DNA of 64,000 nucleotides from a virus. This document shows, in pieces, positions 1 through 64,000 of the stretch (the stretch's first letter is position 1; each line of letters begins with the position of its first letter). The stretch is taken from positions 1-64,000 of the IMG/VR virus record IMGVR_UViG_3300005841_000001. One strand, written 5' to 3'. The notes below the pieces were generated by a model that was not told where the DNA came from, did not search any database, and saw only the letters and a list, made by a program, of their open reading frames with translations. The translations under genes were made by a program, and so were the position numbers.

Positions 1-148
1 GCTGGTCGCCGACGAGTGGAACCGGGTTGGCGGTTCGTTCACCGCGCCGGCCACCTGTAACAAGATCGTCTTCTACGTGCAGGTCCTCGGCATGGGGTCG
101 GGCGAGCTGTTCGACGTCGATGCCGCGTACATGAGGAGGGTCACGTGA
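1..148 (+). CDS. 3' end of a virion/tail protein (partial)
   Basis: Open frame ending in TGA that overlaps the GTG of the next gene (GTGA); sits in the tail operon. Confidence 0.6.
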   Translation, partial: LVADEWNRVGGSFTAPATCNKIVFYVQVLGMGSGELFDVDAAYMRRVT

Positions 149-1839
149 CCGTCACCCAAACGCCCCGCACCGGGCAGACGAAGTGGAGTAGCGGATCCGA
201 CCCGCTGCGCCGGCTCCAGCTCAACGGCGACGCCGACGCCGCCGAAGCCAAGTTCGCGCTCGACGACGGCCTGACCTACACCGCGTTGCCTGGGCCGGCG
301 GACATCCTGCGTGGCCGGTACGCGATGCGCTCGTCCGGCAGTGGCGCGTACACCACGCTCTACCGGGCCACCACCGACAACGGCGCCTGGCTCCCCGCGA
401 TGGGCAACACCGTCCCCGCGCCGCTGACCTTCCGCCCGCACGCCGCCGGGGACCAAGCCGAAAGCGACCTCGCGGCCACCTTCACCCACCCGAACCTCAC
501 CACGCCGCCCGGCAAGATCAGCTATGACGGGCATGCGCAGTTCAGCCGGTTCACCGCCTACGACGCCGACGACTCCTCGGCCGGCACCGCGTACGTCGGG
601 CTTGCGCCGACCACCGCGCCGGACGTGGCCACTCTCGGGCGCATGCACCTGCGGTCGCGAGTCTCCGGCGAGAAACTGCTGGTGCTCCAGTCCCATGACC
701 CGGCCGCCGGCAACATGCTCACCGCGCGAGAGTTCGGCGGCTCGGACGTCGTCACCATCGACGCATCGGGCTACCTGCGCGCCCGGTCCCTGGTCGGCCT
801 CGGCGGCGGGGCGATCAATGCCGGCGCGGCTGTCGTCGTCGCCCCGACGTCGGCCAGCGCTGACGGCGTAAACATCGGACTGCTGGTTCACGGCCAGTCC
901 GGCGCCCCGGCGAAGGCCATCCTCGCCGTGCGTCGGGACCTCGGGGACACCGTGCCGGTCGTGCAGGTCGACCGCGACGCGATCACCCTGGGGCGGCTGC
1001 CCTGGGGAAGCGGCTCGACCGGCGGTGTCATCACTCAGAGTGGTCGGCAGGTAAACGTACGGGCACTGGGCTACGACGTCGACACGACGCTGTGGAAGCT
1101 CACCCGTGCCAGCACCAGCACCCCCGACAACCCGGCCACCGACGACATCGTCTCGGTGTTCACCCGTACCGCGGGCTCGATCCGCGTTCCGTTGACCGTC
1201 TCGCAGGCGCTGAACACCGGCGCGGCCGCACTGGTGGTGCAGCGCTACACCGACTTCAACGGCCGGTTCATGGAGTTCCAGCGCGTCACCGGCGGCACCG
1301 AGATCGTTGCCGCACTCGAGGCGGACGGCCGGCTGTCCTCGGGCGCGCGGTGGCGAGGCGACGGCACGATCCGCGACGTCCGTCAGCAGGTCAACCACGT
1401 GACCTCGCTCGACAACATCCTGACCCTCAACCCCGGCGATACCTACACCTACACCTGGCCGGCCATGCAGTTGCGATCGGTGACCGCAACCGATCTGAAG
1501 ATCACCGGCCGGGTGGAAGCCCAGGCCGAGACGGGCGCCTTCAGCGACAAGGAAGACGGCCAGCAGTGGCTGTTGAGCTTCTTCATCTCGGTCAACGGCG
1601 GCCCGTTCAACGGCATCACCTCGGCGTTGATGGGCGGGCCGGCCCACCACGCCGGGACCCGGCGTCCCATCGTGGTCCAGGAGGGATTTTGCTGGCAGCA
1701 GAACATCCCCGCGGGCGCCACGATCCAGATGCGCACTCAGGTAACCGTGCTGGGTGGCGCTGTGCCCCAGGTGACGCATCGTCGGCAGTGGATGTTCGTC
1801 GACGAGTGCATCATCCAGGACTACCTGTCAATCCCCTAG
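145..1839 (+). CDS. minor tail protein
   Basis: 564 aa, G/T/A-rich beta-type composition, upstream of the lysin, strong GC3 bias. Confidence 0.7.
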   Translation: MTVTQTPRTGQTKWSSGSDPLRRLQLNGDADAAEAKFALDDGLTYTALPGPADILRGRYAMRSSGSGAYTTLYRATTDNGAWLPAMGNTVPAPLTFRPHAAGDQAESDLAATFTHPNLTTPPGKISYDGHAQFSRFTAYDADDSSAGTAYVGLAPTTAPDVATLGRMHLRSRVSGEKLLVLQSHDPAAGNMLTAREFGGSDVVTIDASGYLRARSLVGLGGGAINAGAAVVVAPTSASADGVNIGLLVHGQSGAPAKAILAVRRDLGDTVPVVQVDRDAITLGRLPWGSGSTGGVITQSGRQVNVRALGYDVDTTLWKLTRASTSTPDNPATDDIVSVFTRTAGSIRVPLTVSQALNTGAAALVVQRYTDFNGRFMEFQRVTGGTEIVAALEADGRLSSGARWRGDGTIRDVRQQVNHVTSLDNILTLNPGDTYTYTWPAMQLRSVTATDLKITGRVEAQAETGAFSDKEDGQQWLLSFFISVNGGPFNGITSALMGGPAHHAGTRRPIVVQEGFCWQQNIPAGATIQMRTQVTVLGGAVPQVTHRRQWMFVDECIIQDYLSIP

Positions 1840-1848
1840 GAGACCACG

Positions 1849-2160
1849 ATGTACGCCTTGCTCAACGGCGCCGACATGCTGAGCTTGCGACATGCGAGGC
1901 TGCTCGAGCTCGAGCGCACCCACTACAAAACGTCGCTCCAGCTGGCCGAGATGGATGCGCTCGAGGTGCCCGCTGACGCCCCCGGGCGGCGGCAGCTCGA
2001 GCACGACCTGGCCACGGTCGAACTGACCATCGAGTGGCATCGCGAGTGCCTCGGGTTCGAACCCATCTCCGCCCCGCGTGTCGAGGCGCGGGGCGATGCG
2101 TCGACCCGCGACGATGAGGCCGACCGCAAGTTACCCGTGGGAGAGGAGGCACCAGCGTGA
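1849..2160 (+). CDS. hypothetical protein
   Basis: AGGAG RBS; coupled to the next gene (GTGA). Confidence 0.75.
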   Translation: MYALLNGADMLSLRHARLLELERTHYKTSLQLAEMDALEVPADAPGRRQLEHDLATVELTIEWHRECLGFEPISAPRVEARGDASTRDDEADRKLPVGEEAPA

Positions 2161-2465
2161 CGGAACAGAGCAGGGATCCCCAGCACGATGCATTCGCCAA
2201 GGCGGACGAATCGGACTGGGCGAGGCAAGCCGAATTGCTCGAAAGCGCCGTGGTGCACGAGCCTGGCGACCCGGACGCAGCGCCGATCCGGACGCCGGAG
2301 GAGTGGGACGACGACGAATGGGACAGCGAACGTCAACCGCCCAAGACGGTGCGCGAGGCCACCGGCGCGCTCGCGCAGCGGGTCGCCACGCCCGAAGCGC
2401 CCGACACGACGACGCTCGACTACGAGTTCGTCAAGCTCACGCCCGAGCAGCGAGGTGACGCATGA
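2157..2465 (+). CDS. acidic hypothetical protein
   Basis: GGAGAGGAGG RBS; ATGA overlap with the lysin. Confidence 0.7.
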   Translation: MTEQSRDPQHDAFAKADESDWARQAELLESAVVHEPGDPDAAPIRTPEEWDDDEWDSERQPPKTVREATGALAQRVATPEAPDTTTLDYEFVKLTPEQRGDA

Positions 2466-3388
2466 GCCTCTTCGTGCCATGGTTGGCCGACGCCGCCCGA
2501 TCGACCGGCTACCGCGTCGTCGAGGTCGGCGGGTGGCGCACCCGCGGGCACGGCGCAATGCGACTGGTCGAGGGCGTGGTGGGCCATCACACCGCGACCC
2601 CGGACAACGCAGCCGGCGACTATCCCTCGCTGGGGATCGTCACCAACGGACGCAGTGACCTCGCCGGACCACTGTGCAACCTCGGTCTCGGCCGGAACGG
2701 CACGATCTACGTCGTGGCCGCCGGGTGCGCCTGGCACGCCGGAGCGTCGGCGTGGGCCGGGTTCAGCGACCTCAACGACGAGTTCCTGGGGATCGAGGCC
2801 GAGAGCGGCGGCACCGGCAAGTGGTCGGCCGCGCAGCTGGACTGCTACCCGAAGCTCGTCGGCGCGCTGCTGAAGTACATGCACCGAGGTGTCGACCGCT
2901 ACGCCGGTCACAAGGACGTCGCACTTCCGCACGGCCGTAAGCCGGATCCGGTCGGGATCGACACCGGGTGGATGCGCACTCAGGCAAGCAAGTTCATGTC
3001 CGGTGGCGGTGGTAGCACCCCGTCCAATGTGGAGGAAATCGTGAAGGCCTTCGAATCGAACTTCCTGCCGTACTCCCCCGACAAGAAAGATCTCGTGGTC
3101 TTTCCGGTGGAAGTCGGCTCCAGCTCCACCATCGTCGAGGCCCTGTGGCTGAACCTGGCCTGCGCGGGTGACAGCAAGGGCCACATGGACTACGAGGTGT
3201 GGATCGGCGACGACAACGGAAATCAGATGAAGCCCGGCGGCGGCTCGCACGACGCCATCGGTACCGTGAACAACAACGGCCGCGCCACTTTCGTCATCCC
3301 CTCCGGTGCTCGCACCGTCGCCCTGAAGCACCAGGAATCCGGCGACATCCGCGGCGGCTACTCCATCGCCTACCGGTCCCAGGCGTAG
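2462..3388 (+). CDS. endolysin, N-acetylmuramoyl-L-alanine amidase (Amidase_2) plus C-terminal domain
   Basis: Motifs GW-x-TRG, HHTA, L-x-GPLCN, AWHAG, GIEAE, GHK and K-x-DP typical of actinophage amidases; GGGGS linker. Confidence 0.92.
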   Translation: MSLFVPWLADAARSTGYRVVEVGGWRTRGHGAMRLVEGVVGHHTATPDNAAGDYPSLGIVTNGRSDLAGPLCNLGLGRNGTIYVVAAGCAWHAGASAWAGFSDLNDEFLGIEAESGGTGKWSAAQLDCYPKLVGALLKYMHRGVDRYAGHKDVALPHGRKPDPVGIDTGWMRTQASKFMSGGGGSTPSNVEEIVKAFESNFLPYSPDKKDLVVFPVEVGSSSTIVEALWLNLACAGDSKGHMDYEVWIGDDNGNQMKPGGGSHDAIGTVNNNGRATFVIPSGARTVALKHQESGDIRGGYSIAYRSQA

Positions 3389-3391
3389 CCG

Positions 3392-3736
3392 ATGCAGAGG
3401 GCGCGCGCTGTCACGCCGATCGTGGTCCGCAGGGGAACCACCCAGCAATTCGGGTGGCCGATCCTGCGGGCCGGCCAACGCGTGGCGTTGGACGGCTGGA
3501 CTGTGCGCGCCCTGGTGCGCGCGAGTATCGACGCCACCGAGGTGCTGCACGAGTTCAGCACCGCCGAGGGCAACGCGCGCACCGAGAACGGCTACGTGCT
3601 CATAGAATCCAATGTGGACTCCGAGACATGGCCGTGGGAGACCGGCGTCTACGACGTGCACGCCACCGACCCGGACGGCAACGTGCTCCACGTCGCCGAG
3701 GGGCCGATCAAGCTGCGAAAGTCGGTGACTCGGTGA
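3392..3736 (+). CDS. virion-associated hypothetical protein (BppU/LtfC-like beta domain)
   Basis: RRG-T...W-x-W-x-TGVYDV...EG-x-I pattern common in phage tail accessory proteins. Confidence 0.55.
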   Translation: MQRARAVTPIVVRRGTTQQFGWPILRAGQRVALDGWTVRALVRASIDATEVLHEFSTAEGNARTENGYVLIESNVDSETWPWETGVYDVHATDPDGNVLHVAEGPIKLRKSVTR

Positions 3737-4206
3737 CCCTGGACAACCTCGCGGTCGGCCCGCCGGTCGAACTGACTTTCGTCAGCGTCGGTGACCCGGT
3801 CGAACTCGGCCCCGGTGTGCCCGGCCCGCCAGGACCGCCCGGCCCGGCGGGTGGGTACGCCGTTGGCACCGCCTCGGCCACTCTTTCCGGTCACCGCGTG
3901 GTGACGGCGAGCCCGGATGGCACATGGCGGTACGCAAGCAACGACAACCTCGCCGATCTCATGGCTCCACTGTGGATTACCACTGGTGCTATCGGGGCCG
4001 GCGAACAAGGTGAAGCCGTGATCGTTGGCCCGATCATCGAACCGAGTTGGAGCTGGACCCCAGGGCCTGTTTATCTCGGGGTCGACGGCCTGCTTACGCA
4101 AATTCCGCCGCTGGCTCCGGCCGCTATTTTCCTGGCACAGGTGGGGTTTGCTACCTCGGCCACCGTGCTTTTCGTTGACCGCAACCCATCGATCAAGCTG
4201 AGCTAG
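3733..4206 (+). CDS. virion protein with a short collagen-like (GPP) repeat
   Basis: GTG start overlapping the upstream stop; GPPGPPGPAG; EPSWSWTPGPVYLG-x-DG-x-LTQ motif. Confidence 0.7.
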   Translation: MTLDNLAVGPPVELTFVSVGDPVELGPGVPGPPGPPGPAGGYAVGTASATLSGHRVVTASPDGTWRYASNDNLADLMAPLWITTGAIGAGEQGEAVIVGPIIEPSWSWTPGPVYLGVDGLLTQIPPLAPAAIFLAQVGFATSATVLFVDRNPSIKLS

Positions 4207-4218
4207 GAGAACGCGGCC

Positions 4219-4728
4219 ATGGCCGGAGACAAGTACCTGTACAACAACGGTGGCACGGTAACCGAGAAGGCGTCGATCCAGACCTCGGCCGGCGCAGGCG
4301 ATGCGGGCAAGATTCCGGCGCTGGACACCAGCGGGCGTATCGACAACTCCATGATGCCCACCGGTATCGGTGCCGACACCGCGAGTATCACCACCTCTGA
4401 AGCTTTGGCGGCCGGAGACCTGGTGAACATCTGGAACTCGACCGGCGCCAAGGCGCGCAAGGCCGACGCCAGCGTGGCAGGCAAGGAAGCGCACGGCTTC
4501 GTGCTGGCTGCTGCGAGTAGCGGGGCGGCCGCCACGGTCTACTTTGAGGGCACCGACACGCAGGTGACCGGCCTGACTCCCGGCGTGCAATTCCTTTCGG
4601 CGACCACTCCGGGCACGGCGACCGGCACCGCGCCGTCCGGGACCGGTCAAGTCGTGCAGCGTGTCGGCTTCGCCACGGCGGCCACCGCGCTGAACTTCCA
4701 GAGCCAGCCGCCGATCGTTCTGGCCTGA
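4219..4728 (+). CDS. virion decoration/tail protein
   Basis: AGGAG RBS; SEALAAGDLVNI...RKADA...AHGFV pattern. Confidence 0.7.
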   Translation: MAGDKYLYNNGGTVTEKASIQTSAGAGDAGKIPALDTSGRIDNSMMPTGIGADTASITTSEALAAGDLVNIWNSTGAKARKADASVAGKEAHGFVLAAASSGAAATVYFEGTDTQVTGLTPGVQFLSATTPGTATGTAPSGTGQVVQRVGFATAATALNFQSQPPIVLA

Positions 4729-5132
4729 TGACCGCACGTCGGCCACTGGTAGTAGTCAGCGGGGGCGAACAGGAGCTGCCTTCGGGCGACACCTTGCCGC
4801 CCTCGCTGCTGCTGCCTGCCCCGGTGGCGCTCACCGACGCAGCCACGATCGCCACGGACGCGAGCCTGGGCAGCCACTTCCGCGTCACCCTGGGCGGCAA
4901 CCGGACGCTGGGCAACCCGACCAACTTGGCCGACGGCCAGAAGTTGCTATGGGAGCTGATTCAGGACGCCACTGGATCGCGGACGATCACACTCGGCTCG
5001 AACTTCGCCCTGGGCACCGACCTGCCGGCCATCACCCTGACGACCACGGCCAGTAAGCGCGACTTCCTCGGCGGGATCTACAACGCGACCGCCGGCAAGA
5101 TCTTCGTGACGTCGCTGATGCGCGGGTTCTGA
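4728..5132 (+). CDS. tail-fibre-type protein
   Basis: LTDAATIATDAS...VTLGGNRTLGNPTN...QDATGSRT fibre-tip pattern. Confidence 0.7.
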   Translation: MTARRPLVVVSGGEQELPSGDTLPPSLLLPAPVALTDAATIATDASLGSHFRVTLGGNRTLGNPTNLADGQKLLWELIQDATGSRTITLGSNFALGTDLPAITLTTTASKRDFLGGIYNATAGKIFVTSLMRGF

Positions 5133-5782
5133 TGGCGCTCGAGGGGGCCTACAGCTTCGATGCCGCCGGCGCGGCAACCGCGGTCGACTACTCCGGCCGC
5201 GGTCGTGACCTCACGCTGGGTGCGAACGGGGTGCAGGTGGCCGGCGGGCAGACCGGCCCCGGGTTCGGGAAGACGGGCGCCACCATGTCCGTGTTCTCGG
5301 CTGCGTTGCTGGCCGCCACCCAGAGCGATGACAGATGCGTCATGTTCTGGGGTAAGGGTGCCCTGAGTACTTGGTGGGTGCGCTGGGAAAAGGACGCGAT
5401 CAACTCCGGAACGTGGGGAGTCCTGAACGTCTCCGGATCCATGGCGGCGCAGGCCCGTCGCGCTTCCGACGACTCTCTGTTGACCCGGCCCACCGGGACG
5501 GCGCCAAGCGCGACGCCGCATCACTACTGCGCTACCTACGTACGTTCGACGGGCGTGTGTCGCCTACTGGTCGACGGCGTCCAAACAGGAACGCAGAGCT
5601 TCGCCGCGGGCACGCAGCTGACGACCAACGCGGACCGAATCAACATGGGCGAGTGGAGCACCACCGGCGCGGCGATCGACAACCTGCGGTTCTTCAGCCA
5701 CGTGCCCAGCGACGCTGAGATCGCGTGGTACCGCGACACGCCGGTTCTCTCCTCGGTCGGAGCCTCCTTCGCCCTGCTGTAA
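5132..5782 (+). CDS. LamG/concanavalin-like domain virion protein
   Basis: HHYCATY...LLVDGV...IDNLRFF...SDAEI. Confidence 0.7.
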   Translation: MALEGAYSFDAAGAATAVDYSGRGRDLTLGANGVQVAGGQTGPGFGKTGATMSVFSAALLAATQSDDRCVMFWGKGALSTWWVRWEKDAINSGTWGVLNVSGSMAAQARRASDDSLLTRPTGTAPSATPHHYCATYVRSTGVCRLLVDGVQTGTQSFAAGTQLTTNADRINMGEWSTTGAAIDNLRFFSHVPSDAEIAWYRDTPVLSSVGASFALL

Positions 5783-5820
5783 AGATCGTCAGCATGACAC
5801 TGGAGAAGAACGAAAGCCGA

Positions 5821-6060
5821 ATGAACGTCATGCTGGTCGCGCACGAGGGGCGGCTGTACGCCGATTCCGAGGGCAACTACTGGCTCGAGTCCGACGAGGG
5901 CGGGGTGCCGCACGCGGCCAGCGCCGAGTTCGCCGCCGCCACGGAAGAGTTGCTCACGGACGGTGACCTGGAGAAGGGCGAGGAGGAGGCCGGCACGTCG
6001 CCGGTCGAGACCACCGCCGCCGGCGAAGAGCTGTTCGCTTCGTGGGGTACTCAGCAGTAG
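5821..6060 (+). CDS. small acidic hypothetical protein
   Basis: In-operon ORF; start uncertain (5794 or 5821). Confidence 0.6.
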   Translation: MNVMLVAHEGRLYADSEGNYWLESDEGGVPHAASAEFAAATEELLTDGDLEKGEEEAGTSPVETTAAGEELFASWGTQQ

Positions 6061-6156
6061 CCGACAAGTCGACATTCCCGGCGTGGCGCTCCCACGTCGG
6101 GCGTGTCGCGGCCCGATGATGTGCGGAGATCACGTTCCGTCTACGAAGGGTTCGCG

Positions 6157-6492
6157 ATGTTCGACACCGCACAGCTGATCGCGATGGCGCTCGGCGTCCT
6201 GATTCCACTGATCAACGGCTTCATCACCCGGTACGCCGCCGTCGGCGCCCGGGTGTTCCTCCAGATCTTCATGTCCGCGGTCGCCGGCTTCCTCACCGAG
6301 TGGATCGGCGCACTGAACGCCCACCTGCCGTTCAACACCACGCAGGCACTCGCCGGCTGGATCGCCACCCTCGTGACCGCCCTGGCCGTCGAGGCGAAGG
6401 TGTGGGCGCCGCTGGGCGTGTCGGACGCGCTCAAGCGCGCTGGAGTCGGATCCGCAAGCGCGCCGGCGGCCGACGTGCGTCGGGCCGCATGA
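6157..6492 (+). CDS. holin-like membrane protein
   Basis: About 3 hydrophobic segments, charged C-terminus, lysis region. Confidence 0.7.
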   Translation: MFDTAQLIAMALGVLIPLINGFITRYAAVGARVFLQIFMSAVAGFLTEWIGALNAHLPFNTTQALAGWIATLVTALAVEAKVWAPLGVSDALKRAGVGSASAPAADVRRAA

Positions 6493-6496
6493 CGGG

Positions 6497-6901
6497 GTGC
6501 AGCCCATCGCGCACAAGCACTGGCGGGCCCTGAGTCAGGGCCTTACCGCGCTTCACATGGCGGTCGCTATCGTGCATGTGTTCCCCCGTTTGGTCTATGG
6601 GAGCAAGCCCACAACCGGAACCGTGGTCGTCTACATCGGCACCCTCGGTCCGGTGTGGGTGATCCTTTTCGGCGCGACCGGCCTCGCCCTGGCTGTGAGC
6701 CTGCACCGGCGACGCGGTCGACATTTGGCCCACTTGGCGGCGGCCGCCCTGTGGGTGCTGTACACCTCGGCGCTCGGGATCGGGGCATGGGCCACCGGCG
6801 GACCCATCCTCTTCCCGATCGTGGCGGCCTCGGTCGTGTACGTGCACACCAAGCTCGCGGCGGGTTACGAGTACGAAGCGAGCAAGGAGGCGCGGAGGTG
6901 A
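6497..6901 (+). CDS. 4-TM membrane protein (lysis module)
   Basis: Four hydrophobic segments. Confidence 0.7.
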   Translation: MQPIAHKHWRALSQGLTALHMAVAIVHVFPRLVYGSKPTTGTVVVYIGTLGPVWVILFGATGLALAVSLHRRRGRHLAHLAAAALWVLYTSALGIGAWATGGPILFPIVAASVVYVHTKLAAGYEYEASKEARR

Positions 6902-7218
6902 ACGTCCAATCGGTCGGCACCGTCATCTCGAGCTTGATCGCCGTGCTGTTCTTTTTGATCACGCTGGCCGGTTGGCGTTCGCGCCGGGCGAGCCGCGAGG
7001 CCAAGGAACTTCGGCAGGTCAAGGAGATCAACATTGCGGTGATGGACTGGGCCTACCAGACCCGCACGTTGGCAGCGGCGCAAGGCTGGAAGCTCCCCCC
7101 GCTTCCGAAGGAAATGACGATCGAGTACATCGCCGGCAAGGCGGAGGGCGAGGATAATGCCGAACTGATCCAGCTGCTCGAATACCTCAAGGGCATCGCT
7201 GTTAAGGGTGACAAATGA
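6898..7218 (+). CDS. single-TM membrane protein (lysis module)
   Basis: GGAG RBS, GTGA overlap, N-terminal TM then helical soluble part. Confidence 0.7.
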   Translation: MNVQSVGTVISSLIAVLFFLITLAGWRSRRASREAKELRQVKEINIAVMDWAYQTRTLAAAQGWKLPPLPKEMTIEYIAGKAEGEDNAELIQLLEYLKGIAVKGDK

Positions 7219-8111
7219 CAACCAATGCGCACGGAGCGCAACCAGAGGCGACGGACCACACGCCGGAGCCACGCAGCCACGCGGGCCGGTTCTTCCGGCG
7301 CATCCCGCCCACGATGTACTTCGGAGCCTGCGGGGTGATCCTGGTCGCCCTGATCCCGCTGTCCATCTGGTTCACCGCGCAGGCCACCCGTCAGGAGACC
7401 CGCGCCGACACCGCCGACAGGAAGTCCGCCGCCGTCGCCTCGGCCGCCGCACCCGTGGTCAGCACAGTCGAGGCGTTATGCCGGGCGAACGCCACCGAGG
7501 CCGAACGGACGCTGGCCGCCGACCTGGCTGCGCGCGGCCAGTGCGAAAGCGCGGCCAAGGCGAAGCAGGTGATCACGGAGGTGCCGGAGCCACCTGCGCA
7601 GGTCAGCGTCACTACCGTGCAGGTGCAGCAGATGATCAACGATCGTCTCGCAGGCCTGCCCAAGCCGCTGACCGTCGAGCAGGTGGCGGCCACGGCCGCG
7701 GACATCTACGCGAAGAACCGGCCGGCCGACGGCAAGGACGCCACACCCGAGATGGTCGCGGCCGCCGTTTCGGCGTTCTGCGCGAACGGCGCGTGCGTGG
7801 GCAAAGACGGCAAGGACGCCCCGCCAGTGCCCGACGAGCAGGTCCTGAAGCAGGTCGCCGCCTACTGCAACTCGCGTGAGGACAAGTGCGTCGGCGGGCG
7901 CGGTCCGCAGGGCCCGCAAGGTGTGAGCTTCCAACGCCAGTACTTCGCCCGAGACGGCTCCGGGGTGTGCTTCTCGTTCGTCGAGAGCTACGACCCGGCC
8001 ACCAACGGCACCAGCACGGCCTCGAGCCGAGCCGGCGATGCCGCGTGCGCCGAGCCGGCGCCGGCGACCTCGGCCAGCGCCACGCCGGGCGGGCTCCTGC
8101 CCACCGGTTGA
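7215..8111 (+). CDS. membrane-anchored Cys/collagen-like (GKDGKD, GPQGPQG) protein, lysis-associated
   Basis: N-terminal TM; repeated V-x-A-[FY]-C motifs and collagen triplets. Confidence 0.65.
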   Translation: MTTNAHGAQPEATDHTPEPRSHAGRFFRRIPPTMYFGACGVILVALIPLSIWFTAQATRQETRADTADRKSAAVASAAAPVVSTVEALCRANATEAERTLAADLAARGQCESAAKAKQVITEVPEPPAQVSVTTVQVQQMINDRLAGLPKPLTVEQVAATAADIYAKNRPADGKDATPEMVAAAVSAFCANGACVGKDGKDAPPVPDEQVLKQVAAYCNSREDKCVGGRGPQGPQGVSFQRQYFARDGSGVCFSFVESYDPATNGTSTASSRAGDAACAEPAPATSASATPGGLLPTG

Positions 8112-8120
8112 CCTCGTGGG

Positions 8121-8414
8121 ATGCTGACTGTCGTGACCGACAGCCCGCCGGAAGGCTTCGAGAAAAAGGACGTGTATTCGACGATGGCCGGAGAGACACC
8201 GCAGTTCGAGACCAAGGACGCCAGCGCGCCCGTCACCGCCCCCGGCTACGTTCCGGCAGCGGTCCCCAACACCGACTTCAGCAACGGCACCCACCCCGAC
8301 CAGCAGGCCGCGCAGGGCGACGAGAAGGAAGCCGCCGCGGCCCCGGAGGACGGCGGCGGCTCGACGTCCGCGCGCAAGACCAGCTCGCGCAGCGGCGGCG
8401 GCTCGAAGAGCTAG
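8121..8414 (+). CDS. low-complexity hypothetical protein
   Basis: Last ORF of the + operon, followed by a hairpin. Confidence 0.6.
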   Translation: MLTVVTDSPPEGFEKKDVYSTMAGETPQFETKDASAPVTAPGYVPAAVPNTDFSNGTHPDQQAAQGDEKEAAAAPEDGGGSTSARKTSSRSGGGSKS

Positions 8415-8698
8415 CCGGCCCCATCGCCGAACAGCGGCCGCATCCCCCGCGCGGGGGATGCGGCCGCGTTCGTTTCGGCGTGCTCCAGGTCGTGCACAGC
8501 GTCGAGCAACGCAAGACGTGCGGCGCCCTCCTCCGTGTTCGTCTCGATCACGTCGGACTGCTCGGAAGCGAATGAGCCCCACCGGCGGGCGGCCTCGACG
8601 ATGGCCGAGGCGAGCCGGTGCGGCGGCGGGCCGGCCGGCCGGTCGTCCGGCACGTCGCCCTCGTTGACGATCAGGGTGAATCTGGGGCCGGCGATCAC
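8411..8698 (-). CDS. hypothetical protein
   Basis: GTGA overlap with the upstream VRR-NUC gene. Confidence 0.5.
   Translation of the reverse strand: MIAGPRFTLIVNEGDVPDDRPAGPPPHRLASAIVEAARRWGSFASEQSDVIETNTEEGAARLALLDAVHDLEHAETNAAASPARGMRPLFGDGAG
8434..8467 (+). terminator. perfect 34-bp palindrome, likely terminator of the late operon
   Basis: GCGGCCGCATCCCCCGC|GCGGGGGATGCGGCCGC followed by GTTCGTTT. Confidence 0.65.
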
Positions 8699-9141
8699 TG
8701 TCCACCCCCGTGACGTGCGCAGACACACCCCGGATGGGAGAGGTCGGGCACGAACACGGGGTCATGAAGGTGGTCAAGCAGCTGCTTGATGTGCTCGTTG
8801 TTGGTGAACCAGCCGACCAGCGCACCGGCGGCGGCCCAACGACGAAGTCGGCCCAGCTGCGGGCCGGTCGGTCGCTTGCCGGGTTGCTTGGCCTCGAGCT
8901 TGACGGCACGACCGTCCACACAGGCGTCGAGGTCGGGTTCGCCGACGTTGCCGAACTGTCCACCGTGGACCTTGTGCGCGTAGCCGCGCTTCAGCGAGCA
9001 GAGGTAGAGCTCGCCTTCTTTCACGATCTCGGCCTCGGGCTTCCGGCGCGGGGCGCCGGCGCGCGCCGGCGTGGCAGCGCGACGGCTGAATGGAGCGTCT
9101 TCCACGAGTGCAGACGTGGCGTGATGGACCACGGTCGTCAT
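8695..9141 (-). CDS. VRR-NUC domain endonuclease (Holliday-junction resolvase-like)
   Basis: G-x-PDL...LEAK-x-PG-x-RPT-x-x-Q. Confidence 0.85.
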   Translation of the reverse strand: MTTVVHHATSALVEDAPFSRRAATPARAGAPRRKPEAEIVKEGELYLCSLKRGYAHKVHGGQFGNVGEPDLDACVDGRAVKLEAKQPGKRPTGPQLGRLRRWAAAGALVGWFTNNEHIKQLLDHLHDPVFVPDLSHPGCVCARHGGGQ

Positions 9142-10862
9142 TCCGGCGGCACCTCCAAGTCGGGCGGCAGGAGATCACCGCGTTCGACGTACTGCGGGTT
9201 CGCAGTCTGAAGCAACCGTAACTCTCGGTACGAACGGGTCATAGCGACGTAGAACAACCTGATCAATTCGTCACGTCCCGCAGCGCTCTCAGCAGCGGCG
9301 CGAGCGGCCGCGCCGGAGATGTCGGGGGCGACATACACGGTGCCCGACTGACCACCCTTCGTACTATGAATGGTGCCGACGGTGAGCCGAGGCGTCTGCT
9401 GGATCGCGGCCGGGCCGTGCGCCCGGGCGACCTCGATCGGGTACAACGCGGCCTTCTGCTTGGCCGCGAGCAGGCACTGCGCGAGCCAGTCAGGATCCGG
9501 GGCAGTGGCCCAGTCGAACGCGTCCCCGTCGACGAAGAGTCGACGCACTTCGTCCTCGGGTACCTCGGTGTGCGGATCGAGCAGCTTGATCAGCTTTTTG
9601 GCTCCGGGGCGCATGCCGGCCGGGCCGAGTTTCACCAGCTCGGACCAGTACTGGATATCCTCGCCGGTCCACATGCGACCGCCGTGGTCCATAAGGGACT
9701 CGTCCATGATCAGGTATCGGAACACGCGCTCGGCGGTCGCGACCCCTGCCGTCACCCCGCCGAGTGGATTCCAGCGCGCCTCGTTCGGGCGGTACGGGTT
9801 GTGGAACGGCACCCCACGCTGACGGAGGCCGGTAAGCAGCGGCTCGAGCATGTAGTTGCACGAGGCGACCACCATCACCGTCTCGTTCGGATCCGAGTCC
9901 AGATCGGACTCGATACGGTCGATCAGGGCTGCGCTGTTCAGGGTCTCCGGCACCTTGTAGGCCGCGCCCATGACCATCTTCCCCGCGGCGTCGACGCGCG
10001 GACGGTACTCCTTTTCGCGGCGGTGCGAGCCCAGCCGAATGATCCACCGCTGCGCGACACGGCGCACAGCCTCGGGAACGCGGTAGGACTGACCGAGGAT
10101 CTCGTCTCGGACCTCGCCGTTCGGGCCCGCGGTCAAATCGAGGATCGGTGCCGGGTTGCCGCCACGCCAGGCGTTGATCGCCTGGTCGTCGTCGAGGCCG
10201 AAGAACAGGTGATCGGTCTGCTGACCCCACGCGGTCACCAGCGCCGATTCGAGCGGGGTCTGGTCCTGCGCCTCGTCGGCGATGAAGAACCGCGGGTTGC
10301 CCGGCGCGGGCTCGCCGTCGCGTGCGGCCTCCAGCGCATCCTCGACCATGTCGGTGTAATCCACCGCCCCTACGTGCGTCTTCCACTGCTCCCACCGGCG
10401 GGCGAACTGCCGGACGTTCTCCGGCCATTCGTCTTGCGGGGTCAGGGTGGCACGCAGCTTGTCGAGCGAAGAGATCAGCTCGTCGCCGGTGACGGCGTTG
10501 CGCGGATTCCCGTTGGCTCCGCTGTCCCCGCTAGCGCGCCGGTTGTCCGGGGTGATCGTCCACTCGGGGTGGTCTTCGTTCCAGGAGACGATCGTCTTCG
10601 CATCCAGGGCGACGGCGCCGTGCCCGATGGCCCGGAAGGCGTGGCTGTGCAGCGTCCGCACGGCGTGCTTGGGCGGCCGGATGCCGTCGTTGGTGAACCG
10701 GCCGGCGATCTCCTCGGCCGCGGTGGTCGAGAAAGAGGCGACCGAGAGGCAGTCAGGCCCATAAGTCATGATCAAGTTGCGCACCAACTCGGCGAGCTTG
10801 GTGGTCTTGCCGGTTCCGGGCGGTCCGAAGATCCGGGTGGCGTTGCCGTTGAACTCGGTCAC
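9138..10862 (-). CDS. UvrD/Rep-like SF1 helicase
   Basis: GPPGTGKTT, TLHS, DEAQD, DDDQAI, QSYR, TIHSTKG, LFYVAMTR; GTG start at 10862 overlapping the upstream stop. Confidence 0.92.
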   Translation of the reverse strand: MTEFNGNATRIFGPPGTGKTTKLAELVRNLIMTYGPDCLSVASFSTTAAEEIAGRFTNDGIRPPKHAVRTLHSHAFRAIGHGAVALDAKTIVSWNEDHPEWTITPDNRRASGDSGANGNPRNAVTGDELISSLDKLRATLTPQDEWPENVRQFARRWEQWKTHVGAVDYTDMVEDALEAARDGEPAPGNPRFFIADEAQDQTPLESALVTAWGQQTDHLFFGLDDDQAINAWRGGNPAPILDLTAGPNGEVRDEILGQSYRVPEAVRRVAQRWIIRLGSHRREKEYRPRVDAAGKMVMGAAYKVPETLNSAALIDRIESDLDSDPNETVMVVASCNYMLEPLLTGLRQRGVPFHNPYRPNEARWNPLGGVTAGVATAERVFRYLIMDESLMDHGGRMWTGEDIQYWSELVKLGPAGMRPGAKKLIKLLDPHTEVPEDEVRRLFVDGDAFDWATAPDPDWLAQCLLAAKQKAALYPIEVARAHGPAAIQQTPRLTVGTIHSTKGGQSGTVYVAPDISGAAARAAAESAAGRDELIRLFYVAMTRSYRELRLLQTANPQYVERGDLLPPDLEVPPE

Positions 10863-11386
10863 GCCGCCACCGGCCAGTCCGGCACAACCAGCTTGTTGAA
10901 GTCCTCGTGCCATGTGTGGCTCGTGTCATGGCAGAACACCGTGCCGTTGCACTGCTGGCAGCCGTCGTTGTATCGCTTGAGCGCGGCGAGCAGGCTCGGG
11001 TTCGCCGGGCGGGACAGCCGGAAGGACACCGTCTCGCAGCCCTCGCCGTTCCAGGATTCCTGCACGGTCACTTCGGTCTCGATGGCGCGCTGGATCGCCG
11101 ACACCTCGGCCCGGTGGATCGGGTAGGCGAGTCGGTCTTCGTTGCCGATTCGAATGCGCGCGTGCTTGTGCTCCTCGGCGAGGCACATCGTGACCACGGG
11201 CAGGCCGTTGATGACCGAGGGGATGAACCCGTAGTGCCGGTGGTTGACCACGCAGGAGGTCGGACCGAGGTGGAACACGATGGCGTCGTCGGGCTGTACG
11301 GTCTCGTAGAGCCACGCGAGGCCCCGGTGGATGGTCGCGGTGTCGGCCACGCCGAACGGCCGGTACGGCATTGCGGTAGTGGTCAC
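10859..11386 (-). CDS. hypothetical protein
   Basis: Translationally coupled on both sides. Confidence 0.7.
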   Translation of the reverse strand: MTTTAMPYRPFGVADTATIHRGLAWLYETVQPDDAIVFHLGPTSCVVNHRHYGFIPSVINGLPVVTMCLAEEHKHARIRIGNEDRLAYPIHRAEVSAIQRAIETEVTVQESWNGEGCETVSFRLSRPANPSLLAALKRYNDGCQQCNGTVFCHDTSHTWHEDFNKLVVPDWPVAA

Positions 11387-12231
11387 TTTGTCGGCTCCAA
11401 TCGCTTCAGCAGGTCAGCGCGCGTCGATACGACGTCGTCGATGGGGTAGGTCAGTTCGGCCGGCGGGCCGCCGTAGGCCGGGCAGTACGCCCGGAAGACG
11501 CACGACCCGCAGTGCTCGCCGAGGGTGGGAGCGAATATTTTCGACGGGTCGACGTCATTTTTTTGCGCAGCCTCGATCGCGTCGGCCATCTCGAGGCCGG
11601 CGTACTCGAGGTCCTCGAGCCCCTGATTCAAGACGGCCTCATCCAGCGGCATCGGGTCTTCGGTGCGGTGCGTGATCGAGTAGAACCCGATGCTGACGCG
11701 CTTCGCCCAGGGGAACAACAGCGGGCCGGCGATCGAGTAGGTGACGCCCTGCGGCCCGTCCGCCTCGGGCGTCTTGGACCACTTCCAGTCGCGGATGTGC
11801 AGCGAGTCAGGCCCGGTCCGGAACGCGAGGTCGAGCACACCTTCCACGCGACCGCCGGCGGTGTCGAACTGGAACGGGCGTTCGACGGCGATGATGGACA
11901 GCGGTGCCGGCACCGGGAGGGTAGCCAGGAGCTCGATCAGCGCGCCGGCGGCCCAGATCCGGTCCGGGTGGTTGGCGTGCGGGCCGAGCGCGTCGTAGAA
12001 GGCCTCGAGGGCCTCGGGCTCGTAGTCGCTCATCCGGCGCCCGTGCGTCCTCGCCGCGCTGACTTGGTTCGCGGCGAGGCTGTACGCCATCGCAAGCCCG
12101 GCGTGCGCGGCCGTGCCGCGTGTGAGGTGCCAAGGCTCGACGTTCGGCGGCACGGCGCGGGCGACGTAGCGGAACCACCAGGCGAGCCGGCAGGTGCGCC
12201 ACTGGTAGACCTTCGAGGGCGAGAGGTTCAC
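11383..12231 (-). CDS. PD-(D/E)XK RecB/Cas4-like exonuclease
   Basis: LSPS...C-x-x-x-WWF-x-Y, G-x-x-x-H, VE, G-x-LDL, DWK, C-x-x-C-x5-C. Confidence 0.88.
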   Translation of the reverse strand: MNLSPSKVYQWRTCRLAWWFRYVARAVPPNVEPWHLTRGTAAHAGLAMAYSLAANQVSAARTHGRRMSDYEPEALEAFYDALGPHANHPDRIWAAGALIELLATLPVPAPLSIIAVERPFQFDTAGGRVEGVLDLAFRTGPDSLHIRDWKWSKTPEADGPQGVTYSIAGPLLFPWAKRVSIGFYSITHRTEDPMPLDEAVLNQGLEDLEYAGLEMADAIEAAQKNDVDPSKIFAPTLGEHCGSCVFRAYCPAYGGPPAELTYPIDDVVSTRADLLKRLEPTK

Positions 12232-12446
12232 GCCGTTTCCAGCGGTAACGTCATCTGGTCGGGGTCGACCACGACCGTGGCCGGCCGGCCGCCGCGCCGG
12301 TCGAGCTCCTCGGCCAGCTCGGTGTAAGCCCGCTGCCATCGGTCGTAGTCAGCGCGATCAAAACCCGACGGCATGTTGTCGCGGCGGTCCCGCGTGTCAC
12401 TCGCGATCGAGAGACACACGGCGCGCTTGATGTGGCGGAAGTCCAT
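12228..12446 (-). CDS. hypothetical protein
   Basis: Coupled ORF. Confidence 0.65.
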   Translation of the reverse strand: MDFRHIKRAVCLSIASDTRDRRDNMPSGFDRADYDRWQRAYTELAEELDRRGGRPATVVVDPDQMTLPLETA

Positions 12447-12449
12447 TTC

Positions 12450-12680
12450 TCACCGGTCCATGATGCGGTCGTAGTAGGCGTCCGAGCCGTCGTCTTCGAC
12501 GTCGTCGTAGCCGCCCTGGAAGTAACAGTCCAGGTGCAGCAGGCCGCTCTCGTCGCGGACCCGCTCGGTCTCCTCGAGCTCGATCGTGTGCCCGCAGTAC
12601 AGGCAGATGAGTTCGATCACGAGGTCGAGGATCGCGGTGGTGGCCCGAGCGACCAGGGCAGCGACGGTGGTGATCAGCAT
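12450..12680 (-). CDS. small Zn-finger hypothetical protein (leaderless)
   Basis: CxxC...HxxC; ATG 6 nt after the -10 box. Confidence 0.7.
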   Translation of the reverse strand: MLITTVAALVARATTAILDLVIELICLYCGHTIELEETERVRDESGLLHLDCYFQGGYDDVEDDGSDAYYDRIMDR

Positions 12681-12686
12681 GAAGCT

Positions 12687-12715
12687 AGACTAGCCGAGCT
12701 GTACCGGCGAGTCAA
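12687..12715 (-). promoter_or_regulatory. operator-promoter element 1
   Basis: TTGACT-CGCCGGTACAGCTCGGC-TAGTCT. Confidence 0.85.
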
Positions 12716-13392
12716 GACCACGGCGACGCGGGCGAAAGGTACCGCAACGCTCGAGCCTGAACGATCGCCGTCGCGGCATCGGCGGCCGCGCGGTGCGGCC
12801 GCACGCGCTCGAGGTCAAGCAGGCCCTCGCGCGTCGGCACCGCGCCGGTGATGGCCCAGCAAACCTTGGGCACCTCGGTCATGATCGCCGCCAAGCTGGT
12901 GCCCATCACCAGGCTGGCCACCGAGACATCGAAGCACCGGTAGTGCAGCCGGCCGCCGGCGTCCTTGGGCGCGAGGCTTGGCATGTGCAACGCGGTCAAG
13001 CCCTGATCGAAGTGGCTCACCCCGGCGCCCGCCAGATAGATCTCGCCGGGGCCGGTGTTGGTCACCCCGAGGTCGTTGTTGATCAGGTCCTCGACCGAGC
13101 CGGCTTCGACATGCACGCGGGTCGGCCACTCGGCGGTGAGACCTGACTGCTCGTGCATGTCGCGCACCACCTGTTCCAAGAACGCACTGGTTTCCCAGTC
13201 CTCGTCCCCCGGCACGGGGGCGTGGCACTCGGCCGAAGTCGGCGGCCGCCAGTCGATCATCAGCGTACGCAACGGGGAGAGCTGCTCGAGCTTCATGTCC
13301 GTGATGGTCCAGGCCACTTCGAGCGCGGTGTGACGGTGCCGGTACAAAAGCCCGTTGGTTTCTGCGTCGAGCCAGAGCAAACGATCGGCCAT
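12712..13392 (-). CDS. oligoribonuclease-like DEDDh exonuclease
   Basis: WLDAETNGL, MH-x-x-SGL, LAG-x-GV-x-HFD, LHYR-x-FDVS, HRA-x-x-D; GAAAGG RBS. Confidence 0.85.
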   Translation of the reverse strand: MADRLLWLDAETNGLLYRHRHTALEVAWTITDMKLEQLSPLRTLMIDWRPPTSAECHAPVPGDEDWETSAFLEQVVRDMHEQSGLTAEWPTRVHVEAGSVEDLINNDLGVTNTGPGEIYLAGAGVSHFDQGLTALHMPSLAPKDAGGRLHYRCFDVSVASLVMGTSLAAIMTEVPKVCWAITGAVPTREGLLDLERVRPHRAAADAATAIVQARALRYLSPASPWS

Positions 13393-13406
13393 TGTGGACG
13401 GTCCTT

Positions 13407-14021
13407 TCAGGAGTGCGAGCGGATGATCTCGCGGATGTCGTCGATGCTGACGGGCGCGCCGGCCCACAGGTCGCGGTGCACGCTGATCTCGCGGCTCGCC
13501 GGGTTGGTGGCGATGCCGTCGGCCTGGGGCTGGCCGTGCACGATCCACAGACGTTCGGACTTCGTGGGGATCGGCGGGCGCCACCGCGCGGTCTCCACTG
13601 TGCCGCTGTAGGGCAGCGACCACAGCGCGATCGGGGCGAATCCGAAACCGAGGGGTACCTGCACCGGGATCCGGTGCTTACGGAATCCGCGCCCGGTGAT
13701 GATCCGTTCGACCTGTGGAACGGCGTGATCGAGCATCTCCGCTCGAAGCTCGAAGTCTTCGCCAGCGCCGGCGAAGTAGTCGTCGCCCGGGCCGGCGATC
13801 ACCGACAGCCGGCCGAGCATCTCGACGGCGGCGGTCTCGTCGTGGTGGCTCTTCACCGTGCCGGTCGCCCGCAGGTTGCCCAGGTGCCACACGAGGTCGT
13901 CCGGCTCGACGCGGGCGTTGTACGGCTCGAGCACGGCGGCCGCGTCGACGCTCTCGCCCTCGAGGTTGTGTCCCGCAGTGAACCAGGTCTCGCGGTCCTG
14001 CCACTTAGCCCGCAGTGTCAT
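13407..14021 (-). CDS. calcineurin-like metallophosphoesterase homologue, degenerate active site
   Basis: WFT-x-x-H, N-x-x-V-x-PDD-x-V-x-HLG, VHG, ISV-x-x-D-x-W-x-x-x-PVSID scaffold. Confidence 0.6.
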   Translation of the reverse strand: MTLRAKWQDRETWFTAGHNLEGESVDAAAVLEPYNARVEPDDLVWHLGNLRATGTVKSHHDETAAVEMLGRLSVIAGPGDDYFAGAGEDFELRAEMLDHAVPQVERIITGRGFRKHRIPVQVPLGFGFAPIALWSLPYSGTVETARWRPPIPTKSERLWIVHGQPQADGIATNPASREISVHRDLWAGAPVSIDDIREIIRSHS

Positions 14022-14292
14022 CGTCGCCCTCATTGGTCGTCCCCAGCACGGCGCCCGGGCGGACGACGCGGATGTTGAACCCCGGGATCCTTGCCTTGAT
14101 CGGCTGGTTCTGCGCCTCGGGCGGGAGCCGGTACATCCGGAGCTCGCGGCCGCCGAGGTCCACCGTGGACGTCGTCGGCAGCTTGTGCCCGGCACGCTCC
14201 AGCCGAGCGAACTCCCCCGGCGAACCGATGAAACCGATGTGACCGTCCGGGACGGTGAAATGGGTGCCGTTGCTCTCGTCGCTCAGTGGCAC
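14005..14292 (-). CDS. hypothetical protein
   Basis: Fills the gap in the operon; GTG start inferred. Confidence 0.5.
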   Translation of the reverse strand: MPLSDESNGTHFTVPDGHIGFIGSPGEFARLERAGHKLPTTSTVDLGGRELRMYRLPPEAQNQPIKARIPGFNIRVVRPGAVLGTTNEGDDDTAG

Positions 14293-14708
14293 AGGTCGCC
14301 GCCTTCCCACAGTGTTCCCAGCATGTTGAGCCGATCCTGCCCCCAGCAGGGGGTCGGGAACGCGGCCATCGCGCGCCGTGCTTCGCGGCGGTCGGCGCGG
14401 CGATTGCTGTTCAGCAGGTGCCACAGCTCGTTGAGCGCTTTTGCATCGAACGGCTCGGGACGCACATGGCGGTGGTCGAGGTTCGGCAGACAGTAGACCT
14501 CGACCAGCGGGTAGGAGTAAGCGCCCACCACGACGTCGCATCCGGCGTGCGCGAGGATCTCGAGAGTGTCGGTGCGATCGCGGGTCGCGAGCTTCTTGCC
14601 GGCCTGGATCATCGCGACGAATTGGTGCAGGTCCTGATACACCGAGTCCGCCGGGAATGCCAGCGCCGGCGTGTGGTTGAGGCAGATGCCGCGGTAGGTG
14701 CTGCTCAT
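14283..14708 (-). CDS. hypothetical protein
   Basis: ATGA overlap with the upstream gene. Confidence 0.65.
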   Translation of the reverse strand: MSSTYRGICLNHTPALAFPADSVYQDLHQFVAMIQAGKKLATRDRTDTLEILAHAGCDVVVGAYSYPLVEVYCLPNLDHRHVRPEPFDAKALNELWHLLNSNRRADRREARRAMAAFPTPCWGQDRLNMLGTLWEGGDLCH

Positions 14709-15358
14709 CGCTGGTGCGCCTTCCGGGCCGCCTTCTCCATCTTGCGGTTCAGCTTGACCATCGCCTTGATCAGCGGCCGCGACTCGATCCACTGCTTGGG
14801 GGTCATCGAGTCGAGCTCGTCCTGCATCTGGTCGAACGCCGCCATGACACCGTCGGACGGGTCGTCGGGGCAGCTGCGGAGGGTGGCCAGCTCCTCGCGG
14901 AACTTCAGGCCGGCCGCGTGGCGCTTGAGCATCGCGATCGTGTTCTGCCGCCACGAGGGATCCATGTCGACGATCTTGATGGGGTCCTTGTCCTTCGGGA
15001 TCCACCAGGTTTCCTGCTCGAGCAGGCGCAGCCAGCCGACACCGCGCGGCGGCGGGCCCTGCTCCGGCTTCCACAACAGGACGGCCAGCCGGCGCTCGGA
15101 CCGCTCTTCGCGCTCGGCCTTCTCCTCCGGCGTCTCGTCGCGCTGGATGACGAACTCGTATTCGATCTTGCGCGGGTCGGTGTCCTCGACCAGCGGGTGC
15201 GGATGGCTGTACAGGCTGCGCCGGATCTCGCCGCGCCCGACGAACTCGAGCAGCGCCTGCCGAACACCGGCCGGCCCGAGCCCGAACACGTCGTCGCCGA
15301 CGGAGTCCATGAAGAGGTCGACGAACTCGGTCGCCGCCTTCGAGGGGGTAGGGTCCAT
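14705..15358 (-). CDS. hypothetical protein (leaderless)
   Basis: ATG 6 nt after the element's -10 box. Confidence 0.75.
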   Translation of the reverse strand: MDPTPSKAATEFVDLFMDSVGDDVFGLGPAGVRQALLEFVGRGEIRRSLYSHPHPLVEDTDPRKIEYEFVIQRDETPEEKAEREERSERRLAVLLWKPEQGPPPRGVGWLRLLEQETWWIPKDKDPIKIVDMDPSWRQNTIAMLKRHAAGLKFREELATLRSCPDDPSDGVMAAFDQMQDELDSMTPKQWIESRPLIKAMVKLNRKMEKAARKAHQR

Positions 15359-15364
15359 GCGTCG

Positions 15365-15393
15365 AGACTAGCCGAGATCAGTAGGCTAGTCAA
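15365..15393 (-). promoter_or_regulatory. operator-promoter element 2
   Basis: TTGACT-AGCCTACTGATCTCGGC-TAGTCT. Confidence 0.85.
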
Positions 15394-16246
15394 ACGACTG
15401 GGGCTTGCTCTTCGCCTTCACCTTCGGCGGCGGCGGAGGTGGCTCCACGAGGGTCGAGGGCGGCTCGACGGGCCACGGCCGCCCGTCGTCGTTCGGCGCC
15501 GCGCACGAGCCACACAGGCGCTCGGAATCGACGATCCAGCGGCCCGGCCACAGCCATTCCGAGCAGCCGCGGCAACGCTCCCAGCCCCACACCTCGGCGT
15601 TGCCGCCGCCGACCTTGCCCAGCGGCCGGAACAGCGGCGGACCGAACGGGGGTGCGTAGACGCCCCAGTCGGCCACGATCGCCGTGTCCGGACCCACGAG
15701 AGCGCCGCCGAGCAGGATCACGCCATCATCGCGATCCTGCTCGGCGAGCGAGCGCTGGTGCCCCATGATTTTTTCGCCACGGTCCCGGCTCTGGCACGGC
15801 ACATGCTTGCGGCCCACCGTCGATTCGGTGACCACCGTCCACGGAACATCCGGACCGAGACCGGGTCGCCACCACGGGTTCGCCTGCACCGCGGCCGGGA
15901 TCCTCGGCGCGGTCGCCGAGACGATCGGCTTCGGCGCATCGGAGGTGCTCGAGCGGCGAGCGTAAGCGCTACGCCCCTTCCTGACGGACCGCTGTGGCGC
16001 CGGGCGAGCGCCGATCTCGGCCTCATCGAGGGTGGCCAGCATCGCGTCCCAGTGCTCAAACAAGCGTGGGACACACGGCTCGTGCACGGGGTGGAAGCAG
16101 TCCTCCCACGGCCAGTAGAGCCCGGTCGAGTGACCACACATCACGCAGCCGGAAAGGACGCCGTGTCGCAGCGAGACCACCACAGACTGCCGCGACACGG
16201 CGAGCTCGGAACCCCGCACCGGCGGGGGCGGCGGGATGAGTTTCAT
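15386..16246 (-). CDS. Cys-rich (Zn-binding) hypothetical protein
   Basis: Three CxxC motifs; ATGA overlap with the primase. Confidence 0.65.
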   Translation of the reverse strand: MKLIPPPPPVRGSELAVSRQSVVVSLRHGVLSGCVMCGHSTGLYWPWEDCFHPVHEPCVPRLFEHWDAMLATLDEAEIGARPAPQRSVRKGRSAYARRSSTSDAPKPIVSATAPRIPAAVQANPWWRPGLGPDVPWTVVTESTVGRKHVPCQSRDRGEKIMGHQRSLAEQDRDDGVILLGGALVGPDTAIVADWGVYAPPFGPPLFRPLGKVGGGNAEVWGWERCRGCSEWLWPGRWIVDSERLCGSCAAPNDDGRPWPVEPPSTLVEPPPPPPKVKAKSKPQSFD

Positions 16247-18537
16247 GCTCCCTCATCTCGGACGGCTCGGAGACGGTCGGAACGCGACAACTGGACGTCA
16301 CGAACGGCGTCCACGATGAAGCCCCACTCCTCCGCCGTGAACTCCGGTTCGTCGATTTCGTACCAGGTGCCCCGCACCTGCTTGCCAGTGGCGCTCTTCA
16401 TCCGGATGCGGTCCGGCTTGACGTACAGGTACCGCATCGAAGACTGCGCGGCCTTGCCCGACGGGCCACCCGGGCGGGTGGCCACGTAGCCGAGAAACGG
16501 CTTGAGCGAGAACCAGATCGACGGCGTGCCGGTCGTTCCCCAGTTCTGGTGATCACGGAGGAACGGTTTGTGCATGTCGACCGCTTCGACTTCCAGCGGC
16601 GTCGGAGGGTGATCGAGCAGGTAGTCCAGCAGCCACCCGTGCATCGAGGTAGCCATGTCCGAGCCGGTCGAGTCGCGCAGCCAGTACGGGACGAGCCGGT
16701 CGATCAGCGCGGCCCATCGCTCCTTGTCGCCAACCGGAGCGGCCGGGATCAGGCAGTCGACCGTCAGGGCCGTGCGGAACCCCCGCGGGGTCGAGAAGTC
16801 ACCGCGCTTGTGCCACTCGGAAAACAGCGGCCGGCCGACGCGGTACTGCTCGGGCCGGTTGGCGTCCGGCCAGTCGTAGTCCACCGGGATTTTCAGCCCG
16901 ATGCGACCACGCGCCGCATCGCCCTGGTCGGCCCGCTCGAGCCGCCACACTTCGAAGCCCTCGGCGCGAAACGCCTCGGGCAGCAGCAAGTCAGAGAGCG
17001 CCTCCATGTGCGCCCGCAGACCATCGGACCGGGTGCCCCAAACCTCTTCGTCCGCCGTCGGATCAGGCACCGGCGGCAGGACCTTGGGGACCTCGGTCGC
17101 CGGCGGTTGCCGATCCTCATCGGCGGCCTGATGTTCGTTCTCCACCTGGAACGTCGCGGCGAGCAGCCGCTGCTCCGGAGACATGACATCGTCGGCGTGG
17201 TCCAGGATCGCGTCGACGTAGTCGGGCATCGCGTCAGGCTCAAGCCCCGGGCCGGGACCCGGGTCGTCGTCCTCCGGCGGTTCGGGGGGCAGGAAGTCGA
17301 CCGGGTTCGGCTCGGGCTCGACGTGCACGGTGGCGCCGAGCTTGCCCTTGGCGGCCGAGGCGAAAGACGCCTCGCGGTCCAGCTCGAACTCGGCGAGCTT
17401 GGTCTTGCGCTTGCTCTGTTGCGCGACGAATCCGATGGTGCGGATGATGTAGTCGACTCGTTGCCGAGGGTCGACCTTGTCTACTTTCTGTCCACACCGC
17501 AGCCGGCGGCACATCAGCGCCTCGACCTGGTGATCCACGCTGAACCCGTAGTCAGCCAGGATCCGCACCAGCGCCGCGTCGTAGCTGGACTGGTCGTTTG
17601 CCAGGTCCGCGCGGTTGCCCGCCCACAGCAAGGCCAGCGGGCCAGCCGAGCCGTCGATCTCCAGCACGACCGAGAGCCACTCGGGCGTGTAGTCGCGCGA
17701 GCGGTAGTCCGCGGAGTTGACCCGGGCCCAGACCCGGTTCAGGTCAAGGTCGCCGAACTCGGCCGTCTTCACTCCGACCGTGCCAGCCGCGTAGCTGTCG
17801 AGCACCTCGGGGTCAGCGAATCGCTCGATCAGGTCGTCGAGCTCGTAGCGTCGGGCGTTGTCAAGCTCGACGATCTCGGCGCGCCGCGGGTCGTCGGGAA
17901 CCTTCAGGTTGAGCGTTCCCGGCACGCGCAGCACGCGCGCGAGGTCGAACACCGAGTCGAGCTTCCACTGCCCGAGCCGCTCCGCGTGGTAGCGCAGCGT
18001 CGAGTTCCAGTCTTGCGAGATGCGGGCGAGCTTCTCCTGCTCGGCCTCGACATCCTCGTCCGGCTCGATGATGAATGGCTCGTGGAACAGCCACCACGCC
18101 TGAATGCCGTGGCCCGTACGGATGATGGCCGTAGGGACCAGGCCCGGCGCGTTGGCCAGTGCCACTGCCGCTTCGTAATCGGGGGGGTAGGGCTTGCTCG
18201 TGTGCGGTCCACCCGCGAAGTCGATGTCCGCCCACAACCCGGGGAGTGCAACGACCTCGTGTGCCTTGGCCCGCTTGAACCTTTCTTTCGCGGACCGGGT
18301 CATCCCCGGTCCAATGTAGATTCCTGTGGGCCCGCCCGGCGTGCCCTGAGCTTCGGCAAGATCGGTGATGGCGGAAACAATGGCGCCGAGGTCATCACCT
18401 CGGCGCCACCGTGTCTCTTTGCCGGGCAGCGACCAGGCAGCGGCTACGTACAGATCCGCCAGGTTTTCGTCGCCGGTGCCGTCCGGGCCTCCGAACAGTG
18501 CCGAGCAGAACCGCCGGATCTGCTCGGCGTCGATCAT
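16243..18537 (-). CDS. DNA primase, RepB/AEP-like N-terminal domain
   Basis: LWADIDF, PT-x-I-x-x-TG-x-G-x-QAWW, D-x-ARVLRVPGT-x-N-x-K; start at MIDAEQ (ATGA overlap). Confidence 0.8.
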   Translation of the reverse strand: MIDAEQIRRFCSALFGGPDGTGDENLADLYVAAAWSLPGKETRWRRGDDLGAIVSAITDLAEAQGTPGGPTGIYIGPGMTRSAKERFKRAKAHEVVALPGLWADIDFAGGPHTSKPYPPDYEAAVALANAPGLVPTAIIRTGHGIQAWWLFHEPFIIEPDEDVEAEQEKLARISQDWNSTLRYHAERLGQWKLDSVFDLARVLRVPGTLNLKVPDDPRRAEIVELDNARRYELDDLIERFADPEVLDSYAAGTVGVKTAEFGDLDLNRVWARVNSADYRSRDYTPEWLSVVLEIDGSAGPLALLWAGNRADLANDQSSYDAALVRILADYGFSVDHQVEALMCRRLRCGQKVDKVDPRQRVDYIIRTIGFVAQQSKRKTKLAEFELDREASFASAAKGKLGATVHVEPEPNPVDFLPPEPPEDDDPGPGPGLEPDAMPDYVDAILDHADDVMSPEQRLLAATFQVENEHQAADEDRQPPATEVPKVLPPVPDPTADEEVWGTRSDGLRAHMEALSDLLLPEAFRAEGFEVWRLERADQGDAARGRIGLKIPVDYDWPDANRPEQYRVGRPLFSEWHKRGDFSTPRGFRTALTVDCLIPAAPVGDKERWAALIDRLVPYWLRDSTGSDMATSMHGWLLDYLLDHPPTPLEVEAVDMHKPFLRDHQNWGTTGTPSIWFSLKPFLGYVATRPGGPSGKAAQSSMRYLYVKPDRIRMKSATGKQVRGTWYEIDEPEFTAEEWGFIVDAVRDVQLSRSDRLRAVRDEGA

Positions 18538-19367
18538 GCGGGTGCGGCCTCCCGCTCTTCGGCGTCGCCGACGGAGAAGCCGCCACCGACGGCCGGGCCG
18601 TCGTGCTCGAACACCGGCGGCGCCTCGTCGATCAGCTCCTTGATGTAGGAGCGGTAGGCGACGATCGCTTCCTGCTCGTTCTCGCCGAGCGGCACGGCTT
18701 CCTCGTCGGCGGCCACGACGATCTTGTTGAACACCTGGCCAGTCGCGTTGGTGGCCTTCTCCAGCGTGAACTCCAGCGGCACCAGCCACCAGCCCTGCTG
18801 CGCCATCGCCATCGAGACCAGGAAGTCCTTCAGGCCGCCGATCGAGGACGTGGGGGCCGAGATCACGATCGGCAGCAGCAGGCCCTTCAGCACGACGAAC
18901 AGCCGGCGAGACTCCTTGCAGGCCGGCTGCTTGCCGCCCTTGAGGTCGGTGCCCTTCTGCGCCATCGGGCAGTTCGCGCACAGGCCCGTCGGGTTCTGCT
19001 CCGAGCCTTCGGCGAACATGCCGCCCGGGTCGGCCTTGCGGTTGTCCCGCGCCGAGCAGACCGGCGGGACACCGGTCGGGTCGGGATTGGTCCAGAACGC
19101 GCGCTGCGCGACGTAGTGGACCATGAAGCCCTTGATCCGCTTCGTGTTGACGGGGCGGCCGCCGACGATGTAGCTGAAGACGTCCGAGTCGCCCGACGGG
19201 CACTTGACCAACGGGAGGTTCCGCTGCTCCAGCGTCTCGTCGCCGAGGATCGCCATCATCATTTCCATGGTCTCGCGCGTGGGCGCGATGGCCGGGTAGT
19301 TCGTCGCGAAGTCCGCCGCGACCGCGAGTTCGCGGCCGGAGTGGAGAACGACGTCTGTGGTGGTCAT
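18534..19367 (-). CDS. conserved phage replication protein (putative ssDNA-binding)
   Basis: C...CxxCP...ACK Zn motif, acidic C-terminus, directly upstream of the primase. Confidence 0.5.
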   Translation of the reverse strand: MTTTDVVLHSGRELAVAADFATNYPAIAPTRETMEMMMAILGDETLEQRNLPLVKCPSGDSDVFSYIVGGRPVNTKRIKGFMVHYVAQRAFWTNPDPTGVPPVCSARDNRKADPGGMFAEGSEQNPTGLCANCPMAQKGTDLKGGKQPACKESRRLFVVLKGLLLPIVISAPTSSIGGLKDFLVSMAMAQQGWWLVPLEFTLEKATNATGQVFNKIVVAADEEAVPLGENEQEAIVAYRSYIKELIDEAPPVFEHDGPAVGGGFSVGDAEEREAAPA

Positions 19368-19510
19368 GAGGGGTGAAGCTCCCTTCGGATGGGTCAGGAA
19401 ACCGTTTGCCGAGGTGGCTCCGGCGGCAACGGGAGCGAGGCGTCCGGGCAGACTAACCCCGCGTTCCGGGCCCTCGGCGCGCGGCGCGCGGGGGGTCCGG
19501 AGACTGGGAG

Positions 19511-20119
19511 TCAGGCCGAGACGCGGACCTGCGCGCGACCGCCGGAGCGCTTCTTCCCGGCCGGCACGATGCCGATGTAGAAGGTCTCCTTGAACTCGAT
19601 CAGCTCGGCGAGCTTCTCGGGGATCGGCACCTTCTTCTCGCGCATCTCGGTGAGGATGGCGAGCAGCGTCTGGTAGTTGAACGTGTCCTTGACGATGTGG
19701 CCCAGCCCGACCTCGTCGAGCACAGGCACCATGTCGTCGACGCTGACGCCGTCCTTGCGGCTGTAGGACGTCCGCGGGCGGAACGAGGCGGTGTAGCCGT
19801 CGATGGTGTCCGCGGTGCGTCCGACGGTGACCCAGGCTTCTTGAATCGCCTTGTCGAGGAGCGCTTCCTCGCGCTCGTGAGCCTTGATCGCGGCCTTGCC
19901 GGACTTGATCGCGGCCTTGATCCAGGTCAGGCGACGAACCATGTCCTCGGGCGTGGCCGGGTTGGCGGCCGGGATGACGCCGCTGGAGGACTCCGGCGCG
20001 TCGACGGGTACCAGCCGGTAACCGTATTCGGCGGCGAGATCGGCCAGCTGTTCGATGTCGGATTCGTGATCTTCGCCGGGGGTGTAGTTCGCGGCGAGTT
20101 CATCCGGGGTGATGGCCAC
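19511..20119 (-). CDS. hypothetical protein (replication module)
   Basis: AAGGAGG RBS; first gene after element 3. Confidence 0.75.
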   Translation of the reverse strand: MAITPDELAANYTPGEDHESDIEQLADLAAEYGYRLVPVDAPESSSGVIPAANPATPEDMVRRLTWIKAAIKSGKAAIKAHEREEALLDKAIQEAWVTVGRTADTIDGYTASFRPRTSYSRKDGVSVDDMVPVLDEVGLGHIVKDTFNYQTLLAILTEMREKKVPIPEKLAELIEFKETFYIGIVPAGKKRSGGRAQVRVSA

Positions 20120-20148
20120 GGACGCCCTCCTTCGGTTCGGATGAGGCG

Positions 20149-20177
20149 AGACTAGCCGAGTTGCTACGGCGAGTCAA
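20149..20177 (-). promoter_or_regulatory. operator-promoter element 3
   Basis: TTGACT-CGCCGTAGCAACTCGGC-TAGTCT. Confidence 0.85.
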
Positions 20178-20442
20178 CCTCACCCTCGGTGGTGTCGGCC
20201 GGAGGTTCCAAGATCGCCCGCCCGGCCGGGGTCAGCACCATCTTCACCGTCCGGTCATCCCCCTCGGTGTCGATGAGGCCGTGGTTGCGAAGCTCGGCGT
20301 AGGTCCGCCGGTCCCAGTTGCCGATCGCCTCGCCGTCGCGGTGGTAGAGCGCCACCACGGGCTCGAAGGTCACCCGGCCGTCCCGGACGTCCTCGAGCCC
20401 GGTGCGCCGGCGCTCGGTCATGTTCAGGGGGGCGTCAGCCAT
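20164..20442 (-). CDS. winged-helix-like hypothetical protein
   Basis: L-x-x-x-GLI...LTPAGR. Confidence 0.6.
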   Translation of the reverse strand: MADAPLNMTERRRTGLEDVRDGRVTFEPVVALYHRDGEAIGNWDRRTYAELRNHGLIDTEGDDRTVKMVLTPAGRAILEPPADTTEGEVDSP

Positions 20443-20764
20443 CGTTTCCACCTGCGTCTCCTCCGTCGTTCTCGTGTTCGTCGAGCAAGGTCCGCACGAG
20501 CGCGGCGGCTTGCGTGATCCCCCCAGCGCCGGACGTGTAGCCGGCAAGCATCATGATCACCATCAGGTCGTTCTCGTCAAACGCGGCGGCCGGCTCGCCG
20601 TTGACGAGCCGGCCGGCGGTCGCCTCGGCGGCGGCCGCGATCGTGCGCAACGCCTCGGGCAGCGCACCCTCGGTGTCGGCCGCCACCTGCCGCACCTCGG
20701 CGGCGAAAGTGCGCAGGTCCTGCAACGCCGGCGCAAGGAACTCGGCGGCGAACTCGACCGTCAC
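20435..20764 (-). CDS. hypothetical protein
   Basis: GTGA overlap. Confidence 0.6.
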   Translation of the reverse strand: MTVEFAAEFLAPALQDLRTFAAEVRQVAADTEGALPEALRTIAAAAEATAGRLVNGEPAAAFDENDLMVIMMLAGYTSGAGGITQAAALVRTLLDEHENDGGDAGGNDG

Positions 20765-20949
20765 GACGGCACCGCCGGCTGCTTCGGCTTCGGGAACGCC
20801 GGCTGGCCAGACCCCTTGCAGGCCGAGACCATCGACCCACTGAAGTTCTTGCCGTAGGGCTGGTGACGCCAGATGTTCCCGGCGTTGGTGACGCGGCGGC
20901 CGCCCCGCTTGCACACGGGGCACATCACGGTCTTGCGCGGGGTGGTCAT
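20761..20949 (-). CDS. small Zn-binding hypothetical protein
   Basis: CPVC...H...C-x-GSG. Confidence 0.65.
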   Translation of the reverse strand: MTTPRKTVMCPVCKRGGRRVTNAGNIWRHQPYGKNFSGSMVSACKGSGQPAFPKPKQPAVPS

Positions 20950-21278
20950 ACCGGATCCGGGCTGTGGCCGCTGTAGCGCCGAATGAGGTCGTCGTTCAGG
21001 GGCAGGACGGCTGTCGCGGCGGCGATCAGGCCCCGACCGATGTCCGAGCACAGGCGGGCCTCGGCGATGTTGCGCTGCTGGAGCAGCTTGTCCGCGGCGA
21101 AGCTCACCTCCTTGGCCTCATGCGAGGCCGAGGCAGGGGGCGCGTCGACCGTCTCGAACATCGTCGCGTCGTCGACCGCCATCCGGGCCGCGCGCTCGAG
21201 CCAGGTCAGGCCGGCGGCGTGCAGCTGGCCGGCCGGCAGGTTCTTGAACTCGATCGGCGGGGCGTCGTGTGTCGTCAT
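20946..21278 (-). CDS. hypothetical protein
   Basis: GGAGG RBS, ATGA overlap. Confidence 0.65.
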   Translation of the reverse strand: MTTHDAPPIEFKNLPAGQLHAAGLTWLERAARMAVDDATMFETVDAPPASASHEAKEVSFAADKLLQQRNIAEARLCSDIGRGLIAAATAVLPLNDDLIRRYSGHSPDPV

Positions 21279-21378
21279 GCGGCCCTCCAGGCGGTGAACA
21301 GGTCGACCCGCAGGGCGAGGCAGAACAACACGGCGCCGCGCAACAGCGCAAGACGCGTGGGCCTGCGATGGCGGGCCA

Positions 21379-21630
21379 TCACACGGACACCTTGACCAGG
21401 AAGCGACGCCGCCACACATCGTGTGAGAGGACCTCGAGGTCGCCACCGCCGTAGCTGATCAGCCACTGACCGGGGACCAGGTAGAACCTCTGCCCGCCCA
21501 CGGTCACGTTGACCTGGCCGGACGGCCGGCGCTCGACGTCGCCGCCGAGGGTGGTCACGAAGACCGCGAACGCCTCGACGTTGTCGACCTGCTCGCCGGT
21601 GATGGTGTCGGCCATTTCGAGGACCTTCAC
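21379..21630 (-). CDS. hypothetical protein
   Basis: GTGA overlap. Confidence 0.6.
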   Translation of the reverse strand: MKVLEMADTITGEQVDNVEAFAVFVTTLGGDVERRPSGQVNVTVGGQRFYLVPGQWLISYGGGDLEVLSHDVWRRRFLVKVSV

Positions 21631-22331
21631 GGGCACCCCCGCAGGGTGTCGGCCAGCGCGGTACGGGTGGCGGCCAGCGCGGGCAGCTCGTAGGCCTTGA
21701 GGATGGTCACGTACATCCGGGCGTACTCGCAGCGGGCGGGCGGCGCCGGCATCCAGCGGTCGGGGGTCTTGTCGCCCTTGACGTGCTGGTTGGTCTGGTC
21801 GTCGACGGCCAGCAGGTTGCGGGGGTCGTTGGCGAGCCGGATGCGGGGGCGCGCCTGCCAGGCGTAGGCGCCGGAGACCCAGGCGACCTTGAGCGGGACG
21901 ACGTGATCGACGTCGATCTGGCCGCGGCCGACGACGTGCTTGCCGGCGTAGGGCTCGGTCATGTCGATGGCGATGACGGTGCAGCCGTTGGACGTCTGCA
22001 CGGATCCGCCGGAGCGACGGGCGTCGCGGGCGAGGATGTCGTCTCGGGTGTCGCAGCCGTTGCCGTCGGTGTCGAGCCAGGGGGTGCCGAAGGCGTCCCG
22101 GTCGTAACGCGGCGGCGTGGCCGGGCGGCCGAGGGCCGGCGCGGCGCGGTCGAGAACGGTGATGTAGGGGATTTCCGCACGGGCGGCGGCGGCGGACAGC
22201 GTGCCGGCCGGCGGTTCGAGGGCGGTCGGGCCGGGTTCGTCGGCGTTGGCGCGCACGGCGAACCCGGCGATGACGGCCGCCGCGATCAAGACGCCGCCGA
22301 TGATCCACGACGGCTTGTCCTTGATGGGCAT
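21627..22331 (-). CDS. secreted HNH endonuclease (DUF1524/GmrSD C-terminal-like)
   Basis: Signal peptide; YDR-x-x-FG-x-x-W-x-D-x-D-x-NGCDTR-x-x-IL-x-RD, DHVVPL, AND-x-x-NLLAV, N-x-x-x-KGD. Confidence 0.85.
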   Translation of the reverse strand: MPIKDKPSWIIGGVLIAAAVIAGFAVRANADEPGPTALEPPAGTLSAAAARAEIPYITVLDRAAPALGRPATPPRYDRDAFGTPWLDTDGNGCDTRDDILARDARRSGGSVQTSNGCTVIAIDMTEPYAGKHVVGRGQIDVDHVVPLKVAWVSGAYAWQARPRIRLANDPRNLLAVDDQTNQHVKGDKTPDRWMPAPPARCEYARMYVTILKAYELPALAATRTALADTLRGCP

Positions 22332-22364
22332 GATGGCCTCGTTTCAGGGGGTCAAAGTCAAGCA

Positions 22365-22393
22365 ATCCTAACCGAGCTGTCTCGGCTAGTCAA
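22365..22393 (-). promoter_or_regulatory. operator-promoter element 4
   Basis: TTGACT-AGCCGAGACAGCTCGGT-TAGGAT. Confidence 0.8.
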
Positions 22394-23198
22394 CGAGCGA
22401 GCCGACCGGGACCAGCGGGAAGAACGGCGCCTCGGCGCGGCAGGACGCGGCCGCTTCCGGATCGCCGGCGCGGGCGAAGTAGTCGGCCAGGCCGATCTTC
22501 TGTGTGTGGTACCACTGCCGCTGGTAGGTCTGGAGCTGCTCCAGCGTCATATCGGCGAGCCTTTGCCGGTTCCGTCGCACAGTGGCGTCGTCGCCCGGCT
22601 GCTCGAACGGCAGGCCGCGGGCCACCGCGATCGTCGCGATGACGTCGTTGGTGGCGTTGTGGGCGTCCTTCAGTTCGAAGCCGTAGCGCGCGGCGGTGGG
22701 CGTGAGCTTCCGCATGCCCTTGCCCTTGACCCACTTGTTGACGGCCTTGTCGATGGTCAGCGGGCACAGGACCGGCAAGTCTGGCTTCCGCTCGATCAGC
22801 GGACGGACGCCGTACCGGCGTTGCTCGCGGTCGGACATCGACAGGTCGAACGGCGCATTAAAGATCACCAGCGGGATCCCGGGCTGCAACATCTCGTCGA
22901 GGGTGTCGGTAATCTCGCCGATCGCCTCGGCCGGATCCTGCCCGTGCTCGCGCAGCTCCTCGTTCGTGATCCCGTGGATGTCGACCACCTCGGGCGCGAG
23001 CTCGACGCCGGGGTTGATCAGCCACTCGAGGATCTTCGTTTCGAAGCCGGGTTCGGAGTAAGCCACCGTTGCGCTGACGATTCGATCCTTGTCGCGCTTG
23101 ACGCCCGAGGTTTCGACGTCGTAGATGACGAATGGTCGCTGAAACCACGGGACGGTGTCGGCGGTGGCGTGCGCCCGCCACGGGTAGGTCACGGTCAT
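22386..23198 (-). CDS. DnaQ-like 3'-5' exonuclease (Pol III epsilon family)
   Basis: YDVETSG, DRIV, INPG, IHGIT, FNAPFDL, AH-x-A-x-x-D; GAGGAG RBS. Confidence 0.9.
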   Translation of the reverse strand: MTVTYPWRAHATADTVPWFQRPFVIYDVETSGVKRDKDRIVSATVAYSEPGFETKILEWLINPGVELAPEVVDIHGITNEELREHGQDPAEAIGEITDTLDEMLQPGIPLVIFNAPFDLSMSDREQRRYGVRPLIERKPDLPVLCPLTIDKAVNKWVKGKGMRKLTPTAARYGFELKDAHNATNDVIATIAVARGLPFEQPGDDATVRRNRQRLADMTLEQLQTYQRQWYHTQKIGLADYFARAGDPEAAASCRAEAPFFPLVPVGSLVD

Positions 23199-23238
23199 GA
23201 GCTGGAGCTCCTCGCGAGTGATGGTCGTGGGAGAGCCC

Positions 23239-23260
23239 AGCATAGGGAGAAACACCGACA
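23239..23260 (-). promoter_or_regulatory. RecA-NDp/PafBC-type DNA-damage promoter
   Basis: TGTCGGTG-N8-TATGCT, matching the actinobacterial TGTCGG-N10-TA-N3-T consensus. Confidence 0.6.
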
Positions 23261-23279
23261 GAACTCGGAGAGACACGAC

Positions 23280-23314
23280 GAAGCCCCCGGCGCTGGGGGT
23301 CCACCGGGGGCTTC
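23280..23314 (-). terminator. hairpin terminator
   Basis: GAAGCCCCCGG...CCGGGGGCTTC after ORF 23349-23657. Confidence 0.6.
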
Positions 23315-23348
23315 AATCGATCCGAACAGGGTGCCGTGCGCGGCCAGT

Positions 23349-23657
23349 CTAGCCGACGGAAGCCGGTTCGTCTTCCCCCGGTTTCGGCGCCTTGTCCGTC
23401 ACCCGGATGAAGTAGCGCTTCTCGACCTCGACGTAGGTAGCCACCAGGAAGATGCCAGGACGCACCAACACGTCGGCTTCCGTGGCTTCCGTGACGTGGC
23501 CCGCCGAGGCCGCGGCCTGTACTGTCACAGACTCGGTGATCTTGATGCGCAGACGGTCGTCCGGCTCCACGCTCGCGTCGATGCCCTTGCCGCCGAGCCA
23601 CTGCACCACGGTCGGACCGTTGGTCCTCGACAGCGGCATGTATTCCACATTGGTCAC
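23349..23657 (-). CDS. hypothetical protein
   Basis: GGAGG RBS, coupled to the helicase. Confidence 0.65.
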   Translation of the reverse strand: MTNVEYMPLSRTNGPTVVQWLGGKGIDASVEPDDRLRIKITESVTVQAAASAGHVTEATEADVLVRPGIFLVATYVEVEKRYFIRVTDKAPKPGEDEPASVG

Positions 23658-26005
23658 TAGAAGCCCTCCAAATCGAACTGCTGAAGCGTGGCGGCGTCCG
23701 CGACCACGCGTCCCTCCGCGTCGTGCTCACGGGGAGCCACGCGAGGAGCCATGACGTTATGCCCGAATTCGTCGATCGGCAGCACCACCGCGCCACCAGA
23801 GCGTTGACCCATGTCGTCCGGCGCCGGCGGCATCGGGTCGACGATGGTCGGATCGACCCCGAACGCGCGCGGGTTCAAGCCGCGACGCTCACACGACACC
23901 GCAACCAGGTTGCGACGCTGCACGATGGTGTCGCGCACGTCGAGGTCGACGGTGCCCGAGACGTACAGGTGGATGAAGACCACCGGCCGGGTCTGCCCGT
24001 GCCGATGCTGACGCGCCCGGGCCTGGTCGTAGTCGCCGACGCTCGGGCCCTTTGAGTACCAGATCCCGTACCGGGCGCGGGTGAGGTCGACGCCGGTGCC
24101 GCCGGCGGAGATCTGGACCGCGCAGATGTCGATGTCCGGATTGAGCTCCGAGGTCTCGGTGAGCCCGTCGGAGCGTCGGCCGGAGATCTCGCCGTAGCGC
24201 AGACCCGCCTTCGCGGCGAGCTGTCGGATGATCTCGATCTCGTCCTTGAAGTGCGCGTAGACGATCACCGGTTCGGGCCCGCCCGGATGACCAGGCACGC
24301 AACCGATTTCGTCCAGGATCCCGCCGGTGATGGCGTGCGTGCCGTCGCCGCGGGCCTGCGGGGCGAACTCGACGATCTCGTTTTCCTTGGCCCAGGACAC
24401 CCGGTGCTTGCCGCCGGACTCGCCCTCGCTGACCACGAAGTCGTCGTCGGGGACGGTGCCACCGGTGAACTGCATGAGCCGGATGTTGCGTGAGAGCACG
24501 TTCTTCGGGGTGAGCGTCTCGTCTCCGTCCGACCAGTCGGAGGCGAAACCGGAGAGGTCCGCCCACATCTCCTTGTCCAACGATGCGTACTCGCGCGCGG
24601 CCTTCGCCTCGAGCTCGACGAACCGTTCGACGTCGGTCAGTGGCGGCAAGTCGAGCTTGATCGTCGGCCGGTACATGATCGAGTGCACTTTTTCGGCGAA
24701 CTCGGTTCGCTTTTCCGAGAGGATTTTCACCGGCCAGCTCCGGGCCCTGCGGCCGGGGATGACGTTCTCGTCCTTTTCGGTGGCCTCGAACACGTACTGG
24801 GACTTGAACACCGTCCACAATGAACCGAAGATGCCGGGATCCAGCGCGCGGTAGACGCCGAAGATGTCCCACGGGTATTGCGGCATCGGCGTACCGGACA
24901 GCCCGATCCGGTTACGGGTGAACCCGACCCACTCCGCGAGGTTCGTGCTCACCGTTCCAGTTGGCGACTTCGCGCGATGGACCTCGTCGTAGATGCCGAG
25001 GTCGAGCATCTCCGGCGGTCGCCATGTCGAGGCCGGCGCGTGCGCCAACATCTCGTAGTTCCACACCGCGAAATGCGCCTGCGCACCACAGGTGCAGTCG
25101 AACAGGGTGGCCTCGGTCTCGTGCACCCGGTCCACGATGGACAGGTCCTGGTAACGGAAGCCCTTGCGCTTGGGGGGTCGTTTGCCGTCGACGATGTGCC
25201 ATGACCGCGCCGACCATTTCGCCACCTCGCGCGGCCACACCCCGCGCACCTTGTTGGGGCAGATGATGATGCCGCGTTTGACCTCTATCAGGTTGGCCGC
25301 CGCGATCGCCGTCGCAGTCTTGCCGCCGCCCATCGTGAAGCCCAGCAGGCTCGCAGCCGCGTGCGTGGTGAAGTCCACCCCGCGCAGCTGATAGTCGCGC
25401 AACGTCGGGTTCAGGACGAGCCGGCGCTGCTCGAGCTCGGGTAGCGGATGCGTGGGGTCGAGCCGCTCGTAAGCAGCGATGCGGGCCATGTGCTGATCGG
25501 CCAGCTCGCGCACCCGCGAGGAAGCATTGACCGGCATGCCGTGCAACAGTCCCAGCAACCCGGCCGCGCTCGCCGGCGACGCCGGGATCGACCAGGTCGC
25601 CCGCGGCCGGGTCTTGGTGGCCGGGTGGAACTGCGCGTAGAGCCCGAGCTTCAGCGCCTCGTTCAGCGACATGGGTGAGTTCCGGATGTCGATCCGGCCG
25701 TCCGGGCGCAGCGCGAGTTCGATCGGGCGATCGGCACGGTGCTGCTCGGCGGCCGGCACGACGGGCTCGGGCTGCCTGCGTCCGGGCAGAATGAGCCCCA
25801 TCCGCGCCAGGCCGGCCTCGTTGCGGGCGAGGATCCGCCACGCTTGGCGACCCTCGTCGGAGGTCAGCCCGCGACCGGACTTCACGTGGGCAGCCAGCAT
25901 GGCGGCCATGGGGCGCTCGGTGAACCCGATGATGTTCGCGTCGAACGCCTTGACCAGCGTCGCCTCGGTCTCGCGCAGCAGCTCGAGCGGGGTGGGCCCG
26001 GTCAT
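23657..26005 (-). CDS. SNF2-family SF2 helicase
   Basis: LRDYQ, MGGGKT, DEVH, LSGTP, GVDLT, Q-x-x-AR-x-HR-x-GQ. Confidence 0.92.
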   Translation of the reverse strand: MTGPTPLELLRETEATLVKAFDANIIGFTERPMAAMLAAHVKSGRGLTSDEGRQAWRILARNEAGLARMGLILPGRRQPEPVVPAAEQHRADRPIELALRPDGRIDIRNSPMSLNEALKLGLYAQFHPATKTRPRATWSIPASPASAAGLLGLLHGMPVNASSRVRELADQHMARIAAYERLDPTHPLPELEQRRLVLNPTLRDYQLRGVDFTTHAAASLLGFTMGGGKTATAIAAANLIEVKRGIIICPNKVRGVWPREVAKWSARSWHIVDGKRPPKRKGFRYQDLSIVDRVHETEATLFDCTCGAQAHFAVWNYEMLAHAPASTWRPPEMLDLGIYDEVHRAKSPTGTVSTNLAEWVGFTRNRIGLSGTPMPQYPWDIFGVYRALDPGIFGSLWTVFKSQYVFEATEKDENVIPGRRARSWPVKILSEKRTEFAEKVHSIMYRPTIKLDLPPLTDVERFVELEAKAAREYASLDKEMWADLSGFASDWSDGDETLTPKNVLSRNIRLMQFTGGTVPDDDFVVSEGESGGKHRVSWAKENEIVEFAPQARGDGTHAITGGILDEIGCVPGHPGGPEPVIVYAHFKDEIEIIRQLAAKAGLRYGEISGRRSDGLTETSELNPDIDICAVQISAGGTGVDLTRARYGIWYSKGPSVGDYDQARARQHRHGQTRPVVFIHLYVSGTVDLDVRDTIVQRRNLVAVSCERRGLNPRAFGVDPTIVDPMPPAPDDMGQRSGGAVVLPIDEFGHNVMAPRVAPREHDAEGRVVADAATLQQFDLEGF

Positions 26006-26544
26006 GCGGCGCGGGCCCGGATGCGACGTTCACGGCGGGCGGCCGCGCGGCTGTTGCGCTGCTGCGCGTTGTGCTTCGCCCGATGCCGCCGGTAGGCGGC
26101 ATCGCCGTCGGCGATCGCCTGCCAGCCGCGGTAGTTCTCGCGGGCCTCACGCATCCGCTCGGCGTGCTTCGGTCGGGCCTCGGCGGTGAGCACAGCGACT
26201 CGGTGCCCGCTCCAGCCGAGGGCCTCGCTCAGCTGGGTCATCGACCGGTCCGGCCGGTAGCCGTTGATCGCGGCGGCGTGCATCTCGTCGAGAACGACAC
26301 CGATCACGACCAGCGCTTCGGCGTGCGAGAGCTTCCGGGTTACCCGGTGGTAGTGGCCGGCCAGCACGCGCCGGACGATCTCGGTGTCCACCCAGTCCGG
26401 ATGCATGTCGATGCCCTCGTCGATCCATTCGGGCTCTTCGGCGTCCGGGTCATCGAGCAGGGAAATGTCGTACTTCTGTCGCATCCGCTCCTCCCGCTCG
26501 GCGAGCGTGGAAGTGCGGCGCGGGCGAGTGATGGTCGCCGTCAC
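26002..26544 (-). CDS. putative HTH DNA-binding protein
   Basis: SMTQLSEALGWS-x-x-RV HTH-like segment. Confidence 0.5.
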   Translation of the reverse strand: MTATITRPRRTSTLAEREERMRQKYDISLLDDPDAEEPEWIDEGIDMHPDWVDTEIVRRVLAGHYHRVTRKLSHAEALVVIGVVLDEMHAAAINGYRPDRSMTQLSEALGWSGHRVAVLTAEARPKHAERMREARENYRGWQAIADGDAAYRRHRAKHNAQQRNSRAAARRERRIRARAA

Positions 26545-26556
26545 GGCATGATCCTT

Positions 26557-27183
26557 TCAGCTGAGCTTGAGCCGATTGCCGAGCTGCTCGAGTTCGTCCC
26601 ACAGCTCGCGGCGGCCGGCGTGGTTGTCGGGGTGGGCCGCCCGACGGGCGCGGCGCCACATCGCATCGGCGGTCATGCTGCCCGCCGGCGCGTCAGCGAT
26701 CGCGGCGAGCCGGGCCCAGTCGCGGTCCACAGTGGCCGGCGAGGACTCGATAACACGCCAGCCGACGTACTGCTGCCCTTGACCGCCGCCGACGCCGTAA
26801 CGGTCGATCGCGCGCAACTTCTCCAGTGTCAACGCCAGTGCCCGCAGGTTCGCCTCCCAGCTCGGGCGCGAGCCGCGGGACAGGTAGGTGTCGCAGTAGA
26901 TCTCCATCGGCCCGAACTTCGAGGTGAAGGCGAGCGCGACGCCGGGGTGGATCGTGGCGGCGTGCGCGCGCAGCAGCCCGTCGCGACGCAGGTCGTCCGA
27001 GCCGTTCTTAGTGACGATGCGCAGCGCGGCCGCGGTCGCGTCGAGGTGATCCAGCTCCATCCGCAGGATGTCCAGCGTCTGCTCGTAGCGGGCGGTGAAC
27101 GGCGGGGCGACGCGCTGAGTGGTCTCCGGGTAAGGCCAGACGGCCAGCGGCTCGACCTGGACCCGGACGGTGCGGCGGCTCAC
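26557..27183 (-). CDS. protein with C-terminal J (DnaJ) domain
   Basis: W-x-ANLRALALTLE-x-LR-x-IDRYGV and RARR-x-x-HPD. Confidence 0.8.
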   Translation of the reverse strand: MSRRTVRVQVEPLAVWPYPETTQRVAPPFTARYEQTLDILRMELDHLDATAAALRIVTKNGSDDLRRDGLLRAHAATIHPGVALAFTSKFGPMEIYCDTYLSRGSRPSWEANLRALALTLEKLRAIDRYGVGGGQGQQYVGWRVIESSPATVDRDWARLAAIADAPAGSMTADAMWRRARRAAHPDNHAGRRELWDELEQLGNRLKLS

Positions 27184-28985
27184 GGCTTGCCACCGAGGTT
27201 GCGCAGGTCGTCCAGGACCGGCTTCAGAGCCGTGGCGACGTCGGCGAAGATCTTCTCGACGGTGGCGAACTGCGGACCCGGCTTCGGCGCGTCGTTGCCG
27301 AGCTTGAAGCCCTCGACCGGCTCGGCGACCGGGTCGAACCCGTTCCAGTCGTGCACGATGATCGCGAGGTTCGCCTTGGACAGAGTGCGCAGGAACCAGC
27401 CTCCGAGGTCGTCGCCTTCGCCAGTCCGCAGCAGGCCACCACGCTCCACCTCGCGGTCGACGACCGCGCGAACACGGTCGACACCCACGATCGTGACGCC
27501 GTCCCGCCGCGTCCGGATCTTGAACTGGGCGATCTGGTTGTCCTTGTTCGCCAGCACCTCGCGCAGCTTCTGATCGAGCGTGACGTCTCCGGAGCCCTTG
27601 ATGTGGCGCTCGAGCAGGACGAAGGCGTCGTGGATGATCTTCTCGAACTCGTTACGATCGGTGCGCGCATCGTGCAGATCGCCCTCGAGGGTGAGGATCC
27701 GGCGCTGGAACGCGTCGATCACTTCGGTGATCCGCTCGTCCAGGGGCTTGCCACTCGGGTGCGGCTGGCACTGACTCAACAGACGGAACGCGTTCTCGGT
27801 CTTCCGCTCGACCTCGGCGAACGCGGTGGTCAGCTGCGTGATCTTTGCGGCCGCGGCCTGCTCGGCGTGTGCGGTGGCCGTTGAACGCGCCGTGACGCGC
27901 GCCTGCCCCAGCGCCGTTTCGACCATCGCGCCGATGTGGTCGCTCGGCGTCGCGCCGAGGGTGACCAGGTGCCCGGCCAGCTGGGTGACTTCTTCGTCGC
28001 GCTCCTGTGCGCGCTTCAGCGCGTGGTCAAGCCAGTCCATCGGCTCGGCCGGGATGATGTTCCGCGGCCTCGGCATGTCGTACCTGCCGAGCAGGTTGTT
28101 GACCTCTTCGCGGACCCGGTTGGCGCCGCGCTCCTCGGTCACCTCGAAGGCGTGCCGCAGCATCGCGATCGTCTCCAGCCGGGAGTCACCGCCTCGTGCA
28201 ATGGCCAGCTGTTGAACTTCGCCCAGCGCCGTCGACTGCATGCGGGCGAGATGCGGACTGGTCTGCCGGTTGGCGTCGCGCTGTTCGGCGTACCGCCGGG
28301 CCGCTATCCGGGCGATGCTGTCGAGCGTCATCGAACCGTCGTCGACGATCGGCAGCAGCGCCGCGCGGGTCTTGGTGACCGTGTCGGACTGGTCGACGAA
28401 CAGGCGGATCAGGTGCGCGATCCGCTCGGGAACCGACGGGTTGCTCTGGTGCGGGCCCGGGATCCCGAAGCCGTCCAGCGCGGCGCGGATGGCCTCCATC
28501 TCCATCTCCGGTGTGATCGCCGCGGCGACCTGCTCGACGTTTTCGGCCGTCTCCTCGCGCAGCTCGAGGTCGTCGGGGTGCACGCCGATGGCGGTGTACC
28601 AGCCGGCGAGTCGTGTCGGACCGTTCTCGGCGTGGTAGCGCACCGCGTAGCGCGGCTTCCCGTCCACGGTGCCGCGGCCTTCGATGGTGCCGTCGAGCCA
28701 TTCGGAATTGCCGAGGGTGTCGAGACGACGCAGCCGAACCGGTGCGTCCTCGGCGATCGGCGCGGTCGAGCGCAGCAGGCGGACGTGCCGGCGGGTGCCG
28801 GGCGCGGCGCGGTCGATGATGGTCCAACTGCCGTCGTCCTCGACGACGCGCACGGTGCCGCCGGTGTGGGATGCCGTGCCCTCGACGATCAATTCGTCGT
28901 CCTGGAACAGCAGCACGCGATCGCCGTCGGAGAGATACCGGGCCTCGGTGGGGATGCCGCGTTCGCGCGGCTCGATGGTGGTCAT
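27180..28985 (-). CDS. large coiled-coil hypothetical protein (leaderless)
   Basis: 601 aa, heptad-rich; ATG 6 nt after the -10 box. Confidence 0.75.
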   Translation of the reverse strand: MTTIEPRERGIPTEARYLSDGDRVLLFQDDELIVEGTASHTGGTVRVVEDDGSWTIIDRAAPGTRRHVRLLRSTAPIAEDAPVRLRRLDTLGNSEWLDGTIEGRGTVDGKPRYAVRYHAENGPTRLAGWYTAIGVHPDDLELREETAENVEQVAAAITPEMEMEAIRAALDGFGIPGPHQSNPSVPERIAHLIRLFVDQSDTVTKTRAALLPIVDDGSMTLDSIARIAARRYAEQRDANRQTSPHLARMQSTALGEVQQLAIARGGDSRLETIAMLRHAFEVTEERGANRVREEVNNLLGRYDMPRPRNIIPAEPMDWLDHALKRAQERDEEVTQLAGHLVTLGATPSDHIGAMVETALGQARVTARSTATAHAEQAAAAKITQLTTAFAEVERKTENAFRLLSQCQPHPSGKPLDERITEVIDAFQRRILTLEGDLHDARTDRNEFEKIIHDAFVLLERHIKGSGDVTLDQKLREVLANKDNQIAQFKIRTRRDGVTIVGVDRVRAVVDREVERGGLLRTGEGDDLGGWFLRTLSKANLAIIVHDWNGFDPVAEPVEGFKLGNDAPKPGPQFATVEKIFADVATALKPVLDDLRNLGGKP

Positions 28986-28991
28986 CCCACG

Positions 28992-29020
28992 AGACTAGCC
29001 GAGCAGACCCGGCGAGTCAA
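28992..29020 (-). promoter_or_regulatory. operator-promoter element 5
   Basis: TTGACT-CGCCGGGTCTGCTCGGC-TAGTCT. Confidence 0.85.
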
Positions 29021-29027
29021 CGAGGGT

Positions 29028-29774
29028 CTAGAAGCACAGCGCGCGCAAGGTGGCCAGCATCATCACGAACTGGACATTCTGGCCATTGGCGTTCTTGTGG
29101 ATCCGGTCCGGCATGTCTTCCTGGTTCAGATCATCACCGCGGAAGCCCCACTCCTCGGCCAAGTAGACAGCCCCGTTCGCGGTCGCCAACGCGCGGATCG
29201 CATCCCGGTACGGCAGCTGACTGCCCCGAGTGGACGTGAGCGAGGTGTTGTAGATCCACGGCATGTGCACCAGGACGATCAACGAGTCCGGCGACAGCGT
29301 GTGGACTCGGTCGATGATCTGCTGGTACTGCACCGAAAACTGCGCGACCGGGATGTTGCCGGCCCAGTCGTTCGTGCCCCACCCCATGAGCACCACGCTC
29401 GGGTGGTTGACGGTGAATTCGATGTGGCCGCTGTATTTCGCGCCGGCCACGTAGTCCGCGGTCGCCGAACCGCCGATCGCTCCGCCGATCCACACCTGCG
29501 CGTTCGGTGCGCCGTCGGAGCGCAGGGCCTCGCCAAGTAGTGCGGTCGATCGACGGCTCAGGTCGCTGACGGAATCCCCGAGGGTCAGCGAGTCGCCCAA
29601 CGCATCGACGGTCGGCGAGCCGCCGGCGAGCGCCACGCACCAGGCGTCTCGAGGGGAGGCGAACGTGGCGGCGGTGGTGGATGTGGCGACCGACGTGGTA
29701 GTGGCCGCCGAGGGCGAGCAGAGTAGCGCGGCCGCCGCGACGAACATCGCGACATAGGACATGATGCGTTTCAT
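29028..29774 (-). CDS. secreted SGNH/GDSL esterase
   Basis: Signal peptide; GDSLT, G, GTND, D-x-x-H. Confidence 0.88.
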   Translation of the reverse strand: MKRIMSYVAMFVAAAALLCSPSAATTTSVATSTTAATFASPRDAWCVALAGGSPTVDALGDSLTLGDSVSDLSRRSTALLGEALRSDGAPNAQVWIGGAIGGSATADYVAGAKYSGHIEFTVNHPSVVLMGWGTNDWAGNIPVAQFSVQYQQIIDRVHTLSPDSLIVLVHMPWIYNTSLTSTRGSQLPYRDAIRALATANGAVYLAEEWGFRGDDLNQEDMPDRIHKNANGQNVQFVMMLATLRALCF

Positions 29775-31270
29775 CAGGGCCCCTTGATGCATTCGATGAA
29801 CAGTTTCGGCAGGTGGGTACCGGCGACATACGCCTGCGTGAGATTGCCGGCCGAACTGTCAGTGGCGTTGAACGTGGCCACTACAGTGTAAGTGGCAGTG
29901 GAGGGCGCAACGAACTCGCTACACAGTGAGACCGGCGTGTAGTAGGCACTGGACAAGCCGCCACGCTCGGTGCCGTCGAAAACCGTTCCGGTCACGTCCG
30001 TACTTGAGGAGGTGGCCTTGTATCGAAGCTTGATCGCGAACGGATTGGTGATCAGGTTCGCATTGGTATTCGCATTGGAACTGAAAAGACTGGCGCCCCA
30101 CGTCGCTTTGTACCGTCGTCCAGACACTGCCGAGAAAGTAACGAAGCAGCCGACTTTCTCGGTGGTGCCGGAGCCGGTGACGGCCGCCGTCGGGAAGTGC
30201 TCGCCGACGTAGCCGACGGCGTCGAGGCCGTTGAGCGTGGTTTGCAGGCTGGTGACGTCGGCGATGGCGTGCGTGTGCACCGACGCCGCCTTGCCGGCCA
30301 GCGCCGTCGTCGCCGCGGTCGAGAGCGGCTTCGCCGCGTCCGAGGTGTTGTCGACGCTGCCCAGGCCGACGTCGGACTTGGTCAGCGTCACCGCGCCCGT
30401 GCGGCCGGCCACCGAGGTCACCGCGTCCGTCGGGGTGAGCACCTGTGCCCAGTTCGCCAGCGTCGAGGCTGGCTCGGCGGCGAGGATGAACGCCGCGCCG
30501 AGGTCGGTCCGGTTGCACCAGTCACCCCGCTGACCGACCAGCCCGAGCATCGCCGCCTGCGAACCGACAGCACCCAGGTAGTCCGAGATCGCGATGCTGG
30601 GCAGCTGGGAGGCCGGGATCAGGCCGCCCGAGTCGAGCGAGGCGACGCCGTTGGAGACGCCCACCAGCGCGGTCGCGACGTACCCGGTGAGTGGGTCCAC
30701 CCCGCCGGGGGCGTGCCGGGTGGCGTGGTTGGGTGGGTGGTTCTCCAGCGTCACCACCCGGGCGTCAACGGCGTCGAGTTCATCCTGCGGGGCGTAGCCG
30801 TGGCCGGTGGCGTCAATGTCCGAAGCGGTGAGCGGCACATTGCCGTCGACATCCGGGCCAACGCCGGCCACGGTCTTGATCTCGAACGCCGAGGACGGCA
30901 CCGGGTCGACCTTGGTGACCTCACGCAGGACCACCGCACCCGGCAGCGACGGCAGCTTGATCGAGAAGTCTTCGCGGACGAATGCGTCGATGCCCAGGTC
31001 CCCGATCGAGCCGGGCGGGCCCACCTGGATCGTGACTTCGTAGGTCCAGCCGACCGGCGTCACGCCGGGGCCGTCGTTGGCCAGCAGCTCGACCGACAGG
31101 TTGCCGGCGGAGGACAGGTGCGCGACCACCGGCGCGCCGGCCGGCACCATCGCGGCGTTGTGCTTCACCGTCACCGACGGCCGGAAGATCACTCGACCGC
31201 CGAGCGGGTTGCCGGCGCCGTCCTCGAAATGGTCGGTGACCGTGACGCGAGTCGGTGGATCAAGTGGCAT
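29774..31270 (-). CDS. tail-fibre-like virion protein
   Basis: VTSVAGRTGAVTLTKSDVGL-x-x-VDNTSD-x-x-KP and HTH-x-IADVT fibre repeats; NGVASLD. Confidence 0.75.
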   Translation of the reverse strand: MPLDPPTRVTVTDHFEDGAGNPLGGRVIFRPSVTVKHNAAMVPAGAPVVAHLSSAGNLSVELLANDGPGVTPVGWTYEVTIQVGPPGSIGDLGIDAFVREDFSIKLPSLPGAVVLREVTKVDPVPSSAFEIKTVAGVGPDVDGNVPLTASDIDATGHGYAPQDELDAVDARVVTLENHPPNHATRHAPGGVDPLTGYVATALVGVSNGVASLDSGGLIPASQLPSIAISDYLGAVGSQAAMLGLVGQRGDWCNRTDLGAAFILAAEPASTLANWAQVLTPTDAVTSVAGRTGAVTLTKSDVGLGSVDNTSDAAKPLSTAATTALAGKAASVHTHAIADVTSLQTTLNGLDAVGYVGEHFPTAAVTGSGTTEKVGCFVTFSAVSGRRYKATWGASLFSSNANTNANLITNPFAIKLRYKATSSSTDVTGTVFDGTERGGLSSAYYTPVSLCSEFVAPSTATYTVVATFNATDSSAGNLTQAYVAGTHLPKLFIECIKGP

Positions 31271-31316
31271 GAGGGCAGGCTACGGGCGCGATGAGCCGGC
31301 CCGGCGGAGGCGCGCG

Positions 31317-31661
31317 TCAGTGCGCGTTGCGCTTCGCCTGCTCGGCGATCCTGGCCTGCTCGGCTTCTTCTTGCTCGTTGATCCAGATCAGCGAGCTGGT
31401 GCCCGGTGCCCACTCGTACCGGTCCCACCGCCACGTCGTGTTGCACTGGACGCACTGGATCCGGGTGCCGAGCTTGCGGAACGGACGCCACCACGGCAGC
31501 GAGCAGTCGTGCTGCTCCGGAGGCGGGCGCCGGTCCAGCGCCCGGAACCGCGACCGCCGACCCGATGCGGTTTCGATGTACAGCACCCCGGCGACCGCGA
31601 TACCCACCGCGATGATCAGCAGAACAGCCGGGAAAACGTCCGGCGTGCGCACGACCATCAC
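31317..31661 (-). CDS. membrane-anchored hypothetical protein
   Basis: N-terminal TM, CxxC. Confidence 0.6.
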   Translation of the reverse strand: MMVVRTPDVFPAVLLIIAVGIAVAGVLYIETASGRRSRFRALDRRPPPEQHDCSLPWWRPFRKLGTRIQCVQCNTTWRWDRYEWAPGTSSLIWINEQEEAEQARIAEQAKRNAH

Positions 31662-31939
31662 GGCCTCCAGGACAGGTACATCGGCCGAATGGTCACCTCG
31701 GCCACTTCGTACGGGTCAACCAGCTGAGTGCCGTACATCTCCCACCAGGTCGCGGCCACCTCCCGGCTGGGGAACGGACCGACCGGCGACGGCACCGGTC
31801 GACCTGCGGGAGTGCTGGCCTTGATCTCGACCTGGAACTGCTCAACCGGCTCGCGGCGCTCCGCGGGCGGCCGCGGCGCCGGCGAGCCGGTCGCCAGGCG
31901 GAACAGCCGGCGACGTTCGTCTTCACTCAGCTGTGTCAT
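31658..31939 (-). CDS. hypothetical protein
   Basis: Coupled ORF. Confidence 0.55.
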   Translation of the reverse strand: MTQLSEDERRRLFRLATGSPAPRPPAERREPVEQFQVEIKASTPAGRPVPSPVGPFPSREVAATWWEMYGTQLVDPYEVAEVTIRPMYLSWRP

Positions 31940-32104
31940 CGGGTGCCTCGGTTCGGGTGTACATCTCACGGTCGGTGTGCACGCGCTCGTCGAGCTCCAT
32001 CCCGCAGTAGCAGAGGCCCGGGTTGTCCGGGTCCGGCTCGGCTTCGTGCATCCCGATGTAGCTCATGATCGTGTCGCAAAACTTGATCTTCATCGACACT
32101 GGAA

Positions 32105-32326
32105 TCACCTCGGACCTCGTGTTGGCCAGTGCGCTGCGCCGGGGTAGCCCGGCCACCGCTTGAACTTCTGCTCGCGCCCGCCCCGTTGCGACTGGTGCGG
32201 GATGTCCGGCCCGATCGAGAACGCGAACTGACGGGCCGTGCACCGGCGGCAGTAGCGTGCCCACAGCCGCCGGAGCCCGGTCATCCCGATGCCGCACCAC
32301 TCGCAACACTTTCGCTTGCGGGCCAC
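32105..32326 (-). CDS. small Zn-finger protein
   Basis: Two CxxC motifs; GGAGG RBS. Confidence 0.55.
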   Translation of the reverse strand: MARKRKCCEWCGIGMTGLRRLWARYCRRCTARQFAFSIGPDIPHQSQRGGREQKFKRWPGYPGAAHWPTRGPR

Positions 32327-32438
32327 GATGTTCCCTCCGGCATCAGCGCCTCGGCCAGCAGCACGAGACGCGCGTCACTCATGATCGAATCGAAGATCGG
32401 GAGGCCCGTGTTCAGCTCGAGCACGGGACTCCCGTCTT

Positions 32439-32669
32439 CTACTGGCGGGACGCCCACTTGATCCCCATCAAACCCAGTCCGGTGCCGATGGCCACACCGG
32501 CGAGGGCGAACACCGAGCCGTAGACGTACCCGGCGAACTGCGTCGCCGCCCACACCTCGTGAACCCCATAGACGACGGAACCGATCATCACGGGCAGCAC
32601 CACCAACCACGTCCCCAGCAGGATCGCGCCCCGCCGAAGGGTCGCCGCCAGATCGTGCCGCGCGGTCAC
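32439..32669 (-). CDS. 2-TM membrane protein
   Basis: Two hydrophobic helices; GTGA overlap. Confidence 0.6.
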   Translation of the reverse strand: MTARHDLAATLRRGAILLGTWLVVLPVMIGSVVYGVHEVWAATQFAGYVYGSVFALAGVAIGTGLGLMGIKWASRQ

Positions 32670-33148
32670 TCCTCGACCCCGCGTAACGACGCGCGCATCA
32701 CCACGACGACGGTGTCCGCCGGCTGCGTCTTGATCGCCGCGTAGTACGTCGGCAAGTCGCCCACCGGCGTCCCCGCCGCGAACTCCTCGGCGGACATGAG
32801 GACACCCTGCGCCGAGCCGCCCTCGTCGATCCAGCCCTTGACGAAGTCGCCCGGCTCGGGGTGCAGCAACCGGCGGTACTTGCTCGCCCGCTCCTTGAGC
32901 CGCTCGATCTCCTGGGACTGCTCGCTCAGGGCGCGAACGAACTCGGGCGTTCCGTGACCGGCGAAGTGCTCACGCAGCTCACCCTCGAGTCGCTCGAGGT
33001 CCGACATCCGGGCCACCGACGTCAGCACGTGACGGCCGAAGACCGCCTCCAGCGCCGTCTCCGGCACCTCGGCCGGCGTGAACTCCAGCTCCCAGACGCA
33101 CGCCGGCAGCGGGCATCGGATCTTCTGCCGGTTCAGTGCCGCCGTCAT
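32666..33148 (-). CDS. hypothetical protein
   Basis: ATGA overlap. Confidence 0.65.
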   Translation of the reverse strand: MTAALNRQKIRCPLPACVWELEFTPAEVPETALEAVFGRHVLTSVARMSDLERLEGELREHFAGHGTPEFVRALSEQSQEIERLKERASKYRRLLHPEPGDFVKGWIDEGGSAQGVLMSAEEFAAGTPVGDLPTYYAAIKTQPADTVVVVMRASLRGVEE

Positions 33149-33474
33149 ACTGCGACCGGGCGAACAGCCTCGAGCTCCTCGAGAGCCTTGAGATCGTCGC
33201 TGTCGTCGTCCTCGTTACGCTCCGGCTCGGTGTCGGCCGGCTGCTGGTCCGCGTCCGCGTCGACGCGCTCGAGCGCCGCGCGCTCCTCGGCCGCCTCGAC
33301 GGCCGGCCGGATGTGCGTCGCCTTGCAGGCGTAGACGCGCACCGGCTTGCCGTCCGGGCCCTCCGAGGTCAGCCGGCGACCCTTCGGCTTGTCGTCGCCG
33401 ACGACCACGTGCACGACGTCGCACTTGGGCGCGTCGCACTCGAACTTCGTGGCCTCGGCCTTGCTCTCCGCCAT
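33145..33474 (-). CDS. small Cys-containing hypothetical protein
   Basis: GAGGAAGG RBS; start at MAESK. Confidence 0.65.
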   Translation of the reverse strand: MAESKAEATKFECDAPKCDVVHVVVGDDKPKGRRLTSEGPDGKPVRVYACKATHIRPAVEAAEERAALERVDADADQQPADTEPERNEDDDSDDLKALEELEAVRPVAV

Positions 33475-33625
33475 GATCGTTTTCCTTCCTCGATCCACCA
33501 TGGACAGTCCACGATGGAAGTCACTCAGGCCCAGAGTTTCCCGCAGCGCGTGCAAACCCAATACGGACCGTACTTCCCCCAGCGCGGCCGGACGCGGTGC
33601 TGCCACCATCGACGGCAACGCGCGA

Positions 33626-34066
33626 TCACGGCTTCGGCTCCTCGCCCGACGCGCCGTCGGCCAGCCACCCGCCGAGCCGGCGCAAGTAATCCAGCGCCTC
33701 GGTGCATGCCGGCACCGTGGTTGTCGCGCCTCCGAGCTGGTCGGCCGCGTGCCCGAGCCACTGTCCGGCAACGACCAGCTGAAGCCGCTGCGCGGCCTTC
33801 GCGTCGAGCTGCTGTCGCCGGTTCAGCACCGCCCGCGCCGCGACCATCCAGTCTTCCCACTCGTAGGTGTCGCCACCCGGCAACGCCTCGAGCAACGTCA
33901 TCACGATCTCGTTCGCCTCCGCCACCTCAGCGGCCCTGTCCCGCGCACTCATGATCAACCTTCCATCGCAAAAGGGCGGACGGGGCTCGCCGAGCCCCCA
34001 CCGGCCACCACAGCCTCGGCACTGCCACGTGACGCCGTCCGGCGAACCGTGCAGCTGATGCCTCAC
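33626..34066 (-). CDS. hypothetical protein
   Basis: GTGA overlap; alternative start at 33952. Confidence 0.5.
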   Translation of the reverse strand: MRHQLHGSPDGVTWQCRGCGGRWGLGEPRPPFCDGRLIMSARDRAAEVAEANEIVMTLLEALPGGDTYEWEDWMVAARAVLNRRQQLDAKAAQRLQLVVAGQWLGHAADQLGGATTTVPACTEALDYLRRLGGWLADGASGEEPKP

Positions 34067-35331
34067 GCCCGCTCCAGCCAATACGTCGCCGGCTCGCACA
34101 CCGTGCAACGACGCAGCACGTGGTCCGTCGTGACGCCCTGCTCGACAATCTGGTGATCGGCCACGTGGTGGAACCGGCAGTCCGTCGTCAGCTGGAAGTC
34201 GCGGTCCAGGACCGGGACGAAGTCCCGCGGCATCTCCGGCTTCCCGACCTCGACGATCGCCTGCTCGTAGCCGGACTGCTTCGCGATCCGGCGGCGGCCG
34301 TACTCCGAGCGCACCAGACGCTCGCCGTAGACCGCGCCTTCCTCCGAGATCGTGTCGAACTGCCGCGCCAGCCGCAGGATGTCGTCCTTGAGGGTCGCCG
34401 GGAAGACGTGGTCGTCCAGGCCCTCGCCCCAGTTGCGCACCCGCGCGGCCATGTCGCCCGGGCCGGACGGCCCGTGATCCCACTCGGCCGCCGACGACGA
34501 CAGCTCACGCCACTGCAACTTCAGGTTCCAGTACCGCTGCCCTTCGAGCAGTACCCGGTCGCGGTAGCCGGCCAGGGCCTTGTTCCAGGTCTCGCGCATC
34601 CACGCCGGCAGCTCGGGGTGCAGCGGCCCCGGCTCCTCGACCGCGTCCGGGTGCATCGCCGAGACGGACTCGCCGAGGGGGAGCGGGCCGCCGGTCACCA
34701 CGCCGCTCGGCTGCTTCGCGCCCGGCGCCGGTAGGTACTTGGTACCAGCCGGCAGGACCAACGTCGCCCGCTGGTCGCGAGCGCTACGGAACCGCTTCGC
34801 GAGCTCGGCGAGCTGCTCCGGCGTCAACGTGCCCGAGACCTTCAGCACGCCGCCCGGCAGCGTGTAGATCGTGGTGGTCGTCGACGCTGCGGGACCGCGG
34901 CGTGCCGCGAGGGCGTCTTTGCGGGTCCAGTGCCGGAACAACGACCGGCCGAGGAACCACAGCACCGCCACCGTCATGACGATCATGAAGAACCCGGCGA
35001 CCGCCGTCGGGCCGCCCGCGATCATCACCGGCGACAAAGAGATCACGATCGCAAGGAACGGGTGCTCGCGCAGCCAGCCCCACGTCGCCTCGAGCGGGTT
35101 ACGACGTATCGAACGCTGCTGCTTCTTCTTCAGCTGTGCGATCTCGAAGTGCCGTTCGTCCACCTTGGACCCCCACAACTTGATCTCTTCCGACGTGCGC
35201 GATGCGTAGAGCACCGCAGTGTCCATCTCCAGCAGCTTCTCGGCCTCGACCAGCGCCTTAGCGAGATCCGCCTGATGGTTTTCCAGCTGCTTCAGCTGCG
35301 CCACCAGATCGTGCAGGCTGTGACGGCTCAC
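34063..35331 (-). CDS. membrane protein with coiled coil
   Basis: Two TM segments after an N-terminal coiled coil. Confidence 0.7.
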   Translation of the reverse strand: MSRHSLHDLVAQLKQLENHQADLAKALVEAEKLLEMDTAVLYASRTSEEIKLWGSKVDERHFEIAQLKKKQQRSIRRNPLEATWGWLREHPFLAIVISLSPVMIAGGPTAVAGFFMIVMTVAVLWFLGRSLFRHWTRKDALAARRGPAASTTTTIYTLPGGVLKVSGTLTPEQLAELAKRFRSARDQRATLVLPAGTKYLPAPGAKQPSGVVTGGPLPLGESVSAMHPDAVEEPGPLHPELPAWMRETWNKALAGYRDRVLLEGQRYWNLKLQWRELSSSAAEWDHGPSGPGDMAARVRNWGEGLDDHVFPATLKDDILRLARQFDTISEEGAVYGERLVRSEYGRRRIAKQSGYEQAIVEVGKPEMPRDFVPVLDRDFQLTTDCRFHHVADHQIVEQGVTTDHVLRRCTVCEPATYWLERA

Positions 35332-35822
35332 GACCGGAACCGCCGTTCGACCTCATCGGTGATCTGGCTCGCGTCGGCGCGCTCGGCCGTGAACTCCCAG
35401 TGCGACAGCACCAGCAGCAGCGCGATCGTGGCGAGGCCGGCGAACAGCGGCCACCATCCCCCGTGCAGCTCACGAAGCGCGTTCCAAGCGGCAGCGACCG
35501 GGTAGGACGCCAGACCGATGCCGAACCACACCGGGTGCAGCGGCTTGCGCCAGACCGCCAACATCCGAACCGTGCCCGGACCCTGCCGCCACCCGAGCCA
35601 CACCCGGCGCAGCTTGAACTCGAAAAACGCGTAGACCCGGCGCCCGGGACCCATCGCAAGACCCATGATCACCAGCGTCATGGGCCACTCGACCAGGGCG
35701 TAGAAGACGTCCCCGACGTACAGGCCGAAGATCGACGGCAACAGGACGAGCAGCAGGCAGACGGCCGCGACGATGCGGATCGGCCAGCGCAAACGGCTGG
35801 GCTCGAGGATGACGCGGAACAT
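35328..35822 (-). CDS. 4-TM membrane protein
   Basis: GGAGG RBS; hydrophobic segments. Confidence 0.7.
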   Translation of the reverse strand: MFRVILEPSRLRWPIRIVAAVCLLLVLLPSIFGLYVGDVFYALVEWPMTLVIMGLAMGPGRRVYAFFEFKLRRVWLGWRQGPGTVRMLAVWRKPLHPVWFGIGLASYPVAAAWNALRELHGGWWPLFAGLATIALLLVLSHWEFTAERADASQITDEVERRFRS

Positions 35823-35854
35823 GGGTCCCTCCCGGGGAAGACGGTGATGGATCG

Positions 35855-35883
35855 AGACTAGCCGAGTTCGGTCGGCTTTTCAA
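35855..35883 (-). promoter_or_regulatory. operator-promoter element 6
   Basis: TTGAAA-AGCCGACCGAACTCGGC-TAGTCT. Confidence 0.8.
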
Positions 35884-36538
35884 GCGCCTGCATCGGTTCG
35901 GTCAGCGTCGCCACCCCGGACCGGACGGCCAGCTCCTCGCCCGGCTCGCGCGCGGTCAGGCCCTCCAGCAACGTGCTCAGTTCGGGCGAAGCCGACCAGA
36001 ACGTCAGCGGCAGCCGCCACCAGTAGTGCCACCGCTGCGGGCCGCCGGTGATCGGCGTCAGCCCCCGCATGCGCACCGCGCCGAGCGACTTCAGCGTGGC
36101 CGCCACGCTCGTCTCCAGCGTCGCCGCCGGGAAGCGCTGCCCCAGGTTCACCTCGGCCCACCGGGCGACCGCCGCCGGCTGGACGTGGGCGTGGATCCGG
36201 CCCGAGCGGGCGCGTGCCAGCACCGGCGTGCCCTCGGCCGCAGCCACGTCGTACTCGGCCAGCGGCGGCAGCGCCGCGAGGTAAGCGCGTAGTGCTTCAC
36301 CGACCTCGTGGACGCGCCGCTCCTCCATGCTCGCGTCCTTGATACCGGCGAGTAGGTCGACGAAGTCGCGGATGTCGTCGGCGTTGAACCACTCGGTGTG
36401 CGAGCCATCCCGGAACACCAGGCAGGGCAGCAGGCCGGCGTGGACGAACTCGCGGATCTTCTCCGGCTTCACTTTCGCCAGCAGCGCCGCGTCGGTGATC
36501 GACAGCGGGTAGCCGACGGGCCGGTTCTGCTTGGTCAT
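35858..36538 (-). CDS. N-terminal MerR/Xis-like HTH protein (leaderless)
   Basis: LSITDAA-x-LA-x-V-x-P-x-x-IR-x-FV-x-AGLLP...F-x-x-x-DI. Confidence 0.7.
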   Translation of the reverse strand: MTKQNRPVGYPLSITDAALLAKVKPEKIREFVHAGLLPCLVFRDGSHTEWFNADDIRDFVDLLAGIKDASMEERRVHEVGEALRAYLAALPPLAEYDVAAAEGTPVLARARSGRIHAHVQPAAVARWAEVNLGQRFPAATLETSVAATLKSLGAVRMRGLTPITGGPQRWHYWWRLPLTFWSASPELSTLLEGLTAREPGEELAVRSGVATLTEPMQALEKPTELG

Positions 36539-36544
36539 GGTGCC

Positions 36545-36574
36545 ACTCTAGTAGCTGCTTGGACTTGCATGCAA
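36545..36574 (-). promoter_or_regulatory. operator-less SigA-type promoter with a GTCCA box in the spacer
   Basis: TTGCAT-18 bp-TAGAGT-6 nt-ATG. Confidence 0.6.
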
Positions 36575-37313
36575 GGTTCATGTGCTTGGTCTAATTGATC
36601 TTGCCGAAAGATTTCCTGTCAGACCTCGACCATGCTGGAGGTTGCAAACGCACACCTGCGGATTGTCGCCCTGTGTGAGCGGTTTTCGTAACAGTTCAGT
36701 CTCGTGCATGCGGATGCTATCGTTATGTTTCCACGATGTGGGATGTCCAAGATCACCGTTAGTTAGCAACATGCCCAGGTCAGACGCTACGACAAACGGG
36801 TGATGGACATCGTGGACGTCCACCCCGGGACATGCATGTCCACCCCGCCCGCCGGCGCCCGAGACGACCGCCACGATCCCCGGACACCAGGCCTGGCCTC
36901 GGCACACGCGGACGGCGGCCCGAGGACGCGCAGGCGGGCGCACGGGCTGGAAGCGGCCTGGTGGACATCCATGGGCAAAAGATGGTCGTCCACCTTGATC
37001 GACTTCTAACCCGCAGGTCGGGGCAGCCTTTTAAGGCATGTGATCTTGTATTGGACATTGGACGGGCAAAAAACGCGTTTTTGAGCTTGATGTGGTGTAC
37101 ATATGCTTACTGAGAATAAAGCTGCATTGCCTAGCATCCTGTAGCGAGTTGGTCGTCCACGTCCAGTGAGGCGTTTTCCCAGGTCAGAGTACGTATAGGG
37201 TGGACATCCTACAGATGGTAGGCGTCCACTACGGAGAGCTAGGTAGCTTGACCTGCAAGTTTACCTACCGGTTACCGTAGCGGTGGACGTCCATGTACAT
37301 GCATGGATGTCCA
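36560..37313. repeat. non-coding island with TGGAC/GTCCA iterons (candidate origin or packaging site)
   Basis: 16 TGGAC/GTCCA boxes counted by eye in about 750 bp; AT-richer; between divergent gene blocks. Confidence 0.65.
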
Positions 37314-37586
37314 GACAGAAGAGGCGACCTGGGGTTTTACGTTCAGATACCGCCGGTGTCTGCACCTGCATACACCCCCCTGCTAGTAACCCTGCGTAGT
37401 CTCCTAACAGAATCGTTATCTCAGAGAGACAGGATCATGGTAAGAATAAAGGAACGTTACCTAACATAACTCTCCGTAGTTCGATCTTGAAACCGCCACT
37501 TTGTCACGGTGAAGTAACGGCACATACCGACCGGAGCGGCGCGGCGATCGAGCCAACTCGGCTAGCCACGCCGTACGCTGTGCCTC

Positions 37587-38240
37587 ATGGTCAAGACCCC
37601 GCCCGAGTTCCACGGCTCCGGCACCGGCGACGAGACGCGGGACTTCGACCTGCCGCACGACCTGCCCGACGACGAGTTCGGGCGCGCGCTGGTGGCGAAG
37701 TACCGCGGCCGGCTGCCCTACTACGGTTCGCCCGACGTGCGGCAGATTCAGTTCGCGAACGGCTTCGCCGAGCTCGCCGCGGTCGCGTTCGCGCGGGCCG
37801 AGTTCTACGGCGCGTTGCTGGCCTCCCAGTTCGCCGACGACGGCATGAGGGGCATCGTCGGGTACGAGATGGCCGCGACGATGGCCACGCGCGATTCGGA
37901 CCCGGAGATCTTCAAGAAGCTCGAGCGCGTCCGCGCGCTGGTGGAGCTCGAGGCGGCGGAGCGGGACCGGGCCGCGGCGATGACGGAGAAGGGCATCCGG
38001 CTCGGCATGGAGGCCTCGAAGGTCGACGCGCTGCGCTCCTACGGGCAGACGGTGGCCCAGTTCGCCCGGGCGATGGCGGAGGAGTTCGGGATCAACTGGA
38101 GCGACCCGGCGACCCGCCGCGGTGTGCAGCGGGCGCTACTGGCAGCGCGTCAACGACTGGGGTTCGAGCTGCGCACACCGGCCGAGGCCGGCCCGGCGCT
38201 GACGGCCGAAGAGAAGGTGCGCGTACGCGATGACGGCTGA
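37587..38240 (+). CDS. putative terminase small subunit
   Basis: Helical L-x-x-LE-x-x-ERDR...I-x-LG pattern, next to the non-coding island and co-oriented with terL; function inferred. Confidence 0.45.
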   Translation: MVKTPPEFHGSGTGDETRDFDLPHDLPDDEFGRALVAKYRGRLPYYGSPDVRQIQFANGFAELAAVAFARAEFYGALLASQFADDGMRGIVGYEMAATMATRDSDPEIFKKLERVRALVELEAAERDRAAAMTEKGIRLGMEASKVDALRSYGQTVAQFARAMAEEFGINWSDPATRRGVQRALLAARQRLGFELRTPAEAGPALTAEEKVRVRDDG

Positions 38241-38258
38241 CGACGGAAAGGCCTCGCG

Positions 38259-38654
38259 ATGAGCTGGAAGTCAGGACTGTCTCGGCTGCTCGGGCAGGAC
38301 ATCGGGGCGGCGCTCGGCGAGTACGTCCCGCCGAAGACCCCGCTGGCCGAGCAGCCTGTGCCTGGCACTCGTGCGGCGCCCTCGGTGCTCGCCGCCGCAC
38401 GCGAGACGTTGGAGGAGGGCCGCGCGTTCGCCCCGCACTGCGACGCCCGGATTCTGCACCAGCCCGGCGAGTGCTGGTCGTGCGACCTGTACCCGGACTG
38501 GCAGGCCTTGCGGAAGTTGTGGGGCATCGCGTTCACCGGGCGCCAGCCGGCCGGCGACCAGCTGCCCTGCCCGGCCGATCACAGCCGGCCGCCCGGCTCG
38601 CCGTCCGATCACCGGCGGTGGGGGCCGAACACGGCGCAGGGCGACCTCACATGA
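38259..38654 (+). CDS. conserved actinophage hypothetical protein
   Basis: PHCD-x-RILH-x-PGEC-x-x-CD-x-x-PDWQ. Confidence 0.7.
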   Translation: MSWKSGLSRLLGQDIGAALGEYVPPKTPLAEQPVPGTRAAPSVLAAARETLEEGRAFAPHCDARILHQPGECWSCDLYPDWQALRKLWGIAFTGRQPAGDQLPCPADHSRPPGSPSDHRRWGPNTAQGDLT

Positions 38655-39097
38655 GCGCGAGCGACTTCCCGTACCTGCCGGCCGCGAGCCCGGCCAGTCT
38701 TCCGCCCGTCGAGGACGAGCTGCACCGGACAATCACCGCCGAGCTGCTCGAGGGCTGGAACAAGCTCATGGCCGACGTCGAGCGCGAGCTGCTCGGCGAC
38801 CTCGACCAGTTCCGGCCGCGCGGGATCCTCGCCGCCCTCGAGGCGCCCGGGTCGCTCGAGGTGGCCGAGCCGGCACCGCCGTTCACGCTCACGCGGCAGT
38901 TCGACGAGGCGCTGGAGCGGCTCTACGCGCCGATCGACCGGCGGGCGTGGGAGACGCGACCGGAGCCATGCGACCCGCGATCGGTTGAGCCGCCGGCGCT
39001 GCCCGTGGTGCACGTTGAGCGCTGGCACCTGCCGATCCCCGGGTCGTACGACCTGCCGCCGTCGCGGTGGTCGCGGCCGCTGTGGGCGTGGCCGTGA
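38651..39097 (+). CDS. hypothetical protein
   Basis: ATGA overlap. Confidence 0.6.
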   Translation: MSASDFPYLPAASPASLPPVEDELHRTITAELLEGWNKLMADVERELLGDLDQFRPRGILAALEAPGSLEVAEPAPPFTLTRQFDEALERLYAPIDRRAWETRPEPCDPRSVEPPALPVVHVERWHLPIPGSYDLPPSRWSRPLWAWP

Positions 39098-39273
39098 CGC
39101 TCTTCGAGCCGGAGCACCCGTGCCGCGTGATGGAGACCCGGCCGTGCCCGACCGACTACGCGGGCACGTGCGGCGACCGGCCTTGCGCCCGGTTCGAGTC
39201 CGACGACCCGACGCCGTGGGCCGTCGACGTCGCGGCGTGGCGCGCCGAGTACGCCCGCGAACGGGCCGGCTGA
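39094..39273 (+). CDS. small Cys-rich hypothetical protein
   Basis: GTGA overlap. Confidence 0.5.
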   Translation: MTLFEPEHPCRVMETRPCPTDYAGTCGDRPCARFESDDPTPWAVDVAAWRAEYARERAG

Positions 39274-39288
39274 CGTGACCACCAGCGC

Positions 39289-39330
39289 ACACGAAAGCCC
39301 CGCCCGGTGCGCCTGGGCGGGGCTTCGTGT
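39289..39330. terminator. bidirectional hairpin terminator
   Basis: ACACGAAAGCCCCGCCC...GGGCGGGGCTTCGTGT between convergent genes. Confidence 0.7.
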
Positions 39331-39340
39331 CTGGCCGGTC

Positions 39341-39646
39341 CTACTTGGTCATGACGCGGATCTTGCGCTTCGCGGGGTGAATGATCTTGCGCACGCCGTC
39401 GTTGTCGTAGCCGTGCAGCGAGCCGTCGGCCTGCGGCACGAAGCGGGTGCGGCAGAACAGTCGCACGCCGTCGCGCATGCGGCCCGCGGACTCCCACAGG
39501 ACGAGGATCTCGCCGACGGTGCCGGTGGCGGCCAGCTCGGCGGCGGTGAAGACGTCGTTGCGGGCGGTGTTGCTGCGCAGGGTGTGGCGGCCGGTGAAGG
39601 TGTCGGCGGCGATGAACGGGGCGGCGGGGGCGGTGGTCGTGGTCAT
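39341..39646 (-). CDS. hypothetical protein (leaderless)
   Basis: ATG 6 nt after the -10 box. Confidence 0.75.
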   Translation of the reverse strand: MTTTTAPAAPFIAADTFTGRHTLRSNTARNDVFTAAELAATGTVGEILVLWESAGRMRDGVRLFCRTRFVPQADGSLHGYDNDGVRKIIHPAKRKIRVMTK

Positions 39647-39652
39647 AAGAAG

Positions 39653-39681
39653 AGACTAGCCGAGCGAACTCGGCTAGTCAA
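39653..39681 (-). promoter_or_regulatory. operator-promoter element 7 (perfect palindrome)
   Basis: GACTAGCCGAG-CGAA-CTCGGCTAGTC. Confidence 0.9.
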
Positions 39682-39688
39682 GCCTCGG

Positions 39689-40360
39689 TCAGGCGCCGGC
39701 CTCGCGCGCCTGCGCCGCCTTGATCCGGTAGTCCAGTCGCTCGAGCCGGTTCGACAGCGCGGTGTAGCGCTCAAGGTCGCGGTCGAGCTGCTCGAAGCGT
39801 CGGCGGCCGGCGTTGCGCGCCGCGCGCGACCGCGCGTTCGGCGACAGGTTCACGATCGCCGGGTCGTCAGAGCCGGCGCCGGTGATCTTGTCCATCCGGG
39901 CCTGAACCTTGTCGCGTTCCTCGATCAGCGAGGCCGCCGAGCGGTACGTCTGGGGGCGGCGCTCACGCTTCGGGGTGGGCTTCTCCTCGGGCACGATCAC
40001 GAAGTCCTCGTCGCCGGCCCGGATGAACCATTCCAGCAGCGGCGGCAGAGTGCGGTCGCCGCCGTTGCGGTGGATCCAGGCGGCCTGCCGGGCGAGCAGA
40101 ACCGCGATGTAGGCGTCGCCGTCGATCGGCTCGGTCAGCGGGGCCGGCTCGGGCACCTCGACCGGCTCGATCTTCTCGGCGCCGTCCTCGACGAAGTCGC
40201 TCATGATCGAGGTGCGCACGACCAGGATCTTGCCCGGCTTGTCCCAGCCGCCGGCGCCCTCGATCACCTCGACCTCGTAGAAGCCCGCGTTGATCATCTT
40301 GATCACGTTGACGGTGGCGCGGAGGGTGGGGCCGCAAGTGACGGTGGCGGTGCCGATCAT
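39689..40360 (-). CDS. hypothetical protein
   Basis: AAGGAG RBS. Confidence 0.75.
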   Translation of the reverse strand: MIGTATVTCGPTLRATVNVIKMINAGFYEVEVIEGAGGWDKPGKILVVRTSIMSDFVEDGAEKIEPVEVPEPAPLTEPIDGDAYIAVLLARQAAWIHRNGGDRTLPPLLEWFIRAGDEDFVIVPEEKPTPKRERRPQTYRSAASLIEERDKVQARMDKITGAGSDDPAIVNLSPNARSRAARNAGRRRFEQLDRDLERYTALSNRLERLDYRIKAAQAREAGA

Positions 40361-40390
40361 GGTGTGCTCCTTGTTCTCGGTGATGACACA

Positions 40391-40419
40391 AGACTAGCCG
40401 AGTTTGCTCGGCTAGTCAA
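40391..40419 (-). promoter_or_regulatory. operator-promoter element 8
   Basis: TTGACT-AGCCGAGCAAACTCGGC-TAGTCT. Confidence 0.9.
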
Positions 40420-40426
40420 GCATCTT

Positions 40427-40675
40427 TCACCAGATCCGGTGCATCCGTCCCCGGGCCAGGCTCGCGGCCGTCGGCCCGTGCTTCCCGCAGTACGCACGCC
40501 CCGACCGGCCGCCCCAGAACGACCAGCCGAGCGGCTGCCCGATCGCGCGGATCAGGTCGCGCGGGTTGCGCACATCGTTCGGGTAGGTGGCCAGCGCGGC
40601 GGGCCGGATCTCGGCGCCGCACTCGCGCGCGCTGCACCGCGCGCCCATGACGACGAAGTTTTCGATCAAGCTCAT
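40427..40675 (-). CDS. small Zn-binding hypothetical protein
   Basis: C-x4-C...GW...C-x-x-H; GGAGGAG RBS. Confidence 0.65.
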   Translation of the reverse strand: MSLIENFVVMGARCSARECGAEIRPAALATYPNDVRNPRDLIRAIGQPLGWSFWGGRSGRAYCGKHGPTAASLARGRMHRIW

Positions 40676-40678
40676 GAA

Positions 40679-41281
40679 TCAGGCTCCTCCGGCCGCCGCG
40701 CGGGCGTCCTGCTGGTCGGCGAACTCGATGCGCAAGCGCTTCAAGAGGGCCGGGTTGGTGGCACTCAGGTGCGCCGTGAAGGTGTCGAGCAGCCGCGCGA
40801 AGGTGCGCGCGTACCGCATCGTGAACTCGTCGAGGTCGAGCACCTCGTTCTGCCCGGGGTCGAGCACCAGGGCGGAGGCCTGCCGGCCGAGCGCCTCGAC
40901 GACGTCGGTGGCGTTCGGGAATCGGCGCGGCAGACCGAACTCGCGGAGCTTCGTGTAGGTGGCCGAGTCGAGGTCGTTGACCTCCGCCGGGTACAGCTCG
41001 GCGGTGCCGTCGTCGGTCAGCGCGACGTGCTTGTAGGCGAAGTGGATACCGACCGAGCGGTGCGACATGCCGGTCTTGATCAAGCCCTCGTTGAGCAGCT
41101 CGGCGAGGTAGGTCGCGCGCGGCTGGGGCACCGCCACGGCCTGTTCGCCGACCTTCTCGAAGAACTCGTAAGGGTCGGCGCCCGTGCCGACCTTGAGGAT
41201 CACGTCGGTGACGTCGACGCTGCGCAGCGCGAACTCGCGGCCGGCGGCGACCTGGCTGGGGGTGAGCGGCTTCGTGGTCAT
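40679..41281 (-). CDS. hypothetical protein (leaderless)
   Basis: ATG 6 nt after the -10 box. Confidence 0.75.
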   Translation of the reverse strand: MTTKPLTPSQVAAGREFALRSVDVTDVILKVGTGADPYEFFEKVGEQAVAVPQPRATYLAELLNEGLIKTGMSHRSVGIHFAYKHVALTDDGTAELYPAEVNDLDSATYTKLREFGLPRRFPNATDVVEALGRQASALVLDPGQNEVLDLDEFTMRYARTFARLLDTFTAHLSATNPALLKRLRIEFADQQDARAAAGGA

Positions 41282-41287
41282 ACTGCG

Positions 41288-41316
41288 AGTCTAGCCGAGC
41301 TTGCTCGGAGAGTCAA
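41288..41316 (-). promoter_or_regulatory. operator-promoter element 9
   Basis: TTGACT-CTCCGAGCAAGCTCGGC-TAGACT. Confidence 0.88.
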
Positions 41317-41683
41317 GGGTGAAGACGTACACCCGCCGGTCTTCGGGCAAGGCTTCTTCGCACGCGACCATGGCGCGGAACTTCGCCACGGTGATCGGGC
41401 GCGAGGTGGTCTTCTGCGGGGTGTCGCTCGGCGCGTCCTCGACGCTCATGACGTTCAGGCTGTCGCCCGGCTTGCCCGACACCATGCAGGTTTCCGCCTC
41501 GACGTGGTTGATCCGGCCGTTCATCTCCCAGTACACCAGGCCGCCCTCGGTGAACACGGGGTAGACGCCGGGCTCGACCAGCACCGTTTCGGCCGCGCCG
41601 AGCGTCGAGCCGGGCATCGGGAACACGCGGTTGCGCAGTACTTCGACGGTGCCAACCTGGACGCGGGTTTCGGTCTTGGGCAT
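41291..41683 (-). CDS. hypothetical protein
   Basis: AAGGAG RBS; its stop codon lies inside element 9. Confidence 0.7.
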   Translation of the reverse strand: MPKTETRVQVGTVEVLRNRVFPMPGSTLGAAETVLVEPGVYPVFTEGGLVYWEMNGRINHVEAETCMVSGKPGDSLNVMSVEDAPSDTPQKTTSRPITVAKFRAMVACEEALPEDRRVYVFTLDSPSKLG

Positions 41684-41686
41684 CGG

Positions 41687-42223
41687 TTACTCCTTGGTAG
41701 GTTGACGCTGCCAGAGCGGCCGGCGAGCTTGCTCGTCTCGCCACGCGGCGAGTTCTTCATGGCCTTTGACGGTCGGGACGATGTACATCTCTTCGGTCAC
41801 CACGAACCCGTTGCGCTGCAACCAGTTCGCGGCGTTCTGCGCAACCTCGCTGAACCGCGCGGTACCGTCGTCGCCGGAAATCCAGACGTCCTGTCCGGGG
41901 CCGGTTCCGGGGAACCACATCAGGATCTCCTGCTCGGCACACAGCAGCGTCTCGAGCAGCGGCGGCGTCAAGCGGGTGTCGATCACCAGCCCCGAGGCGA
42001 CCGCGCATCGGAACGCGATTTTCGTTTGCCGCGCGCGAGGACCATGCTCGACGCTCACGTAGTACTCGCCAGTGCGAAGGTCGCCGACGCACGGCCCGAG
42101 CAACGGCAGGCCGCCGTCTTCGGGCCGGTGGTGACAGAAGTGCGGTACGTGCGCCTTGTGGAAGCCGTAGTCCGCGCGCTCGGCGGGCGGCCCCCACGTG
42201 ATGCCGCGCGGCAAGGTGCGCAT
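41687..42223 (-). CDS. hypothetical protein
   Basis: In-operon ORF. Confidence 0.6.
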   Translation of the reverse strand: MRTLPRGITWGPPAERADYGFHKAHVPHFCHHRPEDGGLPLLGPCVGDLRTGEYYVSVEHGPRARQTKIAFRCAVASGLVIDTRLTPPLLETLLCAEQEILMWFPGTGPGQDVWISGDDGTARFSEVAQNAANWLQRNGFVVTEEMYIVPTVKGHEELAAWRDEQARRPLWQRQPTKE

Positions 42224-42226
42224 CGG

Positions 42227-42451
42227 CTACAGCTTCGCGATCTCGACGCTGCGGAACGAGCCGGCGACGGCGAAGTAGGTGACGTTCGAGTTGACCCGGT
42301 CGGTGGGGTCGAACTCGAGGCTCCCGCCTTCCCGGACCGCCCTTTCGGCGCGTGCGCGGGCGTAGTTGTGCAGATCGCCCCGGATCTTGATCTTGTCCTT
42401 CTGTCCGTTGTGGAATGTGACCGTGACCTCGATGATGTTGGTAGGAGTCAT
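42227..42451 (-). CDS. hypothetical protein (leaderless)
   Basis: ATG 6 nt after the -10 box. Confidence 0.7.
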   Translation of the reverse strand: MTPTNIIEVTVTFHNGQKDKIKIRGDLHNYARARAERAVREGGSLEFDPTDRVNSNVTYFAVAGSFRSVEIAKL

Positions 42452-42457
42452 TCCACA

Positions 42458-42486
42458 AGACTAGCCGACTTAACTCGGGGAGGCAA
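42458..42486 (-). promoter_or_regulatory. operator-promoter element 10
   Basis: TTGCCT-CCCCGAGTTAAGTCGGC-TAGTCT. Confidence 0.8.
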
Positions 42487-42492
42487 GCTCCG

Positions 42493-43968
42493 ATGACGGA
42501 CTCGCTCACCCGAGACATCGAACGCTGGTGGGGCGCCGAATCCGGCACCGACCTCACCCGCGTCGACTTCGACGCCATCGGCTACGAAGTCGCCGGCATC
42601 CGGGTCTCGAATGCCGTCGCCGACCTCGACCCCCAGCTCTACGAAGCTCTCGCACTGCTCGAGCCGCCGGCCCCCCACCCCTGGCGGCGGACCGCGCTCC
42701 CGCACCAGGTCGAGGCCGCCGAGGCGACCGAGCCCTACGTCCTGATGTGCGCCGGCCGCGGCGCCGGCAAGACCTACACCGCGTCGCACACCCTCACCGA
42801 ATGGATCGAGGAAGAGCCCGGCGACTACGCGATCATCGCGCCCACGTTCGGTGACGCCGTCAAGATCTGTGCCGAGGGCCCATCCGGGTTTCTCAAGGCC
42901 GCCGGCGACCGCGTCGAATCGTTCAACAAGAACGAGTTCATCGTCTACATGACGAACGGTTCACGTGTCGTGCTCGCCTCCGCCGACGCCCCTGACCGCG
43001 TCCGCGGCTGGAACCTCACCGGCTTCTGGGCCGACGAACTCGCGTCCTGGAAAAAGGCTGAGATCTGGGACGAGGGCCTCGAGTTTGCGACCCGCATCGG
43101 GCGCACCCGCCGCATCATCACCACGACCCCGAAGCGCGGCTCGAAAGTCCTCAAAGACCTGCTCAAGCGCGTCGATGCTGAAGACCCTGACGTCAAGCTG
43201 GTCCGCGCGTCCACCTCCGCCAACGCCGCCAACCTGTCCGAGACGTTCCTGCGCACGATCCAGCAGCGCTACGCCGGCACCACCCTCGGCCGGCAGGAGC
43301 TCGACGGCATCCTGCTCGGCGACGTCGAGGGCGCCCTGGTCACCGGCGCCCAGATCGAGCGGGCTCGCGTCCGGCCCGCCGAGGTTCCGGAGCTGTGGCG
43401 GCTGGTCGTCGGCGTAGACCCCGCGGTCACGAACACCTCCGAGAGCGACGAGACCGGCATCATCGTCGCCGGCATCGGGCCGGCACCCGAGGGCTGGGAA
43501 CCGCCCGTCGGCCAGCTCGTGCTCGCCGGCGCGCCGCACATCTACCTGCTCGAGGACGTGTCCGGCCGGCGGTCGGTCAACGCGTGGGCTAAGCAAGCGC
43601 TCATCACCGCTGACGAGTGGGCCGCGGACGCGATCGTCGCGGAAAAGAACCAGGGCTACGACCTGGTCGAATCGAACATCCGGCTCAACGCGCTGGTCGA
43701 CCGGCTCGCCGTGCCGCACGTGCAGCTCGTGCACGCGGCCAAGGGCAAGTTCACCCGGGCCGAGCCGGTCGGCGCGCTGTTCGAGCAGGGCCGGTTGCAC
43801 GTCGTCAACACGATGCCCAAGCTCGAGGACCAGTGGACGGAGTGGATCCCGGGCGACGGCACCGTGTCCCCCGACCGGCTCGACGCCTCGGTGTGGGCGG
43901 TCGTCGGTTTGATGCCGGAGCTCGGGATTGGTGGCTCGGGTGCGGTCAAGATCCTGTCGGCCGGCTGA
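42493..43968 (+). CDS. terL: terminase large subunit
   Basis: PHQ, AGRGAGKT (Walker A), RG-x-N...WADE (Walker B), TTTP, VGVDPA, DETGI, E-x-NQG, K-x-x-RAEP, SPDRLDA. Confidence 0.95.
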   Translation: MTDSLTRDIERWWGAESGTDLTRVDFDAIGYEVAGIRVSNAVADLDPQLYEALALLEPPAPHPWRRTALPHQVEAAEATEPYVLMCAGRGAGKTYTASHTLTEWIEEEPGDYAIIAPTFGDAVKICAEGPSGFLKAAGDRVESFNKNEFIVYMTNGSRVVLASADAPDRVRGWNLTGFWADELASWKKAEIWDEGLEFATRIGRTRRIITTTPKRGSKVLKDLLKRVDAEDPDVKLVRASTSANAANLSETFLRTIQQRYAGTTLGRQELDGILLGDVEGALVTGAQIERARVRPAEVPELWRLVVGVDPAVTNTSESDETGIIVAGIGPAPEGWEPPVGQLVLAGAPHIYLLEDVSGRRSVNAWAKQALITADEWAADAIVAEKNQGYDLVESNIRLNALVDRLAVPHVQLVHAAKGKFTRAEPVGALFEQGRLHVVNTMPKLEDQWTEWIPGDGTVSPDRLDASVWAVVGLMPELGIGGSGAVKILSAG

Positions 43969-44087
43969 CCACCCGGGGCGCGGCGCACGACCGCCGTTGC
44001 AGCCGCCCCGGGTGGCCGTCTCCGGTCGCCCAGCACCTCGACGGTAGGCCGTCCACGGTCGTCCACGCCAGGTGGTTTGGACAGCGA

Positions 44088-44321
44088 TCAGCCGTCGAGC
44101 GCCTCTTTCCGCTGCGGATCGAACAGCTTGTACAGCCGGTACGGCCGGCCGCCGTTGAGCTGCGGGCTCGTCTCCCATGTCGGGCCACCGATCGTCTTAC
44201 CCAGGGCTCGCGCGCAGTTGGCGGCATGTTGGCTCGCCTTGCTGCTGTCGCCGCCGAACACGGCGACGTGGGTCGCCTCGCCGGGCTGCCCGTACATGTA
44301 GGTTGCGCTCGTGGTGGCCAT
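44088..44321 (-). CDS. hypothetical protein (probably leaderless)
   Basis: CACAAT-6 nt-ATG. Confidence 0.55.
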   Translation of the reverse strand: MATTSATYMYGQPGEATHVAVFGGDSSKASQHAANCARALGKTIGGPTWETSPQLNGGRPYRLYKLFDPQRKEALDG

Positions 44322-44389
44322 CACGTGATTGTGCACGGATTGTCGCGGATCTGTCCGGAAGTGTTCGACTTTGTCCAGGCTGCTTGCGC

Positions 44390-44850
44390 ACAACACAACC
44401 CTCCGGGTTAGCTGGAGGCACCTCCTTCTCGGAGTTGCTTCCTAGTTTGACGGCTGGAGCTGCACGACCCCTGTCCCCCGGGACGTTGAGCCATCGCGTT
44501 AGCGCGCGGGAACATCCCGGCAGGGCAGGGCTTTTGGTGACTGGTTTGGTTCACTCGCGGTACCTGTCCGACCGCCCGGCTCTGCACCCCGCGTGGGCGC
44601 GCGGAGAGCCCGGCCCACAGATAGGAGAACAGCCCCCGCGTCCGCGTGCACAGCGGACCAACGGGGGCCGTTCTGTCGTCTGGGTCCTACCCCCCGGGAC
44701 TGGCCACGACCAGTAGACGTATCCCCGGTTTCTGCCGCTTGCGCAGAGCGACCGTGCAACCGGTCCGCGGGCGTTGCTGCGCTCGCCGGCGGTCCGGCGC
44801 GGGCCCGCTGCCTTCTCCCCGCCTCAACGGGGCGGTATGCGGGTCCGCGT
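44390..44850 (-). ncRNA. candidate large structured non-coding RNA
   Basis: TACAAT -10 box at 44856-44861; at least 8 stems, GCAA loops, possible pseudoknot; no credible ORF. Confidence 0.45.
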
Positions 44851-44933
44851 CGACCATTGTACGTTCACGGCGGGCCGTATCCGGAGACGCGCACCGCCGT
44901 GCCGGGCACTCGAAGTCCCGGAGACGGGAGATC

Positions 44934-45284
44934 TTAGCCGTCGACGATCTCGCCCAGTTCCTTCTCGGCTCGCTGGACCAGCGGCAGCATCTCCGTGCAC
45001 GCTGCGCGGTAGCCGGGCGCTTCGTCACTGTCGTCGCAGCCGTCGATGCCGTTCTCGGTGTAGTACACCAGCGACGACAGCGCGTCCCAGCCGAGCGCGG
45101 TCCGCGGGAACCGCAGCACGATCGAGCCGTCGGGTTTGCGCTCGGCCGCCTTGTAGATCCGGCCCAGCTCGACCTCGTCGGGGTACCCTTTGTCCGGCTC
45201 GGTGGCCGGCTCCTCCTTGGCGAAGTAGGCGTCCCATCCGGCGGACAGGGTGACCTCGTAGGTGGGGTCTTCAGTAGTGGTCAT
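44934..45284 (-). CDS. acidic hypothetical protein
   Basis: GAAAGG RBS. Confidence 0.7.
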   Translation of the reverse strand: MTTTEDPTYEVTLSAGWDAYFAKEEPATEPDKGYPDEVELGRIYKAAERKPDGSIVLRFPRTALGWDALSSLVYYTENGIDGCDDSDEAPGYRAACTEMLPLVQRAEKELGEIVDG

Positions 45285-45297
45285 AGGACTGTCCTTT

Positions 45298-45462
45298 CTA
45301 GACGGTCGGGTCGAGCCGCCACGAGGCTGCGCCGGTGACGACGGCGCCGAGGCCGACGAATACGGCGGTGGTGTGGCTTCCGTCGAACGCGATGAGGGCG
45401 AGCTCGATCACCACGCCCACGAGGGTGAGCAGGGCGCAGAACCGGCGGACGTGGCGACGCAT
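45298..45462 (-). CDS. 54-aa 2-TM membrane protein (not in the ORF track)
   Basis: AAGGAG RBS; MRRHVRRFCALLTLVGVVIELALIAF... Confidence 0.6.
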   Translation of the reverse strand: MRRHVRRFCALLTLVGVVIELALIAFDGSHTTAVFVGLGAVVTGAASWRLDPTV

Positions 45463-45464
45463 GG

Positions 45465-46031
45465 CTACTCCTTGAAAGGATTGGCTTCCAGGTTGTTCGT
45501 TTTCAGATGAGCTTCACGGGCGGTGTAGTACGCCGACAGCGGTGCCGCGGTGGCGTGCTCGACGGGTTCGCTCACGCTGCTGATGACGTCGGCCGCGGAC
45601 GCGAGCCACACGCCGTGGTCACCGAGGTCGTGAACGATGAGCCGACACAGCCGGTTGCCGGCCAGCATGTAGATCGGCACCTCGTACTCGGTGAACACCT
45701 GGTCCAGCGACGGGCAGGTGTTCAGCTGCTTCAGCGCCTCGCGCCACGGGTTGCCCACGTTGCCACGTGCCGGTCGGAGCTCGCCCGGACGATGCTGCGT
45801 GCGGCTCAGGCCTTCTGGCGGGGGTTCGCGGCGTTTGCCGTCGACGAAGCCGGTGATCTTTGGGTCGAACGACGTCGCGTCCGCGCTGACCCCGTAGGCG
45901 TGCTGGTGCGGATACTTCTTGTTCCAGTTGCCCAGCACCACCTTCCACCACTCCTCGCGCTGTGCGAGTCGTTCGCGGATGGCGGCGGCGAGCTCAGGGC
46001 TGGTGCGCCATGCGAAGTTGATCTCGCTCAT
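45465..46031 (-). CDS. hypothetical protein
   Basis: GGAGG RBS, ATGA overlap. Confidence 0.7.
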   Translation of the reverse strand: MSEINFAWRTSPELAAAIRERLAQREEWWKVVLGNWNKKYPHQHAYGVSADATSFDPKITGFVDGKRREPPPEGLSRTQHRPGELRPARGNVGNPWREALKQLNTCPSLDQVFTEYEVPIYMLAGNRLCRLIVHDLGDHGVWLASAADVISSVSEPVEHATAAPLSAYYTAREAHLKTNNLEANPFKE

Positions 46032-46342
46032 CCGCGCCGCACCTCCATGAAGTTGAGCGCCGCTGCGATCGCCGAGGCCGCGATCTTCTTGACCTCGTAG
46101 TCGACGTCTTCGTCCTGGTCGTAGTAGAGCACTGCGATTCGGGCGAAGAAGTCGCCGAAGTCGGACTCCACCAAGATCTCGCGGCGCACGTAAGGGATCG
46201 GGGTCGGCTCGACGCCGCCGGCGTACAGGGTCACCGTGGGCAGCATGCCCTCTTCGCGGGTGAACTGGTCGTGGCGCAGCTTCACAGTGCGGCCGTTCAG
46301 CTCGCCGCCGATGACGCGGTACTCCTTGACGTCGGCGGTCAT
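46028..46342 (-). CDS. hypothetical protein
   Basis: ATGA overlap. Confidence 0.65.
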   Translation of the reverse strand: MTADVKEYRVIGGELNGRTVKLRHDQFTREEGMLPTVTLYAGGVEPTPIPYVRREILVESDFGDFFARIAVLYYDQDEDVDYEVKKIAASAIAAALNFMEVRRG

Positions 46343-46764
46343 TCCTTGCCCTCACGCTTCATGATCTCGCCGGTCACGCGCCGGGAAGCCAGGCGCAGTA
46401 ACGCATCGAGCATGTACAGGCTGCGGTCGGACATATGTGGCTGCGGACCCTCGTCGCCGTGGTCCACATGGGACATGTTGCCGCCTTCGAAGAACACGAG
46501 CTGCGGTTCGGCCGTGGGGGTGAAGGTGTACGACCGCGGGTCCGGCCTGTCGGCGCTGAACTCGAGGCCGCTCGGACGGACTTTGCGCGGGTCGTTCGAG
46601 AGGGCGATCGGCCAGGTGGCCAGGGTGATCGGGTCGGCCGGCCCGCTGATGATCGTGCCGTCGCTGACGGTCACCCGGTGCCACTCCTTGATGTTCACGA
46701 ATTTGACGACCAGCACGCCCCCGTTCGGGCTGACCCGGATCTCTTCGACTTCGTGGCACGTCAT
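46339..46764 (-). CDS. hypothetical protein
   Basis: ATGA overlap. Confidence 0.65.
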   Translation of the reverse strand: MTCHEVEEIRVSPNGGVLVVKFVNIKEWHRVTVSDGTIISGPADPITLATWPIALSNDPRKVRPSGLEFSADRPDPRSYTFTPTAEPQLVFFEGGNMSHVDHGDEGPQPHMSDRSLYMLDALLRLASRRVTGEIMKREGKE

Positions 46765-47270
46765 GCCGGCACCTCACCATCGACGGTGACCAAGTGGACG
46801 ATCTCGTGGGGGTCGAGGGGTCGCGTCACCGCGGTGCTGTCCGCGTGGCGATTCGCGCGGTGGACGTACTTGCCGTCCTCGAGGTGGTCGATGTCGTCCA
46901 CGCGCATGATCAGCCGGCTGCCCGCCCCTTCGCGCGGGCACGGCTCGAACGCCTGGTGTTCGTTGCTCCAACGCACCCAGTACCGGGCGCCGGCGAAGAC
47001 GGCGTTGACGGTTTCCTGGCCGAGGCGCGCGCGCTCGGCCCGGGCGGTAATGCTGTCCTGGTCGTCGAAGCGGACGACGGCGCGGCCGCCGAGCCGGCGC
47101 ACCTCCCTGATCGCCTCGCGGGCGATCAGGTCGAGGTTCGGGCTGGCGGTGCGGCGTGGGCCGTGGCCGCGGTCCGGGCGATAGAGGTCCCAGCACGATC
47201 CGCCAGGCAGGCGCTGCACGAGGATCTCGGGCAGCACTGCGGGCGCGGTGGTGGGTTCGGTCGTGGTCAT
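46761..47270 (-). CDS. hypothetical protein (leaderless)
   Basis: ATG 6 nt after the -10 box. Confidence 0.7.
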   Translation of the reverse strand: MTTTEPTTAPAVLPEILVQRLPGGSCWDLYRPDRGHGPRRTASPNLDLIAREAIREVRRLGGRAVVRFDDQDSITARAERARLGQETVNAVFAGARYWVRWSNEHQAFEPCPREGAGSRLIMRVDDIDHLEDGKYVHRANRHADSTAVTRPLDPHEIVHLVTVDGEVPA

Positions 47271-47276
47271 GCGTCA

Positions 47277-47305
47277 AGACTAGCCGAGATCACCCGGCTA
47301 CACAA
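47277..47305 (-). promoter_or_regulatory. operator-promoter element 11
   Basis: TTGTGT-AGCCGGGTGATCTCGGC-TAGTCT. Confidence 0.8.
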
Positions 47306-47686
47306 GCCGACCATGAAGTGTCCATGAGCTGTCCAGGAAATGTCACCACACCAGCCCTACGGGCCGATATCGTGGACCTCGGCCAGTGGTTCGCATGACG
47401 AGTCCGCCCGCCCCGCAGCGTGTGCCGGGGCGGGCGTTCCTCGTTTCCGCACTGTCCAACAGGTGTCCAAGTCTTGGACCTGCGCCGATACGCCGGCTAC
47501 CGTCGATCCCGTGGTGTTGCCGAGTTGCTGACGTCGCCCATGAAACCGCCCGCACGGGCCACCGGGGTTGCCGACCCGCCGTGTGGGCGGTTTCGCGTCA
47601 CGTGGACTCCCCCTGGGCCCTCTCTCCTTCGCGCCGCGGAGGTACCCCTGGCCGCACCATAACGGCAGGGGTCCGCGCACCACGAC

Positions 47687-47724
47687 GGAAGGCCCGCCCC
47701 GACACTTCCCGGGGCGGGCCTTCC
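47687..47724 (-). terminator. hairpin terminator
   Basis: GGAAGGCCCGCCCCG...CGGGGCGGGCCTTCC. Confidence 0.65.
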
Positions 47725-47733
47725 TCGCTGAGC

Positions 47734-47862
47734 TCACTTGCGGTGCGGACAGGTGCCGCGGTGGTTCCCGAAGGTTCCGCCGCACGTCGAGCAGCTGATA
47801 TCCCGGTTCTGGCCGTTGCTGTCGCGATTCGCGTCGTCCGGCGCCTGCATCCTCGGCTTCAT
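47734..47862 (-). CDS. 42-aa Zn-knuckle peptide (not in the ORF track)
   Basis: ATGA overlap; ...CSTCGGTFGNHRGTCPHRK*. Confidence 0.55.
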   Translation of the reverse strand: MKPRMQAPDDANRDSNGQNRDISCSTCGGTFGNHRGTCPHRK

Positions 47863-48209
47863 GAGTTCACCCCCGCCCTGATCCCCTCGATTCGTGCCTG
47901 TACTCCGCGCAGTCGCGCGGCGTTCGCTGCGTCCTTCTTCGCGCGCATCTCGGCGGCCGTGGCGCGCCGCTCGAGCGAGTCATCCTGAAACGGCCGCGGG
48001 GGCACGTCGCCCGCGGTGATCTCCACTTCGCGGTCGTAGGTGACGACTTCGCCGTACTCGCCGCGCATCGGCTCGAGCACGCCGACCATCGTCCCGTGCT
48101 CGCCGAAAACCGGGGGCGCGGCCACGAAGTACCAGCGGCTGTTCGTGAGGAAGTACTGCCCCTTGCACAGGTCCTCGACGGGGATCCGCAGGGTCCGAAC
48201 TGTCGACAT
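47859..48209 (-). CDS. hypothetical protein
   Basis: GAAAGG RBS. Confidence 0.65.
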   Translation of the reverse strand: MSTVRTLRIPVEDLCKGQYFLTNSRWYFVAAPPVFGEHGTMVGVLEPMRGEYGEVVTYDREVEITAGDVPPRPFQDDSLERRATAAEMRAKKDAANAARLRGVQARIEGIRAGVNS

Positions 48210-48219
48210 GTCGACCCTT

Positions 48220-48453
48220 TCAGAAGATGGACGAGACCAGCTCGCCGAGCTCGCCGAGCAGGCCGGCGATCGTGTACAGGGCCGAGCCGATGGTGTCGAC
48301 GAACAGCCACTGGAACCCGGCGTAGCACCCGATCCTCGCCGGCTCAAGCACGTCGTGGACGAGGTGGGCGCCGAGGGGGGTCACGATGAGCAGGCCGAGG
48401 ACGATCAGCGTGGCAACCGCGGCGGCGGCGTTGCGGGTCTGTGTGGTGGTCAT
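48220..48453 (-). CDS. small membrane protein (leaderless)
   Basis: Hydrophobic; ATG 6 nt after the -10 box. Confidence 0.7.
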   Translation of the reverse strand: MTTTQTRNAAAAVATLIVLGLLIVTPLGAHLVHDVLEPARIGCYAGFQWLFVDTIGSALYTIAGLLGELGELVSSIF

Positions 48454-48459
48454 GAGGCG

Positions 48460-48488
48460 AGTCTAGCCGAGCTAACTCGGAGCGTCAA
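48460..48488 (-). promoter_or_regulatory. operator-promoter element 12
   Basis: TTGACG-CTCCGAGTTAGCTCGGC-TAGACT. Confidence 0.9.
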
Positions 48489-48839
48489 CTAGAACTTCTT
48501 GCCGCCCTCGCCGGCGCGGGCCTCGCGCTGGTGGTCCAGCCGGGCGGCGTTGTACTGCATCTTCTCGCGGTAGGCGCCCTCGAGGTCCAGCCTGAACGCA
48601 CCCGCGTAGTCAAAGATCCGGATCAGCGCGTCGGCCAGTTCGACCTCCTCGGCTGAGCGGTGCGGCAGATGGTCGTCGGGCCGGCCTTTGCGCACACCCT
48701 CGAGCGCCTCGGACAGCTCGGAATGCATCAGGGCGATCAGCTCACCTCGATTGCGCTCGAGCCGGCGGCCCTGCTCGTCGTACCACCAGATGTGGTTCGC
48801 CGCGTGTGCTTCTTCCGCGTACTGGTTCAATCCGTCCAC
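48489..48839 (-). CDS. MazG-like NTP pyrophosphohydrolase
   Basis: ALMHSELSEALE...E-x-ELADALIRIFD...K-x-x-YN. Confidence 0.85.
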   Translation of the reverse strand: MDGLNQYAEEAHAANHIWWYDEQGRRLERNRGELIALMHSELSEALEGVRKGRPDDHLPHRSAEEVELADALIRIFDYAGAFRLDLEGAYREKMQYNAARLDHQREARAGEGGKKF

Positions 48840-48852
48840 TATGGACTCCGTT

Positions 48853-49848
48853 TCATCGGACGTTGTACACCCGCGCCTTTGTGACGACGGGAGTTCCTTC
48901 GGGCCCGCGGCTGTGCTCGCTGATCTTGCGGCGCACGCGCGTCCGCTCGCCGGTCTCCTTGTCCACCACCCAGTAGTGCCGATAGTGCTCGCGAACCGTC
49001 ACCTGGTGATCCAACGGCTTGCCCGAGCCAGGGTTCTGCACCGGCTGCGATGGCCGTCGCATCTCGATCACCGAGACGTCGCCGGACAACCCGGCCCGTT
49101 GCGCTCGCTTGCGGGTGGTTCGCGGCACGTGCACCGGTTCGTCGTCCTCGGGTGGCCGGGACTCCGGCGTGTCCGCGTGCTTCCACACCGCCATCAGCAG
49201 GCGCGCGACGGATACTCGGCCGCCCTGGCTCGGGTCGAACCCGTTCGTGACGGCGTTCTTCCGTTCCGTTGGGGACAGCCGCGAGGACATCGGGCCGCAC
49301 TGCTGGAAGTCCAGCATCACCAGCATGTTCGAGATGAAGAAGCCGCCCGTCATGCCCTGGATCGACTCGATCGTGGTGCTGCCTCCCGTGGCCAACGCAC
49401 GTTGCTTGAGCATCGCGGTCGCCGTATCTTCGCCGCGGTTCGCGTCGCACCAGGTAGTGATCGTGTAGCCGTTCGTTTCCTCGCCTTTGGGTGTCGTAAG
49501 GAACGCGCGACCCCAGCTGATCATGTGGAAGTACTGCGAGTATCCGCCGACATGCAGTGAGTTCAAGGGGTCCTCGAACACCAGTAGGCCGTAATCCATG
49601 GGTGGCTTGACAGTGTCGACGCGGTCGGTGTCCGAAAAGGACCGAGCGATCCGGTAGATTTCCTCGTTCGCCGTCGCGGCGACACGGATGGTTCCCGCCT
49701 GCTGGATCTGGTCGGCCACCTTGACGCCTACGTCGGGATCCGACAGCTGGGCACGTTTTGCCCACGATTGGATCCAGCGACACATCCGCATGTCGTCCAG
49801 TCGGACGGCGAGATCGGTGTGAATGTCGACGGCATCGGCGGGCCGCAT
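48853..49848 (-). CDS. conserved phage hypothetical protein
   Basis: GAGGGAG RBS; C-terminal V-R-x-H-x-R-x-x-W...I-x-x-H-x-RGP motif. Confidence 0.7.
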   Translation of the reverse strand: MRPADAVDIHTDLAVRLDDMRMCRWIQSWAKRAQLSDPDVGVKVADQIQQAGTIRVAATANEEIYRIARSFSDTDRVDTVKPPMDYGLLVFEDPLNSLHVGGYSQYFHMISWGRAFLTTPKGEETNGYTITTWCDANRGEDTATAMLKQRALATGGSTTIESIQGMTGGFFISNMLVMLDFQQCGPMSSRLSPTERKNAVTNGFDPSQGGRVSVARLLMAVWKHADTPESRPPEDDEPVHVPRTTRKRAQRAGLSGDVSVIEMRRPSQPVQNPGSGKPLDHQVTVREHYRHYWVVDKETGERTRVRRKISEHSRGPEGTPVVTKARVYNVR

Positions 49849-49903
49849 CGGCTCTCCCTCGGGACGGGACAGGGGCCGCCGTCCACGATGGACAGCGGCC
49901 CCT

Positions 49904-49932
49904 AGTCTAGCCGAGTTATCCCGGTGAGTCAA
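49904..49932 (-). promoter_or_regulatory. operator-promoter element 13
   Basis: TTGACT-CACCGGGATAACTCGGC-TAGACT. Confidence 0.85.
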
Positions 49933-50216
49933 GCGGGCAGGTGTGACCCTTCCTCGTGGTCGACGACGGTCTTGAGCGTATGCGCCGGCAGGATCTTGTA
50001 ATGCTCGGCCAGCGGGCGGGCGGCTCGCCGGTACTGCTGCACGTAGGCCACCAGCGCGCCGTCGTCGTTTTCAACGCGGTAGCGCTGCTGGCCTTCGCGC
50101 AGGATCCAGCCGCCGACGGACTCGAAGGTGCCGTCTTCGGAGGTGATCAAGATGCTGGCCTTGCCGCGCGAGACGACGTCGATGGACGCGGTCGCTCTCG
50201 GCTTCGGGTCGGTCAT
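49929..50216 (-). CDS. hypothetical protein
   Basis: GAGAGG RBS; its TGA stop is part of the -35 box of element 13. Confidence 0.7.
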   Translation of the reverse strand: MTDPKPRATASIDVVSRGKASILITSEDGTFESVGGWILREGQQRYRVENDDGALVAYVQQYRRAARPLAEHYKILPAHTLKTVVDHEEGSHLPA

Positions 50217-50251
50217 GGTTGCGCCTCTCGTGCCAGGGTCGTACCTTGGCT

Positions 50252-50280
50252 AATCTAGCCGACTCAACGCGGAGCGTCAA
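50252..50280 (-). promoter_or_regulatory. operator-promoter element 14
   Basis: TTGACG-CTCCGCGTTGAGTCGGC-TAGATT. Confidence 0.8.
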
Positions 50281-50360
50281 AGACCCCGGCGCGCCGCGCC
50301 GGCACTGCTCGAGCGGGGTGGGATGCTGGCCGCGACAACCCGGACGACCAGGGAGAACCG

Positions 50361-50822
50361 ATGTCCTACACCGACAGCAGCGGCGCCGCGCTCAGCAAGG
50401 CGCAGATCGTCGCGGCCGCGACCACGATCGCCGGCGAGACCGTCTACCAGATCGGCGCGGACGTCCACCAGCGCGTCACGCAGGACGGCGACGACTTCGA
50501 GGCCAACGTCCGGCTCGCCCTGGTGGCCGGCCAGAAGATCACGCAGACGCAGCTCGATGCGATGTTCAAGCCGGCCACCATCGACACCGTCACCCCGGCG
50601 TCCGGCGCCGCGGCCGGCGGTACCGCGATCACGATCAAGGGCACGAACTTCGGGGGCGTCACCGCGGTCACCGTCGGCGGCGTCGCGGTGACGAGCCTCA
50701 AGGTGGTTTCCGAGACCACCATCACCGCCGTCACGGGTGCGCACGCGGCCGGCGCCGTGTCGGTTGTCGTGACCGACGACTCGGGTGCGGTCACCAAGAC
50801 CACGGCCTACACCTACGTGTGA
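50361..50822 (+). CDS. IPT/TIG (Ig-like) domain virion protein
   Basis: I-x-x-VTPASG-x-x-AGGT-x-ITI-x-GTNF...V-x-VGG...IT-x-x-T...G-x-V-x-V-x-V. Confidence 0.85.
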   Translation: MSYTDSSGAALSKAQIVAAATTIAGETVYQIGADVHQRVTQDGDDFEANVRLALVAGQKITQTQLDAMFKPATIDTVTPASGAAAGGTAITIKGTNFGGVTAVTVGGVAVTSLKVVSETTITAVTGAHAAGAVSVVVTDDSGAVTKTTAYTYV

Positions 50823-50855
50823 TCGGACTCCCGGCAGCGGCGGCCGGGGTACGAA

Positions 50856-50896
50856 GAAGGGCCCCCCTCGGCGACCTCCCCGAGGTGGGGCCCTTC
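50856..50896. terminator. bidirectional hairpin terminator
   Basis: GAAGGGCCCC..CTCGG...CCGAG..GGGGCCCTTC between convergent genes. Confidence 0.65.
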
Positions 50897-50918
50897 CATT
50901 TCGCAGCGCGGGAGGCTG

Positions 50919-50996
50919 CTAGCGGGTGATGCCGTCGAAGTAGTCCTCGAGGGCGTCGACGACGGCTTCGTTCTTGGGGTCGTAGGTGTCGGACAT
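50919..50996 (-). CDS. 25-aa acidic peptide (not in the ORF track)
   Basis: MSDTYDPKNEAVVDALEDYFDGITR*; GGAAAG RBS; only ORF between element 15 and a terminator. Confidence 0.5.
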   Translation of the reverse strand: MSDTYDPKNEAVVDALEDYFDGITR

Positions 50997-51100
50997 GGAG
51001 GCTCGCTTTCCGTTCGGTGATGGGGTGTCGGGCCGGGCGGGGAACCTGTCGGTGCCCGGGGGCGGAGGTAGGTAGCATCCCGCCCGGCCTGACACTTCCG

Positions 51101-51129
51101 AGACTAGCCGAACCTACTCGGCTTGTCTA
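51101..51129 (-). promoter_or_regulatory. operator-promoter element 15
   Basis: TAGACA-AGCCGAGTAGGTTCGGC-TAGTCT. Confidence 0.8.
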
Positions 51130-51971
51130 GTCACGAACCGTCGCACCCGACGGAAGGCGGCCGCTACCGCCTCCGGCGCTCGGTAAATGACGAAATCGAT
51201 CACTGCGTCGAGCACCTCGAGGATGACGAATCCATCATCACGGCACTGCTCCGCCCACCGCTGACGTGCCGTCCTTTGTGGATAGATGATGTGGCTACGG
51301 TCGTCGAAATGGGGAATGTCGCCGAGCATGTGTGCCGGCAGTGCGAAGGCCTCGGCGATCCACCGTGCCTGCTCCGTCATCTCGCGGCGTCGGCGCACGA
51401 TGCCCTCGGAGTAACGGACCAAGTCCATCACGCGAGATGCGTCGTTGGCCGGCGGTCGGACAGACCAGACCGGGTCCACGCTCAGGAACGTCTCGATCCG
51501 GCCGTCCATGTGGATCCGAGCATGCGTCACCGTAGCGTGCGCCTGCCACCCGCCGCCGTGGCCGTTCAGGATGTATGCCTGGCCGGGGAGTGGTGCGATG
51601 CGCGGCATGACTCGGAACTCGTTCCCCATGAACAGGTTGTACGCCTCTCGCCGTCGCTCTTCCCCACGCTGATAGGCGGCCGCGAAGGCTTCGGGTGTCA
51701 GGAACTGCATCAGGCCGAACCCGCTCTCGAAATCCGGTTGCTCGGACCGATGCGTCGGCGTGGCCGGGTGATCCTCGGGCACGACGACTTCGCCGGCCGA
51801 GTACGAGTGGAACGGCGACGGCTCGAACTTGCCACCGATCTGCTCGGCCTGCCATGCCCGTTCGCACGTCTCGCGACAGAAGTCGTCCGACGGGCTCGAC
51901 TCGGGGATCGTCTTCTTGCACCACTGGCACGGCCGTTCGATCACGGCGTCCAGATCTTCGAGGAATCCCAC
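51114..51971 (-). CDS. hypothetical protein with an N-terminal Zn finger
   Basis: CxxC...SPS-x-DFC-x-x-x-C. Confidence 0.65.
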   Translation of the reverse strand: MGFLEDLDAVIERPCQWCKKTIPESSPSDDFCRETCERAWQAEQIGGKFEPSPFHSYSAGEVVVPEDHPATPTHRSEQPDFESGFGLMQFLTPEAFAAAYQRGEERRREAYNLFMGNEFRVMPRIAPLPGQAYILNGHGGGWQAHATVTHARIHMDGRIETFLSVDPVWSVRPPANDASRVMDLVRYSEGIVRRRREMTEQARWIAEAFALPAHMLGDIPHFDDRSHIIYPQRTARQRWAEQCRDDGFVILEVLDAVIDFVIYRAPEAVAAAFRRVRRFVTRQAE

Positions 51972-52726
51972 GGCTCCCCACCCTCCAATTTGGTCAGTCC
52001 GATATCGGCCCGTCGGCCGGCTAGGTTTCCGTCGATGGCTCCGTAGTCGAACATCGTCGGTGGCTGGTAGTCGACCTTGTTGATGTCCGGGAACCGTTTG
52101 TTGTAGTAGTCCTCGGCGTCCTGGTCTCGGGTACGCAAGGCCAGCTCGGTTGATGGTCCCGCAGGCAGCACATGCTCCTCGTCGCGCTCTTGCTGCACCT
52201 CGGCCGCGGTGCGCTGCTCGATCTGGTCGAGCCGGATCCCGACTGCTTGGGAGTACGCGGCGTACCAGTTGCGGGCGTAGCGCTGGTAGAGCGTTTCGGT
52301 GATGAAGTCGCGGCCGGCGGCGTCGGTGGCGAGCCCATTCTGCGCCACGACCGACAGCGTTTCGAAGAGCATTTCGACGCGGTCGATGTCCACCGGTGCG
52401 CCCATCACGAGGGCACCCGAGGGCACACGGTTGCGTTTGTGGCGCAGGTGTACCGAGCGGCAGTGCACCGCGGCCGCGATGTGCGCGATCAAGACGATCT
52501 TCTCTTGCGCGAACGGCGCCTGGACAGTGATCACGCGTTCGGTGACGCCGTCGAGTCCGCGCGCGTCGTCGAGGTCTTGGGGCTGGATCGCGTGGCGCGC
52601 CATCACTTCTGCCGCATGGGACGCGTAGATCCGGGCCTCGGCTTCGGTGGCCGCCGGGTCGCGGGCCTTCGCGAGCAGACTGTTGATCGTCGCGATCCGC
52701 TTTTCGCGGGTCGGCTTCTTGGGCAT
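51941..52726 (-). CDS. DUF2786-domain protein (leaderless)
   Basis: I-x-x-LLAKA...T-x-x-EA...A-x-x-x-M-x-x-H-x-I; start MPKKP 7 nt after the -10 box. Confidence 0.8.
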   Translation of the reverse strand: MPKKPTREKRIATINSLLAKARDPAATEAEARIYASHAAEVMARHAIQPQDLDDARGLDGVTERVITVQAPFAQEKIVLIAHIAAAVHCRSVHLRHKRNRVPSGALVMGAPVDIDRVEMLFETLSVVAQNGLATDAAGRDFITETLYQRYARNWYAAYSQAVGIRLDQIEQRTAAEVQQERDEEHVLPAGPSTELALRTRDQDAEDYYNKRFPDINKVDYQPPTMFDYGAIDGNLAGRRADIGLTKLEGGEPWDSSKIWTP

Positions 52727-52733
52727 GAGGGCT

Positions 52734-52762
52734 ATGCTAGCCGACTTAACTCGGTTCGTAAA
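52734..52762 (-). promoter_or_regulatory. operator-promoter element 16
   Basis: TTTACG-AACCGAGTTAAGTCGGC-TAGCAT. Confidence 0.8.
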
Positions 52763-52777
52763 CGTCGGTGCGTCGTC

Positions 52778-52806
52778 GACCCGCTCCGAGTAAGCCCGGC
52801 TAGGAT
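52778..52806 (+). promoter_or_regulatory. operator-promoter element 17 (weak -35; divergent from 16)
   Basis: CTCCGAGTAAGCCCGGC-TAGGAT. Confidence 0.6.
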
Positions 52807-52837
52807 GGCCACATCCCGACTCGAAAGGATCATCACC

Positions 52838-53329
52838 ATGAGCCAGTTCGCCGACGAGCTCGCCGAGCGCATGCAGACCAAACTCGCCAGGCACTTCGCT
52901 CGCATGCCCGGTGAGACAGCCATCTCCATTCCCACCAAGATGCTCGCGCGCGCAGTGGAAGAGATGCTCGCCGACGGCCGCGCCGTCCCCGAGGTCCCGC
53001 GCTACGACCCCGAGCTGGCCGAGAAGCTGAAGTGGTCCGGTCTGACGGCCGACCTCACCACCTTCGTCCCGCCCACGATCGCCGCGGACGTCGACGGCCC
53101 CGGCGTGGTGCTCACCATCCAGCACGGCGTCGAGTACTCCGAGGACGAGGACGCGCCCGCCCCGCCGCCGATCGTGCTCGAGGCGATGCCGGACACGATG
53201 CGCGCGTTCGCGCTGCATCTGCTGTCGGTGTGCGAGCAGGCCGAGGGCGGCACCACGAAGCCCGAGCTGCACGGGCCGGCCGCCGATGTCGAGCTGGAGC
53301 AGCGCGAGATCCGGGTGCTCGGCGGATGA
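52838..53329 (+). CDS. hypothetical protein
   Basis: GAAAGG RBS. Confidence 0.7.
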   Translation: MSQFADELAERMQTKLARHFARMPGETAISIPTKMLARAVEEMLADGRAVPEVPRYDPELAEKLKWSGLTADLTTFVPPTIAADVDGPGVVLTIQHGVEYSEDEDAPAPPPIVLEAMPDTMRAFALHLLSVCEQAEGGTTKPELHGPAADVELEQREIRVLGG

Positions 53330-53589
53330 GGGAAGTTCTGTTCGGCCTCGTCATGCCTTGGGTCAGCATGATCCCCTTCGTGCTGGTCGTCATCGCGGCC
53401 ATCGAGATGGTCGTGGACTGGCTGCCCTCGCGGTTGCCCGTCGAGCCCGAGGAATCGTTCGAGCGCATCGTGATCGTGCCCGGCCACAACGGATTCGCCG
53501 CGCGGATCACCGATCCGCTGTTCTTCCAGGGGCCGCCGGTGGTGGATCCCACGGATTTCATCGGGACCACCGGCCTACTTGACCCCTGA
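53326..53589 (+). CDS. single-TM membrane protein
   Basis: ATGA overlap; N-terminal TM. Confidence 0.6.
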   Translation: MREVLFGLVMPWVSMIPFVLVVIAAIEMVVDWLPSRLPVEPEESFERIVIVPGHNGFAARITDPLFFQGPPVVDPTDFIGTTGLLDP

Positions 53590-53591
53590 GC

Positions 53592-53620
53592 TTGTCGAGC
53601 CGAGTAAACTCGGCTAGACT
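53592..53620 (+). promoter_or_regulatory. operator-promoter element 18
   Basis: TTGTCG-AGCCGAGTAAACTCGGC-TAGACT. Confidence 0.85.
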
Positions 53621-53652
53621 TCCATCAAGACCGACCAGAAAGGAGGCCCCTC

Positions 53653-54312
53653 GTGGAGAGCAGGAACACCCGCGCTCAGTGGGCCGACGACGTTCCCGAC
53701 CTGTACGGGGAGAGCCTCGCCAAGGCCGGCGATTACCTCACCATCGCGCAGGTCAGCAACCTGACGTCGCTGTCGCCGAACACGCTCAGGGACGCACTCA
53801 GCCGGCCCCCGGTGACGCGCAAGGACAACCCGATGTTCGCGCTGTCGCGCCCGGCCGCCCGCATCGCCAACCAGCCGCTCTACTCCCCCGAGCAGGTCGA
53901 GCAGGCGAAGAAGATCCAGAAGGACACCGGCCACCGCCACCTCGGCGGCGGCACCGAGGCTCTCGAGGTCGTCTCGCCCCAGGAAGCCGAACGGGCGGGG
54001 CTCGTCTCGATCGTCGAGTTCAAGGACTTCGCCGGCGTGCACGAGCAGACCGTGCGCCGGTGGGCCCGTGAGCAGGAGTCGTTCCCGCAGCCGGTCGCCC
54101 TGCGTTCGCGCTCGGGCGGCGAGCAGGACGGTGCCCGGGTGCACCCCGGCGTGCCGATCGTGATGTACGAGTTCGACGCCGCGAAGAAGTGGCTGCGCAA
54201 CTACATCGAGACCGGCACCGGCAAGCGCGTCGAGCGGATCGCGGAACACATGCGCGCCGCGCACGACTGGAAGATCCGGGCCGGTTCCCGAGCGGAAGCG
54301 ATCAGCGCGTAA
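53653..54312 (+). CDS. tandem AlpA/Xis/MerR-type winged-HTH DNA-binding protein
   Basis: YLTIAQVSNLTSLSPNTLR and LVSIVEFKDFAGVHEQTVRRW...FPQPV; AAGGAGG RBS. Confidence 0.75.
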   Translation: MESRNTRAQWADDVPDLYGESLAKAGDYLTIAQVSNLTSLSPNTLRDALSRPPVTRKDNPMFALSRPAARIANQPLYSPEQVEQAKKIQKDTGHRHLGGGTEALEVVSPQEAERAGLVSIVEFKDFAGVHEQTVRRWAREQESFPQPVALRSRSGGEQDGARVHPGVPIVMYEFDAAKKWLRNYIETGTGKRVERIAEHMRAAHDWKIRAGSRAEAISA

Positions 54313-54389
54313 ACTCCCCTCTCGAGCGGCTCGTTGCTCAGGGGAGCAAGGAGAAGACCCCGTCGGCCGGTGATGGCGACGGGGTCTTC

Positions 54390-55214
54390 TTACGTCCACA
54401 ATCGACTGACCATTCGCTCGAGGGCCTCGAGCAGCGGCAGCAGCGCACCGAACACCGCGAGCACTGCCACGCCGGCGCCGGCGATCGACAGCGGGAAAAT
54501 CAGCCGTTTCTCTACCGCCTTGCCGGCCTTGAACCGCAGCGGCGTCGGCGAGCCGGCGGAGAACCAACGCTGCCCTTTGATCACCAGCGGGAAGAACAGC
54601 GGCGCCCCGTAGTCGGTGAGTGCGTCGCCAAGAGCGTGCACCCACGCGCCGAGGCCGACGACCAGACCGATCATGATCGGCATCTGGTCGGCGTAGGTGC
54701 CGTGCAGCGCGAGGTACGCGGCACCGGTGAGGATGGTCGCGGTGCCGTAGTCGCGACTCGCCTTGTGCTTGGGCGGCAACGCGCGCAGCGCCCACACCAA
54801 GAACAACCAGATCACCGCGAGGGTTGCCCAGGTACCTGGTGTCGTGCCCCAAATCCCGGCGACCGCGGGAATGCCGCCGAAGAGCAGGCCGAGGCCTGGC
54901 GGTCCGAACGGTGTATGCGTGATGCCGCGGTGCCCGTCGAGGTTCTTGCGATCACGGGCGGTCTTGGTGCGGGCGTACACGCTCGCGGACAGCGTCTGGA
55001 TTGCCGCTGATCCGACAGCGGAGACGACACCGAGAGAGCGGGACGCGGTGGCGTTGGGGTGGTCGAGGTCGGGCGCGATCGCGGCGCCGGCGCACAGCAT
55101 GCCGAGGGTGAGCGCGGTCGGGATGTTCATCGGCTGGTCGAGGACGGGGGCGAAGGTGCTCGCGGCAAGGCCGGCGGTCAGTCCGTGCAGGGCGTGCGTC
55201 GGTCCCATGACCAT
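54390..55214 (-). CDS. YdjM-like membrane-bound metal-dependent hydrolase
   Basis: G-x-TH, PDLDHP, HRG-x-TH, H-x-x-GD-x-LT-x-x-G. Confidence 0.85.
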   Translation of the reverse strand: MVMGPTHALHGLTAGLAASTFAPVLDQPMNIPTALTLGMLCAGAAIAPDLDHPNATASRSLGVVSAVGSAAIQTLSASVYARTKTARDRKNLDGHRGITHTPFGPPGLGLLFGGIPAVAGIWGTTPGTWATLAVIWLFLVWALRALPPKHKASRDYGTATILTGAAYLALHGTYADQMPIMIGLVVGLGAWVHALGDALTDYGAPLFFPLVIKGQRWFSAGSPTPLRFKAGKAVEKRLIFPLSIAGAGVAVLAVFGALLPLLEALERMVSRLWT

Positions 55215-55262
55215 GATCGTCATCCTTTGCGGCGTGTCGAGGCGGAGTCCTCTTGTCAGGCT

Positions 55263-55291
55263 AGTCTAGCCGAGCTACCGTGGTGAGGTTC
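55263..55291 (-). promoter_or_regulatory. operator-promoter element 19 (weak -35)
   Basis: CACGGTAGCTCGGC-TAGACT. Confidence 0.55.
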
Positions 55292-55324
55292 CGACCCGGC
55301 CATCACCCGGAAAGGGCAAGACTC

Positions 55325-55594
55325 ATGTACGGCTATCCCAGCGTTTACAAGGACCAATTCGGCAAGAACTGGATCGCGGACTATTGCGGTGGCACCCGCG
55401 AGAACCCCAGTGGCCCGCTCGGGCGCGAGGGTTTCACCAACTTCGGGGCCGCGGTCGAGGCGGCGGACACTTACGCCCGCCGGGAGCGCGGCCTGTATCA
55501 CGTGCGACTCCAGGAGACCTACGCCGCCGAGCGGGTCGAGGAGGTCCACAAACGGGCCGCCGACAACCGCGGTCGGCGTTTGGTTTCCGCGTGA
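55325..55594 (+). CDS. hypothetical protein
   Basis: GGAAAGG RBS. Confidence 0.65.
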   Translation: MYGYPSVYKDQFGKNWIADYCGGTRENPSGPLGREGFTNFGAAVEAADTYARRERGLYHVRLQETYAAERVEEVHKRAADNRGRRLVSA

Positions 55595-55821
55595 GCAACC
55601 GGCGCACCCTCAAGCTCGAGGCGAAGCCGATCTTGGACTCGCGTGCGTTCATCGGGATGGCCAGTCGGCACGGCCAGTTCGTCTGCACCTGTGGACACCC
55701 GGCCGGTCACCTGCACCCCGAGGACGCGATCACCTGCGTGGGCGTCATGGCGGCCGAGCTCACGGTGGACGTCCGCAAGGCCTTGACGCGCCTAGCTAAC
55801 TCGGCTAGTCTCGCAGGATGA
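55591..55821 (+). CDS. small Zn-binding hypothetical protein
   Basis: GTGA overlap; CTCGH...H...C. Confidence 0.55.
   Translation: MSNRRTLKLEAKPILDSRAFIGMASRHGQFVCTCGHPAGHLHPEDAITCVGVMAAELTVDVRKALTRLANSASLAG
55783..55811 (+). promoter_or_regulatory. operator-promoter element 20
   Basis: TTGACG-CGCCTAGCTAACTCGGC-TAGTCT. Confidence 0.85.
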
Positions 55822-56285
55822 CCACCATACCGCTCACCCCCGCCATGTACGCCATGTTGGCGCGCGCCGGCGCCCGGCCGGACGGCAGCATCGAGACCAG
55901 GAAGCAGACCGCCGACGCCTTGCGCGTACGCGGCCTGGCCGTGGTCACGCTGCTGTCGTCAGGCCGGGTCGGCGTCACCCTGACCGCCCTCGGTCGGCAC
56001 CGGCTCAAGGAGGCCGAAGCCGAGGAGGCCGCCGCGCCGCGTCCGCTCGTTACGTGGACATCCGGGCGCTACGGCACGCTCACCGGCACCGTGGGCACTG
56101 TCGACGTCTTCTCGATCGCCCGGAGCACCAGCACGAGCAACCCCGGCTTTTACCTCGACAGCCGGCTGTTCGTCACCTCTCGCGAGCTCCACCGCGACGA
56201 GACCGCGGCGAAAGACACCGCCGAGGTCAACTTCCGGGCGTGGATCGCCGAACTCGGGCTCCAGCCCATCCCTGGCGGTGCGTGA
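55818..56285 (+). CDS. winged-helix-like hypothetical protein (leaderless)
   Basis: T-x-x-AL-x-x-RGL...LT-x-LG. Confidence 0.7.
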   Translation: MTTIPLTPAMYAMLARAGARPDGSIETRKQTADALRVRGLAVVTLLSSGRVGVTLTALGRHRLKEAEAEEAAAPRPLVTWTSGRYGTLTGTVGTVDVFSIARSTSTSNPGFYLDSRLFVTSRELHRDETAAKDTAEVNFRAWIAELGLQPIPGGA

Positions 56286-56581
56286 TGCAGGCGATTCCGA
56301 CACCCGAGGTGCCGGCGGAGCTCGACCCGGTGCTGAATCGGCCCGAGGTCGGCGAGCCCTGCTACGTGATCGGCAGGCCGTCCGTCGACGCGCGACTGGT
56401 CGAACTGGCCGGCCCGATGGGCGCCGAGTGGACGCATGGCACCGCGACGCTCACCTGGACCGTTCCGGGCGAGTCCGCGCCGCGTCTGCGATGCTTCCGC
56501 GCGAGCCTCGTCACGTCGTCGCTGAAGGTCGCTACGACGCCGGCGCTCGAGCTCCGGCGGTACGGCTGGAACCTCCCCTAA
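56285..56581 (+). CDS. hypothetical protein
   Basis: TGATG coupling. Confidence 0.6.
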   Translation: MQAIPTPEVPAELDPVLNRPEVGEPCYVIGRPSVDARLVELAGPMGAEWTHGTATLTWTVPGESAPRLRCFRASLVTSSLKVATTPALELRRYGWNLP

Positions 56582-56588
56582 ACAGCTG

Positions 56589-56617
56589 TTGACAAGCCGA
56601 GTAAACACGGCTAGTTT
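56589..56617 (+). promoter_or_regulatory. operator-promoter element 21 (drives the RNA cluster)
   Basis: TTGACA-AGCCGAGTAAACACGGC-TAGTTT. Confidence 0.85.
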
Positions 56618-56665
56618 CGAAGACGTCGGGCCTCGGACCCTCCCCCCTCGCCGGGGCCCGCGTAC

Positions 56666-56737
56666 GGCGCACTGGTCCAGCGGAACGGACACCCGGTTCT
56701 CACCCGGGAGACTCGAGTTCGACTCTCGGGTGCGCTA
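56666..56737 (+). tRNA. tRNA-Glu(CTC)
   Basis: Acceptor GGCGCAC/GTGCGCT, D stem GTCC/GGAC, anticodon stem CCCGG/CCGGG with loop TT-CTC-AC, T loop TTCGACT; CCA not encoded. Confidence 0.88.
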
Positions 56738-56908
56738 CGCAAGTGATCCCCGGTCAAGCGTGTCGGACTGCAAACTTCGGGGCAGGCCGACTGCGGGATT
56801 GGATCACAGGACGGGAGAAATACCGGGCAGAGCTCCCGCCCTTACCCTGGTGCGGTCTGGACCACCGCCTCTAACGACCAGGGCTCGACAGTCAGCGGGA
56901 ACGGTCCA

Positions 56909-56993
56909 GGCGAGAAGCCCGGGCGCTGGTGGGTGGACCCACCCCCCTAGTGCGACCGGCGGTTCAATTCCGCACGGCGCCCGGCTTCTCGCC
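56909..56993 (+). ncRNA. tRNA-like element (T arm plus extended acceptor stem, no anticodon arm)
   Basis: GGCGAGAAGCC-C-GGGCGCTG...GCGG-TTCAATT-CCGC-A-CGGCGCCC-GGCTTCTCGCC. Confidence 0.5.
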
Positions 56994-57309
56994 CCACAAT
57001 TTCGAGTTCCGAGGATGATCACCGCTGACCGGCCTCATCAACCGGAAAGTGCCGGGCGCAAGCCAGGGCAGGGACTCACGTAAACCCCCCGGCGCCCGGC
57101 CGGGTTGAGAACGAACCGGGCGCGCCGTGGTGATGAGCCCGGCGCAGGCTGGCAGCATCCCAGGAAACGGGCGTGGTGCCGTCGGCCAGGAACTACATGA
57201 CCCGGCGTGCGGCATGCACACCGACGCCTCCGACGCCCCGAGACGTCAGCCTCGGCCGCCAGGCCCCGGGTCCGGTTCCGTCCCGCATTGACACGAGGAG
57301 GAGATCACG

Positions 57310-57465
57310 ATGTCCGCACCCGACAAGGGGGCCGCCAAGGACGGCAGCTCGCTCGCCGAGACCGTCTCGAAGAACCTCGAGGCGAGGGGCGTGCACGGCG
57401 CCACCGGCAACACCCGGACCAACGCCACCGGCACGCGGAACACTGCCGGCAACCCCCGTCGGTAG
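57310..57465 (+). CDS. 51-aa low-complexity peptide (not in the ORF track)
   Basis: GAGGAGGAG RBS; MSAPDKGAAKDG...NPRR*. Confidence 0.6.
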   Translation: MSAPDKGAAKDGSSLAETVSKNLEARGVHGATGNTRTNATGTRNTAGNPRR

Positions 57466-57570
57466 AACCCAGGACTCCCGGGCGCGGCTATCGGACGGAG
57501 CTGCCCCTGCGGCTCTGGCCGGCGTCCCGATCGCCGGCGGGTTGCGACCTTCCAGGGCGGCCCGGGAAAC

Positions 57571-57604
57571 GAAAGCCCCCACGGCGAGCACCGTGGGGGC
57601 TTTC
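57571..57604 (+). terminator. intrinsic terminator
   Basis: GAAAGCCCCCACGG-CGAGCA-CCGTGGGGGCTTTC. Confidence 0.8.
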
Positions 57605-57637
57605 TCATGCCGCTGAAATGTCAACGTTGTCGGGAGT

Positions 57638-57666
57638 GTTCGTTGCCGAGCCACGTCGGTTAGTCT
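57638..57666 (+). promoter_or_regulatory. operator-promoter element 22 (weak -35)
   Basis: TGCCGAGCCACGTCGGT-TAGTCT-6 nt-GTG. Confidence 0.65.
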
Positions 57667-57672
57667 CATCCG

Positions 57673-57942
57673 GTGAACCACTGGCTACCGTGGTTGCTCG
57701 CGATGGGCAACCTTTCGTCGATCTTTCTCACCGGCCGCGGCAAGCTCGCCGGCTTCGTTGTGTTGGTGCCTACGCAGCTCGTGTTCGCGGGCTACGCCGC
57801 CTACACAGATCAACTCGGGTTTGTGCTACAGGGAGTAGCAATGGCGTCCATGGCGGGCGTCGGTTGGTATAAATGGGTGAACGATGGCGTCCATCGGGAT
57901 GGCCGCCAACCCCGTGAAAAAGTATCGCCGGCAACCGAGTAG
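57673..57942 (+). CDS. 3-TM membrane protein, PnuC-like half transporter (leaderless)
   Basis: Three TM segments; G[FW]...Q...GW-x-x-W pattern. Confidence 0.55.
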   Translation: MNHWLPWLLAMGNLSSIFLTGRGKLAGFVVLVPTQLVFAGYAAYTDQLGFVLQGVAMASMAGVGWYKWVNDGVHRDGRQPREKVSPATE

Positions 57943-57977
57943 TTCCGGCTTGACAAACCCCTGGTCATACTGGAGCG

Positions 57978-58013
57978 GGGACCCCGGCTTGGTGATGGCA
58001 GGCCGGGGTTCCC
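57978..58013 (+). terminator. hairpin terminator
   Basis: GGGACCCCGGCTTG...CAGGCCGGGGTTCCC. Confidence 0.6.
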
Positions 58014-58100
58014 TTATGCGCCGGCCGGGGGCTGGGGCGGTGCTCCAGCGTGATCGTATCGGCGTACGGGTCGTTCAACGAGCAGGCTCACCGAAAGGTG

Positions 58101-58129
58101 TTGACGCTCCGAGCTAACTCGGCTAGTCT
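58101..58129 (+). promoter_or_regulatory. operator-promoter element 23
   Basis: TTGACG-CTCCGAGCTAACTCGGC-TAGTCT. Confidence 0.9.
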
Positions 58130-58155
58130 AGGGTTATCCGAATGAGGAGGACCCC

Positions 58156-58389
58156 ATGGCCAGGATCAAGACTCCCGCCGGAAGTCGCCGGGGTAGCCCG
58201 CGAGTGGGCGACGTTGTGCTCATCGCTCATCTGGACGGTTCGGGTTACACCCGCACCCTGGTCACCCGCGTCGCCGTGCGACAGGTCAAGATCGGCGATT
58301 TCGTCAGCGAGCGCTACGCGATTGACACGGCCGCGTTCGGTTTCGACGGATACCGCTCCCGGGGTGACTTCTACCTCCTTGCGGCATGA
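58156..58389 (+). CDS. hypothetical protein
   Basis: GAGGAGG RBS. Confidence 0.7.
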   Translation: MARIKTPAGSRRGSPRVGDVVLIAHLDGSGYTRTLVTRVAVRQVKIGDFVSERYAIDTAAFGFDGYRSRGDFYLLAA

Positions 58390-58679
58390 CCGATCTCCCC
58401 TTGCTTCCCACCACGATCACCCGGCTCCACGAAGCGATGGAGCCTGGGTTTGTCCGGGTGCCGGAAATCGCGCCCGGTTGGTTCGTGATCGGTCCGGAAC
58501 GCGCGGTGGTCCCCGGTTACCCGTGCCGCGTCTACCGCTGGACCACGCACGACTACGTCACGGTCGAACTGGACCGGCTCGTGGCCGCGCGGGTCGTCGA
58601 GCACAAACCAGGCAGTCGGTACGGGACCGGTCGGCAACGCTACGTACTCGCCTCGATCAAGATCAGCAAGAAAAGCTGA
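58386..58679 (+). CDS. hypothetical protein
   Basis: ATGA overlap. Confidence 0.65.
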   Translation: MTDLPLLPTTITRLHEAMEPGFVRVPEIAPGWFVIGPERAVVPGYPCRVYRWTTHDYVTVELDRLVAARVVEHKPGSRYGTGRQRYVLASIKISKKS

Positions 58680-58692
58680 GAGGAAGATCATC

Positions 58693-59115
58693 ATGGGTTA
58701 CGACACCAAGATCTACGGCGAGATCACGATCACGCCGCCGCTGCCCTACGGCAAGATCAAAAACTCGCCGTTCCGCTCGATCAGCCGCGAGGACACAACG
58801 CTCATGTTCGACGAGGACTCGCATGTCGAGGACACCGAAGAGGGCACGCTGAGCAAGACCAGCGCGGTCGGGATCAAGATCCGTTACGACGAGACCGGCC
58901 GGCACTACGGGATCGACACCGAACTGACCAAGATCGTCGACGCCTTCCCGGACCACGAGTTCGAGGGCAGTTTCGTCTCCGTGGGCGCGGACCCCGGCGA
59001 CATCCGTCGCGTGCGCGTCGAGCGGGTCGCCGGCCCTGGCCGCGGGATGAGCCGCCGCGTGGTCGAGGAGAAGGCAGAGCTGCACTGGCCGGACGGCACC
59101 AAGGTCGAGTTCTAG
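58693..59115 (+). CDS. hypothetical protein
   Basis: GAGG RBS; MGY-x-T-x-x-x-G-x-I-x-I-x-PPL pattern. Confidence 0.75.
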   Translation: MGYDTKIYGEITITPPLPYGKIKNSPFRSISREDTTLMFDEDSHVEDTEEGTLSKTSAVGIKIRYDETGRHYGIDTELTKIVDAFPDHEFEGSFVSVGADPGDIRRVRVERVAGPGRGMSRRVVEEKAELHWPDGTKVEF

Positions 59116-59216
59116 GTCCGTCGTCGACGTTCTAGGCCCCCATGACGTCGCACCCCCCACGGTTGTTCGGGCTACCAGCCAGTATTCACCCGTTTGGGGG
59201 GGTGTGGGATTCAGGC

Positions 59217-59245
59217 TAGACAAGCCGAGTTAACTCGGCTAGACT
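59217..59245 (+). promoter_or_regulatory. operator-promoter element 24
   Basis: TAGACA-AGCCGAGTTAACTCGGC-TAGACT. Confidence 0.88.
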
Positions 59246-59251
59246 AGGTTC

Positions 59252-59971
59252 ATGACCGAGACGCAGAAGCCCCTCGCCCAGCAGACGCCCCGCGAGATCG
59301 ACGAGCAGCTGGCCACCTTGGACGGCGCCTACCTCGCGATGTCCGACAAGCGCAAGGCCAAGATCGAGTTCGCCCACAGCCTCAACGGCGAGCGCGCCCG
59401 CTACGTCGGCCGCCGCCGCAAGGAGTGGCCGACCACCACCGACGAGGTGCTAGAGCAGCTGGCCCTCAAGCTGGCCGACGAGAAGATTCCGGCCTACGAC
59501 GTCGCCAAGGTCACCGAGCTGATCGAGACCGTCGACGGTCTGGCTCGCGAGATGCGCGCCAACCGCGAGGCCTGCGAACCGCTGGACGCCGAGTACGACC
59601 GCCGCCACTGGGCCCGGTTCTTCCAGGTCGAGGACGGACACATCCACTCCGGGATGCGTTGCCAGGGCGGTTCGATCCGGGTCACCACTCGCGTGGGGTG
59701 GCGGCCCGAGCTGTCCGACAAGGACGTGACCGAGGCCGTCGCCGCCCTTGGGCCGACGCTGTGCACGAAGTGCTTCCCCTCGGCGCCGGTCGAGTACACC
59801 CGGGGCCCGGAGAAGAAGCTGACGCCGGGCTACTGCGGCGGCCAGGGCAAGCTGGGCGTCGAGCTCCAGATGCGGTACGCGAGCCCGCGCGGGAAGTGCC
59901 CGGACTGCGGGCAGCGCGTCGGCGTGACGAGCCTCGGGAAGGTGCGCCGGCACAAGCTGCCCACCGCGTGA
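59252..59971 (+). CDS. conserved actinophage Zn-binding protein (leaderless)
   Basis: W-x-RFF-x-V...GHIH...C...W-x-PELS...LCT-x-CFPSAPV. Confidence 0.8.
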   Translation: MTETQKPLAQQTPREIDEQLATLDGAYLAMSDKRKAKIEFAHSLNGERARYVGRRRKEWPTTTDEVLEQLALKLADEKIPAYDVAKVTELIETVDGLAREMRANREACEPLDAEYDRRHWARFFQVEDGHIHSGMRCQGGSIRVTTRVGWRPELSDKDVTEAVAALGPTLCTKCFPSAPVEYTRGPEKKLTPGYCGGQGKLGVELQMRYASPRGKCPDCGQRVGVTSLGKVRRHKLPTA

Positions 59972-59978
59972 CCGACCG

Positions 59979-60010
59979 CTCAGGATCCCCTCAAATGAGG
60001 GGATTCTGAG
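59979..60010 (+). terminator. hairpin directly before element 25
   Basis: CTCAGGATCCCCTCA-AA-TGAGGGGATTCTGAG. Confidence 0.65.
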
Positions 60011-60011
60011 C

Positions 60012-60040
60012 TTGCGTAGCCGAGCTAACTCGGCTAGACT
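60012..60040 (+). promoter_or_regulatory. operator-promoter element 25
   Basis: TTGCGT-AGCCGAGCTAACTCGGC-TAGACT. Confidence 0.88.
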
Positions 60041-60046
60041 CGACTC

Positions 60047-60256
60047 ATGGTCCAGATCAGTGAGTACGGCGAGCACCCGGTCTTCAGCACGAAGTGCATC
60101 CCCTGCGGGCGCTCGATCGGGCTGTGTCGGAACGAGGACGGCGAACCGGTGTACGTGGACGACCTCGGTCGCACGCTTTGCCCGGACCCGGAGCAGGACG
60201 GCGAACTGTTCATCCACGAGCCGACCAACCACGTGTTCCCCCGCGACTTGGTCTAG
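60047..60256 (+). CDS. small Zn-binding hypothetical protein (leaderless)
   Basis: CxxC...C...H-x-P. Confidence 0.7.
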   Translation: MVQISEYGEHPVFSTKCIPCGRSIGLCRNEDGEPVYVDDLGRTLCPDPEQDGELFIHEPTNHVFPRDLV

Positions 60257-60341
60257 ACCATGCCTGTTCGAATCCACTGCGCGACCTGCGGGGGCGACCC
60301 TCACGCAGGCCCGTGCCGACGCACCGGAGGAGGTGCCCACG

Positions 60342-60584
60342 ATGAAGATCGATTTCGATTGGCTGGAGTTCGCGCTGTGCCGGGGCGCCGACCCGGGGCT
60401 GTTCGACGCGCTCGACGGCACGCGCGACCAGGCCCGCGCCCTCGGCATCTGTGCCGAGTGCCCGGTCCGTTCCGAGTGCCTCGGCGCCGCGCTGCTCGAG
60501 GGCGACGACACGACCGTGCGTGGCGGCCTCACCCCGGAGCAGCGGCGCATAATCCGCCGGCGCGCCCATGTGCGTGCGGCTTGA
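60342..60584 (+). CDS. WhiB-family transcription factor
   Basis: W-x-x-x-ALC...DP-x-LF...A-x-x-IC-x-x-CPV-x-x-EC...V-x-GGLT-x-x-QR; GGAGG RBS. Confidence 0.88.
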   Translation: MKIDFDWLEFALCRGADPGLFDALDGTRDQARALGICAECPVRSECLGAALLEGDDTTVRGGLTPEQRRIIRRRAHVRAA

Positions 60585-60645
60585 CCTCGAGCCGGCCGGC
60601 CCCGCACCTGGCCGGCTCGAGCTGCTCCCCCCGAGAGAAGGCTTC

Positions 60646-60927
60646 ATGATCAACGTCCGGAGGTTGTTGTTGCGTCCCCGTCTGCCCGAGCCCGAGATCC
60701 CTGGTGCGCACTCCGCCACCCCCGACCGACCGGCCGGCTTCCGCTGGCTCGCCGGCATCGCCCTGAAGGGCCAGGATGTCGCCTCGTTCTTCGTGCCTTT
60801 CTCGTGGCTGCTGCACCGCTCTGACAACGTGCTGCTTCGCCGGCAGGAGCAGCTTCACCGCGCCACCGCCTACGGCGTTGTGCCGGCGGAGCTCGCTGCT
60901 TCGGTGGTCTCTGCTCCGATCGAGTGA
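60646..60927 (+). CDS. hypothetical protein
   Basis: GAGAAGG RBS. Confidence 0.5.
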   Translation: MINVRRLLLRPRLPEPEIPGAHSATPDRPAGFRWLAGIALKGQDVASFFVPFSWLLHRSDNVLLRRQEQLHRATAYGVVPAELAASVVSAPIE

Positions 60928-60932
60928 CAAGC

Positions 60933-60961
60933 TAGACAAGCCGAGACAGTTCGGCTAGTCT
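60933..60961 (+). promoter_or_regulatory. operator-promoter element 26
   Basis: TAGACA-AGCCGAGACAGTTCGGC-TAGTCT. Confidence 0.85.
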
Positions 60962-60990
60962 AGCTTTATCACCGAGACGAGGAGCCCGAG

Positions 60991-61443
60991 ATGATCACCG
61001 CGACCTACACCACTCCCGAGATCAAGTTCGCCGACTTCGCCGACTACAACCCCGGCCACGGCACCGAGACCGTACGGGAGACCGTCCTCGGTCTGCGGGA
61101 CGAGTACGCCGCGACCAAGATCAAGACGGTCACTACGCCGGTCGGGCACCAGTTCATCGTCACCGGCCCGATCGTCGACATCGCCCGGCTGGCCGCGCTG
61201 TACAACCAGCGCATCGACGGCAGCACGCTCCCCACCGCCGAGCACTACGAGCACATGCGCACCGTCGAGGCCCGGCAGCTCGGCTGCTGGCTCGACGAGG
61301 GCATGTACGCCCGGGGCAGTGCGCTGCACGTCGCCGCTATGGACGAGCTGCACCTGCGCGCCCTGGACGAGGACGTCGAGCGTTGCCACGGCTGGGCGCT
61401 GGAGGACTACACCGTCGGCAAGAGCGTCTTCCCGGTCCGCTGA
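60991..61443 (+). CDS. hypothetical protein
   Basis: GAGGAG RBS. Confidence 0.75.
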   Translation: MITATYTTPEIKFADFADYNPGHGTETVRETVLGLRDEYAATKIKTVTTPVGHQFIVTGPIVDIARLAALYNQRIDGSTLPTAEHYEHMRTVEARQLGCWLDEGMYARGSALHVAAMDELHLRALDEDVERCHGWALEDYTVGKSVFPVR

Positions 61444-61457
61444 CCTGGGCAAACGCC

Positions 61458-61487
61458 AGCCCCGCCCCACCTCCCCGGGGCGGGGCT
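61458..61487 (+). terminator. hairpin terminator
   Basis: AGCCCCGCCCC...GGGGCGGGGCT. Confidence 0.65.
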
Positions 61488-61518
61488 TGCTCCGTTCGAG
61501 TGAAGCCGCCGTGGGGGC

Positions 61519-61547
61519 TTGTCTAGCCGAGCCTGCTCGGCTAGTCT
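61519..61547 (+). promoter_or_regulatory. operator-promoter element 27
   Basis: TTGTCT-AGCCGAGCCTGCTCGGC-TAGTCT. Confidence 0.88.
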
Positions 61548-61590
61548 AGGTACATCACCACGGAGCACCACCCGAGACCCGGAGGCCAGG

Positions 61591-61872
61591 ATGACCACCA
61601 CGACCACCGCCCAGCACCGTTCCGCCGGCGCCCTCGCCACCGGCCAGATCGCCGACGACATGATCCTGATCCACCACGCGGCCGTCACCTACGGCTACGA
61701 CGACATGGCGCAGGACTACCTCAACCGGTACGACGACGCGATCGCCTACCTGCACACGGACGCCACCCTCGACGCCCAGATCGCCGGGATCAAGCTCACC
61801 CTCGCCGGCCCCGCCGCGGGCCGCTGCCCGAGCCACGGCTACTACCCGCAGGGCCGCTGCGGGATCTGCTGA
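61591..61872 (+). CDS. hypothetical protein with a C-terminal Zn motif
   Basis: GGAGG RBS; C-x-x-H...C-x-x-C. Confidence 0.7.
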   Translation: MTTTTTAQHRSAGALATGQIADDMILIHHAAVTYGYDDMAQDYLNRYDDAIAYLHTDATLDAQIAGIKLTLAGPAAGRCPSHGYYPQGRCGIC

Positions 61873-61879
61873 CCACCTC

Positions 61880-61906
61880 GAGGCCCCGCCCACCGGGCGG
61901 GGCCTC
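61880..61906 (+). terminator. hairpin
   Basis: GAGGCCCCGCCC-ACC-GGGCGGGGCCTC. Confidence 0.55.
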
Positions 61907-61929
61907 GGCCGCTCTTCGAGGAGGACACC

Positions 61930-62151
61930 GTGAACCTGCGCAAGTGGATCAAGGAATTCCGCGAGGACTGGGCCGCCGCCGGTGAGGCCCTCGACCGGGC
62001 GGAGCGCGCCCGTGCGCGGCGTCGCGCGGCCGCGCCCCGGCCGCCCCAGGACGCCACCGCGGCCGCCGCTGGGGGTCTCGCCGCGGCCGCCGGGGCGCAG
62101 GCTGCGCAGGCCGCCGCTTGCCCGCCGGACGCGGGTTGCACTGGGGCTTGA
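61930..62151 (+). CDS. Ala-rich hypothetical protein
   Basis: GAGGAGG RBS; its TGA stop is part of the -35 box of element 28. Confidence 0.6.
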   Translation: MNLRKWIKEFREDWAAAGEALDRAERARARRRAAAPRPPQDATAAAAGGLAAAAGAQAAQAAACPPDAGCTGA

Positions 62152-62176
62152 CGCTCCGAGCTAACTCGGCTAGACT
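62148..62176 (+). promoter_or_regulatory. operator-promoter element 28
   Basis: TTGACG-CTCCGAGCTAACTCGGC-TAGACT. Confidence 0.9.
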
Positions 62177-62205
62177 AGGTCTCACACCGAGCAGGGAGGC
62201 ACCCC

Positions 62206-62559
62206 GTGGACATCACCGCCGCGATCACCGAGTTCCGCAAGCACAACGCCGCCCTCCGGCGGATCGAGCAGCGCACCGGCACCCGCGTCGCCGCCGGGAA
62301 CTGGACCGTCAGCCCGCGCACCCGCGCCGCCGTCGCCCGCCACCGCGACGCCATCGACGACGTCCGGACCGCGCTCGACCTCGCCGGGCACCGCTACCTC
62401 GTGGCCACGCTGGTGATCGAGGCGCAGGAGCGCAGCAACCTCGCGTGGGCACGCCGCGAGCGCCTCGCGTACGAGGTGGCCCGCCTGACCCCGGCGATCG
62501 CGGCCGAGGGCAAGCGCGTCCGGGCCTACGTCCAGAACCACACCCCCGCCGCGGCTTGA
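62206..62559 (+). CDS. hypothetical protein
   Basis: GGAGG RBS; its TGA stop is part of the -35 box of element 29. Confidence 0.7.
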   Translation: MDITAAITEFRKHNAALRRIEQRTGTRVAAGNWTVSPRTRAAVARHRDAIDDVRTALDLAGHRYLVATLVIEAQERSNLAWARRERLAYEVARLTPAIAAEGKRVRAYVQNHTPAAA

Positions 62560-62584
62560 CGCTCCGAGCTAACTCGGCTAGACT
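62556..62584 (+). promoter_or_regulatory. operator-promoter element 29 (identical to 28)
   Basis: TTGACG-CTCCGAGCTAACTCGGC-TAGACT. Confidence 0.9.
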
Positions 62585-62614
62585 CACCTTACCAGCCGGA
62601 ACGAGGAGGGCACC

Positions 62615-62896
62615 GTGACCGAGACCACCGCCACCGCGAAGGTCGTCCACAACTGCAACCCCCGACAGCCGGGCAAGCCGCTCCCCTTCGGGAAGCGCGA
62701 CCCCAGGGGCGAGTGCCCGCGGTGCGCGGAGCTCGACGCCGGCGCCGAACCGCGCACGCTCGGATGGGTCGAGGCCAAGAGCCGGCAGGCCGAGTTCGAC
62801 GCGGACCGCTCCCGCGGCATCGAGGCCCACTTCGCTCCCGGCGGCCCGCACGCGCGCGGCGAGTGCGGCCCCGTCTGCACCGCCTACGACTGGTGA
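62615..62896 (+). CDS. Cys/His-rich conserved phage early protein
   Basis: H-x-C...FG...CPRC-x-EL-x-x-G...H...CGPVCT-x-x-DW. Confidence 0.75.
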   Translation: MTETTATAKVVHNCNPRQPGKPLPFGKRDPRGECPRCAELDAGAEPRTLGWVEAKSRQAEFDADRSRGIEAHFAPGGPHARGECGPVCTAYDW

Positions 62897-62964
62897 TCTT
62901 CCGGCCGGACCCTCTCCCGCGGGGCCCGGCCGGTTCCCTGCCCACCCCCTACCAGGAGACCAAC

Positions 62965-63474
62965 ATGCCTCACGTGATCGAACCCCTCGCGCTGCCCGCC
63001 ATGCGGCAGCACACCGGGCTGTACCTCGGCCCGCGCCACGCCAAGCCGGTCACCGACGACGTGATTTTGCAGGTCGCGCAGCGCACCACCGGCGGCGGCG
63101 CGTCCATCCTGCTCGACGTCGCCGACGTCTCCCGCGCCGTCTGCTGGCTCGTCGCCGCCACCGGACAGGACCCGAAGGTCGAGGGCTACGGCAGCCGTCG
63201 CCAGGCGCCGGGGCCGGTGCTGAACCCGTTCGTCGCCGTCGCCCGCTACGGCGACTACGCGGACGTGCTGACCCTGTACGTCGCCGACGGCGAGGTGGTT
63301 GCCAGCGTGCAGCACTTCGCGACCGACTTCGGCAACGCGGGCCCGCAGGGCACCACCCGGCTCACCATCGTGCAGTCCGGGCAGCTGCGCGACTGGCTCG
63401 CCGCGTGGCACCTGCACGGCTGGCCGGGTGTCCCCCGCGCCGGCGCCGGCGAGCCGGCGGCGGTGACCCGGTGA
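62965..63474 (+). CDS. hypothetical protein
   Basis: AGGAG RBS. Confidence 0.7.
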   Translation: MPHVIEPLALPAMRQHTGLYLGPRHAKPVTDDVILQVAQRTTGGGASILLDVADVSRAVCWLVAATGQDPKVEGYGSRRQAPGPVLNPFVAVARYGDYADVLTLYVADGEVVASVQHFATDFGNAGPQGTTRLTIVQSGQLRDWLAAWHLHGWPGVPRAGAGEPAAVTR

Positions 63475-63878
63475 GCGCCGGCGGTAAGGCCGAGGCGATG
63501 TCACGCTTGGTGACGGCCTACGACCGTGTCGGCGGGTACACGGTGTGGGTGGCGAGTGAGCTCACGCCGCCGGCGCGCCCGGTGTTCGGACCGTGGCCGG
63601 CGTGGGTCGGCGCGGCCGCCGAGCTCGCCGAGACGGCGATGCGTCTCGCCGCGACGCGCATCGAGATGAGCGAGACGGACCCGGTTCCTACCGAGACGCT
63701 CGCGCCCGTCGTGGTGCTTCTCGACGAGACGGCGCCGTGGGGTCGCGTCTCGCTGGTGCGAGACGCGATGGCCCGCGTCGACGTGAACCTGATCATGGTG
63801 AACCGAGACGGTACGGTCAGCACGGGCCCGAGTCGCTTCGCGCCGGCCCGAGACGAAAACGAGACGGAGGAGCCGTGA
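63471..63878 (+). CDS. hypothetical protein
   Basis: GTGA overlap. Confidence 0.55.
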   Translation: MSAGGKAEAMSRLVTAYDRVGGYTVWVASELTPPARPVFGPWPAWVGAAAELAETAMRLAATRIEMSETDPVPTETLAPVVVLLDETAPWGRVSLVRDAMARVDVNLIMVNRDGTVSTGPSRFAPARDENETEEP

Positions 63879-64000
63879 CGCTGCCCGCCCGGAGGGACAT
63901 CCGCCGTGACCTCGCGGCCGCCGTAACGATCTTGATCGGCCTCACCTTCGCTGTCTGGTCATGCGCCTGGGGCGGCCCGCCGATGATCTTCATGTGGGGC

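Follow-up and report, generated by a model that had tools for sequence, protein, structure and literature searches.

We propose that an uncultured actinobacterial phage, known from a complete IMG/VR genome of 101,657 bp with 120-bp direct terminal repeats, organizes its non-structural programme around one repeated control element. Nearly all non-structural genes, as well as one tRNA, are started from about 30 copies of a single host-type promoter, and we hold it reasonably probable that this promoter family carries in its spacer an operator for a phage-encoded regulator, most likely a repressor. The window analysed here comprises bases 1-64,000 of the record. A preliminary description of this DNA had listed 29 copies of a 29-bp element and every one of them is present: a degenerate 29-mer gives 30 matches at three or fewer mismatches, against 0.00 expected from 100 shuffles. 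In a scan of the whole genome the copies are confined to the non-structural part at 12.6-62.6 kb, and none was found at 64-101.6 kb save a weaker extra copy at 74506-74534 (+). A second weaker extra copy, absent from the earlier list, lies in the window at 23346-23374 (-), upstream of a DnaQ-like exonuclease gene (22386-23255), and has AAGACG as its -35 box and GTCGG as its right arm. The structural and lysis genes are devoid of the element; the scan bears out its reported absence from 1-8.4 kb, and the 64-69 kb interval holds a TraB/GntR module beyond which lie portal, capsid, tape-measure and baseplate genes. All 29 copies point towards a same-strand downstream gene, as had been stated, the seeming exception at 56589 facing tRNA-Glu(CUC) at 56666-56738.

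The element is laid out as a -35 box TTGAC, a 17-bp spacer and a -10 box TAnnnT. The spacer is ungapped in 29/29 copies, and the TA at positions 24-25 and the T at position 29 are equally constant. A TTGAC-type -35 box had been ascribed to all copies; it is perfect in 16 of them and matches at four of five positions in 8 more, but is almost absent from those at 52778, 55263 and 57638. Inside the spacer sits the conserved dyad CCGAG-N4-CTCGG, often flanked by G and C. Its right arm, which abuts the -10 box, is much better conserved than the left, in agreement with the original remark that this half-site is nearly invariant. The notion that the central 4 bp are free proved wrong: position 16 is A in 24 of the 29 copies (1.5 bits) and a T-A step predominates at the dyad axis in relatives. 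The copy at 39653 is indeed the best palindrome; a long palindrome extending into the -35 and -10 boxes is seen in about half of the copies only.

We consider it very likely, judging from sequence patterns, that the 29-bp element is a promoter read by the host principal-sigma RNA polymerase. This reading, already put forward in the preliminary description, is strongly supported by start-codon geometry and by the variation of the -10 box in relatives. In 12/29 copies the -10 box is followed, at a distance of exactly 6 nt, by an ATG or GTG, which would yield leaderless mRNAs, and each of these 12 start codons opens an ORF of 69-601 aa that was independently recovered by a coding-potential gene call. 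Leaderless ATGs follow the minus-strand copies at 12687-12715 (ORF 12450-12680), 15365-15393 (14705-15358), 28992-29020 (the 601-aa ORF 27180-28985), 39653-39681 (39341-39646), 41288-41316 (40679-41281), 42458-42486 (42227-42451; this copy is back to back with the terminase gene), 47277-47305 (46761-47270) and 48460-48488 (48220-48453), and the plus-strand copies at 55783-55811 (55818-56285), 59217-59245 (59252-59971; -35 TAGACA and a near-perfect long palindrome) and 60012-60040 (60047-60256). The weak copy at 57638-57666 (+), which has no -35 box, serves a leaderless GTG (57673-57942). Two copies mark a divergence point: a weaker one at 52734-52762 (-), whose -10 box is followed after 7 nt by the ATG of a DUF2786 gene (51941-52726), and a weak one at 52778-52806 (+), lacking a -35 box, with a 25-nt leader to ORF 52838-53329.

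Most other copies open a Shine-Dalgarno leader of 16-49 nt. On the minus strand the remaining copies are 20149-20177 (23-nt Shine-Dalgarno leader to ORF 19511-20119), 22365-22393 (-10 box TAGGAT; 27 nt to 21627-22331), 35855-35883 (26 nt to 35328-35822), 40391-40419 (24 nt to 39689-40360), 49904-49932 (about 49 nt to 48853-49848), 50252-50280 (right arm GTCGG; 29 nt to 49929-50216), 51101-51129 (-35 TAGACA; a short leader to 50791-51078) and the weak copy without a -35 box at 55263-55291 (33 nt to a YdjM-like gene, 54390-55223). Their plus-strand counterparts are 53592-53620 (a perfect dyad; 26 nt to the tandem winged-helix gene 53653-54312), 58101-58129 (a short leader with GAGGAGG), 60933-60961 (23 nt to 60991-61443), 61519-61547 (37 nt to 61591-61872), 62148-62176 (23 nt to 62206-62559) and 62556-62584 (24 nt to 62615-62896). 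The copy at 56589-56617 (+) drives the tRNA-Glu, with a predicted start 42 nt before it. The predicted +1 base is A in 22/29 copies, and all six frames are free of a sigma-70 domain.

The motif scan of relatives that had been suggested at the outset was productive. Twenty-two high-GC soil contigs, totalling 102 kb with patchy 65-81% nucleotide identity to this phage, gave 63 element hits, or 60 after dropping reverse-strand readings of palindromic sites, and 31 elements are present in a 128-kb relative, which shares 27-65% protein identity with this phage. The leaderless geometry is seen again in relatives; only the T, the A and the final T of the -10 box are kept there, while the dyad arms are fixed. 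The half-site consensus shifts by lineage, and it does so in both arms jointly, from CCGAG/CTCGG here to mostly CCTAG/CTAGG in the 128-kb relative, where each arm is loose at its three inner bases.

What is the dyad for? A protein operator, as first proposed, is the likely answer, supported indirectly by the conservation of both arms across diverged phages, by the lack of compensation and by the restriction of perfect dyads to promoters. All 12 perfect dyads in the genome fall inside elements, and one-mismatch dyads outside them number 14 versus 12.8 expected. The inverted repeat could instead act as a nucleic-acid hairpin in read-through transcripts, terminating, insulating or stabilizing 3' ends, so that the element would be a terminator-promoter junction. 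The elements do appear to be transcribed, since 16 of them lie within -26 to +7 nt of the stop codon that closes the preceding gene, overlapping or touching it; folding energies reach -20 kcal/mol in the best copies, and one (39654-39679) is terminator-like by score. However, hairpin energies range erratically from -1.8 to -20.4 kcal/mol across the 29 copies, many of which have a 5-bp stem only, a T-tract follows just 1/29, and the inner stem positions are mostly unpaired in the 128-kb relative. Moreover, arm deviations are not compensated at any pair: in this genome as in the soil relatives, shuffling gives the same Watson-Crick counts. We therefore give the hairpin very little credence: with stabilities this uneven and no pairwise compensation between the arms, the dyad has the look of a site for a protein and not of an RNA structure.

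A real promoter family might also do without a dedicated regulator, its spacer being kept by recombinational homogenization and because spacer and extended -10 effects make the promoter exceptionally strong, and its symmetry arising incidentally from the flanking -35 and -10 boxes. The imbalance between the nearly invariant right arm and the looser left arm fits this proposal, and part of the right-arm conservation could have nothing to do with an operator and stem from spacer or extended -10 effects. The same 29-mer can recur between unrelated flanks, as at 62148 and 62556, and gene cassettes are shuffled between relatives, which makes recombination at the elements plausible. Yet the left arm CCGAG is kept beside the variable positions 6-8 in three diverged lineages, the two arms shift together between lineages, and homogenization within a genome cannot explain conservation across genomes with 27-65% identical proteins. 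To our knowledge, no sigma-A contact reads positions -27 to -23. A family without a regulator is thus unlikely.

Returning to a dyad bound by protein, which protein would it be? There is an even chance that the binder is one of two MerR-fold proteins, encoded at 53653-54312 (+) and 35858-36538 (-). The first, of 219 aa, has two winged-helix domains, one MerR-like (residues 26-100) and one Xis/BldC-like (residues 111-205). It gives weak Pfam MerR and HTH_17 hits, matches phrog_597 ('DNA binding protein') and has a predicted structure (pLDDT 89.7) with MerR-family matches at Z 4.3-5.8. The protein is conserved in every relative for which that region is available, its gene is driven by its own element with a perfect dyad, and together with its neighbours it makes up the one stretch of the early region that is syntenic among relatives. 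There is no clean co-variation of protein and operator, since the protein is nearly alike in the 128-kb relative and contig L044 while their dominant dyads differ. The second candidate, of 226 aa, is made up of an N-terminal MerR-fold winged helix (residues 9-73; Z up to 8.0 with CvkR, SoxR and TipAL), a long helix and a C-terminal domain. Its promoter at 36545-36574 (-) is leaderless and without a dyad (TTGCAT, 18-bp spacer, TAGAGT, 6 nt to the ATG), and the island beside the gene is rich in TGGAC boxes (17 versus at most 10 in any other window), which may be its real target. The true binder could also be encoded among about 50 small ORFs without a recognizable fold.

A host protein might bind the dyad, tying the early programme to a host regulator or physiological signal. 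The candidate binders remain putative, and an unrelated 50-kb phage (59.6% GC), which has only a terminase and one widespread ORF in common with ours and no homologue of the tandem winged-helix protein, repeats the layout around a similar half-site (GCCGAC-TCGA-GTCGGC), a likeness that is largely ascertainment as the search pattern already required AGCC-N10-GGCTA. The exact element was not found in 185,579 reference bacterial and archaeal genomes, and we know of no actinobacterial operator, among those of LexA, HspR, DasR, IdeR and SoxR, that the dyad matches. We regard a host binder as highly improbable and think it probable that the dyad is where a MerR-like regulator of the phage docks.

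The class of proteins known for binding palindromes at the centre of promoter spacers is the MerR family (PMC8113463, PMC1526738). As at the promoters of MerR, BmrR, SoxR, CueR and EcmrR (PMC8113463, PMC7722741, PMC1526738), a strong palindrome here is spacer-centred and overlaps the end of the -35 box, and winged helices of the MerR fold are present in the candidate binders. The differences are a spacer of 17 instead of 19-20 bp, some 30 target promoters instead of one or two, and, in one candidate, a single chain carrying both winged helices in place of a coiled-coil dimer. Both the MerR-fold domains of the candidates and the spacer-centred dyad (PMC1526738) would suit an activator that, once host functions are shut off, remodels the spacer and so raises transcription or keeps it going. 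MerR-type activation, however, needs an over-long spacer of 19-20 bp (PMC8113463, PMC7722741), whereas 17 bp is found in 29/29 copies, and hexamers near consensus make an activator unneeded; activation is accordingly a poor prospect. Some family members repress, for example CvkR, whose system likewise includes leaderless genes (bioRxiv 10.1101/2022.05.13.491168).

We infer the sign of regulation from the core promoter: as this is already close to consensus and optimally spaced, repression is the most likely effect of the protein, and we lean slightly towards net repression through the dyad. The element would then be the standard early/middle promoter of the phage, with transcription starting 7 nt after the -10 box, on the first base (A or G) of the start codon in about 13 units and ahead of a tRNA in one. 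The putative operator, CCGAG-N4-CTCGG, has its centre near -20.5 and favours a T-A step at the axis; it would be bound by a phage-encoded protein of two-fold symmetry or pseudo-symmetry that blocks polymerase or distorts the spacer. Repression would shut or hold down the whole non-structural programme and leave out the element-less structural and lysis genes. The left arm is perfect in 1/6 promoters at 12-36 kb versus 18/23 at 39-63 kb (Fisher p = 0.0105), and the poorer left arms of the replication-block promoters point to graded, not simultaneous, control. Because these arms are degenerate, repression of the replication block would set in later than that of the small-gene arrays, or be looser.

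How does this arrangement compare with known circuits? In lambdoid phages, dyad operators at OR and OL lie over early promoters and are bound by the dimeric helix-turn-helix proteins Cro and CI, graded affinity setting the order of repression. Our phage has the same overlap of dyad and early promoter and sites graded by sequence, but in place of two control regions with three sites each it has about 30 promoters with one site apiece, at the head of 1-3 genes each. Phage P1 has 22 dispersed 17-bp, asymmetric operators for its C1 repressor (PMC8546580); in both phages one regulator site recurs 20-30 times over a genome of about 100 kb and many copies overlap promoters of separate units. Here, by contrast, the site is a dyad at one fixed place in a single stereotyped promoter, and P1 is a temperate plasmid prophage while neither an integrase nor a resolvase could be detected in this genome. 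Cluster A mycobacteriophages are also actinobacteriophages with tens of dispersed repressor sites, but their stoperators are asymmetric, monomer-bound and mostly inside transcribed regions, where they stop elongation (PMC9283540, PMC6550527); the contrast drawn in the preliminary description is correct, our sites being symmetric and always in promoters, with 0 perfect dyads elsewhere. Cluster O mycobacteriophages carry more than 30 copies of a 17-bp palindrome, TGTTCGG-N3-CCGAACA, plus leaderless SigA-like promoters (PMC4351075); there the palindromes are separate from the 8-9 promoters and many are intragenic, whereas here dyad and promoter form one unit. The system is thus probably not a new kind of control but a very dense variant of the known phage circuit of one repressor and many operators.

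A search with a degenerate 29-mer that tolerated up to three mismatches gave 30 matches against 0.00 expected, and the 29 copies of the element listed in the preliminary description are real, with every coordinate correct. The 29-31 copies of this one putative operator are dispersed across 50 kb. All 29 have a -10 box of the form TAnnnT and a 17-bp spacer, which holds the dyad CCGAG-N4-CTCGG. The -35 sequence TTGAC is perfect in 16 copies and keeps four of its five bases in eight more, and the copies starting at 52778, 55263 and 57638 are without a real -35 box. As first described, the half proximal to the -10 box is nearly invariant (CTCGGC followed by TAG(T/A)CT), with the left half looser at positions 6-8. 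The central 4 bp had been taken to be free, which is wrong: A occupies position 16 in 24 of the 29 copies. A weaker extra copy lies in the window at 23346-23374 (-). Another weak and degenerate copy, with a perfect left half, a right arm CCCGG and a -10 box GAGAAT, is found outside the window in the late region (genome 74506-74534 (+)), ~130 nt upstream of the gene for a 2957-aa protease fusion.

The window is bases 1-64,000 of the phage genome, an IMG/VR record of 101,657 bp (68% G+C) that ends in direct terminal repeats of 120 bp and is estimated to be 100% complete; 134 genes were called from its coding potential. A single motif-free arc, running from ~70 kb via the terminal repeat to 8.4 kb, contains the structural and lysis genes, among them the portal gene (genome 70106-71701), the capsid gene (genome 84067-85443), a 1111-aa tape-measure-like protein, baseplate J and an amidase (2462-3388). 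The reported lack of copies in the virion and lysis stretch at 1-8.4 kb is borne out, and extends to 64-101.6 kb. The non-structural part, 8.4-64 kb, encodes a UvrD-like helicase, a PD-(D/E)XK nuclease, a primase-polymerase, a DnaQ-like exonuclease, a SNF2 helicase and many small ORFans, and is followed by an FtsK/TraB, DUF2637 and GntR module (genome 64-69 kb). A search of the regions upstream of late genes gave no common late-promoter motif; two direct repeats of ~20 bp (GCTTGGTRCTGACCGGCGC) lie directly upstream of the major capsid gene, at genome ~83.93-84.00 kb. The capsid protein is ~50% identical to Gordonia and Brevibacterium myovirus capsids and the terminase at most 38% identical to those of isolated phages, among which neither megablast nor tblastn with ORF 145-1839 found a close relative. 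The capsid matches, the FtsK/TraB, DUF2637 and GntR module, the G+C content and the leaderless genes together suggest an actinobacterial host.

The proposal that the elements are SigA promoters is strongly supported by the geometry of the start codons and by the variation of the -10 box in relatives. A start codon stands exactly 6 nt past the -10 box in 12 copies (ATG in 11, GTG in one), and one further copy has an ATG at 7 nt; at any one given position of this genome, an ATG would be expected by chance in less than 1% of cases. The ORFs opened by these leaderless starts are 69-601 aa long, and each was recovered independently by the gene call. The predicted +1 base, ~7 nt past the -10 box, is A in 22 of 29 copies. 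Most of the remaining copies precede leaders of 16-49 nt with GGAGG-like ends. ATC was considered as a leaderless start codon and rejected, as the copies in question carry a Shine-Dalgarno leader and a downstream ATG. Copy 56589 has no ORF behind it. Its predicted start lies 42 nt upstream of a tRNA-Glu(CUC) called by ARAGORN at 56666-56738 (+), which indicates that it drives the tRNA and not a protein gene; with this copy included, all copies point at a downstream gene on the same strand, as had been claimed. A second ARAGORN call, tRNA-Gln at 52192-52283, is doubtful, being 92 nt long and antisense inside a gene. Two rightward genes within the leftward block are without the element, namely the terminase (42493-43968) and a TIG-domain protein (50361-50822). 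Domain searches in all six frames found no integrase, resolvase, sigma-70, HTH_3 or HTH_31 domain; since no frame encodes a sigma-70 domain, the host polymerase with its principal sigma is the expected reader.

The exact element had no matches in scans of IMG/VR or of reference genomes, and GMA6, the isolated phage most closely related in structural terms, lacks any repeated promoter element. Scanning metagenomes for the exact core yielded 34 contigs, 22 of which are high-GC soil relatives (102 kb in total, with patchy nucleotide identity of 65-81% to the phage) that hold 63 element matches, or 60 once reverse-strand readings of palindromic sites are removed. A profile search with the tandem winged-helix protein encoded at 53653-54312 (+) led to a complete IMG/VR phage of 128,202 bp, which has ~50 proteins in common with our phage at 27-65% identity and 31 elements restricted to its non-structural parts. 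The spacer is 17 bp in all relatives too. The flanking arms are kept, and the -10 box is invariant only at its initial TA and its last T, the bases needed by the principal sigma. The 6-nt rule also recurs, with ATG in 16 soil-contig copies and ATG or GTG in 13 of the 128-kb phage. Homologues of the early region (39-63 kb) differ in order and orientation in the relatives L013 and L033 and in the 128-kb phage; only the block 52838-55223, comprising an unknown ORF, the tandem winged-helix protein and a YdjM-like protein, stays together. The promoter-gene units seem to be self-contained cassettes freely shuffled among relatives. In one relative an intact element with a leaderless ATG (L015:3741-3769 (+)) is directed antisense to structural genes and lies immediately upstream of the homologue of the tape-measure gene. 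At the same place our genome (91273-91301, outside the window) has only a decayed remnant, in which the left half is good but the -10 box is missing. In five soil relatives (L013, L020, L036, L039, L043) many leadered transcripts share a GTTCCGCC-like motif a few bases past the predicted start, possibly a signal conserved in 5' leaders, which does not show up in the phage under study. Twelve metagenome contigs (L014, L016, L017, L024, L027, L032, L034, L035, L038 and L040-L042) are low in GC (40-47%) and carry a near-identical ~41-nt sequence, the same core followed by GTGGAAACGCGCGCCC, which matches no Rfam family and is an unrelated repeat.

The dyad axis falls between positions 15 and 16 of the 29-bp element, so that the palindrome is centred in the spacer, with arms centred 9 bp apart around -20.5 and a T-A step favoured at the axis. 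A palindrome of this kind could be a hairpin selected in RNA or DNA. Predicted energies reach -20.4 kcal/mol, and copy 39654-39679 does combine a stable GC-rich hairpin with a U-tract, as an intrinsic terminator would; it is the only copy to do so, and the energies range up to -1.8 kcal/mol. A departure from consensus in one arm is never matched by a compensating change in the other: at all pairs, in the genome and in the soil relatives, Watson-Crick counts equal the shuffled expectation. The only association is that of pair 11-20 in the 128-kb phage, where half-sites of two types are found side by side (21 of 31, with 14.8 expected; p = 0.012). Uncompensated arms, erratic energies and a single T-tract make a selected hairpin unlikely. 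Between lineages the two arms change together, the consensus half-site being CCGAG/CTCGG in our phage and mostly CCTAG/CTAGG in its 128-kb relative, as would be expected if a symmetric binder had altered its specificity. None of the 12 perfect dyads of the 101.6-kb genome falls outside an element, and dyads with one mismatch outside elements occur at the chance level (14 against 12.8 expected), which argues that there are no stand-alone operators and nothing stoperator-like.

Many copies of one site spread over a phage genome are also a feature of P1, with 22 dispersed asymmetric C1 operators (PMC8546580), and of cluster A phages, whose stoperators are asymmetric, monomer-bound and mostly away from promoters, and block elongation (PMC9283540). 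The contrast drawn earlier with cluster A holds, as the site described here is a dyad confined to promoters. Regulators of the MerR family bind palindromes centred in promoter spacers of 19-20 bp (PMC8113463, PMC7722741, PMC1526738); the position of the phage palindrome is alike, but its spacer is 17 bp in all copies and relatives and so lacks the defining length of a MerR-type promoter. Cluster O palindromes were dropped as a precedent, as they are separate from the SigA-like promoters of those phages and not within promoter spacers (PMC4351075). Literature searches gave no natural case of tens of phage promoters whose spacer is filled by a dyad. An unrelated IMG/VR phage (50,038 bp, 59.6% GC) has 7-8 promoters of like design, with a dyad GCCGAC-TCGA-GTCGGC and an ATG 7 nt past the -10 box; it has in common with our phage only the terminase and one widespread ORF, and no homologue of the tandem winged-helix protein.

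Comparison of ~85 proteins with Pfam or PHROGs, together with a search for several helix-turn-helix families in six frames, gave three DNA-binding regulators. The GntR/UTRA regulator (genome 68509-69288) was rejected as the binder because its own intergenic region holds a different dyad: the GntR/DUF2637 interval (genome 68431-68508) contains CAACTGG-N5-CCAGTTG and TGGT/ACCA-type boxes, and serves the TraB-like module as a local switch of its own. The protein encoded at 53653-54312 (219 aa) is modelled with two winged helices (pLDDT 89.7). It matches phrog_597 ('DNA binding protein'), and scores 24.8 bits against Pfam MerR, below the 28.2-bit cut-off, with HTH_17 also sub-threshold. Residues 26-100 resemble MerR-family domains (BmrR, TipAL, EcmrR, SoxR; Z 4.3-5.8) and residues 111-205 Xis/BldC-type domains. 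Its 56 homologues are all metagenomic, with none in 50,697 isolated phage genomes. The gene has its own promoter with a perfect dyad and forms, with its two neighbours, the only early-region block syntenic across four relatives. The protein encoded at 35858-36538 (-) has 226 aa, with a winged helix at residues 9-73, a long helix from 71-89 and then a C-terminal domain; its MerR-fold domain matches CvkR (Z 8.0), SoxR (7.5) and TipAL (7.3). Its own leaderless promoter at 36545-36574 (-), with TTGCAT, an 18-bp spacer, TAGAGT and 6 nt to the ATG, is without the dyad and has a GTCCA box in the spacer. The adjoining 1-kb non-coding island (36540-37590) contains 17 TGGAC/GTCCA boxes; no other 1-kb window has more than 10. 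These boxes may be the true target of the protein, and the island could represent an origin or another pair of regulator and site. The candidates for the cognate repressor are thus two MerR-fold proteins, predicted by fold, with no clean co-variation between protein and operator. ORF 59252-59971, the one common to the 50-kb phage, was also rejected, as homologues of it are common among phages of Mycobacterium and Microbacterium, and ORF 52838-53329 gave no usable fold lead.

Near-consensus hexamers and an optimal 17-bp spacer imply that an activator is not needed, and the predicted occupancy of -28 to -14 would result in repression. It had been suggested that the whole programme is switched at once; the uneven quality of the operators fits graded control instead. 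In the replication block (12-36 kb) one of six promoters has a perfect left arm, compared with 18 of the 23 promoters at 39-63 kb (Fisher p = 0.0105). Given that no integrase or resolvase is detectable, the simplest picture is a Cro-like early shut-off in the lytic cycle; a temperate state without integration is also conceivable. We consider it a tentative and rather unlikely idea that a phage MerR-fold protein works 'in reverse', binding the dyad in ~30 promoters with 17-bp spacers. Such a protein would silence promoters by distorting or occluding the spacer, as opposed to repairing one over-long 19-bp promoter. Operators would be tuned promoter by promoter, with perfect dyads at small early genes and degenerate left arms at replication genes, and a single ramp in its concentration would time the non-structural programme of a lytic 100-kb actinophage.

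What are the implications for this phage family? The finding itself is solid. The element is an unusually dense and well-conserved example of a palindrome within a repeated promoter, a known kind of circuit, and introduces no new principle of regulation. If our reading is true, the family has a compact transcription programme fully defined by sequence, in which one 29-bp module, present in ~30 copies and conserved across uncultured soil actinophages, unites promoter, operator and, in many units, translation start. The effect of operator strength on the timing of genes could then be studied in a clean system, MerR-fold proteins could be tested as global repressors on 17-bp spacers, and a ready-made collection of promoters that are strong, repressible and leaderless would be at hand for high-GC actinobacteria. 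Moreover, such a module would explain how early-region cassettes can be shuffled between relatives without loss of expression.
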